DNA of 58,701 bases from Reclinomonas americana ATCC 50394 (GCA_048213135.1 PS015072.1:17141-75841); one strand, 5' to 3'. Positions 1 through 58,701 are shown, numbered from the stretch's first letter. A program made the numbers and translations. Notes: generated by a model from the sequence alone, not told the origin.

Positions 1-236
1 GCGCAAGGTGGACCGACAGTCACTGTGTCGATTGAGTACTCAACATCCATGACGTTTGCGAGTGGCGTACTGAATGCATCTGCAGTGTCACCGACCACCG
101 TCAGTGGCGGCGTGGACGCGGCAGTGACGGGCAGTGCAGCAGGCTTGACACCCAACACGCAGTACTACTTCCGCATTGTGGCCACCACGAGTGGTGGAGC
201 GCCTGTGCAGTACGGCGGTGCGCTGCCCTTCACCAC
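1..236 (+). CDS. Inverted fragment of one 105-aa FN3-like repeat unit belonging to the giant surface protein
   Basis: Translates as ...SIEYSTSMTFASGVLNASAVSPTTVSGG...GLTPNTQYYFRIVATTSGGAPVQYGGALPFT. This is nearly identical to the minus-strand repeats at 282-991 but lies on the opposite strand across an N gap. Confidence 0.75.
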
Positions 237-281
237 NNNNNNNNNNNNNNNNNNNNNNNNNNNNNNNNNNNNNNNNNNNNN

Positions 282-2250
282 NGTTCACACTACCTCCCAG
301 CGTCGCCGACACGGCACTCGTCACAGTCGCGGGCGAGCTGGTGGCAGTGGCCAACTTGAATGTGGTAAATGGCAACGCACCACTGTACTGCACAGGCGCT
401 CCACCGCTTGTCGTGGCCACAATGCGAAAGTAGTACTGCGTGTTGGGTGTCAGGCCCGTTGCACTACCCGTCACTGCCGTATCCATGCTGCCGCTGACGG
501 TCGCAGGCGACACTGCAGATGAAGTCAGTACGCCACTCGCAAACGTCATGGATGTGGAGTACTCGATCAACACGGTGACAGTCGGTCCACCTTGCGCATT
601 CGCACTGCCACTCAGCGTCACCGACACGGCACTTGTCACAGTCGCGGGCGAGCTGGTGGCAGTGGCCAGTTTGAATGTGGTGAATGGCAGCGCACCACTG
701 TACTGCACAGGCGCTCCACCACTCGTGGTGGCCACAATGCGGAAGAAGTACTGCGTGTTGGATGCCAAGCCCGTTGCACTTCCCGTCACTGGCGTGTCCA
801 TGCTGCCGCTGACGGTGGTCGGTGACACTGCCGACGCACTCAGTACGCCACTCGCAAACGTCATGGATGTGGAGTACTCAATCGACGCAGTGACTGTCGG
901 TCCACCTTGCGCATTCACACTGCCTCCCAGCGTCGCCGTCACGGCACTTGTCACAGTCGCGGGCGAGCTGGTGGCAGTGGCCAGTTTGAATNNNNNNNNN
1001 NNNNNNNNNNNNNNNNNNNNNNNNNNNNNNNNNNNNNNNNNNNNNNNNNNNNNNNNNNNNNNNNNNNNNNNNNNNNNNNNNNNNNNNNNNNNNNNNNNNN
1101 NNNNNNNNNNNNNNNNNNNNNNNNNNNNNNNNNNNNNNNNNNNNNNNNNNNNNNNNNNNNNNNNNNNNNNNNNNNNNNNNNNNNNNNNNNNNNNNNNNNN
1201 NNNNNNNNNNNNNNNNNNNNNNNNNNNNNNNNNNNNNNNNNNNNNNNNNNNNNNNNNNNNNNNNNNNNNNNNNNNNNNNNNNNNNNNNNNNNNNNNNNNN
1301 NNNNNNNNNNNNNNNNNNNNNNNNNNNNNNNNNNNNNNNNNNNNNNNNNNNNNNNNNNNNNNNNNNNNNNNNNNNNNNNNNNNNNNNNNNNNNNNNNNNN
1401 NNNNNNNNNNNNNNNNNNNNNNNNNNNNNNNNNNNNNNNNNNNNNNNNNNNNNNNNNNNNNNNNNNNNNNNNNNNNNNNNNNNNNNNNNNNNNNNNNNNN
1501 NNNNNNNNNNNNNNNNNNNNNNNNNNNNNNNNNNNNNNNNNNNNNNNNNNNNNNNNNNNNNNNNNNNNNNNNNNNTACGGCACTTGTCACAGTCGCGGGC
1601 GAGCTGGTGGCAGTGGCCAGTGTGAATGTGGTGAATTGCAGCGCACCACTGTTCTGCACAGGCGCTCCACCGGTCGATGTGGCCACGATGCGGAAGTAGT
1701 ACTGCGTGTTAGGTGTCAAGCCTGTTGCACTTCCCGTCACTGGCGTGTCCATGCTGCCGCTGACGGTGGTCGGTGACACTGCCGACGCATTCAGTATGCC
1801 ACTCGCGAAAGTCGCGGATGTAGAGTACTCGATCGACACGGTGACAGTCGGTCCACCTTGTGCGTTCACACTGCCTCCCAGCGTCGCTGACACGGCGCTC
1901 GTCACAGTGGCGGGTGAGCTGGTGGCAACAGGAAGGTTGAATGGCGTAAATGGAACCACGTTGCCGTACCGCACAAACGCTCCACCGCTTGTGGTGGCCA
2001 CAATGCGGAAGTAGTACTGCGTGCTTATCGTGAGACCGGCTGCACTACCAGTCACATTCACGGTGCTGGTGCCGCTGACGGTGACTGGCGACACTGCAGA
2101 TGCAGTGAGCACACCATTCGCAAACGTCATGGATGTGGAGAACTCGATCGAAACGGTGACCGTCGATCCACCTTGCGCGTTCACCGTGCCTCCCAGCGTC
2201 GCCGATGTTGGGCCTGTCACCACAGCCGCCAGACTCACAACCAATGGCAC
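282..2250 (-). repeat. Near-identical coding tandem repeat, 315 bp (105 aa) period
   Basis: The motif GAAGTAGTACTGCGTG, or a close variant, recurs near 427, 743, 1693 and 2008. Assembly gaps at 237-281 and 992-1575 fall inside the array. Confidence 0.9.
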
Positions 2251-5200
2251 GTTAAGCGTTGCAAATGTTGCCGACATGGACTCCTGCGCTGGCGATACAC
2301 CCTGAACAGTGCTTGCGAACTTGAAATTATACGTGGTGGCTGGGCTGAGTCCGCTCACAACGGCAGTGACAGTCACAGGAGTGGATCCCGTGATGGGTGC
2401 AGCTGGAGTGGTGTTCGACACGATGATCACATTGGCGGTGAACGCGGCGTCGGTGGCCACAATGAATGACACTGTATCGGCGCGACCATTGGAAGCATTC
2501 ACCGTCCCCGACAGTGTCGCCGACCCGGCTGTTATAACCGTGGCACTTCCGATCATCACAACAGGCAGCCCGGGGGTTGTTGCCGTTAGAATTGAACCAC
2601 GTTGCGGCGAATTGCCAACCACGACAGCCACCACACGATACGAATAGCTTGTGCTTGGTTGGAGGCCGGCAATGACAGCCGACACTGTCTGCGATCCACT
2701 GCCAGAGAACGGCCCAGCCGGCGTGGTTGTCGTAACCACCGTCACGCCACTTGACAGGTCCGCAACGAGACTGTACTCAAACGTCACGGTGACTGCGCTG
2801 TTGTTCTTCGGATCAACAGTGCCGTTGAGGGTGATTGTCGTCTGGAACACAGAGGAGGCGGTCACCGTCGTGACAGTGGGGTTGCCGGGGGCGATGAAGA
2901 ACAGTGTTGCACCCTGCAGCACCTGCATTGTGGCCGTCACTGTCACAGCAAAGCGAAAGTAGTACGTCGTCAGCGGAGTGAGACCAGTGACAGTGGCCGC
3001 GACGTCTATGCGAGTGGTGCCAGTGTAAGGTGACGAGGGCGTCAGAACGCTCACGGTGGTGACGCTTGTGGCCAAGGTCGATGACGTGCTGTAATGGAAC
3101 ACAGCCGTGCAGCTCTGGCCAGCAGGATTCAGTGCGCCGCGGAACACCACACTCTGCGGAGTCAGGTCGGTCACTGCTGACGTTTCCACAGTGGAAAACG
3201 AAAGAGCGGCACCCAGTTGTGGTGCAGTCAAGTCCACCGTCGTGCCAACCACACGATAGAAGAAGGTAAGAAGGGGAGCAAGGCCAGTAACTGTCGCACT
3301 AACACTGATGGGCGCTGTTGAAGTCACAGTTGCGGACGGCGAGATACTGGAGACAGTCACCACACCAGTTGCGAAGGTCGAGTCCGTCGAGTACTGAAAC
3401 GAAACAGTCACTGTGCTGCCGCCATTGGTGCCCACGGAGGCGTTGAGAATAGCACTGCTGACGGTCACGGCGGTGGCGGCTGTGGTGGTCAGCGCCGGAA
3501 GCGGACGAGTGGAGAACGACAAGATGGCACCATCCAGCGTTGTTGAGTTGATGGTCACCGTCACCTGGAAGAAGTATGTGGTGCTGGCTGACAGCCCACT
3601 GACAGCCGCACTGATCGCAACAGCACCGGGGGTCGAGTATGGGCCAGCGGGCGACACGGACGTCACGGCGACCACGCCAGTGGCGAGCGTTGGCGATGTG
3701 GAATACAAAAATGAAGCACTCGCAGCGCCCACTGTTCCGGGGTCGAGTGAGGCATTCAGAACGACAGACACTGGCGCGACACTTGTGGCTGCCAAGGTGA
3801 GAACAGTCGAAAAAAACTTCCCCATATCGGTAACCCCAGATGGCACGTCAACAGAGGTGCCAACAGCACGGAAGTAGTATGTACGACTCGGCAGCAGACC
3901 AGTGACAGTGGCGGTTACGGTCTGCGGGGAACTCCCTGTAAACGGACCCGCAGGCGACGTGCTTGACACGACGACGACGCCAGTCGCAAACGTGGAGTCC
4001 AGTGACACACGAAATACGAATGTCACAGTCGCACTGTCGTTTGGGTCCACAGAACCAGCCAGAATGACGGTGTCAAGTGCTGTCAGTGTTGCACTGCTTG
4101 TCGCCACAGTTGGAAGCGCCCTTGTCGTGAAGGTGCTAGAAGACGAACATGTCGGCGCCGCATCACCGGTCACAGTTGCACAGATTCGCCAGCGCACAGC
4201 AGTGGAAGGAGCCAGGCCAGTTATCGTTCCACTGCTCACCGTCACAAAGGCACTGCCAGTGAGGGGCATGGCTTCGGCGGCCGATTGAGTGATGATGGAG
4301 CCACTGGTGAACGACGTGTCTGTCGATACCGTCACTTGAAAGACAACTGCCGACACAACGTTGTTGTTGGGTGAAACAGAACCAGTTGTGGCAACAGTAG
4401 TGGCGGTGAATGTTGGTGTGACACCACTAATCGAGGCAGCAGCGCCGATTCGCCCTACAAAGGACAAAAGTGATCCACGTACAACCGTCATTCCAGCGTC
4501 GTTGCTTGCAGCCGTGCGATAAAAGTACGTTCTGCCTGGAAGTGCACTCACATCAGCGCTGACCGCAGTCGTTGATGATCCGCCGACAGTTGGCGGCGTG
4601 GCGGTTGTCGACGAGAATGTCGAAGGCCCTTGAATTCGCCGGATGCTCGTGTTACCGACGTCGCCGACGAACCACGAGTCGGAGGCTGCGTGGTACGCAA
4701 CGTGTGGGGCACTGGTCGAAAATCGCGCCACAGACGCCAGACCATCGATGGCGGTTCCTGTTGTACCGCGGGTGCCGGCAAAAGTGCTCATGACTTTGGT
4801 CACGGGGTCGTATTTGCTGTGCCACCACCGATCAGTGTGAATGCATGCATAGTTTGCCAACATAAGAAGGACTCACCGGATGGACCCTGCAAGTGAGGAG
4901 TCTGTTCCAAAGTACAGAACCCCGCCGCCATCCACCGTAAATGCGGAAAACGCCCCAGAAAAACTCACAGCTTGGTCAACAGTGTCCAAGTTCTGGGTAA
5001 CGGCCGACGATATCGTGAGATCCACCGTGCTTGTCACTGTGTTGTATCGTCTTAAAGTAGTGGCGTTAGAGTTGAAATACACGTATGTGTCGCTGGGATC
5101 GATTGCCAACTGAGTTGTGGAAGAGGCGGTACCGCTCCCAGCGGCTGCAGTGATTGTGGCTCCCGGAATTGTAAGTCGCTGTACTGCTGTGAACCAGCCA

Positions 5201-8200
5201 CCGATGTACAGGATGGAGCCATCGCTGCGCATCGCAGCTCCGCTGGAGTAATCCACCAATACCGCTGCACTGCCACTACCGCTTGGTGGAGAGATGCAAG
5301 TGCTTGTCGATGTGCCCGCAAACGTTGTCACAGTGGCAGATGCCACAGACACCCGTCGTACTGCACAGTAGCTTCCAGACGTCCCGCTGACAACGAAGAG
5401 ATCACCAGTGGGTGGGTGAACTGCAAGGCCAGCAATGTTTTTGAAGGAGGCACTCGCTCCCACGCCATCAGCAGTTCCTGCCGTTGTACTGCCAACAAAA
5501 GTAGATGCAACACCGGCAGATGTCACTCGCAAAATGCCTCTGTGAAGGCTGTTTGCCATGTACAGATTGCCAGAGGCATCGGTCACGAGTCCTGCTGAAG
5601 TCCCCGGCGTAACGCTTGTCGCAAACGTGCTCACCACTGGTTCACCGACCTCAAACCACACGCTTGTCGTGGAGGCTGCATCGTTCGCATTGACAGTTCC
5701 GTTCACAGTGGTGGTTGATGTCGAGATGCCGACTGCCGCAGCGGTGGCCACCGACGGCAGTGTTTGCGTGTAAAACGTTTCGATAGCGCCATTCTGTGCC
5801 GCAGACACGCCAGTGATTCGAATCACCACACGGAATCCGTAAGTTGTCATGCCCGTGAGGCCAGTCACAGCGCAACTCAGTGGAATACTGTTTGCGCCAG
5901 TGTACGGACCAGCTGGACTCAGAGATGTGCAAGTATGCACACCAGAAGCCAGTGTCACATCTGTTGAGTACTCGAACACAACACTGTCAAGCGGGACCGT
6001 GTTGGGATTCAGTGAGGCGCGAAGAGTGACAGTGCTCAGTTGCACATTGGTCGCAGAGAGTGTGCTCCAAGTCGGCATTGTCAGCGTGGTGAATGACACT
6101 GGTGTGCTGTTGACGGTGCCCGCTGCAGTGACGAGAACCACCTGAAACCAATACTGTGTCGAAGGACTGAGACCGGTGGCGGTGCCAGACACAGCAATGG
6201 CGGAAGTTCCCATGTACGGAGCAGCTGGGGTCACCGTAGTGATAGTCGTCACACCCGTCACAAGTGTAGGGTCTGTGGAGGAAAACTGAAAAGTCAACGA
6301 AGTAACACTGTCTCCGCTCGGCGGCAACACAGCCGCGTTGAGAACCGCAGACACAGGGCTGATGCTTGACGACGTCACACTTACAGTATTTGCCGTCAAG
6401 GTGCTTCCCAGAAGCGGTGGCGCGAGCTCTGAGGAAGTGAGGCGTGCTCGAAAGTACCACCTGGTGCTACCATTGAGTCCAGTCACTGTCGCCGACACCG
6501 TGATGTTGCTCGTACCAGTCTGCGTTCCAGCCGGCGTGACTGTGGACCACAACTGAACGCCGGTACTGAAGCTGCTGTCCGTCGAGTAATCAAAGGCCAC
6601 TGTTACCGCTGCGCTCCCGTTGGGGTTCATGGTCACAGCAACTGTCACCGACGACGATGTGCTGGACGTAATGCCTGTTGACGCGATCATCGGGAGTGCA
6701 GCCGTCGTCGCATTGGCCACTGAGCTGGTCACGGACTGACTGGTGTCACTCGCCGGTACTGCCGTGCAGCGGAAGTAGTAGGTGGTGTTGGACGTCAATC
6801 CCGAGGCTGTGGCAGAGACAGTGGTGCCTGCAGCTGCAGAGGTGACGGAGCTGGAAGCGGTAAACGTCTGCAAGACGGGTGACATATTGGAAGCCGTCGA
6901 GAGTGCAACAGTGACTGCACAGGCGCCGCCGTTGTTGGTGGTGATTGGGCATCTCAGCAAGAGCGTGAAAGATGTCTTTGTGGCAGTCGGCGTTACCAGC
7001 GTTGGCAGGTTGAGAGTGGTGGCAAGCTGTGCTGAACCACGAGTCGCAGTGGCTCCATTGTTGTTGGTCGCCGCTGCCTGGAACACGAAGGTGGTCGATG
7101 GCGACAGACTGGAGATAGTGGCGGAAACGGACACTGGCGCGGTGCCCGTCAAGTTGGCCGGCGACGCACTTGCCACTGAAAACGTAGTCGGATACGAGAT
7201 CCGACGGAGGCCTGTGAGATGCGAGTTGAATGAGAATGCAACACATTGCAGCAAGGAGAAGAAAAATTGCTGCAGCTACCTTTGTCGTCAGCCACCAGCA
7301 GCGAGTTGGATTGGCTGTTGAACACGATGCCACTTGTGTTGTTCATGGAGAAGCGTGCAACGCTACCCGCGCCATCAGTGTTGCCACTGCCTGAATCACA
7401 ACGTCCAGCGTATGCCGTCACGCTGCCAGAGGGCGTCACTCGGCGGATGCAGTCGTTGCCAGCATCCACCAAAAACATGTTGCCGCTGGCGTCCACAGCC
7501 AGACCACCAAGTGTCGTCGAGAACGACGACGCTGCAGTGCCCACTCCATCTGCTCTGCCAGAGTAGTTGCCTCCCGCTATGGCCGACAGAGTCGCCGTGC
7601 TGAGAACGATTTTCGACACACCCGGGGCACTCGTAGTCATGAAGGCTTCTTGACCGGTCGATCCAATGACGATACCGTAGCATGACACGCTGGAAGTGAC
7701 AGTCGAAACAGTGGCAGTTGTCGTCTGAACAGCACGTATCCTACTTGAATCGCAAGCGTACAATGTAGAGCCGTCGGTGGTGATGGCAAGTCCATAGAGG
7801 GCAGAGCTGAACCGAGCAGCGGATCCAACGCCGTTCGTCGAACCTGGTGATCCTGCGACTCCTGCGTATGTCGTCACGACACCGCCAGCCGTCACCTGTG
7901 AAAGTGCAGTGATAACTTGAATTAACCTCCCATCAGCAAGCGGGTCGCGAGGAATACACGCAACTCGTCGAATGGTTTGGTTTCCCCTGTCAGCCACAAA
8001 ATAGTCACCAGAAGGCGAGTGAACTGCGATGCCAACTGGACTATTGAACCGGGCGGCGGAACCAGTGCCGTCTGTTGCTCCTGAGGAACCGCTCGTTCCA
8101 GCGACGAGTGACAACACGCCAGTGGTGCTGATACGACGCACAACATGCACGTTTGTGGATGTCATGACGAGATTCCCGGCGGCATCATAGGTCATATGTC

Positions 8201-8507
8201 CACTTGTGCCGACACTTGCCGCCAACTGCTCTGTGCTCACTTGCAACTCAGCGTACTCAAAGAATCCGTTCGTGGCCGTGGATGCTCCATTGGGGTTGAC
8301 AGTGGCGTTGAGAACGACACTGCTCTGAGTCGGTGACGAGGCGGCACTCGTGCTGACGATGGGGTCTATCTGGCCGCACACTGGGGCAGCCAAGACGGCC
8401 AGTGCTGCAATGACGACGATGGCGACGACAAGAGGAGAGGTGGTGTTGGGTAGAGGTTGATGCAGTTGGCGCTGGTGGCGGTGGCGGTGGTGCAAGACGG
8501 ACGACAT
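282..8507 (-). CDS. Giant (>2,600 aa, 3'-incomplete) secreted Ser/Thr-rich protein with NHL beta-propeller segments and many FN3/Ig-like repeats
   Basis: ATG at 8507 is followed by a hydrophobic signal-like stretch (LVVAIVVIAALAVLAAPVCG). NHL-type motifs include GTSGSSGATDGTGSAARFNSPVGIAV and LAVDASGNMFLVDAGNDCIRRV. The FN3-like motif ATLxGxVNxxG...GLxPxTxYYFR recurs. Three short GT-AG introns (about 7964-7896, 7279-7212, 4876-4819) join ORFs 7149-8624, 4873-7254 and 88-4863 in frame. Confidence 0.85.
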
Positions 8508-10064
8508 GTGCGTACACGACGGCGCAAAACGCTTCCCACACATTGATGTTGCGAATGATGGCCTCCGTGCTGCAGACGTCGCTAGCAACTCTCCTTGGGT
8601 GTGCGTGTGCGCCGTCCTCTGCATGTTTGTGGAAGAGATGCAGACGAGTCAGTCGAGCAGCTCTTGCCGACGCAGACTGATGCACCGAACAAGATCTCAC
8701 CGTTTCGGAAACGAACGTGCTGTACACAAGCGAGTCGTGGTGTTGACGAGGAAAAGAGGGAGAGAGTGCGAGGAAGAGAGTAAAAGAAGAAAGATGCGTG
8801 GCGATGTCGCAGAGAGGAGTGGGGGACGCAATACAAATGGGGTCAATTGGGAGTCAAATTGCAGTCAAGCACACGGCTGGACACGCACAGCACGGGACGA
8901 GAAAGAAACGCACACACGCGAGGGCATGTTCGCCACATGCAATACTATGTGTGCAGCAGTCAACAGAGGACTCTGGCCGACATTAACGCTGTGTCTGGCA
9001 ATATCGATAATGAGAAGTTCGGCCAACCCAATAACGACGAGAGAAGCGACGCACCTGCATCGTGAAGCCGCTCACTCGGAGCGACAGAGTCGATGANNNN
9101 NNNNNNNNNNNNNNNNNNNNNNNNNNNNNNNNNNNNNNNNNNNNNNNNNNNNNNNNNNNNNNNNNNNNNNNNNNNNNNNNNNNNNNNNNNNNNNNNNNNN
9201 NNNNNNNNNNNNNNNNNNNNNNNNNNNNNNNNNNNNNNNNNNNNNNNNNNNNNNNNNNNNNNNNNNNNNNNNNNNNNNNNNNNNNNNNNNNNNNNNNNNN
9301 NNNNNNNNNNNNNNNNNNNNNNNNNNNNNNNNNNNNNNNNNNNNNNNNNNNNNNNNNNNNNNNNNNNNNNNNNNNNNNNNNNNNNNNNNNNNNNNNNNNN
9401 NNNNNNNNNNNNNNNNNNNNNNNNNNNNNNNNNNNNNNNNNNNNNNNNNNNNNNNNNNNNNNNNNNNNNNNNNNNNNNNNNNNNNNNNNNNNNNNNNNNN
9501 NNNNNNNNNNNNNNNNNNNNNNNNNNNNNNNNNNNNNNNNNNNNNNNNNNNNNNNNNNNNNNNNNNNNNNNNNNNNNNNNNNNNNNNNNNNNNNNNNNNN
9601 NNNNNNNNNNNNNNNNNNNNNNNNNNNNNNNNNNNNNNNNNNNNNNNNNNNNNNNNNNNNNNNNNNNNNNNNNNNNNNNNNNNNNNNNNNNNNNNNNNNN
9701 NNNNNNNNNNNNNNNNNNNNNNNNNNNNNNNNNNNNNNNNNNNNNNNNNNNNNNNNNNNNNNNNNNNNNNNNNNNNNNNNNNNNNNNNNNNNNNNNNNNN
9801 NNNNNNNNNNNNNNNNNNNNNNNNNNNNNNNNNNNNNNNNNNNNNNNNNNNNNNNNNNNNNNNNNNNNNNNNNNNNNNNNNNNNNNNNNNNNNNNNNNNN
9901 NNNNNNNNNNNNNNNNNNNNNNNNNNNNNNNNNNNNNNNNNNNNNNNNNNNNNNNNNNNNNNNNNNNNNNNNNNNNNNNNNNNNNNNNNNNNNNNNNNNN
10001 NNNNNNNNNNNNNNNNNNNNNNNNNNNNNNNNNNNNNNNNNNNNNNNNNNNNNNNNNNNNNNNN

Positions 10065-10745
10065 AAGATGCAGCGCCGCACAACATCACCGAGTCGCCGC
10101 AGCCGCTCTCCCGCGCGGCGCCGCATGACAGCCGACGTGGCCGTGTCCTCGCAGGAGATCGAGTGCGGGCAGACGTCGCCCTCGCGACGCCGCACCGCCG
10201 CCTCCATCCTTGCCGCCTCACCCGCCGCCCCACAAGTCGCCCGTCGCGCCTCGCCCGCTCGACGTCGCAGCACCGCCCCTGCCGCCTCGTCCTCCATCGC
10301 CGCCGCACTGCAAGAGGCCGACGAGGACGACTACACGCTCACGCCGCGTCGACGGGCCACGCGCGGCGCACTGGCGCGTGGCGAAGTCGAGCCTGTGGTG
10401 CTGATGGGTGGCGTGGAGGACCCCGACGCGCTGCGGCGACAGCGTCATCGCGAGCGGCATTTGGCAATGGAAGAGTCGAAGCGCGAGTTGGCCTCGCAGC
10501 TGCGCAGCACGCGGAGTGCGCCTCCGGTGGTGCATGAGGAGGCTCCTCCGCCTGTGGTGATGCCGCGTACGCCGGAGCGCGTGGTGGTGAGTGACAGCGC
10601 GTTGCCGCCGACTCCGCCGCACGCGGAGCTGCCGTCGCCGCCGAGACCACATTTGGGATCGCCGCAGGTGACGCAGGCGGCGTCGCCTGTGCACGGAGAA
10701 GGCGATGAGCAGGCGGCGGGATCGTGGTGGTGCGCGCTGTTGTGA
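10065..10745 (+). CDS. 3' part of a low-complexity Ser/Pro/Arg-rich protein ending in a CAAX box (WWCALL*)
   Basis: The frame is open from the gap to TGA at 10743-10745. The C-terminal CALL fits the CaaX prenylation motif. The 5' end is lost in gap 9097-10064. Confidence 0.6.
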   Translation, partial: KMQRRTTSPSRRSRSPARRRMTADVAVSSQEIECGQTSPSRRRTAASILAASPAAPQVARRASPARRRSTAPAASSSIAAALQEADEDDYTLTPRRRATRGALARGEVEPVVLMGGVEDPDALRRQRHRERHLAMEESKRELASQLRSTRSAPPVVHEEAPPPVVMPRTPERVVVSDSALPPTPPHAELPSPPRPHLGSPQVTQAASPVHGEGDEQAAGSWWCALL

Positions 10746-11332
10746 GCGAGTGGGGTTGCACGTGCGGCGTGTGCAATGCGCGATGCTGTCTCGTGCTTGT
10801 CGTTGTGTGCTTTTTTCCTCTCGTTTCTTTTGTCTCTCGCGACTGGCTGCTGCTCTCCTCCGTCTTTCCATGTCGTGATTGAACCAATGTGGATCTCCCC
10901 AAGTGTGTGACGCAGACGCGGCTCTACCTGCACGACTGTTCTTGTTGAGTGAGCGATGTCTGCTGAGCCGTGTGCAAGCAGATCGTGCGGTGCGTGAGTG
11001 AGATGATGCCATCCATGTCAGCATAGCAAGTTAGAATCGCCCGCTGCGGGCCACGCAGCTCTTCTTGCCATTTCTCGACCAAGAGGCAGAAACACAACAC
11101 GGCAGCCGATGCGACCCNNNNNNNNNNNNNNNNNNNNTCACTCACTCACTCACTCACTCACTCACTCACTCACTCACTCACTCACTCACTCACTCACTCA
11201 CTCACCCACTCACTCCCTCCCTCCCTCCCCCACTCACTCACTCACTCACTCACTCTCTCTCTCTCTCACTCCCTCCTCCCTCTCTCCTCACACCCTCTCC
11301 CTCTCACTCACTCCCTCCCTCTCTTCTCACAG

Positions 11333-12406
11333 CTTGCAAGTCGTGTGCATCTTTATCACGTTGATCATGGTGTGGGCGGTGGTCAGTCAGACTGTGCTCT
11401 GCGAGGCCGGCCTGTGCATTGCCGCGTGTGGACGCTTTGTGTGTGTGCAACTGATGGCGGGAGCGCATTTGGTGCTGGCGGCGGCTGCACGTTTCCCGCG
11501 CATTATCAATCTCAGTGATGGATCCAAGGCGTGGAGTCTGCCGTTTACGATTCCGTTGTTGTTGGTGCAGACGGCATGTTGAGTACTGGGGAAGAGAAGG
11601 ATGCATCTGATTGACGCGACAGCGGAGAGCTCTGTTGTCTTTGGAGAGGAAGGGAATGAGGACGAGGTGAACGCAGTGCGTCTGCGAGTGCTTCGATAGA
11701 GCGGCAGCATGTACAGTGTGAGAACAGAGAGTGAGAGAGGAGCGACATGTCTGCCTGACTCTCAGCGAGAAGGTGGGGTTTTTGTATTCGGAGAGAGGCA
11801 GTAGAGTCTGAGAGATTTTCGAGGGGAGCACGTGTACTCTTCTTCGTCGATTGCAGCTGTTGTCTGTGCGTAGGATGGGAACTAGAGCGAGAGTGAGTTT
11901 GGTGAACGGAGAGATGAGGCGGTGTCCTGGAGTGCATGAGCGCTCACGAGTCCTCTCGTTTACCTCTCTCTTCCTCCTCACAGCATTCGGTGTAAGCACG
12001 TGCTACTCGCCTCGTGATTTATCAGGCTCTGTTGTCTCTCTCTTTTCTTCTGCCATTCTCTCCCTCGCTCTTTCTCTCTCTCTCTCTCTTCTCTGAAGAA
12101 CAGCACATTACAGTTGATCCAGTGGAAAGGTTATTGAGAGAAGCACGCTGGATGTGGCCTCCCTGAGTCCTGCTTTTCGCTCAGCGGATTATGAGACACG
12201 CAGCAGTTGTCATCTTCGTGATATGTGGTGTTGCCCTTCCCTTCTATCCCTTCCCCTTATCCTCACCCTCCCTTCCCCCTCCCCACGCAGTCGCCGTGGT
12301 CTACTACGTCTACATGTTCCGCGCGGTGGAGCAAATGGCCCACCCGCGCCACTACGGCCGCGTGGCTGGACTCGGCATGCGCTCTGGCATGCGCACTGTG
12401 CCATGA
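11333..12406 (+). CDS. TMEM138: TMEM138-like ciliary membrane protein (5'-incomplete; exons 11333-11577, 12291-12406)
   Basis: The spliced product LQVVCIFITLIMVWAVVSQTVLCEAGL...LLLVQTAFAVVYYVYMFRAVEQMAHPRHY is colinear with recalled TMEM138 ([27 protein letters not shown]...[26 protein letters not shown]). Confidence 0.65.
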
Positions 12407-12636
12407 ACGCCGACCAGCGGCGAGTGAGCGCCACCACCAACCTCAACCACGAGCTCTTTTTTTTTGCTCCACTACGAGATGAGGCCGCGCGCGCGAGACA
12501 CGCAGCGTCTTTTCTGTGCGCTGCGCACCAGACGCAATGTCGACTCGGAGACACACGCACTCGCCACGAGAGCGGCGGACCAGCGCATCTAATGAACGCG
12601 TTCCCCACATTTTTTACTCCTTCCCTGCACCCTCCT

Positions 12637-15600
12637 CTACTTGTCTCGCGACAACGCGGCAATCTCACTCTCGAACCTCTTCACCGCATTCTCCTGCAGC
12701 ATCTTGTCGGTCACCAGCGTCTCGGCAACTTCACGGCCCCTCTCCAGCATGCGCCGCGCCTTGTCTACGGTCGCCGACTGCTTGGCCAGTGCGCGTGCCC
12801 ACTGCGTCGTGTTGTCCAGCAGCGTCATCAGCAGCACGGGATTCTGCGCGAGTTTCTCGCGATGCTCGCCAATGACACTCTCGGCGCCGCCCAGCACTTG
12901 CACCTCCTTTGCCTCGGAGAACTCGAGCTGCTCGCGCAGCATCTGATCCACCTCGGTGAAGAGCTCCAGCGCGGCGGGCACATCGCCATCCAGCGCACAC
13001 AGCTGACCGAATTGCGTCATGAGACCCGCGTACTCGCTGAGGGGAACTGTGCGCGCGAGTGAGCGAACGGGAAGGGTGTATATCACGCACACACGAATGT
13101 ACGCACCCTTGGGTTCACCAGCGTCATCTCGCCACAAGTCGCGTGTTTTTCTCAACCACGCTCGCGCCTCGGCGTACCGCTTGGCACGCACACAGAACTG
13201 CACATAGGTGCCCGTGGCGGCCACAAAGTCCTCGTGCAGTTGTCCCACACTGCCGGACAGGAGGTCCAGGCTGCGGTGATTTGTCAGGAAGTGTTGCACC
13301 AACAATCCCCACCATTCTCCACCGCTCTTGTGTCTCCTCTTTCACTTCTTGCATCTTCTCCTCTCCCTCTCATTCTTTCACCCACCTTCTCTCAATTCTC
13401 TCTCTTCTTGTCTTATACTCCCCTTCGCCCTCTCCCCTCCACTCCCCCCCTCCCCACTCACCACTCCGTCAAGCATCTGCCCGTTTCATCGTTCTTTGCC
13501 GGATCCTCGGCGGTGACCACCGCCAGCGTCATCAGGCACTGCGCACGTGTGTGGCGGTAGGCCGTGTCGGATTCGCGCATGTATGGATTGTCGGCCAGCG
13601 ACAGCGCCGCGCGCAAGCCCTCAAACGCCAGATCCTCGTCGCCGCAGCGGTAGTGGAACATAGAGAGCACGTGGATGGCGTGGATTTCGCGATGGAGCCA
13701 TTCGCGCACCGTCTTGCTCTTCTCCGTCGACGACTTGTTCGACATGCTGGAGGAGCCGGTGGAAGACGAGGGCGACGACGGCGGCGACGAGCTGTCACCT
13801 TGCTCGTGCTGCACGTCAAACATACGCGTGCTGGTGGGCAGTCCGGTGGCACTGGATGCCGTCGAGTCCATCTCCGTGGCGCGTGTTCTCTGCTGCTGCA
13901 GCATGGCCACCACGCGCTGCTGTGTTGTCAGAGCGTCCTTGTGTTGCCCGAGGCGGTCCAGCACTTGCGCGAGGGTCTGAATGACCGAGGCATACATCCA
14001 ATGCTCGCGATTGATGATGCCTGCCGTAAGAGTAAGCCAACAGCACGCAAGTGAGAGGAGGGAGACAAAGCTACGCAACATTGGCCACTCTCGATAATCT
14101 CAATAAGCTCCTGCAACGAGTCCATCAGGCGCATCGTGGTGTCCGAATCGTCCTGCAGGCGCACGGTCTCCGCCAGCATCGTCACCTTTTTGTACAGGCA
14201 GGCGACGTACTCCACATCGTGCCTGCGCGCTGTGTGAGTCATCGACGGCAGAGTCGATGGATACGAGACATCCACACAACTTATCCTGGAACGAATTTCG
14301 TGCCTCCTCCAGGGTCTCGGCGGCACGAATCAAGTCGCCCTCGCGCTCCTGAATCATGACGAGGGAGCTGAGGAGAGACAATTCGTCGAGGCCGAGCTGG
14401 TCGACAACTGCGCGCAGGATGGTTAGAGAGGGGAAAGGCGGAGGAAATCGATCACCAGCACATGCGCAACTGTGTTGCACAGCGGCGTATCGTTCTGCGT
14501 GTCGCTCACCCTCCGTCTGCACACACACATAATGTCAGTCGCAATGCCGGAGAAAGTACAAAACCACATGAGATTGACAAGCCTTCATGGCGGTGAGCAA
14601 GTCACGAATGAATTGCTGTGCCACCAGCGGGTCGCCGTGATGAGCCAGTGCCGAGACACGATTCGCCGTGGCACGCAGTCTCTCCTGGTGCGTGGCGTGC
14701 AAGCGCTCCAACGAGGTCGTGTACGCCTCCTCCGACACCTTCAGCAAGCGTTCACGCAGCTGCTGTTGCTGCTCCTCGGGCTACGCCGCACGCGCCAGTG
14801 AGGCGGTGGTTGTGAGGGAAGCGAAGAAGGAACAGGCGACAAACCAAGTCGGCCGAGAGCTGCGCAAACATCAGGCGCACTGTCCCATTCAAGCACAGCA
14901 CGTACTCCTCGTTGTACTTGCCGATTTGTCTGTCGACAGCAGCAGTCAGGTGATCACAAGATGAAATACTGCAGAAGGTTTCTCATTCTTCTCAATATAC
15001 GCAACCTCTCCAGAATCGACAGAGCCAGTGCAAACTTCTCCTCGGCCCGTGCATAATGCCCACCACGCATGCACGCAGTGGCGTGATTTTGCAGCGAACG
15101 AGCATACTGCAATCGTGCCAGTGAGACACAGCGGAAACCACGAGCAGCAACCCACGACAAACCTCGGTGCTCGTCGGCCCCCACAACTCCTTGATGACAT
15201 CCGCGCACTGCTCCGTCACCTCCTCCGCCTTGTCGTACTTCTCGGTGGCCATGTACATGGCCGCCATGTTGGAGAGCACCACAATGCGGTGTGCATCCTT
15301 GCCGTGCAACACATCTCTGCGACAGGCATTGGCAGGAAAAGTTAGCCCCCTCGAGTCACTCACTCTCCCCCTCTCTCACAAGCACCACTCACTTGTGCAT
15401 CGAGTCGGCTTTCAAAAAGTGCCGCTCGGCGGCCTCGTTCTCACCGCGGACCATGTAGATCATGGCCATGGTGGTGAACACAATGGCCCGCTCCTGTCCC
15501 ACCGCCTCCTCCTTCTCGTTGCTCTTGAGAATACGCTTGGCCTTCTTGCACATCTCCAGCAGATCGGCCAGCGTCTGCGACACGGCGGCGTCGCTGGCGG

Positions 15601-16007
15601 CCACCGAGTCGGCCCGACTGGCCACCGGCATGAGCGAGATCTCGGTCGTGTGCAACCGCGACGACGCCATGTACGCCAGACAGCTGGCCACCTGCTCACA
15701 CTCGCTACCATACAACGTGTCAAAGATCGACAGCGCCTCCATCAGCTGCTCCACGGCCTTGCGGTGCTGGCTCAGTGCGTGCAGCGCGCGGCCGTAGTGG
15801 TAGTACAGAGTGGCACTGGCGGGGAAGAAGATGAGGGGCAGAGATGTAGTGAAAAGTGCAGCGGAGCCCGCAACTTGTCGTCGTTGCGCTCAATCGGGCC
15901 CATCTCGGCGGTCACCGACAACGAGTCCTGCAGGTAGCGCACGGCGCCGACGTAGTTGCTGCGGTACTCGCACAGCCATGCCAAGCGTGTGAACAGCCAG
16001 CGTTGGA
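12637..16007 (-). CDS. Multi-exon TPR-repeat protein (KLC/NPHP3-like TPR type), 5'-incomplete
   Basis: TPR-like segments include ATLYYHYGRALHALSQHRKAVEQLMEALSI, VVLSNMAAMYMATEKYDKAEE and LAQVLDRLGQHKDALTTQQRVV. It has several short GT-AG introns and a TAG stop at 12637-12639. Confidence 0.7.
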
Positions 16008-16404
16008 CTGGAGGGAGATGAATGGAAAAGAGAAGCGGAGGATTGAGAGAATGGATTGAGTGAGAGAGCGACAAGAGAGGAAGAGAAGTGGAAGCAAAAA
16101 CCACAGTTACAAGGATAGAGCGATGCAAAGGAGACATGAGTGGCAGCAAAATGAGGATGAGGAGAAGAAGGATGAGCTAACCAGCGTGAGTTAAAGTGAA
16201 GAGAGAGAGAGAGATCGAGAGAGAGAGAGAGAGCGACAAGAGAGGAAGAGGAAGAGAAGTGGAAGCAAAAAACCACAGTTGCAAGGATAGAGCGATGCAA
16301 AGGAGAAATGAGTGGCAGCACAATGCATGCAATCACTCATTCACTCAATCACATTTCTCTCTCAGCTCGTGTGTGTGTGTGCGTGTGCGTGTGCGTGTGC
16401 GCGC

Positions 16405-16446
<42 letters not shown>

Positions 16447-16502
16447 TATGTGCAGGATGAATGCACCTGAGGCACCGCCACCGGTGCATGCTCTCTCTCA
16501 CA

Positions 16503-16555
<53 letters not shown>

Positions 16556-16795
16556 TCACTCACTCACTCACTCACTCACTCACTCACTCACTCACACACA
16601 CTCACTCACACACACTCACTCATTACTCTCNNNNNNNNNNNNNNNNNNNNNNNNNNNNNNNNNNNNNNNNNNNNNNNNNNNNNNNNNNNNNNNNNNNNNN
16701 NNNNNNNNNNNNNNNNNNNNNNNNNGCTGGTGCGTGTAGGAGGAATGCGCGCCATTTTCTTTTCTCGCTGGTCACTGACTGTCTGTGTTGTGCAG

Positions 16796-18571
16796 GCGTG
16801 CTGAAGAACCGCGAGACGTACATCCTCGCCGCCAACTACCTGCAGTCGATGAACTGGCATCAGGATCCCGAAATCATGCAGAACATTATCAACTTTTATC
16901 AAAAGGCCAAGGCCTACAACTACCTCGCCAACTTTTACAATTCGTGCTCAGAGATTGAGGTGCGGAGTGGCGGTGAAGTGGATTTGTGCAGAGTGTGAGA
17001 ACTGACTTGCGTGTGTGGCGCTGCAGATTGACGACTATCAAGTGCGTGGCGCGTTGCTTATTTGGATTCTCATGTGTTTGTGCTCACCCTCAGTTTTGCT
17101 CTTGTACGTGCGCAGGATTACGAGAAAGTTGCGTTTATTTCGGTGACTTGAAAGGTTGCCACAAATCTCACTGTCTGTGTGTTGCAGGCTCTTGGAGCAT
17201 TGAAGGAGAGTGCCAAGTATCTCGCCAAGTCGCGCGAGGGTGACAAGACCGATCGTGTGCAGCAGCTGCAGGTGCGTCCGTGTTTGGTGACAGGGGAGTG
17301 GATGCTGCAGTCTTCCAGCTTGATTTTGAAGTGCAAGAGAGTGAGAGAGAGAGAGAGAGAGAATTCTTGACAAGCTCTGCATCTCGTTTGTGTACCCTCT
17401 TTCGTTCATTGTTTGTTGGCCAACGCGACTGTGTGTGTCTGTATGTCTGTGTTTCTCGCTTCATACATCTGTCTCTCAACTGCACGTACTCTCCTTCTCT
17501 CTCTCTTCGCTTACATTCTCTCTCACATACACACCTATGCTCTCCCTTCACCTGTCAGTCTGCCGCGACACCTATCTCACACACGCGCGCTCTCTCTCTC
17601 TCTCTCTCGCTTACTTTCTCGCTGTTTTTCATGCGCACTTGTGTTCTCTCCCTTCACCTGACAGTCTTCAGCGACACCTGCCGCACCTTTCTCTCACACA
17701 GACGCACACTTGCCCACGCATACTCACTCGCTTGCTCTCTCCTCCACCTATCAGTTTACCGCGACACCTGCCTCGCCCGTTCTCTCTCTCTCTCACAAAC
17801 AATGCAACATGCACACTTTCTTGCTGGTTCCTCTCAGACACACACAGACATGTGTTCTCTCCCTTCATCTGCCAGTCGTCCGCGACACCTACTCTGCCCG
17901 TTCTCTCTCTCACTCACTCACAAACAATGCGACATGCACACTTTCTTGCTTGTTCCTCTCAGACACACACAGACCTGTGCTCTCTCCCTTCATCTGTCAG
18001 TCGTCCGCGACACCTGTATTGCCCTTTCTTTCGCTCTCTCTTTCTCCCTCTCACGCACACATACTCTTCACCTGTCGTTCCCCCGACACCTCTCTCTTTC
18101 CCTCTTTCCCTCTCTCTTTCTCCCTCTCTTCTCCTCGCTCACCCCCTCCGTGTCGCTTCGCAGCATCGCATCGTGCTCGTGGAGCGCTTCGTCGAGGCCA
18201 GACGATTCGCCCAGACCGACACCGAGCAAATGCTGGCTGTGTGCCGTGAGCTGCTGGACGAGCCCGACATTGAGAGCGCTGTGCGCCTCGGCGACATCTT
18301 TGCCGAGATGCTCAACTACTACTACAACATGCAGAACTGGGAGATTTGCCATCAGATTCTCGAAAAGATGAAGCAGCGTCGCGTGCAGATCCCGTACTAT
18401 GTGTCTGCGCCTGGTGAGTTGTTGCTGTTGTTGTTGTTGTTGCCTGACGCGCATGTGTTTTTCCCCTCGCTCACTTTTTTCTCGCCAGTTCGCAACAAGA
18501 TCTACAAGGAAATGGGTCTGGAGGCGGCGGCAGACGACACGGGCGTGGAGGAGGAGCTGGAGGACTACTGA
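16796..18571 (+). CDS. IFT140: Intraflagellar transport protein 140, C-terminal part (exons 16796-16959, 17027-17041, 17116-17127, 17188-17271, 18164-18413, 18489-18571)
   Basis: YILAANYLQSMNWHQDPEIMQNIINFYQKAKA...IEIDDYQDYEKALGALKE...AVRLGDIF matches the conserved IFT140 C-terminal TPR region. Confidence 0.92.
17480..18100. repeat. Degenerate intronic tandem repeat in IFT140 (core TCTCCCTTCA[C/T]CTG[T/C]CAGTC..CGCGACACCT)
   Basis: About 6 degenerate copies spaced roughly 90-130 bp apart (near 17541, 17647, 17857, 17982). Confidence 0.7.
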
Positions 18572-19439
18572 GTGGTTTCTCGCACGTGCTTGTGGAACGA
18601 GAAGGAACGAGAATGTAGCGGCAGCGGATGCACGAGGCAATTGGGTGTGGGATAAATGCTTGTCGCGCAGAGGACAGGTAACTGGCACAAGTTCTGCGCT
18701 GGCGGTTGTTGGTGTCGTGAAAAGCTTGCATTTGCGAGCGACAACCACTCGCTAATCCAAACAGCAACACAGCTGCATGATGATCACCATCTTGAGTGAG
18801 CACCAGAAACTCAGACATCACGGGTAAAAGCGAGAAAAAGTCGAGATGGCTAATGCTGGCGTTTCTGCAAAAGAAACCACGGCTCATGATAAGCATGGAT
18901 TTGACACCGAATTCCTCAAAGGAACGCAGAAAGATAGCAAGAGGTGTTGGTATCAGAAGACATATGGAAACCAACAAAGCAGGTACAGTCGAGCGGTTGT
19001 CGCTGCTGGTAGTGTCTCTCACGGGAATTGTCATTGATATCTGTTGATGCTGGCAACGAGACCATATATCGGAACCAAATCTGTTCGAATACGCCTGCAA
19101 CCACCCGCTGACCAAGCCGCCACAAAGTTTAGCGACCAACACGCAACGCCAGCTTCGATAGATTCCGCGCTCCACATGGTGACTGTGGATCTGCGCATTC
19201 GAATTCTAATTATAATTCATTTCGAATTCGATATTGTTGTGCTGTTATTTGGCTCATTCTCGTAATTTTCGACAAGGAACGGGCGAGTAACCTCCCTACT
19301 GCAGCTTCTACAATATGAAAACACCGCCGTACGCACAAACCCCCTTGTTTTTGAAACACATCAATCCGTCCATCCACTCGGACGGTGGAAAACCGTTGTG
19401 TCACGTGCGTGTGAGTGTGGGCGGGAAAAACGATCAACG

Positions 19440-19737
19440 ATGGCTGAGGAAGTCGACGCGAATGAGGCGCTTCTCAAGTCCATGAACACACCTCTCGTGG
19501 CAGTTGCGTTGATCACACTTTCGCAGCCTCTCACACACACAGAGACAGAGAGAAAGAGTGATTTCGTGGCCGTTTACTCTGAGCAAACTGAATGATCGCG
19601 CGCGCACTCTCTTTCTCTCTCTCACTGTGTGTGTCTGTTGTTAACAGGAGTCTGACATGCCTGAGGACATGAGAATCGACGCAGTGGAAATCGTCACCAC
19701 GGCCATTGATAAGTTCTCGTCAGCAAATGATTTTGAG
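19440..19737 (+). CDS. DNAL4: Axonemal dynein light chain 4 / LC10 (LC8 family), 3'-incomplete (exons 19440-19502, 19648-19737)
   Basis: MAEEVDANEALLKSMNTPLVA|ESDMPEDMRIDAVEIVTTAIDKFSSANDFE resembles DNAL4 PLVRHSDMPEEMRVETMELCVTACEKFS. The rest of the gene lies in the gap. Confidence 0.8.
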
Positions 19738-19755
19738 GTGAGTGTCTGAGAGCGA

Positions 19756-19790
<35 letters not shown>

Positions 19791-20601
19791 GAGGGAGGGA
19801 GGGGAGGGAGGAGGAGGTGAGACGTACGCGACGACGNNNNNNNNNNNNNNNNNNNNNNNNNNNNNNNNNNNNNNNNNNNNNNNNNNNNNNNNNNNNNNNN
19901 NNNNNNNNNNNNNNNNNNNNNNNNNNNNNNNNNNNNNNNNNNNNNNNNNNNNNNNNNNNNNNNNNNNNNNNNNNNNNNNNNNNNNNNNNNNNNNNNNNNN
20001 NNNNNNNNNNNNNNNNNNNNNNNNNNNNNNNNNNNNNNNNNNNNNNNNNNNNNNNNNNNNNNNNNNNNNNNNNNNNNNNNNNNNNNNNNNNNNNNNNNNN
20101 NNNNNNNNNNNNNNNNNNNNNNNNNNNNNNNNNNNNNNNNNNNNNNNNNNNNNNNNNNNNNNNNNNNNNNNNNNNNNNNNNNNNNNNNNNNNNNNNNNNN
20201 NNNNNNNNNNNNNNNNNNNNNNNNNNNNNNNNNNNNNNNNNNNNNNNNNNNNNNNNNNNNNNNNNNNNNNNNNNNNNNNNNNNNNNNNNNNNNNNNNNNN
20301 NNNNNNNNNNNNNNNNNNNNNNNNNNNNNNNNNNNNNNNNNNNNNNNNNNNNNNNNNNNNNNNNNNNNNNNNNNNNNNNNNNNNNNNNNNNNNNNNNNNN
20401 NNNNNNNNNNNNNNNNNNNNNNNNNNNNNNNNNNNNNNNNNNNNNNNNNNNNNNNNNNNNNNNNNNNNNNNNNNNNNNNNNNNNNNNNNNNNNNNNNNNN
20501 NNNNNNNNNNNNNNNNNNNNNNNNNNNNNNNNNNNNNNNNNNNNNNNNNNNNNNNNNNNNNTCACTCGTCGTGTGGATCTGCAACCCACCTTCCTCGGCA
20601 G

Positions 20602-21447
20602 ATTCAAGTGTCGAGCAAGGCCGGTGCGAAGCTGCTGCAGATGTGGCACAAGAAGGAGGTGCGAGGCGCGTGGTGCGAGGCCAAGCAGGCCGAGGTGAGT
20701 TTTTGTCTGCCATGTGTGCGAAACCGGACGCTCATGTATGTGTGTGTGTGTACTAGATGACTGTGTGGGCCACGCGCAACTGGATCACGTCGTCCACTGT
20801 GCAAGTTCTGCTTGTAATTCTCTCCTCGTTTGCTTTCGATGCATCTCACCGCGACCATTGCACAGCAAGTGCCGGTAGCTGCCGTACCGCAGTACACGCC
20901 TCCGCCGCAGTATTACCCCCAGTATGCCGTTCCGTTGCGTCCATAATTCGCTCCCCATCACTGCATCGTTGCATCGCATCTGACCCTTTCTTTTCGTTGG
21001 ATGCAGGATGTACGGGTGCGCCACCTGTCTCCTTCCCTTCGCCCTCTCCCTCATACTCACCCTCGATGCAGTGCCGCCCCCGTGGCTGCCGTCGCCGGTG
21101 CTGGGGGCTACTACGCTCCTCCACCAGGTGCCGTCAGTGCCGCACCTATGGTGGCCGCTCCTGCGCCTCAGCCACCGCCACCGCCACCGCAACCGCAAGT
21201 GGCCTACTTCAACCCCGACGCCGACTCCACGGTGATCTACGCGCCAGTCTCCGCCGCCTCAGGCAGCGGAAGCACCTACGCCACCTCCACCACTGCCACC
21301 TCGGCATCCGCGAGCCCGTACCCCGTCGCTCCACCCCCATACAACCCCGCGTCCGCTTCCGCCGCCGCCCCCCCTGCACCAAACAGCAGCTATTCGCACC
21401 CGGTGAACGAGACCGTCAAGGATGATTTCCTCGCGCACAGCAAGTGA
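20602..21447 (+). CDS. 3' part of a hypothetical protein with a Pro/Tyr/Ala-rich tail
   Basis: Five in-frame GT-AG exons (20602-20694, about 20757-20804, about 20866-20933, 21007-21015, 21072-21447) ending DDFLAHSK*. Confidence 0.6.
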
Positions 21448-21570
21448 TTCGGAAGAAGGGAGACGTCGACGTCGAGAAAGTGTACATTTTGCGAGTTGTC
21501 CGTCGTCGCGAGCACTTGGCGCATTTTCTTAAGGCAAACCTCAAGAGCGCGCACGCACTTGAAGTGTGTC

Positions 21571-23383
21571 ATGGTGCGACGAGTGTTGAACGTGGCCGAG
21601 AAGCCATCAGTGGCCAAAGAGATTGCCTCGGTGCTCGCTCGCGGGCAGCAACACAGGGTGAGTTTGTGAGGGAGGATGAGAGAGAAAGAGAAGAGGAGGT
21701 TGTTGTGTGCGTGCGTGTGTGAGAGAGAGAGAGAGAGAGAGATAGAGACAATGTGTGTGTGTGTGTTTGCTTGAGAGAGCGAGAGTGAGAAACTGTGCAA
21801 GACAACTCACACTTCTCTCTCTCTCTCTCAGCGCAACGGCCACTCTCACTCCAACCCGATTTGGGAGTTTCCCTTTGAGCTGAATGGCGAGCGCGTGGAG
21901 ATGGCGGTGACGTCGGTGCGCGGTCACTTGATGGCCACCGACTTTGACAAGAATCTGTATGGATGGAACCGCGTCGATCCAGTGGCGCTGTTCGAGGCTC
22001 CCATCATGCGCTACGTGCCGCAGGTGCATTTATGTGACAGTGTTGCACTCGCCTCCCTCCTGCTCTTCTTCTTCTCCTCCTCCTCCTCCTCTTCCTCCTC
22101 CTCCTCCTCCTCCTCCTTCGTCTTCTTCTTCTTGTTCTTACTCTTCTGTTCTTTCTTCTTCTTCTTCTTCTTCTTGTTGTTGTTGTTGTTGTTCTTCTTC
22201 TTCTTCTTTTTCGTCTCCTCCGCCTCCTCCTCCTTGTCCTCCTCCTCTTCGTCCTTGTCCTTCTCGGTGTTATTCTTCTGCTGCTTCAACTCCTTTCTTC
22301 TTCATCATCATCATCATCGTCTTTTCCTCCTCCTCCTCCTCCTCCCCCCCTCCTTCTCCTCCTCCTCCTCCTCCTCCTCCTCATCCCTTTCCCGCTTCCC
22401 CCCTTCCCCCTTACCCCCTCCCCCCCTTACCGCCCTTCCCCATCCCTCCCCCTTCCCACCACAGGATCTGGAGGACGTGCAGCGCACGCTGGAGGAGGAG
22501 GGCGCCCGCGCACAAATGCTGGTCCTGTGGCTCGACTGCGATCGCGAGGGCGAGGCGATTTGCTTCGAGGTGATTGAGGTGTGCAATCATCGACGGCCCG
22601 CACGCGGCCAGTTGGCCGTCAAGCGTGCACGCTTCTCATCGGTGGCCGCCCGCGACGTCATGGCCGCCATCCAGAACCTGGATCAGCCACGCCAGCGCGA
22701 CTCGGATGCCGTCAACGTGCGACAGGAGCTGGATTTGCGTATTGGGGCGGCCTTCACGCGCTTCCAGACGACACGCTTCCAGCGGCGCTTTGGCAACCAG
22801 GGCATGCTGTCGTACGGGCCGTGTCAGTTCCCGACGCTCGGGTTTGTGGTGGAGCGCTACTGGAAGATCAAGGCGTTTCGACCGCAAGACTTTTGGTACA
22901 TTACCTGCGTGGTGGAGAAGAACGGCTCGCGGTGCGAGTTCGGCTGGTCGCGTGTGCGCCTCTTTGATCGGCTGGCGTGCACCGTGTTGTACGAGATGTG
23001 TGTCGACGACGCCGACAACGCCGTCATCACACAGATTCAGCGGCGGCAAAAGACGCGCTGGCGACCAGTGCCGCTCAACACGGTCGAGCTGCAAAAGCTG
23101 GCCAGCAAGCACTTGCGCATGTCTTCGGAGAAGACCATGAAGGTGTGTGTGTGTGTGGGGGNNNNNNNNNNNNNNNNNNNNNNNNNNNNNNNNNNNNNNN
23201 NNNNNNNNNNNNNNNNNNNNNNNNNNNNNNNNNNNNNNNNNNNNNNNNNNNNNNNNNNNNNNNNNNNNNNNNNNNNNNNNNNNNNNNNNNNNNNNNNNNN
23301 NNNNNNNNNNNNNNNNNNNNNNNNNNNNNNNNNNNNNNNNNNNNNNNNNNNNNNNNNNNNNNNNNNNNNNNNNNNNNNNNNNN

Positions 23384-23426
<43 letters not shown>

Positions 23427-25385
23427 TCTTCTTCTTTCTTCTCCTCCTCCTCCTCCTCCTCCTCCTCCTCCTCCTCCTCCTCCTCCTCCTCCTCCTCCTC
23501 CTCCTCCTCCTCCTCCCCCCTCCTCCTCCTCCTCATCCTCCCCCTTCTCTCTCCCTCTCCTCTTTACTCCCTTATCCTCCTTCCCCTCTCCCAGGCCTGA
23601 TGATCCGCGAGATGAACTTCCTCGAGGTGTACCCGTACCAAAAGTGGAGCGACAAGAGTGTGCCGCTGTTCCAGGAGGGTGAGCGCATTCAGCCGACCGA
23701 GATGATGATGCGCGAGGGCCACACGGTGCCACCGGAGCTGCTCTCCGAGTACGAGCTCATTGGCCTGATGGACAAGAATGGCATCGGCACTGACGCCACC
23801 ATTGCGCAGCACATCAAGACCATTCAGGATCGCAACTACGTGGTGAAGGAGGGCAACTTCTTCCGGCCCACCGACTTGGGGTTGGCGCTGGTCGAGGGCT
23901 ACGAGGCCATGGGTTTCCAGCTGGCCAAGCCGCAGCTGCGTGCGAAAACCGAGGCCGACATGCGTCTCATCAGCGACGGCGCACGTACAATGGCGGCTGT
24001 GCTGGAGGAGTCGCTGCGAGCGTATCGCAAGGTGTTTGAGGACGTGCAACGGCGGGCCGATGTGTTGGATCGGGTGCGTTTTCTGGCAAGCCTGTGCGCA
24101 ATGGCGAAACCGGTGCGCTCACCCATGTGCATGCATGCAGGCGTTTCAAAAGTACTTTAGACCACTTGGTGCGGGAGGTGGCGGGGGTGGCGGAGGCGGT
24201 GGTGGTGGTGGAGGAGGAGGTGGAGGTGGTGGAGGCGGCGGTGGAGGGGGAGGTGGAGGAGCTGGCGGTGGCGCGGATGAAGTGATGATTACGCCGAATA
24301 TCATCACATGCAAAGACTGTCGGCAGCCGTTGCATCTCAAGTCGAGTGGCGAGGTGCGTCGTCGCAGCAGGCAGTCGTTTCTGCTGTGCTGTTGTCTCAC
24401 CCACCCCCGAATAAGGTGCGCTTCATCGCTTGCGCGGCATGCAACCACGTGCTGTCGATGCCGCGCCTCGGTGACCTCAGTCGGCACGGCCACGTGTGCC
24501 CCATCTGTTCGTGGGAGGTGCTGACGAGTCTGAACACCACCACTGGCAAATCCCATCAGCTGTGTCCGTTCTGTTTCAACACACCACCATCGCATCTCAT
24601 GGTGGGTAACATTGCTGCCTCGAGTCACCTCTTTCACTCGCTGACGCTCACGCGCACACGTGCAGGACATTGAGGCCGCTGCCGGTGCCTTCCGCTGCTT
24701 CTCGTGCAAGTACCAGGGCTGTCCACTCGCCAAGGTACGTTCTTCTTACCCCCCCGCATCGATCGCCCTCCCTATGGCTGACAAGGCGGCGTGCAGGGAA
24801 ATGTGGCCGGCGGCACTGTGTGCGTGTGTCCCGACTGCAGTTCGCACGACATGATCGTCAAGTCGCTGCCGAGAAAGGACGGGCCTGGCAACAAGCAAGT
24901 CATCAGTTGAGTGCTGGTGTGCTCCCTCCACCTCTGCAGTTGCTGTCGCCTGACACACCATGCGCGCAGGCTGCACCGGGTATCCCGGATGCAAGACCAG
25001 TTTCTGGTTGCCGAACGAGGTGGAGAGTGTCGAGGTGACTGCCACCGCCTGTCCCAAGTGCCCGACCATGAAGAAGATCAACATCACGTTGCGGCAAGGA
25101 TCTGTGCCCGCGGGCACGTCGCGCACGGTGAGCACAAGAAGAATAATATGGGAATTGCATGCTTGCACGCACTCACAACGCTATGTGCAGCACACGGTGT
25201 GCCTGGGATGTGAGACCGGCGCTCTGCGAGACGCCCTTGGCATCGACTTCAAGCGCATCGGTCCACCAAATCCCCAGATCGCACAGCGTGCCGCACGAGG
25301 TGGCGCGGCAGCCGGAGGCGGTCGCGGACAAGGACGCGGAGGAGGAGGTGGTGGCTACGGCAGAGGCAGAGGTCGCGGCAAATAA
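21571..25385 (+). CDS. TOP3A: DNA topoisomerase III alpha (type IA) with extended Zn-finger C-terminus and RGG tail
   Basis: Motifs VLNVAEKPSVAK, TSVRGHL, LWLDCDREGEAI, ELDLRIGAAFTRFQT, SYGPCQFPTLGFVVERY and LMDKNGIGTDAT. The catalytic Tyr exon is missing in gap 23162-23383. Confidence 0.93.
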
Positions 25386-25401
25386 TACACACGAATGAAC
25401 A

Positions 25402-26138
25402 TCACTTGCGACGCTGCTGTGCCGTCTCGGGTGCTGTGTGTGCAAGAGGTGAAAAAATCTGGAGTGTGCAAGAGGGGGCGGCCGACAACAAGAGAGACGA
25501 CGCACCAAAGTAGTCGCGCACCAGCCGCACCGACGAGTCGGCAGCACCCGACGACGACGACGACGAAGACGACGAAGCACCGCCAGCCACCGCCTCCACG
25601 CGCAAGGCCAGAATGTGCAGCAGCACCGACAGTCGATTGTAGGTCACCTCATCTGCCACGCATAAGTGAGCATCATCAAATCATCGAAGCGCAGAAGCAC
25701 GACAAGAGACACTCACCAACAGCCACCTCCTCCAGATCCACCGCATCTATATCAAGCACGTCGTCACCGTCTGCAGTCGCCTGGTTCCAACACGCAGTCA
25801 GTCATTCACAGCCTCTGTCTCGGATCTTCTCCACCTTCCCTCCCTTCTCATCCCATCCTCACTCACCTTGGAGGTTCGATGCAGCACATGCGACCGTGAT
25901 CCCTCCTGGAACTGGTAGCTGAATTGCACTGAATCACCTGCGCCACACGCATCATCAATCATCATCACAGACACACACACCACTCTGAAAAGATGATCGC
26001 ACCTCGCAGAATCTCCAGCCGACTTCTCTCCTGTGCGGCAGCCGTGCTGACAGTGCCCGGCGAGCGTCCCTCGCTCAACTTGGTCGGAAGAAACACATGC
26101 AGGAGAGAGACAAGTTCCTGTTGCGCCTTATGAGACAT
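25402..26138 (-). CDS. Five-exon hypothetical protein (about 150 aa)
   Basis: MSHKAQQELVSLLHVFLP...ILR|GDSVQFSYQFQEGSRSHVLHRTSK|ATADGDDVLDIDAVDLEEVAV|DEVTYNRLSVLLHILAL...|IFSPLAHTAPETAQQRRK*. All four introns are GT-AG and phase-consistent. Confidence 0.6.
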
Positions 26139-26262
26139 GTCATACTCTCACACATGCGCACCGCAAGAGAAGGAGACAGACCGCCTCCACAGCTTGTGTG
26201 AACCACGCTTGCTGCCCTTCCCGAACATCTGCACACACATCAACAATCAACACACCAGAACA

Positions 26263-28013
26263 ATGTCTCCTTTCACTCAGAGAAACGAAACAGATGTGCA
26301 GCTGAAGGCACTGATGAGCGGTGACTTGCAGGTGACGAGTGGCGTGCAGCACAAAAGCCATTTGCGTGATTGGGAAGTCGATGTCGACGCGAGTCGACCG
26401 TTACACTGCGAAATTTGTTTCTTTTTTCGCGACATGTGTGCGCGGATGGAGGTGACGCGGTGCATCAGCCGCGTTGCCGATGGCCAGCCTGTAAACTGCG
26501 CCTCCTTCTTTCCCTCCATGCCGCATCTCATCGCTGGTGAGTCACTTGTCTCTGCCTCGCTCACTCTCTCACTCACTCTTCTCGTGCGTCACAGTGGGCA
26601 CTGGTGGGGCGCCACACAGCGACGTGTGCTGCCTGGATGTGCGCACGGGGTTGATGGTGCGGCAGATTGTCGGTCACTGCAGTGGTCGTGTTCGTTTTGT
26701 CGGCACCTGGCGACCGCAGCCGTACTTTCGCGACGATGAGTGCCCGCTGCTGGCGCTCTCCACCGACGGCACCGCGCGAGTGTGGGTGATGCGCACGTCG
26801 GGAGCGATCGATGACGCCGACGATGACGACGAACCGTGGGCGACAAAGTCCGAGAGTGGTGGTGGAGGATCAGCAGGGCACGTCCGACGACGCGCCACCA
26901 TGAAGCTCCCGGTCAAGGCAACCACTGGTCGTGGTGCTGCTGTGCCGGGCGTGTCGGCCGCCGATGTGTCGGTGGCCACTCATGGTGGTCTGCTGGCGGT
27001 GGCGTACGGATGCACGGCGCAGCTCTTTGATCTGCACAATGGCACATGTCTGGGAACGCTGGGGTCGTTGTCGTGGCGTTCGCACAGTCACCCCATGTCG
27101 GCACATTCGCATCCCGTCACGTGTGTGGCGTTTGATAGCGCGCAGACTGTGGCGTCGGGGTCGGAGGATGGAGAGGTGCGCGTGTGGAGCGTGCGTCGCC
27201 GATTGTGCTTGAATCGACTGTGCGGTCACAAGGCGGCGATTTCGCGCCTGGCGTGGCATCGCAGTCGGCTGGCGTCGGCCGCTGCCGACGGCTCCGTGCG
27301 TGTGTGGTACACCAAATCGGGCGAATGCCTGAGCACGCTGCAGTATCAACCGACCGGACAAGGAGTGCGAATGGCCGGCACACCAGCCGTGCAATGGACT
27401 GCGCTGGTGTGGCACGCCGAGGGTGCTGAGCTCCTCGGATCGGTACGAGGTGTGCCGGCGGTACTGCTGTGGGATTTGCGCGTGGGAGCCGAAGCGCAGT
27501 GCTCGATTCGCATCGACTTGTCGACGCACTTGCGTGGCATCAGTTTCATGACGACGGCGCCAGACGGCAAGTCCGTCGCCGTGCTCTCCACCGCCGGTGC
27601 CATTGTCATTCTCGAGGATAATAACGGTAGCTTGCACGTTCCCCTCTGCTTATTGGTGTCTCGTGCACTCACTCATTCCCGCGTGCGCAGCAATGATGAA
27701 GGAGGAGATTGACATGTGCGAACGCGCCATGTCGTGCCTCATGGAAGCCGAATACGATGAATGCGGTAGTGACGAGCAATCGCCGTCACCACCATTGTCG
27801 TCACACCGCCACAGCAGCAGCAGCAGATCACTACCGCCGGCACCCAGGTTACGGCAGCTGGTGGCGTGTCACAGCGCCGAGCCAGCCTCGATCGGCGCCA
27901 CAGTGGTGCACGTGGTTGTGCAGCATGCGTGCCTGCTGCTGCGGGCACGTGGTGGGTTTGGCGATGGAGCGTGGAGGTCACCGAGGAGCAGTGCTTGCTC
28001 CTCTCTTGTTTAA
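26263..28013 (+). CDS. WD40-repeat protein (exact ends uncertain)
   Basis: Motifs AHSHPVTCVAFD...VASGSEDGEVRVW and GHKAAISRL...LASAAADGSVRVW in ORF 26537-27712. Confidence 0.7.
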
Positions 28014-28074
28014 GCAAAACGAAATTGTACGATAACTCAATCCAACATCCCGCAATGCGCAGTGTACACTCTTT

Positions 28075-30382
28075 TTACCGCACCTTCTTTGTCAACTGCT
28101 TCTTCACAAACTTCTTCTTGTTGGCCGGCGCACCCACCACGATCGCCCTGCTCTTCTTCTTCATCGACGGCTTCAACGTGCGCTTGGCCTTGGCCGGAGC
28201 CGGCGTCGCATCGTCATCGTCCTCGTCCATGGCAGCCGCCGTCGCCGGCTTCTTCTTCATCGCCGGTTTCAATTGTTTCCGTGGGGCCGGGGCTGCACGC
28301 TTGGTCGGAGGTGGGCTTGCGTCCTCGTCGGCATCCTCGTCATCGTCCATGGCTGCTTCTTCATCACGTGCCGCACGTTTCACGCCCTGCAAACAGGATA
28401 CACATGAGTTTTTCGACATGCACACGAGTGAGAACTGTGTTCGTCTCGCAGCACCTGCTTCTTTGCTGGCCCTGCGGCTTTCCGTGCCGGTGCCGCCGGT
28501 GACGACTGCCACGCGAAGCACTGAGTGACCAGCCCAATTCAACATGAACTCCTCGCCACCACCTCACCTCGGTCGTCTCGGCCGCACGTGGAGACTTTTT
28601 CAAAATGGACCGCGGTGTTGCTGGTGACGCCGCCGCCGATGCTGGAGACGCAATGGTGCCGTCGGCAGGGGAAAACGAAATGCCCTTCTTCAATCCGCCC
28701 TTCTTCGTTCCAGGCGCTTGTGGGGTTGTTGCTGCTGCTGTTGTTGTTGTCGTTGTTGTCGTGGCAGACGCCTCTTGCGCCTCCTGCGTATCCAACATGT
28801 GCAGCAGCTTGCGGGCCAGCTTATCCTTCTTCGGCTTCGGAGCGGCACTCGCGGTGGTGACACACGTCAGTCGTGCTCCGCGAATCATCTCACGCGCCAC
28901 CATGGCCACACGCTCGTCGCCGCTCATGTTACCGGCACTGCGCAATCATCATTGAGGAAGAGATGAGCAATCAATTACATGCATCTCTCGAAATGCAGCA
29001 CATCAGACGCAACGTGGCCAGGTGCGACACATCCCACACGCACACAGTGCCATCCGACGAAGCAGAAACCAAATACGTCAAGTGCTTCCACGCATGCACT
29101 GCAACACCACGAATGCTGCAGCGACAAGAGTGTGTCAATCGTCGTTCATGGAAGAAGGCACAATCGCCACCAAAGACAAACCGCTTCGACTCAGAGTTGA
29201 CACTGCCCAGCGGTTCACCGGTGGTGGCATTCCACAAGGCCACCGACCCATCCTCGCAGCCGACTGCCAAAACAGTATCCTGTCGGCCGCACACGCGATG
29301 AGTTTGAAGATAGCGACACGCGCATGGGGGCACACAGACACGCACCGTCACAAAGCACACGGCATTCACATGCGAAGCCTGCCCGAGCACATGCTCCTGC
29401 TCGCCACTCTACGCACAGTGTCGCTCCCTCTCTCAGCAACACTTCGACAAACGCCCAATGCAGCACAAGGCGAGAGACGCACCACTCCCGAGTGCACATA
29501 CACAGAATCGCCCGACGTCACCACAAAGTGCTTGCCCTTTTTCGACCACTCCACCAGCTCCGGCACTGGTGCATGCAACGACAATGAGAGTCTCTCCAGG
29601 AAGGTGAGCTCTCCCTCTCTCTCTNNNNNNNNNNNNNNNNNNNNNNNNNNNNNNNNNNNNNNNNNNNNNNNNNNNNNNNNNNNNNNNNNNNNNNNNNNNN
29701 NNNNNNNNNNNNNNNNNNNNNNNNNNNNNNNNNNNNNNNNNNNNNNNNNNNNNNNNNNNNNNNNNGTCTTTGGACGCACCGCTCCTCTGTGCCCCTCATT
29801 CAAATCGAGAATGGGCTCCCAATCACGAGTGCTCCACACAGCAATGTGTCCATCCTCACTCGCACTGCACATGCGGTCGTGGTAAAAGTCGAGCGCACGC
29901 AGAGCACCTGACCAGCGCACCCCAAGTGAGTCATCACGAGCAAGGGTGCGAGAGAGAGACGCGCTCTCTTGCATACCACGATGGTGCGAAAGTGTGCCGA
30001 CTTCCACTCGCTTGTGCACGTTGAAGACACTGCGCAGGAAGAACGAAAAAAAGTGAGTCGGAGTGCAAGTGCACATGCACATGCACAGACAACACACACG
30101 CAAACACACTCACTGAATGTTTTCATCGGTGCTTCCCGACACCAGTGCCGAGCCGCGCATGGCCACTGTCTTGATGCATCCCACGTGCGCTGCAGCCGCA
30201 AACGACTGTGTCAAGCGGCATGGAAGAGGTACGACAGTGGCTGCGTCGCCTGCTGCTGCTGCTGCTGCTGCTGCTGACAAGGAGGGGACCACGCGTGTGG
30301 GATCGTTGGGTCGCAGCTCGAGGCCGTAGAGCACACCAGAGTAGGAGCCAGCGACGATCAGCAGCTGTGCTTGCACGGCCAT
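28075..30382 (-). CDS. PAK1IP1: PAK1IP1/Mak11 WD40 60S-biogenesis factor with a Lys-rich low-complexity tail
   Basis: IVAGSYSGVLYG, AHVGCIKTVA...LVSGSTDENIHVFNVHKRVEVGTLSHH and CSASEDGHIAVW match the Mak11 N-terminal WD repeats. The middle is interrupted by gap 29625-29765. Confidence 0.85.
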
Positions 30383-30500
30383 GGTTGGTGACGTGTATGA
30401 AGTCCTGCCATCGTCCAGGCAATAAACGTTCACTTCGCCCCCGACGCCCATTTTCTTTGCAGTTCATGTACATTGAGAAAAAAAGAAAGCATTGCGATTA

Positions 30501-33500
30501 CTACGAGGCGCACAGGATGCGCCACTCAAAGAGATCGGTTCCCGACGCCGAGAACAGTAGCCGGCCGTCGCCGCTAAAGCAGACGTCTCGGACGAAGCCT
30601 GTGTGGCCGTCGAAATCCTGGAACGTGCCGGCCTCGTAGTCCACGATGCGAACCAATCGATCTGCGTGTAGCACACAGCAATAAGCGGCTGCACTAAACG
30701 CGCCTTCCTCTGGCGACGTACCATTGAGGCCGAGAGCAATCAGATATCCGTTCACCGATAATGACATGGAGCGCGGACTCTGCTCCACGTCGAGCAGCCG
30801 CACCACCTACAAATGTGCATGTCAGTTGCCACGCTCAGTGCAGCGACTCTCTCTTCTTCTGCATCTCACCGTCTTGGATGTGATGTTGCGCATGGCGATG
30901 CGGCCACCGATCCATGGTGACGAGCACACGAGAATGTCGCGCTCTGCCGGTGAGAAGCGGACCAGCGTGGGTGCCACCACTCGGCCCTGCAAACACACAA
31001 CGCGCATACACAGAATGAGCAAATCATCACGCGCTGAAAGCCGGTCTCCCCCCCCCACCCCCACGTGCACCGCACCGAGTCGTCAATGACGTCGTCCACT
31101 TGCGACAGCGGGTCCGGTTCGACTTCGGCACGCAGGGAGAACACGTCGACAGACTCGCACACGGCTCCGGCCTTGGAGAATCTCCACACACAGCACTTGC
31201 CGTTTTCCGCACTGTCACAACATGTGTAAGAGTTCGCACACGCATGCACAAAACGAAGCGCAGCATGCGCACACACCTGTACGCCACCAGCGTGCCATCG
31301 TGCATGGAACCAGCCATGGAGCTGACGCTGTTGGCGTCCGAATCGCGCAGTACTCTCCGTGCAACTCCAGTCGGTACGTGCGTAAACACGACGCAGCCGG
31401 ATGAGTCGCCCGAGATCACACAGTCGCCTGCCACAGTACCAATCAGCAACTATCGTCCACAAACCAGAAATCAACAAACACACACCACTGGGAGCCAGCA
31501 GCAGCGCCGTGAGTGGAGCCTTGTGCGGCGCCGCCTCAAATCGCATCTGTGAGTCGCGCATGTCGAACAGCCGGATGCGACCCGACGCGTAGCCGGCGCC
31601 GACAACCTCGGCCACCGAGTCCGACACGCGCTGCGCCAGCACCGAGCAGCAAGTGCACGGCTGCATTCACCGAAGAGTGAGTATAGCTGCATGGCGACGC
31701 GGCAACACACACGCGACAACTGACCTCGTCGGGCACATGAATCAGCGCCACCTGCTGGTACGGTCCGTCTGACGACGAGCCCCACAACTTCATCGTGCCA
31801 TCCAAGCTGCCGGAGACCAGCACGGGTGCCGCAGGATCGGGACTCAATCTGCAACGCAAACCCATGTCAAGATCGAGGGAGGCGCTTGTGATGGCCGCAC
31901 ACAAAGAGTGCACACACCCACTGACAATGGCCGAGTGGCCATCGACGAGACGAATGCTGGTCTTCTCGTCCCAGTTGACGTACCAGATGGTGCTCGATGC
32001 GGTGGCCACAATTCCCTGAGATCGTATTATTGTGAGTGGGAGGAGCAGAGGGAGAAAGGCGCCATTGATTTCCTCCTTACCTCGTTGCCGTGTGCATCAA
32101 ACTGCATGGCCACCACTGGTCCGTCCAGCGTCATGTCGTCGACTTGACCGGCCGTCACCTCCTCTGCTGTGCGTACAACATTCTGCTGACGGCGCAGGTG
32201 CGGTCCAGTGCCACCGGTGAGCAAATTGTTCTTGCTCCATTGTGCACAGTCTGCAATAGTGACGAGAATTTAGTCAAAGCACAGCATGCACCGCCATCAC
32301 GCGCGCACGAGATAGTCACCAATTTCGCCGGTGTGTCCGCGGAAGGATGTCAGATAGGCGTTGGATTTGGCGTCGATAATCGACACCTGTCCACTCTGCG
32401 CGCCCGCCCACAGCGTCGAGTCTGGTCTGAAGGCCAGCGACGTATAATGATTGCGCTTGACATCCACCGGCAACTCCACTTCCTCCACCTGCGAAACCAC
32501 CAACAACATCCGGTCAGTGTACCAGAAGCGCACTTGTAAACGTGTGGCGACGTCTTCACCCACCAGCAACTCCAGGTTCTCGGAAATGAGCCAGAACATG
32601 ACCGAGCCGTGACCGGCGGTGGCGAATTCGCGCTTTGATTTCGGATTGAACGCGGCCACGTGCATCACAGTGGGTGCCTGCGCAGTGGCCACCGCGCTCC
32701 CCGAGTGCACGTCCCACACCACCAACGCATTTTCACGATGGTTTCCTGTGCACACAAGGCAGTAAGTATCGAAGGAGTGCTAGCTAGAAATGTATCGACA
32801 ACGCACCAACAGACACCAAGAAGCGGCCGTCGGGGGAAAACGCCAGTGCCTGCACACCAGATTCGTGATACGACAGCACCTACACCAGGAAATCATCAGC
32901 CCTTTGAGCATAAGGCCAGAAGCAAGGGAACTATGCAGCACACACCTTTTCACGACCGAGTCGATCCACATTCCACAGGAAAATCGGAGCACTGTGGAGC
33001 ACCGAAAGCAAGGTCAGTGCCGAGCAACATGCATGCACAATCATCGCGCAAGATATCACCTGTCGGAGTCCATGCTGACGCCGACGGCGGCGGCCAGCAT
33101 GTTCGTCTCGGGGTGGAAGGCCATCACTGACACGACACCAACATGGCCTGTCAGGTGTTTCTGTTCACGCGTTTGCAGATCCTCAATGACCACCGTGCTG
33201 CCGACGCTGTAGGCGAACAGACCGGACTGCGTGGCCACAGCTGAGTGAGAACTACACACAATACACGACGTGTGTCCAAGAAAATAGATGGATTCACGCA
33301 CCTCGGGATGCCACAGCACATTGTCGTGACCGAGTCCATTGTAGCCGAGAATCGTGCGCAGTCCAAGTGCTGACTGAGCCAGTGGTGGAACGTACCTGTC
33401 GCGCCCGCATGATGATGATGAGTGGACAGCTAGTGCGACGGATGCAAGAAAAACATACTTCTTGGCCGGCATCGGAGCAGCCTCCGGCTGACCAACGTAG

Positions 33501-36500
33501 TGCTTGCGAGGCAGCGCCACAAACATGGTGGAACCGGAACCTGCAGAATCACCAGGTCTGAGCTTCGTCGTCATCGTACTCGACTTAGCGCTGCTCACCT
33601 CCAGCTTCGCCACTGACTTCTTCTGTTTCGCCATACACGACACGCGCATCGGCAGCGTCGTCAATCAGCTGGCTGAGGTCGGCCGACACGTCGCCCAGGA
33701 ATTCCCACACAAACAGAGGGCCGCCTGCAACAGCAAAACACCGAATTCAGCTCTTCTCTTCTCCAACCTTGTGCTCGCATGACACACACGCACCCTGACT
33801 GACGGAGACAATGCGCTTGCTTCCAAAACCAAACACTGCGCTGGAGACTCCGGCATAGTGGCCCGTGAATGACTGTGGCGCAGAGAAGAAAGCGTCGGTT
33901 TCACCAGGCATCACGAACAACGTGGAAAGTGTGGGTGAGGATAAAACCTGTACAGCAGCAGTGCCCGGCACCAGCTGGTCGGCGCGCCACACGCGCAACT
34001 TGGCGTCGTCGCCACCGGTCAGCAGGTATTGCCGGTTCGGACTGAGGCGCAAGAAATTGCACGCGCCGTCGTGAATGGCCGGCTGCGACACTTAAGAGTG
34101 AGAAGCGAAAAATGACAGCGAAGGGATGGTGGTAGTTGCACACACACACACACCAACTCGGCCATGATGGCACCCGAGGTGGCGTTGATGCGCAGCAGTC
34201 TTGCGTTGGCATCCACCGCCAACACATCCTACGCCACTGATTAGTTAAAACACGAAGCTCAATGCTGTTCCATCACAGCGACGCAACATTGGCCCCGTTG
34301 AAGCACACCAGATGCAGAGGAGCGGCCGAAGGTGCCGTCGGTGAGAAGGAAAAGGAGCGCGCGCACAACCAGTCGGTGGTGGAGTACAGCAAGACATCAA
34401 AGCCGTCGCCACCAATCAGTGCCAGGTGCAAGTGGTCGGGACTCAATGTGAAGGTGTTGCGCCTGCACTCACACACCGTACAAACAATGAGCGAATGGTG
34501 ATTGACAGAATATCGCGAGTCGGACGCAACGATGCAGCCGTGCACGGAATCACGCGCACCACTTGATACTCGTGCTTCGCATCGCAGATGCACAAGCCAT
34601 CGGTGGCGATGGAGAGCGACCAGTGCCCATTATGCGTGTACTCGACGCGGCCGACGGCCAGGTCCCGACGATGAGCTTCGTACTCGGCCTGGACGGCGGT
34701 GCTCTCCACGTCTGCGATTCGATGGGACTCGTTCAGACACGACGGCAAGCTGTGCAGGCGGGAGGCACTCACTACTCACCAAACACGCGCACAAGTCCAT
34801 TGTCGAAACCACAAATCAAAACATAGTCCTCGGGGTGGTACGCCAGGCACGTGCATCGGTGACCGACAGTGTCGAATTGGTACAACTGTGTGCACGTGCA
34901 TGAGCTTCTTACGCAACGCAAGCACATTCACGACACCGCGCCCCAACCTGATCGTACGTGTCGAGGTCCCATACGCGCACGGTGCCGTCCAGCGACACGG
35001 TGGCAAACTCACGGTGATGTGGATCAGCCGCCGCATCCAAAACACGGTCCGTGTGTGAGCGTAGAATCGTCTGTGTGTGTGCGTGGATGAGAATGAGAGG
35101 TCAACGACACTCTCCTCTCACGTTTTCTCACTCTGCACCTGGTACTTCTGTGAGCCAATGTCGAGAATGCCAACGCTGCCGGTCCGAGTCCCCACAGCGA
35201 CTGTCAAGCCGTCGTGCGAGGCCGCCACTGATGTCACCGCGCCTATTATCATTAACCAAACAACAACAACAACAATAATGATGATCATCATCGGAAGCAA
35301 CACAGCTTGACCAACAACGTAGTTGTACGTGTGACACATACCCTCATGCTCCGCCTCCAGGAAAAAGTCCTCAAACGTCTCCGGCCACACGCGCATGAAG
35401 CGATCGTCGGAGCCGGTGACGCACATGCCCTCGTTCACCACCAGGCTGTGAATGGGGCCCTCGTGCAGCCGGTAGCAGCATTGCACCATGCGGGTGTCGT
35501 AGTCGATCAGGAACACGGTGCCGGCGGCGGTCGAGGCAAACATCTTTTTCGACTGTGGAAATCGATGATCACCAGTGAGCAAAAAACACCCCAGTGAAAC
35601 CAGCTTCACCACATCAGTCGCACGAGAGACCTTGTCACGCGCCGACGGCGTCGAGAACGCCACATCCGTGAACACGTCGGTGGAGTGGTGCGGACCGGAC
35701 GGCCACTCAATGGAGCACCCACGCAGCTTCTCATCGCGCACGCGCCAGATGCGCACGTTTTCGCGACCGCACGACACGATCTTCACATCCTCAAACGGCG
35801 AAAACACCAGCCGACTGATGTGATAGTCGGAGCTCGTGCGCACCGACACCGACGTGCGACCTGTGGCGCACGCCAAGTGGTGAGCAACAGGAAAAGGCGG
35901 ATGTGGAAATGGAGACACACACATGCACTGACCATTGCGCAGCAGCTGCGACACGTCCCACACCACAATCGACTGACGGCCTGCATGGACAACCCTCGGG
36001 GTTACAACACAAGTGGGGCGACACAAGATGAAAAAGACAACAACCGACACGTACCATGCTCTTCCTTGCCAATGGCCGCCAGCAGCCCATTGGTGCGACT
36101 GAACGACACGCTTGTCAAGTCCGAGTGGTGCTCCGACAGCACAGCGATGCACTTGCCACTCTCAAAGTTCCACAAGCGCACCTACATTGGCGCATCGATT
36201 GTCAGAACATCAACATCAAAACACTCTGCAGACGTCAGAAGTGCTCACCACTGCCTCGCGACCACTCTGCGCCGTGGCCAGCAGTCCGTTATTGGGCGAC
36301 AGTGCGACGGCACACACCGGCGCCGTGTGACCGAGCAGGAAGGATTGCTCGCCTGCTCGCACGAGTGAGTGCTGGTGTGAGGGCACCCGCTCGTGTCTTC
36401 TGATCGACGCAACGGCCTTGAGGCTTCATCACCACCACTGCGGCCTCCACCGGAAACACAATAAAACGGCTGTCACGAGACCACACCACGCACGAGCGAT

Positions 36501-37839
36501 GCGAGCCGGAGAATCCCATAATCTACAAATCACAACAACATCAGTGAATCCCCCATTGCGTTGACGGGCGACCGACTCGCCCACCACCGACCTGCTGCAT
36601 GGAGAGAATCGGGTCGGGGAGCAGTGCTTGTGGCACTCGGCCTCCTGTAATTGTGCGCAGACCACCAATCAGCTCGCAGACATCAAGGAAAACAGGTCGT
36701 CGACGACGAGCACATTACACACCCGAGACAGCCGACGCGGCCGAGGTGTACGACTTGTCGGCAAACGTGGCCTGCAACGCATCCTCAAAGAGCGCCTGTC
36801 CACGCGGTGCACGAAGTGGCTTGGACACGCGAGGTGACTTCCTCTGCGCGCAGGAGTGAGTGGCAGGAAAGCACAACGATCACACACCGGTTGCGATACA
36901 CAACTCGTGAGGGCGACACATCGCGGCCCGGCGTGCTCTTCGACGCCCCTCCAGCCTCATCGCCAGCTGGCGCACCAGGAATCCAGTGCCACTGATACGT
37001 CTCCTCCCACTCGGCCCCGGCGTGCACGGGGAAAAACATCTCGCGCGGCAAGTCACGCGGCGAGTACCGAATGTCGGAGGTGAACACACCACGCACAAAC
37101 GAGTTGGCGCAGAACTCGACACCACGCAAACACTTGAACTGTCGCCCAGACGCCTCCAACAGCGCAGGCGCATTGATGGCCAGCACCGCCCAAGCCCCCG
37201 ACAGGAACCCGCACGGGATCTTGATCAACGTGTCGTTTCGCTGCAACGACCATGAGCGACACGCACACACACACACACACATGAGCTGCTACAACGAAAC
37301 AAACAAACCTTGAGCTCGCGGAACAGATTGGAAAACGACACGCGCACGACAAGATCATCCTGCGTCGTCTGCATATCCAGGTGGAAGACAAAGACCTTGG
37401 ACGGCACGATGCGGATGTGCACATAGATCTGTTCGCCCATCGACGATCATTGAGTGAGGAACACAGAGACGCACATACACATATATAGTAGTGTGTGACG
37501 CACCAGTGTGCCGGTGAGACCGAGCGAGTGTGCCTTGGAGGCCGGATAGACCACTCGATTGTTGGTGGGAATGGTGCCCCAGATGCGCCACACCTTCTTG
37601 CCAATCAACTTGTCCATCACATCAGTGACGTCGCCATCGCGCTGAACACGTGCTTTGCCGCCACCACCCGCGTCGGTGTCCACCAGCTTGAAGAGCGACA
37701 CAAAGGGAAGCTGCCACACTGTGGGAGTGTGAGATCACACGCGCGCACAAAGGAGGAGAGTGAGAGCGTGAGAGAGAGTGACGAAACGCTGAGCGCCGGG
37801 CTGTGGTGGCACTGAACCGCTGCCACTCGGCTCTGCCAT
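30501..37839 (-). CDS. WDR90: WDR90/POC16 centriolar protein (N-terminal CFA20-like domain plus many WD40 repeats), many short introns
   Basis: CFA20/DUF667-like motifs VWQLPFVSLFK, GDVTDVMDK, SLGLTG, FVFHLD, VSFSNLFRE, FVRGVFTSD and DLPREMFFP. WD motifs include IVSCGRENVRIWR, CVTGSDDRFMRVWP, FFLEAEHEG and FQDFDGH. TAG at 30501-30503. Confidence 0.9.
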
Positions 37840-38033
37840 TTTTTCGCGCGCAAAAAGACGGATGACAAGCGACGTTCGTTGCGGAAGCGACGTCGATGGT
37901 GGTGATTTATCGCACACACAGAGAGAGCGAGTGCGCAAAGGGGGTTGCAGTGGAGAGAGCACACGGTGGAGCGAGGCGCAGAGAGAAGAGTGCACAAGGC
38001 GTGTCCCAGAGCAACGTCCCATCGTTTTCCACA

Positions 38034-38519
38034 ATGAGTCGCGCGGGCGTGCCACAAGTGAAGCGCATGACAGTGTTCTTCTGCCAGCACGGTGGCAGCA
38101 GTCGCGGTGCAAGGTGCGTCGCGTGTATTCGTGTAGAGAGAGAGATGGCGTGCTCAAAAGCGCGCACATGGCGCAGGGAACTCGTGACGAGCGAGCTGGC
38201 GCAGTATGCCACCGAGAACCCGCAAGTGGAGTTTGCTGCAGAGCCGCGCAACGGCAAGCATCCATACGTGCTGGCAGAGTACGGTGTGTGTGTGGACATC
38301 TCCCTTTTCTCCCTCTCTCTCTCTCTTGCTCACAATCTCGCTCGCTCAGTGAACGGCACCAAGCAGAGCGTGAGTGTGAAGAACGAGCCTGTGCCGTTGA
38401 TTGTCGATGCCATGGAGCGATTGCGGCAACGAAGCGGATTCAACGTGGAGAAGCTGCTGAAGAAGCGACTGACAGAGACCGCCTCGTCGTCGTCATCACA
38501 GGGCATCTTCAAGGGATGA
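38034..38519 (+). CDS. MRPL43: Mitochondrial ribosomal protein mL43 (L51/S25/CI-B8 family), 3 exons
   Basis: MSRAGVPQVKRMTVFFCQHGGSSRGAR|ELV...ENPQVEF...RNGKHPYVLAEY|VNG matches mL43. Confidence 0.92.
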   Translation: MSRAGVPQVKRMTVFFCQHGGSSRGARCVACIRVEREMACSKARTWRRELVTSELAQYATENPQVEFAAEPRNGKHPYVLAEYGVCVDISLFSLSLSLAHNLARSVNGTKQSVSVKNEPVPLIVDAMERLRQRSGFNVEKLLKKRLTETASSSSSQGIFKG

Positions 38520-38594
38520 CAATGCCAGCGCACCACATACCAGCACAGTAAAACAGAACAGCAGATTTTTTCAGTCGTTTCATTGTGTGCGCAC

Positions 38595-39818
38595 TCAGCG
38601 TTGCTTCTTCTTCCTTGAGGTGCCACTGCTGCTGGCACCACCACCACGTGGGCTGGGACCGCTGCCACTCGATTTTTGCGCGGCACGAATGGCGGCATTG
38701 GCGGCGCGGTCCGTGTCGACCACTGGCCGCTTGGCGAGCATGCGATCGAGTACCTTCATCGTACGCATCTTCTCGCCGGCGCCTGCTGTGGTGGTGGCGT
38801 GGCGCTTGTTGCGCTCCGACTCCTTGGGCTTGGCCGAGGCGCCGGCCACGCGGAGGCGACTCGGTGTGCCCGCTTGCACCGGATCGAACTTGCCCATCGA
38901 GGCCGTCGAGTAGCGCGCCTTGCCGAATGCATCGAGCACCGTGGCCTTCTTCGGGTGCGACTGCGAGGCAATGGCCAGCGACGACGGCAGACCGAGCTTC
39001 TTGCGATTGGTTCGCTCGCGCTTGTTCTGCTTCATGGTGCGCGCCCGTTTCTCGCCCTTCATGGCCGTGCGCGGGTCCACGCCGTCCATGCCCTGTCCCT
39101 CCTTCAACTCCACCAGCCACGGCTCGTCGGTGAGGTCGCTGCCGACACGCTTGTAGCCGTAGCGTCGTCGGAACTCGCCCGCCTGCTCGTCCCACACCAG
39201 CTTGGAGCGATCGGTCTTGCGGATCCGGTTCTCCAGCGCGTACTGCTTCCACTTGGTCAGCTGCGTGGCGGCCTTCGGGATGGGCTTCTCACGCGGGAGG
39301 CGTAATACGGCGGCGGAGAGGTCGGGCAGCAGTGCCAGCTTGCCAAGTGATCCATCCGGTGTCTTCTCCGTCGGCAGCGCAAACACCTTGCCGACCAGCT
39401 GCTGTGTCACCTCTTCTGCGGCGGCACGTAATGAGGCCTCCCTGTGATGCACCGTGTGTAAGGCAATGCAGGAGAAAGACGGGGAAGGGAGAGAGGGGGA
39501 GGAGGGACGCAACGTGTTGAAGCGCGACTTGTCGAAACCCGGATCCGACGCCATCAGGTACGTCAGGTCGTAGTTGATCTCGGTGGGGCGCGAGCTGTCG
39601 CGTGCCAACGCTGTCAACAGTGCCAGAGAGGCGTCCACGGCTCCATCGCCAGACGGTCTGTGTGGTGTGCGCTGGAGAGTGAGGAGGCGGCCATGTGCAC
39701 ATTCACATGCACAAGAAAGGACACCACACAAAGAAGAACAGGAGTTTCTGCGCGCGGATGCGGCAGTGGGGAGGATAAGGGGAGAGACGCACGTAGTGTG
39801 CTGCTCATCGACCTCCAT
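38595..39818 (-). CDS. RRS1: Ribosome biogenesis regulatory protein RRS1
   Basis: Motifs YDLTYLMASD, TQQLVGKVFALP, LPREKPIPK, TKWKQYALENRIRK, LVWDE, RRYGYKR and STASMGKFD. Confidence 0.93.
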   Translation of the reverse strand: MEVDEQHTTCVSPLILPTAASARRNSCSSLCGVLSCACECAHGRLLTLQRTPHRPSGDGAVDASLALLTALARDSSRPTEINYDLTYLMASDPGFDKSRFNTLRPSSPSLPSPSFSCIALHTVHHREASLRAAAEEVTQQLVGKVFALPTEKTPDGSLGKLALLPDLSAAVLRLPREKPIPKAATQLTKWKQYALENRIRKTDRSKLVWDEQAGEFRRRYGYKRVGSDLTDEPWLVELKEGQGMDGVDPRTAMKGEKRARTMKQNKRERTNRKKLGLPSSLAIASQSHPKKATVLDAFGKARYSTASMGKFDPVQAGTPSRLRVAGASAKPKESERNKRHATTTAGAGEKMRTMKVLDRMLAKRPVVDTDRAANAAIRAAQKSSGSGPSPRGGGASSSGTSRKKKQR

Positions 39819-39992
39819 TTGCTCCGCCTGTGTGTGTGTCGGTGTGTGTGCTTGGTTCCACCCGTCCACTGCATCGGCCGGCCGCCGGTCGAATGGCCGG
39901 AGCCGTCGATTTTCCTCACCTCAAATTGGGCGACGTGGGAGCGCGCCTTTGCTATCCTTTTGCTTTTTTGTTAACCTCGTCGTTACGCTACA

Positions 39993-42900
39993 ATGGCTGA
40001 CGCGGAGCCGATCAAGATTCGTGAGGTTGCCAAGGTTTGTGTGCAAACTTTGTTTGCGGTGTGACGCCATGACCATTTCGTTCCGCGCACTCACTCGCTG
40101 CACCACCTCCACCCCCCACATTGCGCTTGCATTTTCTTGTTTGTGTTTGTNNNNNNNNNNNNNNNNNNNNNNNNNNNNNNNNNNNNNNNNNNNNNNNNNN
40201 NNNNNNNNNNNNNNNNNNNNNNNNNNNNNNNNNNNNNNNNNNNNNNNNNNNNNNNNNNNNNNNNNNNNNNNNNNNNNNNNNNNNNNNNNNNNNNNNNNNN
40301 NNNNNNNNNNNNNNNNNNNNNNNNNNNNNNNNNNNNNNNNNNNNNNNNNNNNNNNNNNNNNNNNNNNNNNNNNNNNNNNNNNNNNNNNNNNNNNNNNNNN
40401 NNNNNNNNNNNNNNNNNNNNNNNNNNNNNNNNNNNNNNNNNNNNNNNNNNNNNNNNNNNNNNNNNNNNNNNNNNNNNNNNNNNNNNNNNNNNNNNNNNNN
40501 NNNNNNNNNNNNNNNNNNNNNNNNNNNNNNNNNNNNNNNNNNNNNNNNNNNNNNNNNNNNNNNNNNNNNNNNNNNNNNNNNNNNNNNNNNNNNNNNNNNN
40601 NNGTTGTGTGACGACTGCAGCTGGTGCAACTGGGCGTCAATGCGCAGTTCATCAACTTCAACTTCCTCTCACTGGAGAGTGAGAAGTTTGTGTGTGTCAA
40701 GGAGCAGTTCCAGGGCCAGCCAAACAACCAAGTGCGTGAGAGAGGCCGAGGGCGGAGTGCGAAGGAGAGAGTGGAGAGACTTACACTTTTGTGTCTCTGC
40801 AGTACTACATTGTGGACTTGACCACCAACAAGGTGGACAAGAACTCGATGAAGGCCGACGCTGCGTTGAACCACCCGACTGCCCGTGTCGTCGCTCTGCG
40901 AGGTGAGCTTTGTTCTGTGCCGCTAGGGGAGAGAGAGAGAGAGCATGTGTTGGGACATAGTTGAGCATTTGCATCACTTGTGTGTTGTGTGATGATGCAT
41001 GCAACGTGTCGATTTTATTTTGCGCTCTCCGCGCTCGCGCTCCCCTCCTCGCACACGCACTTTGCACCACCGTACACGCATGCAGAAATAGTACCGAGTG
41101 AGAGCGAGTGAGAGTGTTTGTGTGTGTGTGTCTGCACGTGCCGGGTCAGACATGATGGCGCGCACACACACACACTTACCGTCTGCTGTGCACGGGGTGA
41201 ATGTGCGTGTGTGCGAGGGCGTTGTGACAGCGTGGTCGGCGACTTTTTGTGTNNNNNNNNNNNNNNNNNNNNATTACGCAACGCGCGGCGAGATCGACAC
41301 GAGGCGGATGGCCTGGTCAATGTTGCCCGACGACAGGATCTGGTCAAACTTGCGCTGGTACAGCTCCTCAGCGCCAGGGAGGCCGGCGCGCGAGGCAAAC
41401 GCAAACGCCAACTCCATGTTGCCGAGCTTGTTCATCAGGAAGGGCACAAAAGTGTCCTCGTCGACCGACACGGTCAACACCTGGCCGCCGCGGTTCACAC
41501 CAATAAAGCCCTCCGTCGAGGTCGGTGCCGTGATGAAGATCGGGTCGGGCAGGCGCTTGCCGAACAGCATGGTGCCAGTGTGCACGTCGTACAGGGTCAG
41601 GGTGCCCGTGCGGGTGAGCAGGTACACAATGCCGAAGCGGTTGGAGCCCTGCATCGAGACCGGGAAGTCGCCCGCCTGGAAGGTGATGGGGATGGTCTTC
41701 TTCTCGAACATGTTGTTGCCCATGTTCAAGTCGCGGATAAAGAGCTGCGCGCCGCCGCATGCAACGTGTGAGGAGACAAGCCAGTTGGCAAGACGACGAC
41801 GACTCTCTCTTGACATGAACGTACCGTGCCACCCTCTGGCTTGGCAACGGCAATCGCCACCAAGTTGGCGGTGTAGTCGGTGCCGGGCATCTTGTACTGG
41901 ATGAAGCAGGCAGTGTGGCCCTCAATGTGCTGCGACGCACCCTTCTCGGCCGAGTACAGCTGCAGGTGACCCTTCATGGTGCCGTCAGCCTGCGCNNNNN
42001 NNNNNNNNNNNNNNNNNNNNNNNNNNNNNNNNNNNNNNNNNNNNNNNNNNNNNNNNNNNNNNNNNNNNNNNNNNNNNNNNNNNNNNNNNNNNNNNNNNNN
42101 NNNNNNNNNNNNNNNNNNNNNGTGATAGAGTGGGGGTGGGGGAGGTAGGAGAGAGAGAGAGAGAGAGTGAGTGAGTTTGTGTGTGTGTGTTTGGATCTTC
42201 ACTTTGATGATGATGTGTATGTGTGTTCATGGCTGACAAATTATTTGTTGTGGTAAACAGGGCTTCCTCCGCAACCAGACGACCATTGAGCGCTTCAAGC
42301 AGCTGCCGATGGCGCCGGGTGGCAAGCCGCCAGTGCTGCAGTACTTCCGCTCTCTGCTGGAGACCGACAAGCTCAACCCGTACGAGTCGTACGAGCTGGC
42401 TCTGATGGCCCTGCAGCGCCCGAACGGTGCTGTCTACCTCAAGAGCCTGCTCGACGAGAACAAGATTGAGGGCTCGGAGCAGCTCGGTGACTTGGTGCGC
42501 CAGTACGACCGCGAGCTCGCCCTCAAGTTGTACGCACGCGGCAACGCCGGCTCCAAGGTCCGTTGTTTTTTTTGTGTGTTGCGCTTTTCTTTTCCTTCCC
42601 TTCCAGTCGCTGATTTGGTTTCTTGTTCAGGTGGTGGAGGCTCTGATTGAGACCCGCCAGTGGGAGAACGTGTTCAAGTACGTCGACTCGACCGACTACA
42701 AGCCCGACTGGATCTCGATCCTGCAGTCGCTGCTGCGCCCCGACCGCCTCGACCCGGAGGGTGCCGAGAAGCTGGCAACCATGCTGGCCCAGCGCAGCCT
42801 GGTGGACCCGAACCGCGTGGCCGACCTCTTTGTGCAAGTCGGCCTCTTCCAGCAGGTCACCTCGTTCCTCATTGACGTGCTCAAGGAGGACAAGCCGGAG

Positions 42901-45900
42901 CAGGCCGCGCTGCAGACGCGCCTCCTCGAGATCACCCTCGCCTCGTGCCCCGCGCACATCACCGAGGGCATCTTCGCCAACAACCTCATCTCGCACTACG
43001 ACAAGCAAAAGATTGCGCAGCTGTGCGAGCGCAAGCAGCTGTTTGCCCGTGCCCTCGAGAACTACGAGGACATTGAGGACATCAAGCGTGTGATCATCCA
43101 CGCCACGGCGCTGCTGGAGCCCACTGTTGCGTCTTGTCGAAGAAACAAAAACACCCCGAGTGCTCGTAGCTGACTTGGTACCCCGTTACAGTGGCTGATT
43201 CAGTACTTTGGCAACCTGGACGTGGACGACTGCCTCGTCGTCTTCCAGGAGCTGCTGAAGCGCAACCTGCGCCAGAACCTGCAGCTGGTGGTCGCCGCCG
43301 CCAAGCAGTACGCCACACACATTGGCACCGAGCGCCTGATCAACCTGTTTGACACGTTCAAGACCCCGGAGGGCATGTTCCACTTCCTGCGCGGCATTGT
43401 CGCCATTAGCGAGGACCCGGAGGTGCACTTCCGCTACATTGAGGCCGCCGTGAAGGTGGGCCAGATGTCGGAGGTCGAGCGCATGACGCACGATTCGGAC
43501 AAGTACGACCCGGAGCGCACCAAGGAGTTCCTGAAGGAGGCTCGCCTCTCCAACATGTGGCCGCTGATCAACGTGTGCGACAAGCACGGCTTCATCCAGG
43601 AGCTGGTCGAGTACCTGTACAACAATGGCCAACTGAAGTACGTTGACGCCTACGTGCAGCAGCGCTCGCCGCACAACACCCCCAAGGTGGTCGGCACGCT
43701 GCTCGACGTGGACTGCAACGAGGACCACATTGTCAAGCTGCTGGAGCAGGTGGGCCCGCTGGCCCCGATTGCCGAGCTGTGCGACGAGGTCGAGAAGCGC
43801 AACCGCCTCAAGCTGTGCCTGCCATGGCTGGAGGCCCGCTATCAGGAGGGCGTGCAGGAGGTGGCGCTGCACAATGCGCTCGCCAAGGTGTACCTGGACA
43901 CCAACAAGGATGCCCAGCGTTTCCTGGAGACCAACCCGGTGAGTTTTGGGGTGGAAAAGGGTAATCCCTCTTTGTGTATATTTGTAACTCATTTCTTCCT
44001 CTTCTCTCTTTCCCTCCTACAGTACTNNNNNNNNNNNNNNNNNNNNNNNNNNNNNNNNNNNNNNNNNNNNNNNNNNNNNACGACAGCGTGGTGGTCGGCG
44101 AGTACTGCGAGAAGCGCGACCCGATGCTGGCCTACATTGCCTACAAGCGCGGCAAGTGCGACGACCAGCTGATTCGCCTGACCAACAAGAACTCGATGTA
44201 CCGCCAGCAGGCCAAGTACTTGGTCGAGCGCCAGGACCTCGAGCTGTGGAAGAAGGTGCTCGGCGAGGACAACTCGCACCGCCAGATGGTCGTCGACCAG
44301 GTCATCCAGTCGGCGCTGCCGGAGAGCCGCGACACGGAGGAGGTGTCGACCACGGTCAAGGCCTTCATGTACGCCAACCTGCCCAACCAGCTCATTGAGC
44401 TGCTGGAGAAGATTGTGCTGCATGGTGCCTCGGACTTCCGCAACAACCGCAACCTGCAGAACCTGCTCATCCTCACCGCCGTCAACGTTGCGTNNNNNNN
44501 NNNNNNNNNNNNNNNNNNNNNNNNNNNNNNNNNNNNNNNNNNNNNNNNNNNNNNNNNNNNNNNNNNNNNNNNNNNNNNNNNNNNNNNNNNNNNNNNNNNN
44601 NNNNNNNNNNNNNNNNNNNNNNNNNNNNNNNNNNNNNNNNNNNNNNNNNNNNNNNNNNNNNNNNNNNNNNNNNNNNNNNNNNNNNNNNNNNNNNNNNNNN
44701 NNNNNNNNNNNNNNNNNNNNNNNNNNNNNNNNNNNNNNNNNNNNNNNNNNNNNNNNNNNNNNNNNNNNNNNNNNNNNNNNNNNNNNNNNNNNNNNNNNNN
44801 NNNNNNNNNNNNNNNNNNNNNNNNNNNNNNNNNNNNNNNNNNNNNNNNNNNNNNNNNNNNNNNNNNNNNNNNNNNNNNNNNNNNNNNNNNNNNNNNNNNN
44901 NNNNNNNNNNNNNNNNNNNNNNNNNNNNNNNNNNNNNNNNNNNNNNNNNNNNNNNNNNNNNNNNNNNNNNNNNNNNNNNNNNNNNNNNNNNNNNNNNNNN
45001 NNNNNNNNNNNNNNNNNNNNNNNNNNNNNNNNNNNNNNNNNNNNNNNNNNNNNNNNNNNNNNNNNNNNNNNNNNNNNNNNNNNNNNNNNNNNNNNNNNNN
45101 NNNNNNNNNNNNNNNNNNNNNNNNNNNNNNNNNNNNNNNNNNNNNNNNNNNNNNNNNNNNNNNNNNNNNNNNNNNNNNNNNNNNNNNNNNNNNNNNNNNN
45201 NNNNNNNNNNNNNNNNNNNNNNNNNNNNNNNNNNNNNNNNNNNNNNNNNNNNNNNNNNNNNNNNNNNNNNNNNNNNNNNNNNNNNNNNNNNNNNNNNNNN
45301 NNNNNNNNNNNNNNNNNNNNNNNNNNNNNNNNNNNNNNNNNNNNNNNNNNNNNNNNNNNNNNNNNNNNNNNNNNNNNNNNNNNNNNNNNNNNNNNNNNNN
45401 NNNNNNNNNNNNNNNNNNACATGACGAAACGTTCTCTTTTACTTTTGAAGTGCTCATTCCCCCTTTCCCCCCTCCCACAGAGCGACCAAGCGCGCGTGAT
45501 GGGCTACGTGCAGCAGCTGGAGAACTACGACGGCGTGGAGGTGGCCAAGATCACTTTCGAAGCCGAGCTGTACGAGGAGTGCTTCTTTGTGTACAAGAAG
45601 CACAACATGCGCAAGGAGGCCATTGGCGTCCTGCTGCACCAGATCCGCGATGTGGTGCGCGCTCAGGAGTACGCCGACCGCGTGGACGACAAGGAGGTGT
45701 ACTCGCTGCTCGGCCGCGCTCAGGTCGACCACAACCTCATTCGCGAGGCCATTGGTGAGTGCACTGATGGAGGGAACGAGGGAGAGAGAGAGAGAGGATG
45801 AGTTGCTGACTCCCCTTTCTTTTGTGCAGCTTCGTACATGAAGGCCGACGATCCCAACGACTTTGCTGTCGTGATTGAGGGCGTTAACCGCGTGCAGGAC

Positions 45901-46987
45901 TTCTACGCCGACCTCATCAAGTTCCTGACGATGTGCCGCAAGAAGATCAAGGACAACATGATCGACACGGAGCTGGTGTACTCGTTCGCCCGCATCAACA
46001 AGCTTGCGGAGCTCGAGGACTTCATCTCGGCCACCAACATTGCCAAGCTGCAGCAGGTCGGCGACCGCTGCTTCGAGGAGGCCATGTACGAGGCTGCCAA
46101 GATCCTGTTCCGACACACTGGCAACAATGCCAAGCTGGCGTCGACCTTCCTCAAGCTGCACGACTACCCGTCTGCGTACGATGCGGCCAAGAAGGCCAGC
46201 AACATCCGGTGAGTGGCACTTCCTATGATGCAGTCTTTATGTGTGTGTGCGTGTGCGCTAAAATCATCTTCTCTCCCGCCACCACAGCACCTGGAAGGAG
46301 GTCGCCATTGCTTGCATTGACGCCCAGCAGTTCCAGCTGGCTCACATGGCCGCGCTGAACATTGTGGTGTCGGTCGACCACATGGACGCCATCATCAACC
46401 ACTACGAGTCGAAGGGTCTCTTCAACGAGGTCATTCACCTGCTCGAGGTCGGTCTGTCGATGGAGAAGGCTCACCCTGGCATGTTCACCGAGCTCGGTGT
46501 GCTGTACGCCAAGTACAAGCCGGAGAAGCTCATGGAGCACATTCGCCTCTTCCACAAGAAGGTCAACACCAGCAAGCTGTTGCGCGCGTGCGAGACTCAC
46601 CACCACTGGCGCGAGCTGCGCTACCTGTACTCGCTCATTGACGAGCACGACAATGCCGTGCGCGTCATGATTGACCACTCGGTCGAGTCATGGGAGCACT
46701 CCGTCTTCAAGGAGGAGGTCGTGCAGGTCCGCAACCTCGAGCTGTACTACCGGGTATGTTGGTTTTGGGAAAGAATGCTAGTGCTGGCTGGCTGGGGGAA
46801 GTGAGTGTGCTCAATATTTTTTTGTCGTGTGCAGTCGGTCACGTTCTACTTGGACGAGCAACCCGAGATGTTGGTCGACCTCATGGCGTCGCTGTCATCA
46901 CGCATTGACCACGCCCGTGTGGTCAATGAGGTGCGCCGCATGGGCCACCTGCCGCTGATCAAGCCGTACATGCAGTCGGTGCAGCCG
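39993..46987 (+). CDS. CLTC: Clathrin heavy chain, main plus-strand exons (N-terminus to about residue 1450)
   Basis: Motifs [96 protein letters not shown] and [24 protein letters not shown]. Confidence 0.97.
41283..41995 (-). CDS. CLTC: Clathrin heavy chain terminal-domain/linker exons on an inverted contig
   Basis: [40 protein letters not shown] and [10 protein letters not shown]...SPR continue directly into [13 protein letters not shown] at about 42261 on the plus strand. Confidence 0.95.
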
Positions 46988-47604
46988 GTGAGTACCACAT
47001 TGTGTGTGCGACTTTATACGATNNNNNNNNNNNNNNNNNNNNNNNNNNNNNNNNNNNNNNNNNNNNNNNNNNNNNNNNNNNNNNNNNNNNNNNNNNNNNN
47101 NNNNNNNNNNNNNNNNNNNNNNNNNNNNNNNNNNNNNNNNNNNNNNNNNNNNNNNNNNNNNNNNNNNNNNNNNNNNNNNNNNNNNNNNNNNNNNNNNNNN
47201 NNNNNNNNNNNNNNNNNNNNNNNNNNNNNNNNNNNNNNNNNNNNNNNNNNNNNNNNNNNNNNNNNNNNNNNNNNNNNNNNNNNNNNNNNNNNNNNNNNNN
47301 NNNNNNNNNNNNNNNNNNNNNNNNNNNNNNNNNNNNNNNNNNNNNNNNNNNNNNNNNNNNNNNNNNNNNNNNNNNNNNNNNNNNNNNNNNNNNNNNNNNN
47401 NNNNNNNNNNNNNNNNNNNNNNNNNNNNNNNNNNNNNNNNNNNNNNNNNNNNNNNNNNNNNNNNNNNNNNNNNNNNNNNNNNNNNNNNNNNNNNNNNNNN
47501 NNNNNNNNNNNNNNNNNNNNNNNNNNNNNNNNNNNNNNNNNNNNNNNNNNNNNNNNNNNNNNNNNNNNNNNNNNNNNNNNNNNNNNNNNNNNNNNNNNNN
47601 NNNN

Positions 47605-47696
47605 GGGCGCACGTGTCGGCGCAGCAAATGCGCGAGATGGCCACTCGCTTGCGTGAGCAGTACGAGCGACGGAGGCAGACGGCGGCGCCGTCATAA
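47605..47696 (+). CDS. ZNHIT2: Last codons of ZNHIT2 on an inverted contig
   Basis: The minus-strand end at 49823 (TTC GCC C) plus GG GCG CAC GTG at 47605 gives in-frame FARAHVSAQQMREMATRLREQYERRRQTAAPS*. Confidence 0.7.
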
Positions 47697-48260
47697 AACC
47701 TAATAAATTGCTTTCCCTTTTCCCTCCCTTTCCCTTTTCGTAAAAAAGCAGCGACTCGATGCAGTGTATTCTTCGTACGGAGGTCTCGTGAGGAGTGGAA
47801 AAGAAAAAAAGATTCAGTCGGACTTTTTTGCGGTGGGAGCGCGGCGACATAACGATAAAAGACGGGGGTAGAGCAGGGGGCCGAAGGAAAAAAGTTCGAC
47901 TTCCACGACGACGACGAAACGACCAGGAAGATGGAAATGGAGTGGTGGGAGGAAAGGAAAACAACGACGAAGCAAAGCAGAGCACCAGAGCTGGGAAGAA
48001 AAAATTGCACAAAACATGAGACGGAGAGTGGATGATACTAAAAAAGCGAGACAAAAGCGGCACACACAAACACTCACAAACATACACACACAGCGACATT
48101 CATACACACATACAAGTGCGGTCTTCTCGCAAAGACCAACAACAACAACAACAACAGCCAGATGACTGGTTGTGTGCTGCCTCTGACACGAGCAGAGTGC
48201 ATAAAAGTGCATGTGAAAAAGTGTGCGTGTGCGTGCGTGCGTGTGCATACAAGAGACTGC

Positions 48261-48999
48261 TTAGTAATATCCGCCAGTTGTCATGAACGGCAACATGCCA
48301 GGGGCGGCGAAGCCCGGACCGGCGACAAAGCCTGGTGCCATGCCCGTCATTTGTACCAAGACCGGATCCACGACCACCGGCATTGCTGCTGGTGCCTCGA
48401 TGATGCTGTCGGCCTCCTCCTTCTCCTTCTTGGCCTGCTCCTTCTCCAGAGCGCGCTCGCGGATGATGCCGTCGACCTTGTCAGAGTACTCGCGCACAAA
48501 CTGAATGAGGAACGGCATGGCGAAGTCGAGAATGTTGTTGCGCCAGCCAAGCTCCAGGGCAATGTCGGCCTTGATGAGCGGGTAGCATGTGAACAAGCAG
48601 GCAGCGAAGCACTCCCGTTGGCCTGCAACAAGAGACGGGAGAGTGAGACGCACGGAACAAAAAAAGAGAGATGAATATAAAAAACACACCAATCTCGACA
48701 AAGAAGCTGAGCAGGGCCTCGGCCAGCTCCTCCTTGCCGCTCTCGGCCGCCGTCTCCATGGCGTCCTGGTACAGCTTGTCCTTCTTCGACAGCTCGATCG
48801 ACTGCTCGTGGCGTTCGTTCTTCTTGTAGATGTAGGCAGCGATTCTTCGGAACTCGAGCAGCGGCATCTTCTCGCACTGTTGAGCCAGGGCAATCTGGTC
48901 AAAGTTGCCGTAGCTGTCGACCGACATGCGCAGCTTCTCGTAGTCCTCCTCCTCAATGTACAGTGAGTTCAGTGCCTCGTTGACGACCTTGAGGTCCTC
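48261..48999 (-). CDS. CLTC: Clathrin heavy chain C-terminal two exons on an inverted contig
   Basis: Motifs [50 protein letters not shown] and DFAMPFLIQ. Stop at 48261-48263. Confidence 0.95.
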
Positions 49000-49822
49000 C
49001 TGTTTCGCGAGAATGAACAAGGTGAGCATCACCGCANNNNNNNNNNNNNNNNNNNNNNNNNNNNNNNNNNNNNNNNNNNNNNNNNNNNNNNNNNNNNNNN
49101 NNNNNNNNNNNNNNNNNNNNNNNNNNNNNNNNNNNNNNNNNNNNNNNNNNNNNNNNNNNNNNNNNNNNNNNNNNNNNNNNNNNNNNNNNNNNNNNNNNNN
49201 NNNNNNNNNNNNNNNNNNNNNNNNNNNNNNNNNNNNNNNNNNNNNNNNNNNNNNNNNNNNNNNNNNNNNNNNNNNNNNNNNNNNNNNNNNNNNNNNNNNN
49301 NNNNNNNNNNNNNNNNNNNNNNNNNNNNNNNNNNNNNNNNNNNNNNNNNNNNNNNNNNNNNNNNNNNNNNNNNNNNNNNNNNNNNNNNNNNNNNNNNNNN
49401 NNNNNNNNNNNNNNNNNNNNNNNNNNNNNNNNNNNNNNNNNNNNNNNNNNNNNNNNNNNNNNNNNNNNNNNNNNNNNNNNNNNNNNNNNNNNNNNNNNNN
49501 NNNNNNNNNNNNNNNNNNNNNNNNNNNNNNNNNNNNNNNNNNNNNNNNNNNNNNNNNNNNNNNNNNNNNNNNNNNNNNNNNNNNNNNNNNNNNNNNNNNN
49601 NNNNNNNNNNNNNNNNNNNNNNNNNNNNNNNNNNNNNNNNNNNNNNNNNNNNNNNNNNNNNNNNNNNNNNNNNNNNNNNNNNNNNNNNNNNNNNNNNNNN
49701 NNNNNNNNNNNNNNNNNNNNNNNNNNNNNNNNNNNNNNNNNNNNNNNNNNNNNNNNNNNNNNNNNNNNNNNNNNNNNNNNNNNNNNNNNNNNNNNNNNNN
49801 NNNNNNNNNNNNNNNNNNNNNN

Positions 49823-51752
49823 GGGCGAATGCCGTGTGGAACTCGATCTTTTTCCGTGCCTGTCGCAGCGTGGTCGCCAGGGTCTCCCGGACCTCTGCAT
49901 CCTCCTCATCTTCTTCGTCCGCACCACGCTTCCGGAGCTGCGCCTTGAGTTCGTGACTTGTCGCCCGCAGCAGCCGCGCGAGATGCCAGAGGGCACGAAT
50001 GGCATAGACGGCGTCGTCGGTGGCGGCGGAGCTCCTCCGTCGGCCGCAGCCCGCGCTCTCCAGGACCTCGGCCGTGTCGCGCAGGCAGGAGAGCGAGAAG
50101 GCGGTGGAGTCGAAGAGGGAGGACTGCGCGCGCAAGGGAAAGGGGTAATAGGGAAAGGGAGGGGTGAGGGAAAGGGGATGGGAGGGAAAGGAGGTGAAGG
50201 GAGAAGGCGAAGGGAAGGGTGGAGTGGAGGAGGAGAGCGATGCAATGAAGGAGGAGAGCGATGCACCGAAGGGAGGAGAGCGACGCGCCGAAGGGAGGAG
50301 AGCGATGCACCGAAGGAGGAGAGCGATGCACCGAAGGGAGGAGAGCGATGCGCCGAAGGGAGGAGAGCGATGCACTGAAGAAGGAGGAGAGCGATGCACC
50401 GAAGGGAGGAGAGCGATGCACAAAAGGGGAAGAGCGATGCGCCGAAGGGAGGAGAGCGACGCGCCGAAGGGAAGAGAGCGACGCGCCGAAGGGAAGAGAG
50501 CGACGCGCCGAAGGGAAGAGAGCGACGCGCCGAAGGGAAGAGAGCGACGCGCCGAAGGGAGGAGAGCGATGCACCGAAGGAGGAGAGCGATGCACCGAAG
50601 GAGGAGAGCGATGCACCGAAGGGAGGAGAGCAATGCATCAAAGGAGGAGAGCGATGCATTGAAGGGAGGAGAGCGATGCACCGAAGGGAGGAGAGCGATG
50701 CACCGAAGGGAGGAGAGCGATGCACCGAAGGGAGGAGAGCGATGCACCGAAGGGAGGAGAGCGATGCGCCGAAGGGAGGAGAGCGATGTACCGAAGGGAG
50801 GAGAGCAATGCATCAAAGGAGGGGAGCGATGCACGATGCGAGGAGAGCGATGCACCGAAGGGGGAGGAGAGCGATGCACGATGCGAGGAGAGCAACGCAC
50901 CGAAGGGGGAGGAGAGCGATACAATGAAAGGAGGAGAGCGAAGCACCGAAAGGAGGATAGCGACGCACCGAAGGAGGAGAGCGATGCATTGAAGGGAGGA
51001 GAGCGACACGCTCAGACAGTTGAGTACACACACATTTCAAATACGCACCTGATGCGTCTTGGCCAGCAGCGTATCAATTGTCTCCGGCAACGCCATGTGC
51101 GGCTTCACCGCCGGCCCCTGCGGCAAGAAGAGACACGACAACTGGAAGAAGGCGATCGAGGCCCCGACCGAGTCGCTCAACCAATCGCCGTTGTACAGGC
51201 GCATCACGTAGCAGTACGAGTACCTGTGTGCGCGCATCTGTCACCAACACATCGTCACACAATCCTACACTCGCGCGACAGAGGAGAAAAACGAAACAGC
51301 AAGTCCACGAGGTTCCACAGCAACGTCGGATGCGGTGGCTTGCTGGTCAATCGCTCAAACGGAGGCACATCGTCCATCGACGGCAACTGCGGAGGCGCTG
51401 TGGTCTCCCCCGCATCGCCGTCGTCGCCACCAGCTGCCCCAATGGCCGCCTTTTGCCACCACGGCACCCACAGTTCCACCAAGTGCGACAAGCGACCATC
51501 AGCCACCGCCCGCAGAAACTCTTGCTGATCGACCTGCATCTCCTCCTCCTCTTCCTCGTCTTCTTCCTCCTCCTCGTCTCCATGCATCATCATGTCCACC
51601 CAATCAGGCTCCTGCTCCGCACGCTCACGATCCCGTTTCAACACCTCCAGAGTCTCCCGTCGCACGCGCTCACTGGCCACTCCATCGTCGCTCTCCATCG
51701 CACTGCGAATGAGCGAGGCCGAGAGTTGTTCCACGCACTGGGCGCTGTGATT
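49823..51752 (-). CDS. ZNHIT2: ZNHIT2 (HIT-type zinc finger 2), middle and 3' exons
   Basis: NHSAQCVEQ...ETLEVLKR, LWVPWW, NLVDLLYSYCYVMRLYNGDW and KKIEF match recalled plant and protist ZNHIT2 motifs. Confidence 0.82.
50228..51010. repeat. Intronic minisatellite, unit about 21-24 bp (GAAGGGAGGAGAGCGATGCACC), about 35 copies
   Basis: A direct head-to-tail array without unique spacers, lying inside a ZNHIT2 intron. Confidence 0.92.
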
Positions 51753-51789
51753 CTGCGCGAGAGGGAGAGGAGAGGGAGAAAGTGAGGGT

Positions 51790-52081
51790 GGAGGAGGAGG
51801 AGGAATTGGAAAAGGAGGAGAAGGAGGAGGAGAAGGAGGCGGAGGAGGAGGAGGAGGTGGAGGAGGAGGAGGAAGAATGGGAGAAGAAGAAGAAGAACAA
51901 GAAGAAGAACAAGAAGAACTGCAAGAAGAAGAAAGAAGATCATGAAGAAGAAGAAGAACAAGAAGAAGAACAAGAACAAGAGAAGATGATGATGATGAAC
52001 AAGAACAAGAACAAGAAGAAGAAGAAGAAGAAGAAGAAGAAGAAGAAGAAGAAGAAGAAGAAGAAGAAGAAGAAGAAGAAG
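51790..52081. repeat. (GAG)/(AAG)n microsatellite; complementary half at 53165-53281
   Basis: A pure AAG run runs into the gap. The CTT-rich run at 53165-53281 is the same intron on the flipped contig. Confidence 0.85.
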
Positions 52082-52640
52082 NNNNNNNNNNNNNNNNNNN
52101 NNNNNNNNNNNNNNNNNNNNNNNNNNNNNNNNNNNNNNNNNNNNNNNNNNNNNNNNNNNNNNNNNNNNNNNNNNNNNNNNNNNNNNNNNNNNNNNNNNNN
52201 NNNNNNNNNNNNNNNNNNNNNNNNNNNNNNNNNNNNNNNNNNNNNNNNNNNNNNNNNNNNNNNNNNNNNNNNNNNNNNNNNNNNNNNNNNNNNNNNNNNN
52301 NNNNNNNNNNNNNNNNNNNNNNNNNNNNNNNNNNNNNNNNNNNNNNNNNNNNNNNNNNNNNNNNNNNNNNNNNNNNNNNNNNNNNNNNNNNNNNNNNNNN
52401 NNNNNNNNNNNNNNNNNNNNNNNNNNNNNNNNNNNNNNNNNNNNNNNNNNNNNNNNNNNNNNNNNNNNNNNNNNNNNNNNNNNNNNNNNNNNNNNNNNNN
52501 NNNNNNNNNNNNNNNNNNNNNNNNNNNNNNNNNNNNNNNNNNNNNNNNNNNNNNNNNNNNNNNNNNNNNNNNNNNNNNNNNNNNNNNNNNNNNNNNNNNN
52601 NNNNNNNNNGACGACGTCTACTATAAACACACGCACTCTA

Positions 52641-52705
<65 letters not shown>

Positions 52706-52716
52706 TTCTACGCAAC

Positions 52717-52854
52717 TTGCACCGGTCGCGACACACGCGGCTGTCGCGCAGCACCTCCTCCTCCTCCCGGGGCACCACCTGCACCACCCGCGCCTCCTCC
52801 TCCGCGGCCTCCACTGCCCAGTCCACCATAGCCCGAGCCACTGCCTGCGTCCAT
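52717..52854 (-). CDS. CRNKL1: CRNKL1 first exon on an inverted contig
   Basis: MDAGSGSGYGG...AARQPRVSRPVQ is followed by donor GTTGCG and joins [15 protein letters not shown] at 54436 in phase 0. (GA)n intron sequence is present on both sides of the gap. Confidence 0.75.
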
Positions 52855-52938
52855 CCTCCTCAGACACTACACAGTCCGTCAAGATCGACTTGTCCTCGCA
52901 GGTCGAAACGTCGCAAAGCGATCAATCAATCTCAGCGA

Positions 52939-53148
52939 ATGCTTGCGGGAGTGCCCGTTCGTGGCGATGAGTACCTGCGCCCATCGAACGCGCAACGAGT
53001 GTGTCGAGTGTGAGTATGAGAGCTCCGTCTGCAGCACGCTCTCTTGCTGATGTTCTGACTCGTCCGTCGTCGCAGATGCCAGCGTGAGGCCACGCGATAC
53101 ACCTGCCCGCGTTGCTTTGTTCCGTACTGCAGTGTCGACTGTTATCGA
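52939..53148 (+). CDS. ZNHIT2: ZNHIT2 exons 1-2 (zf-HIT domain) on an inverted contig (52939-53009, 53076-53148)
   Basis: Spliced VCRVCQREATRYTCPRCFVPYCSVDCYR plus NHSAQC (51752) gives a complete HIT zinc finger. Confidence 0.88.
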
Positions 53149-54026
53149 GTTGCGTGAATGCATCTCTCCTCCTCATCCTCCTTGTCCTCCTCATCCTTTC
53201 TTCATCATCATCATCTTCTTCTTGTTCTTCTTCTTGTTCTTCTTCTTCTTGTTCTTCTTGTTCTTGTTCTTCTTGTTCTTCNNNNNNNNNNNNNNNNNNN
53301 NNNNNNNNNNNNNNNNNNNNNNNNNNNNNNNNNNNNNNNNNNNNNNNNNNNNNNNNNNNNNNNNNNNNNNNNNNNNNNNNNNNNNNNNNNNNNNNNNNNN
53401 NNNNNNNNNNNNNNNNNNNNNNNNNNNNNNNNNNNNNNNNNNNNNNNNNNNNNNNNNNNNNNNNNNNNNNNNNNNNNNNNNNNNNNNNNNNNNNNNNNNN
53501 NNNNNNNNNNNNNNNNNNNNNNNNNNNNNNNNNNNNNNNNNNNNNNNNNNNNNNNNNNNNNNNNNNNNNNNNNNNNNNNNNNNNNNNNNNNNNNNNNNNN
53601 NNNNNNNNNNNNNNNNNNNNNNNNNNNNNNNNNNNNNNNNNNNNNNNNNNNNNNNNNNNNNNNNNNNNNNNNNNNNNNNNNNNNNNNNNNNNNNNNNNNN
53701 NNNNNNNNNNNNNNNNNNNNNNNNNNNNNNNNNNNNNNNNNNNNNNNNNNNNNNNNNNNNNNNNNNNNNNNNNNNNNNNNNNNNNNNNNNNNNNNNNNNN
53801 NNNNNNNNNNNNNNNNNNNNNNNNNNNNNNNNNNNNNNNNNNNNNNNNNNNNNNNNNNNNNNNNNNNNNNNNNNNNNNNNNNNNNNNNNNNNNNNNNNNN
53901 NNNNNNNNNNNNNNNNNNNNNNNNNNNNNNNNNNNNNNNNNNNNNNNNNNNNNNNNNNNNNNNNNNNNNNNNNNNNNNNNNNNNNNNNNNNNNNNNNNNN
54001 NNNNNNNNNNNNNNNNNNNNNNNNNN

Positions 54027-54063
<37 letters not shown>

Positions 54064-54435
54064 AGAGTGAATGAGTGCGTGTTGTCATTAGAGACTCGCT
54101 TGACTCGGTGCGTGTGTATGCACCACACACACAGACACGCACACACACACACTCACACACACTCACACACACACACACACACTCACACTCACACACACAC
54201 TCACACACACATTCACACACACAAGCACACACAGAGAGAGAAAAGCATTGTGTTTGCATTTTGCTGATCACATACTTCTCTCTGTCTCCCTCATACACAT
54301 GCACACGTTCACATAGAACGACACACTCATGCCTCGCTGTCGAGCAGCAACGAGAGCGAGAGAGTGTGTGCGTGGGGAGAGAGTGTGTTGTGCGCGCCAT
54401 TTCCACTCACTTTGTTTTGTTTGTTTGTTTGTTAG

Positions 54436-57400
54436 GTGAAGAACAAGGCGCCGGCGCCGGTGCAGATTACAGCTGAGCAGCTGCTTCGTGAGGCTTATGA
54501 GCGGCAGGAGGCGCCGCCGAAGCCGCCGAAGCAGATGATTGTGGATGAGGCTGAGTTGATGGAGTATCGGTGAGTAGATGAGGGGGTGGGGAGAGAGGAG
54601 AAGGAGAGAGAGAGAGTTGTGCGTGCAGGTATCTCAAGGACAGGCTGAGAAAAGTTGCATTTCTTGAGGGGGAGGCAAGTTGTCTTTGTGAGCAGGTTGA
54701 TCAGGGTGCCCGTTGTTGCAGTGCGTTGCTGGGGGAGACTGTCTTTGTGAGCAGGCAGATCAGGGTGCTGGTTGTTGCAGTGCGTTGCTTGAGGAGACCA
54801 GCTGTCTTTGTGAGCAGGCAGATCAGAGTGCTGGTTGTTGCTCCAGCTGTCGCATCGTGATGAGTGCACTCTTTGGGGAGTGAGCCGATAGATCACTATG
54901 CTGGTCGTTCTTCGTGTGCGTATGGTATCAGCTGTCGCAGCGTGATGACATGCCTGTGAGGGCACAAAAAATAACCACGAGAGCGTTGGTATCAGCGCGG
55001 TTGGGAGGCAGATTGTCTCTGTACGCATCTCGCTGGTTGTCGTTCTGCGTGTGTGTTCGATCAGCTGTGATGCGTGCATTGTGGAGGGAGACGAGTTGTC
55101 TTTGTGAGCAGACAGATCAGGGTGCTTGTAGTTGCTCCAGCTGTCGCTGCGTGATGAATGCATTGTGGGGAGAGGCAAGTTGTCTCTGTCCGCAAACAGA
55201 TCTCGTTATTTGGTGTTCTCTTGTGTGTGTTTGATGTTGGCTGTCGCAGCGCCATGAGTGCGTTGTTGAGAGAGACATGTTGTGTTTGTGAGCAGACAGA
55301 CAGCGGTGGTTATTGTTGCAGCAGCGCTGTGATTGCATTCTTGGGGGATGAGCTAGCAGGTCACGGTGCTTGTCGCTCTTCGTGTGCATTTGGTGTGTGT
55401 TGTTAGGAGAGACAAAGTGTCTTTGTGAGCAGACAGACAGCGGTGGTTATTGTTGCTCCCGCTGCCGCAGCGTGACGAGTGAGTTCATTTTTGAGGCAAG
55501 GAGACACGTAACTGAGAGAGAGAGAGTGTGTGTGTGAGAGAGAGAGAAATCAGACTTCCTATGCATCTCTCGTTGTTCCCGTCCTGTTACTCACTCCTTC
55601 CTGTCTTCCCCGCAGCACCAACAAGCGCAAGGAGTTCGAGGACCGCCTGCGCATTCAGCGACACGACATCAACTACTGGGTCAAGTACGCCAAGTGGGAG
55701 GAGTCGCAGCGCGAGTTCGAGCGGTGAGTATCGCACGCCCCCTCTCTCGCGCGCGCGCTCTCTCTCTCTCTCTTTTATGTATTCACGGCGAGTTCCATGC
55801 AGTGCACGGTCAATCTATGAGCGCGCTGCCGACATGGACTACCGCCATGCCAATCTTTGGCTGCAGTACGCCCAGATGGAGATGAAGCATCGGTTCATCA
55901 ACCATGCGCGCAACGTCTGGGATCGCGCCGTCACGCTGCTACCCCGCGTGGACAAGGTTTGTCAAGCAATGTGCGACGTGCGAAGCGTGTGCCACGGCAC
56001 TGACTCGTGTGTGTGTGTGTGTGTGTGCTGTCGATGTAGTTTTGGTTCAAGTATGCGTACATGGAGGAGATGCTGGGCGACGTGCCGGCGGCACGACAGG
56101 TGTTTGAGCGATGGATGCAGTGGAAGCCGGAGGAGCCATCGTGGCAAGCGTACATCAAGATGGAGATGCGCTACAAGGAGATTGAGCGAGCGCGTGCCAT
56201 TTACCAGCGATGTTGAGTGTGGAAATTTATCGCACTCACGCGCACACTTTGTTGCTGACTCTCACATGCGTGCAGTCGCCGAGTGCCACACCAAAGTCCG
56301 CACCTTTATCAAGTGGGCCAAGTTCGAGGAGAAGCTGAACAACGTGGCCGGAGCGCGAGCGGTGTACGAGCTCGCTACCGACACTCTGGGCGAGGATGCG
56401 AGTGATGAGACGCTCTTTGTCTCGTTTGCCAAGTTTGAGGAACGGTGCGTTGGCCCTCTTCATAGCCTCCTCTTCCGCTTCGTCTCACCTGCGTTGTGGC
56501 AGGTGTCGAGAGATTGAGCGTGCACGCATGATTTACAAGTTCGCCCTCGACCACCTGCCAAAGGATCGCGCCACTGAGTTGTACAAGACGTACATGTCGT
56601 TCGAGAAGCAATACGGCGACCGTGAGGGCATTGAGGATGCGCTGGTGTCGAAGCGGAGACTGCAGTACGAGGAGGTGCGACGTGACGTGCAGCTGCTTCC
56701 TTCATTCCTGTTGCTGACACATGCAAGCAGGAGATTGCCAAGAATCCGATGAACTACGACACGTGGTTTGATTACATCCGACTGGAGGAGTCGGCAGGCA
56801 ACCAGGAGCGCCTGTTCGAGGTGTGCGAGCGAGCCATTGCCAACATTCCACCGGTGGCCGAGAAGAGGTACTGGAAGCGCTACATTTACTTGTGGATCTT
56901 GTTTGCGTTGAACGCGGAGTTGCTGGCACGAGTTGCGTACCTTCCTCCAACGCTGCCTGTCGTTTTTTTGCTGCACGCTGCTCACAATCTCACAGGACGC
57001 AGCAAAGACGCGCGACGTGTATCGCGAGTGCCTCAAGCTCATTCCGCACAAGCAGTTCACGTTCTCCAAGATATGGATTCTCTACGCCAAGTTCGAGTTG
57101 CGACAGCGCAATCTCGCCGAGGCGCGCAAGATCTACGGCAATGCTATCGGTCGCTGCCCCTCGGAGAAGGTGTTTTCGGCGTACATTGCGTTGGAGCAGA
57201 CGTTGGGAGAGGTGAGGGATGGATTTGGGGGAAGAGAATGGGGAAAGGGAGAGAGAGGAAGATGCTCATCGCTTTGCATTATAGATTGAGCGATGCCGCA
57301 CGCTGTTCAACAAGTTTTTGGAGTTCGATTCGGCCAACTGCAATGCGTGGGTTCAGTTTGCGGGACTCGAGACGGCGCTTGGTTAGTGCGGAGAAGGGAT

Positions 57401-58701
57401 AAGAGAGGAAAGGGAGGGAGGGAGGGGGGATGGAGGGAGGGAGGAGGGAGGGAGGGAGCACAAGAGTGCGATGTGTGTGAGACGAGAGGGAGGAGGAAGA
57501 ATGATGGAGCTCGTACGGGAGAAGTGCGTGATTGACAAGGCTCGCTTGCGGGTTGGTTGAGAGCACAAGTCTGTGTGTGCGTGCGTTCGAGACACAGAAA
57601 GAGGTCGTTCATGTGTTTTCTGTGGAAGCAAAGACTTGCAGGTTGTGGGACAAGTGAGGGGCTCTGTGCATGTGCGTGTTTGTGCAACGGTGTGTGAGAG
57701 AAAAAATAGATGACAGTCAACTGAGGGCAAGGAGTAGCTGAGGAAGAGGACTGCGATGAACAATGTCACCCGTGCAAAGCAAAAGAGCGAGGGTGGTGCA
57801 TCGGAAGCGAGAGTATGTGTATTATAGAGAGATAGAGAGAAAGAGGGAGATGTGCGTGGGGATGACAGTCAACTGTGGGCCATGGAGTAACTGAGGAGGA
57901 GGACTGCGATGAACAGTGTCTTGCATACGATGCAGAAGAACGAGAATGGTGGATCGCAAGAGATAGAGTGTGTATGTGCGTGTGTGCATGATTGGAGAGG
58001 CTCATAGTTGCAGGTTGGGAGACAGTGGAATACTCTGTTCGTGTGCCTTTGTGTGTGCGCCAGAAGAGATGCATGTGTTGAAAACCTGCAGGAGTGTCGA
58101 AGAACGAGAATGAGAAACAGTGATGAGATGTTGTCAGAATCACCGGCGATAGCGTTGAGTTCCCTTCTCCACCCTCTTGTCTCGCTCCCCCCTATTCGTC
58201 CCCGCTTTCCCCCCTCGCCCGTCCTCCTCCTCTTGTATCCCTCTCCACTCACTCCCTTCCCCTTTTGTCTCCACTGCACAGGCGAGGACCAACGCGCACG
58301 AGCAATCTACGAAATCGCCGTCAACCAGCCCATCCTCGACATGCCGGAGGTGCTGTGGAAGTCGTACATTGACTTTGAGATCGCCAACGGCAACGCCGAC
58401 AATGTGCGCCTGCTGTACGAGCGCCTGTTGGAGCGCACCAAGCACGTCAAGGTGTGGATCTCGTATGCGTTGTACGAGACGACGGCGGGGGAGCTGGACG
58501 CCGCCCGTCACGTGTTCGAGAACGCCTACAAGTACTTCAAGGCCAACAACGACCGCAAGGAGGAGCGCGCGCTGCTGGTCGACAATTGGCGCGACTTTGA
58601 GGAGCGTTGTGGCACGCCGGAGCAGGCGGCCGAGGTGCGCAAGAAGATGCCGCAGAAGATCATCAGGAAGCGACCGATTGTGGCGGAGGATGGCGAGACG
58701 G
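54436..58701 (+). CDS. CRNKL1: Crooked neck / Clf1 / Syf3 HAT-repeat splicing factor (runs off the window end)
   Basis: Motifs [96 protein letters not shown] and HVKVWISYA. Confidence 0.97.
54675..55480. repeat. Degenerate intronic repeat in CRNKL1 (core TGTCTTTGTGAGCAG[G/A]CAGA[T/C]CAG)
   Basis: Good copies near 54681, 54740, 54804, 55097, 55281 and 55418, plus decayed copies. Confidence 0.75.

Follow-up and report, generated by a model that had tools for sequence, protein, structure and literature searches.

The window, meaning the whole 58,701-nucleotide stretch of Reclinomonas americana ATCC 50394 analysed here, carries genes for clathrin heavy chain, CRNKL1, IFT140, RRS1, WDR90, TOP3A and a DNAL4-like dynein light chain, together with a TPR gene, an FN3/NHL repeat gene, a proline-rich gene and a zf-HIT exon, and in all of these we find an established or proposed donor motif that departs from the local consensus. 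The motif GTTGCG or GTTGAG is present, on the correct strand, at each of the 20 positions where a preliminary description of this DNA had placed it, and the base before it is other than G in 19 of the 20, the sole exception being 15005-. Three further donors of the class were absent from that earlier list, one reading GTTGCGT (34530-) and two reading GTTGTGT (14280- and 36904-). The introns and donors are as follows, a slash marking the junction.

43126..43191, + strand: clathrin heavy chain intron, 66 nt, ACT/GTTGCGT, acceptor TTACAG (homology-only junction scan)
44487..45480, + strand: clathrin intron with a masked N run, AAC/GTTGCGT, acceptor CCCACAG (homologue matches)
41276..41282, - strand: clathrin donor, CGC/GTTGCGT, the remaining intron lost in a 20-N gap (profile and homologue collinearity)
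56212..56275, + strand: CRNKL1 intron, 64 nt, GAT/GTTGAGT (placement scan against 10 homologues)
56932..56995, + strand: CRNKL1 intron, 64 nt, CGA/GTTGCGT (placement scan)
17128..17187, + strand: IFT140 intron, 60 nt, after a 12-nt micro-exon (DYEK), AAA/GTTGCGT (PDB IFT140 chains)
39442..39513, - strand: RRS1 intron, 72 nt, in-frame, stop-free, CAC/GTTGCGT (homologue alignment and spacing)
36353..36413, - strand: WDR90 intron, 61 nt, GCC/GTTGCGT (best GT-AG pair, 971 vs 926)
34463..34530, - strand: WDR90 intron, 68 nt, ATC/GTTGCGT, newly added (best GT-AG pair by 74 units; frame-required)
34229..34287, - strand: WDR90 intron, 59 nt, AAT/GTTGCGT (best GT-AG pair, 378 vs 375; frame-required)
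28938..29013, - strand: WDR90 intron, 76 nt, CAC/GTTGCGT (best GT-AG pair by 8 units, 355 vs 347; frame-required)
36796..36904, - strand: WDR90 intron, 109 nt, CGA/GTTGTGT, newly added (best GT-AG pair by 23 units)
24906..24969, + strand: TOP3A intron, 64 nt, splitting the zinc ribbon, TCA/GTTGAGT (Pfam profile)
19503..19647, + strand: dynein light chain (DNAL4-like) intron, 145 nt, GCA/GTTGCGT (gene model and downstream profile)
14930..15005, - strand: TPR-gene intron, 76 nt, GAG/GTTGCGT, the sole donor with G at -1 (gene model, frame-required)
14021..14079, - strand: TPR-gene intron, 59 nt, AAT/GTTGCGT (gene model, frame-required)
15816..15874, - strand: TPR-gene intron, 59 nt, CAA/GTTGCGG, the sole donor lacking T at +7 (gene model, frame-required)
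14223..14280, - strand: TPR-gene intron, 58 nt, TAA/GTTGTGT, newly added (gene model, frame-required)
7896..7964, - strand: candidate intron, FN3/NHL repeat gene, 69 nt, in-frame, stop-free, CGA/GTTGCGT (profile and gene finder)
11578..11584, + strand: proposed donor, CAT/GTTGAGT (weak upstream TMEM138 match, E = 0.03)
20934..20940, + strand: proposed donor, proline-rich gene, TCC/GTTGCGT (sequence)
52710..52716, - strand: proposed donor, CAA/GTTGCGT, intron entering a masked stretch (sequence only)
53149..53155, + strand: proposed donor after the zf-HIT exon, CGA/GTTGCGT, intron entering a masked stretch (zf-HIT profile)
19141..19147, - strand: candidate donor, GGC/GTTGCGT, followed by a 53-nt intron-like stretch to TTGCAG (read by eye after an ATG-led open frame)

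For seven of the 20 donors, the sequences of homologues or of solved structures fix the junction; three of these are in clathrin, two in CRNKL1 and one each in IFT140 and RRS1. The clathrin donors are collinear with homologue P0001 (78% identity) and with other homologues. At 43126+ the motif belongs to the sole good GT-AG pair, which scores 729 against 745 for the best of any placement and 516 for the next GT-AG pair, and a tblastn match with P0001 spans the intron with a gap; at 44487+ the matches to P0001 and to P0004/P0009 stop at ..LTAVN (44486) and restart at SDQARVM (45481) with 0 residues lost. The exon ending at 41282- reaches position 34 of the Clathrin_H_link profile and the next exon, at 42261 on the opposite strand, begins at position 35, with the junction collinear with residues 384/385 of P0009. 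The CRNKL1 placements were scored without any GT/AG rule against 10 homologues, and none of the other 460 frame-preserving placements scored as high as the junction at 56212+ (1197, next 1138), while that at 56932+ tied for best (3 of 780) and, of the tied placements, was alone in being a GT-AG pair. In IFT140, the upstream exon runs to Chlamydomonas residue 1239 and the exon downstream of 17128+ begins at 1249; the 9 intervening residues are exactly accounted for by the micro-exons IDDYQ and DYEK. The RRS1 exon downstream of 39513- aligns from its first residue (human RRS1 from 57, yeast from 45), the upstream exon matches only Rrs1 5by8_B residues 7-25 (E = 1.4), and the distance from the N-terminal Rrs1 motif differs from the expected one by 2 residues in the spliced form vs 26 in the unspliced form.

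Three more of the listed donors (36413-, 29013- and 34287-) are moderately supported, the WDR90 homologues being ~35% identical. At 36413-, 8 of the 9 homologues align with a higher score once the upstream exon 36522-36414 is included, and 34287- is a near tie, standing only 3 units above a GTGTGC donor at 34308. Another six (24906+, 19503+, 15005-, 14079-, 15874- and 7964-) are placed by Pfam or gene model only. The exon downstream of 24906+ matches positions 24-38 of Zn_ribbon_Top1 with its residues 1-15 (E = 0.01) and the upstream exon carries CPDC; the exon downstream of 19503+ begins at position 6 of Dynein_light, and its alignment to light chains in the PDB starts at residue 12-13 or 32. 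No homologue of the TPR gene containing 15005- was found, the gene being lineage-specific, and its donor at 15874- was picked also by a gene finder run without a donor motif. At 7964- the NHL profile stops at the exon end and the gene finder splices the intron, though it is frame-optional. The remaining four (11578+, 20934+, 52716- and 53149+) are proposed only: no supported acceptor or downstream exon was found for 11578+; the gene finder favoured a donor at 20695 for the acceptor of 20934+; and at 53149+ the match to zf-HIT (profile positions 8-30 of 30) stops exactly at the exon end, with the frame stopping 2 codons on. The donors had been described as required for in-frame splicing, which applies to most of the introns; two of them, the 69-nt intron at 7964- and the 72-nt intron at 39513-, keep the frame open without a stop and are therefore not strictly needed for the reading frame.

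Judged from the sequence, a shifted GTTG donor class is real in the window, and the original observation is confirmed. In a table of 71 introns, hand-curated and not blind, in which tiers W and M depend partly on a gene finder with a donor model that had learned the shifted class, 19 (27%) have GTTGNG donors, 46 have ordinary G/GTG(A/C/T)GT donors and 6 have G/GTTTGT or G/GTTAGT donors in the normal register. The class accounts for 12 of the 54 homology-checked introns (22%), so the earlier estimate of about a fifth of introns holds on both counts. An unsupervised two-component donor model recovered the class unprompted, with a weight of 0.29-0.35. The window contains 20 GTTGCGT heptamers vs 11.5 +/- 3.1 in shuffles, an excess that is only mild; their placement at donors, where 17 of the 20 lie vs 1 of 36 GTTGCGV, is stronger evidence than the raw count. 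The heptamer at 34917- sits within an intron, and that at 4701- in coding sequence.

As had been proposed, the GTTG donor amounts to the local G/GTG(A/C/T)GT consensus plus a single T, and its positions +3 to +7 resemble +2 to +6 of that consensus, as in a +1-shifted site. U at +3 and G at +4 and +6 occur in all 19 by class definition, and T/U is found at +7 in 18 of 19; ordinary donors carry G+3 in 39, G+5 in 43 and U+6 in 35 of 46. G occupies -1 in 40/46 ordinary donors but only 1/19 shifted ones (Fisher p = 4.5e-10), and in 6/6 of the GTTTGT type, so that, among the curated introns of the window, a non-G at -1 is very strongly linked with the shifted motif, a dependence that the preliminary description had suggested; in the homology-fixed tier only, the counts are 0/7 shifted vs 15/17 ordinary (p = 1e-4). 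Because the G/GTTTGT and G/GTTAGT donors keep G-1, the non-G goes with the shifted motif rather than with T+3 itself. Measured against base composition, the depletion of G-1 in the shifted class is weak (p = 0.014), and its commonest base at -1 is A (8/18), like -2 of ordinary donors. Among the other 20 GTTG[ACT]GT sites, G stands at -1 just once.

In other respects, these introns have the features of U2-type introns. Homology-only scans in clathrin, CRNKL1 and WDR90 placed GT-AG at the junction that restores the protein, and the class introns, 58-145 nt long with YAG acceptors, lie in housekeeping genes beside ordinary introns. In 16 of 17, a branch-like YTNAY precedes the acceptor by 8-40 nt, a degenerate motif counted without a control; it was looked for and not found in the intron at 36904-. 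Minor, U12-type introns have donors of the RTATCCTT type, whereas the donors here read GTTG(C/A/T)G. Nor do these introns share sequence along their length as introners or transposon-derived introns would, the 17 intron interiors being mutually unrelated (pairwise local scores with mean 8.0 and maximum 17; shuffled interiors, 6.9 and 12).

We lean, with some reserve, toward the view that these are genuine GT-AG introns whose consensus has moved one base in and which are read by the normal machinery in a +1-shifted register. The 5' splice site would be H/GU-U-G(C>A,U)GU in place of G/GU-G(A/C/U)GU, and U1, later U6, would bind the UG(C)GU part alike in both donor classes. Intronic G+1 would fall where exonic G-1 normally falls, U+2 would face, without pairing, the U1 base to which G+1 is normally paired, and cleavage would still take place ahead of GU. 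The suggestion that G+1 stands in for G-1 predicts the observed loss of G-1, which is dispensable in +1-shifted sites because G+1 occupies its place. If this is true, a mode of splice-site reading that is very rare in humans would be routine here, serving about a quarter of introns.

As a rival to this reading, we consider it possible, though unlikely, that two 5' splice-site codes coexist in the same genes, with H/GUUGCGU read by a U1 whose 5' end has been re-tuned at the two positions facing +3 and +4, or by a second U1 or U6 variant complementary to UGCGU. Base +5 of the shifted class prefers C over A and U, and C is present there in 15/19 vs 15/46 at +4 of ordinary donors (p = 0.0009); this preference would not be expected if one and the same recognition had simply moved by a base, and it makes a re-tuned or second snRNA possible, as does the G at +3 in 39/46 ordinary donors. 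Moreover, and against a simple shifted pairing, canonical U1 is predicted to pair with the class no better than with random GT sites (median predicted duplex energy in any register, -1.7 for shifted, -2.6 for random GT and -7.6 kcal/mol for ordinary donors), and free folding with this end, which may not be the host's, gave 2 of 18 sites in the shifted register, 2 in the normal one and no meaningful helix for the rest. Among 16 variants at U1 positions 5-6, G + C best separated the class from random GT (-7.5 vs -5.6 kcal/mol) and put 11/18 sites in the shifted register; however, the separation is small (1.9 kcal/mol) and the model was fitted to its own test data. Ordinary donors also carry A+4 more often than C+4 (21 vs 15), and no Rfam family matched within the window, where no U1, U6 or other snRNA gene was found. 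Precedent points both ways in the available text of one preprint (bioRxiv 10.1101/2022.06.08.495308), which reports co-evolved U1 5' ends in Entamoeba and Mastigamoeba but a standard U1 in Thecamonas and Micromonas, with their C+4 preference. If the reading with two codes holds, the major spliceosome of this lineage would naturally work in two registers and possibly with two snRNAs.

Somewhat less probable still is a bulged register, in which U1 would pair with G+1 and U+2 normally, one U (+2 or +3) would loop out and pairing would resume at G+4. The extra U is what such a helix calls for, and the bulge +2/+3 register has been validated in human cells, where 68 sites were predicted, of which curation left 54 (available text of PMC4856993). 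A bulged helix should, however, need G-1 at least as much as an ordinary one, an expectation of retained exon-side pairing that is ours and not published, and the preference for G-1 is absent; only 2/18 sites pair G+1 with its normal U1 partner in free duplex folding. The -1 pattern thus fits the +1-shifted register better than a bulged U. Finally, it is very improbable that misplaced junctions or stretches retained in-frame have inflated the class, despite the two in-frame, stop-free introns, the four donors that are proposed only, the near tie at 34287- and the heptamers at 34917- and 4701-, since in clathrin and CRNKL1 homology-only scans ignoring GT/AG arrive at the motif as the junction, the IFT140 and RRS1 spacing is compatible only with spliced forms and most class introns are frame-required.

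Our literature search found no paper describing the GTTGCGT motif as a splice donor. The closest likeness to the +1-shifted reading that we favour is with the human +1-shifted 5' splice sites of Roca and Krainer 2009, as summarised in the available text of Tan et al. 2016 (PMC4856993), where both the shifted and the bulge +2/+3 registers are presented as experimentally established in human cells. In both cases the consensus sits one nucleotide deeper in the intron; in the human sites G+1 replaces G-1 and cleavage occurs at GU, as would also happen here. The human sites, however, are rare and shown by suppressor-U1 experiments, whereas ours make up about a quarter of introns and are known from their sequence alone. 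In addition, GUUG(C)GU would leave only U+2 mismatched, whereas the 'Shifted +1' oligo in Table 2 of Tan et al. has two mismatches. The human bulge +2/+3 sites of Roca et al. 2012, tabulated in Table 3 of Tan et al. 2016, likewise have the consensus plus one extra nucleotide at +2/+3, but number just 68 as predicted and 54 once curated, and the loss of the G-1 preference seen here is not predicted by a bulge.

According to the available text of the preprint cited above, Entamoeba GUUUGUU donors have a co-evolved U1 (core ACAAAC) and Mastigamoeba GUACGU donors a U1 core of ACGUAC. They resemble the present case in being lineage-specific, with U at +3, and their U1 5' end changed along with the donors, but each has one genome-wide consensus in the normal register, whereas here two donor types occur within the same genes. 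The same text describes a GYGCGY or C+4 donor preference with a standard U1 in Mamiellales and Thecamonas, which the ordinary class here, G/GUG(A/C/U)GU, resembles; it makes no mention in those lineages of a second class shifted by one base, such as the one that accompanies the ordinary donors in R. americana.

In Reclinomonas americana ATCC 50394, the GTTGNG donors (mostly GTTGCGT), referred to here as the shifted class, are best seen as a donor class, within ordinary GT-AG introns, in which the local consensus G|GTG(A/C/T)GT has moved one base into the intron. The evidence consists of the window sequence, proteins from public collections and published papers. A direct check of the sequence confirmed that all 20 of the donors listed in the preliminary description carry GTTGCG or GTTGAG on the strand assigned to them, and that 19 of them have a non-G base immediately before the motif, the exception being 15005- (donors are named by the position of the donor G and the strand). 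Downstream of each motif comes a short stretch that contains a CTNAC-like motif and ends in YAG. On both strands, GTTGCGT occurs 20 times against 11.5 +/- 3.1 in dinucleotide shuffles, 1 of 100 of which reaches 20, and GTTGCGV was counted 36 times where 38 were expected, so that in raw numbers there is only a modest excess. It is the placement that stands out, with proposed exon ends at 17/20 occurrences of GTTGCGT vs 1/36 of GTTGCGV. The remaining GTTGCGT at 4701- is in coding sequence and that at 34917- is inside a 61-nt WDR90 intron and is not a donor, while that at 19147- resembles an additional donor, GGC|GTTGCGT after an ATG-led frame, followed by 53 nt that resemble an intron and end in TTGCAG. 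This candidate lies in 19205-18471 (-), between the genes for IFT140 and the dynein light chain, where there may be a small gene that is not annotated.

The window comprises 58,701 bases, 7,018 of them N in 17 runs, and no Rfam family had a match within it. Gene identities were derived from exon-wise Pfam scans and homologue searches.

Genes in the window and the basis of their identification
Large FN3/NHL repeat protein gene: Pfam/homologues
TPR protein gene: Pfam, without homologue
IFT140, C-terminus: Pfam/homologues
DNAL4-like dynein light chain gene: Pfam/homologues
TOP3A gene: Pfam/homologues
WDR90/POC16, ~37.7 to 28.1 kb, minus strand: Pfam/homologues
RRS1 gene: Pfam/homologues
Clathrin heavy chain gene: Pfam/homologues
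zf-HIT protein gene: Pfam/homologues
CRNKL1 gene: Pfam/homologues

The clathrin heavy chain gene is broken into four successive segments whose orientation alternates, 40618-40907 (+), 41995-41283 (-), 42261-47002 (+) and 49008-48471 (-), with N runs (including 20-N gaps) between them. This arrangement suggests scaffold contigs placed in the wrong orientation rather than a biological feature; homologue residues about 85-170 are absent. Its closest relative, a homologue from a transcript-sized contig (P0001), is 78% identical and all others are at most 58% identical; in that collection, the organism therefore has no close relative with annotation. A clathrin exon was also used to scan metagenomes, which returned no relatives, and P0001 is the sole close relative seen. 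In the FN3/NHL gene, an in-frame stop at 4873-4875 (-) divides two long open frames and falls within a 60-nt GTGAGT..CAG intron, 4876-4817 (-). In the TOP3A C-terminus, 24200-25400 (+), there are several exons encoding zinc ribbons as well as a tail rich in glycine and arginine; the introns between them, 62-64 nt long, were overlooked by the codon-based gene finder. Long microsatellites of the (GA)n, (GT)n and (CTT)n-like types are found inside introns and adjoining several masked stretches, for example, at 17340-17380, 19760-19830, 52620-52700 and 53180-53280.

A gene finder given only GT..AG and codon usage already picked several shifted-class donors, and a two-component donor mixture started at random split xxA|GTTGCGT (weight 0.29-0.35) from xAG|GTG(A/C)GT. 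The intron table was nevertheless curated by hand, because in its early passes the gene finder fused separate genes, predicted antisense frames and overlooked exons. Among the exons overlooked were a 15-nt IFT140 micro-exon, WDR90 36522-36414, and one inside a modelled 360-nt WDR90 intron, 35131-34772 (-). That modelled intron encloses a WD40 exon that is real (..TVRVWDLDTYDQ); downstream of it comes a 61-nt intron, donor CAG|GTTGGGG, that holds the GTTGCGT at 34917. Selection of the 71 introns in the curated table was made by the analyst and was not blind.

Composition of the curated intron table
Tier H, fixed by homology or solved-structure sequences: 26 introns
Tier W, WDR90, low-identity homology: 28 introns
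Tier M, gene model only: 17 introns
GTTGNG (shifted) donors: 19/71 (27%)
GTT donors in normal register (5 GTTTGT, 1 GTTAGT): 6/71 (8%)
Ordinary donors: 46/71 (65%)

The class was originally estimated at about a fifth of introns, which proved right both for the whole table and for tiers H and W (12/54, 22%), with 7/26 in tier H alone, although the gene finder on which tiers W and M draw had learned the shifted class. Left out of the 71 were, for WDR90, 38668-37719 (a model intron merging RRS1 with WDR90) and 33454-33227 and 30869-30206 (poor homology rank); TPR 14578-14408 (donor GTCAAT); TOP3A 23147, 24074, 24268, 24354 and 25088; WD40 27658; clathrin 47002; and all introns of antisense or spurious models. 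Four of the initially listed donors, the candidates 11578, 20934, 52716 and 53149, were likewise left out; with them, the class would be 23/75.

Junctions were examined by scoring all frame-preserving donor/acceptor pairs within +/-24 nt of each modelled intron, with GT/AG not required, as peptides against homologues with BLOSUM62. In CRNKL1 (10 homologues), the model junction was the best GT-AG pair in 9/9 introns; 56212 (GTTGAGT) was the unique best among 460 placements, and 56932 (GTTGCGT) was one of 3 tied for best among 780, being the only GT-AG pair among the ties. Clathrin 43126 was the only good GT-AG pair (score 729, against 745 for the best of any placement and 516 for the next GT-AG pair), and at clathrin 44487 and 41282 collinearity with homologues is exact to the residue, the Clathrin_H_link profile breaking at positions 34|35, precisely at the 41282 junction. 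The flanking exons of IFT140 align to Chlamydomonas IFT140 up to residue 1239 and from residue 1249, and two consecutive micro-exons, IDDYQ (15 nt, about 17027-17041 +) and DYEK (12 nt, 17116-17127 +), supply exactly the nine missing residues, the second terminating at a GTTGCGT donor. For RRS1, the alignment of the downstream exon begins at its first residue, the only match of the upstream exon is a weak one to an Rrs1 N-terminal fragment (E = 1.4), and the spacing between alignments is off by 2 residues if spliced vs 26 if unspliced. In WDR90, where homologues are about 35% identical, the model junction was the best GT-AG pair in 27/30 introns, with margins over the next pair of 74 at 34530, 8 at 29013 and only 3 at 34287; 36413 was the best pair (971 vs 926), and when its upstream exon is included, the score rises for 8/9 homologues. 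The candidates 11578, 20934, 52716 and 53149 fall outside this junction support, and a gene model or Pfam is the sole support for 24906, 19503, 7964 and the TPR-gene donors. A full-library HMMER search with the TPR gene gave a single match, a spurious repeat in one library entry (P0270), and its six T+3 donors consequently have gene-model support alone. The introns at 7964 and 39513 are in frame and stop-free; therefore, frame alone does not require them.

Ordinary donors have G+3 in 39/46, G+5 in 43/46 and T+6 in 35/46, with A 21, C 15, T 9 and G 1 at +4. Shifted donors, which have T+3, G+4 and G+6 by definition, carry T+7 in 18/19, with C 15, A 2 and T 2 at +5, and the preference for C at +5 (15/19) exceeds that at the matching +4 of ordinary donors (15/46, p = 0.0009). 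The robust feature of the class is that the usual G-1 preference is absent: G is found at -1 in 1/19 shifted vs 40/46 ordinary donors (Fisher p = 4.5e-10) and, in tier H alone, in 0/7 vs 15/17 (p = 1e-4), although its depletion relative to base composition is weak (p = 0.014). The GTTTGT-type donors (GTTTGT at 15162-, 14844-, 29181-, 37308- and 55957+ and GTTAGT at 57382+) provide an internal contrast, as their T+3 is combined with normal-register G+5 and T+6 and they keep G-1 in 6/6, so that a non-G exon end goes with the one-base shift and not with T+3 as such. It was proposed at the outset that G+1 stands in for G-1, and in a +1-shifted register G+1 would indeed occupy the place of G-1 and remove the need for it. 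If a U were instead bulged, exon-side pairing would be kept and G-1 would be needed at least as much as in ordinary donors, contrary to the counts. The G-1 data thus agree with the +1-shifted rather than the bulged-U register.

The simple form of this proposal fares less well when pairing is considered. Donors were folded in any register against an 11-nt canonical U1 5' end, which may not be the organism's own. Its core is given as ACUUAC in bioRxiv 10.1101/2022.06.08.495308.

Median duplex energy with the canonical U1 5' end
Shifted class: -1.7 kcal/mol
Random GT sites: -2.6 kcal/mol
GTTTGT type: -6.0 kcal/mol
Ordinary donors: -7.6 kcal/mol

Only 2/18 shifted-class sites adopted the shifted register in this free folding. 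Both the pairing energy and the C+5 preference argue against simple pairing to canonical U1. Among 16 variants at U1 positions 5-6, G and C best separated the class from random sites (-7.5 vs -5.6), with 11/18 shifted-class sites folding in the shifted register, a model that is fitted to the same data it is judged on and is no proof. It does make a U1 with G and C at positions 5-6 a concrete prediction for this organism. Support for the shifted register that these donors may adopt is, at this point, purely statistical. Two other readings were ruled out: copies of an introner or other mobile element, as the intron interiors are unrelated and the introns share no sequence beyond the donor, and U12-type introns, by the donor sequence.

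Shifted and bulged U1 registers are known from few splice sites in humans, and the main reason for studying them has been that they mislead splice-site predictors and complicate the interpretation of disease variants. If about a quarter of introns use such a register, this organism would provide a natural setting in which to establish what really determines the cleavage site (U1, U6, U5 or Prp8), would show how far early recognition tolerates a displaced helix and would test the co-evolution of snRNA 5' ends with donor classes. The class matters for how splice sites are recognized and for annotating genes in this lineage; in this genome, gene finders trained with only one donor matrix will get about one intron in four wrong.

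Our literature search found no splicing paper with GTTGCGT, GUUGCGU, GTTGCG or GUUGCG as a whole word and no report of a genome in which a donor class of this kind makes up a major share of the introns; it did not extend to supplements and most subscription journals, and an earlier description is possible. Shifted and one-nucleotide-bulge registers have been demonstrated in human cells, and Tan et al. 2016 (PMC4856993) list 68 predicted human sites with a bulge at +2/+3 (54 after curation) and 51 with a bulge at +3 (36 after curation). Altered U1 5' ends are on record in Entamoeba and Mastigamoeba, as described in bioRxiv 10.1101/2022.06.08.495308. In Thecamonas and Micromonas, where C is also favored at +4, the same preprint describes a standard U1.
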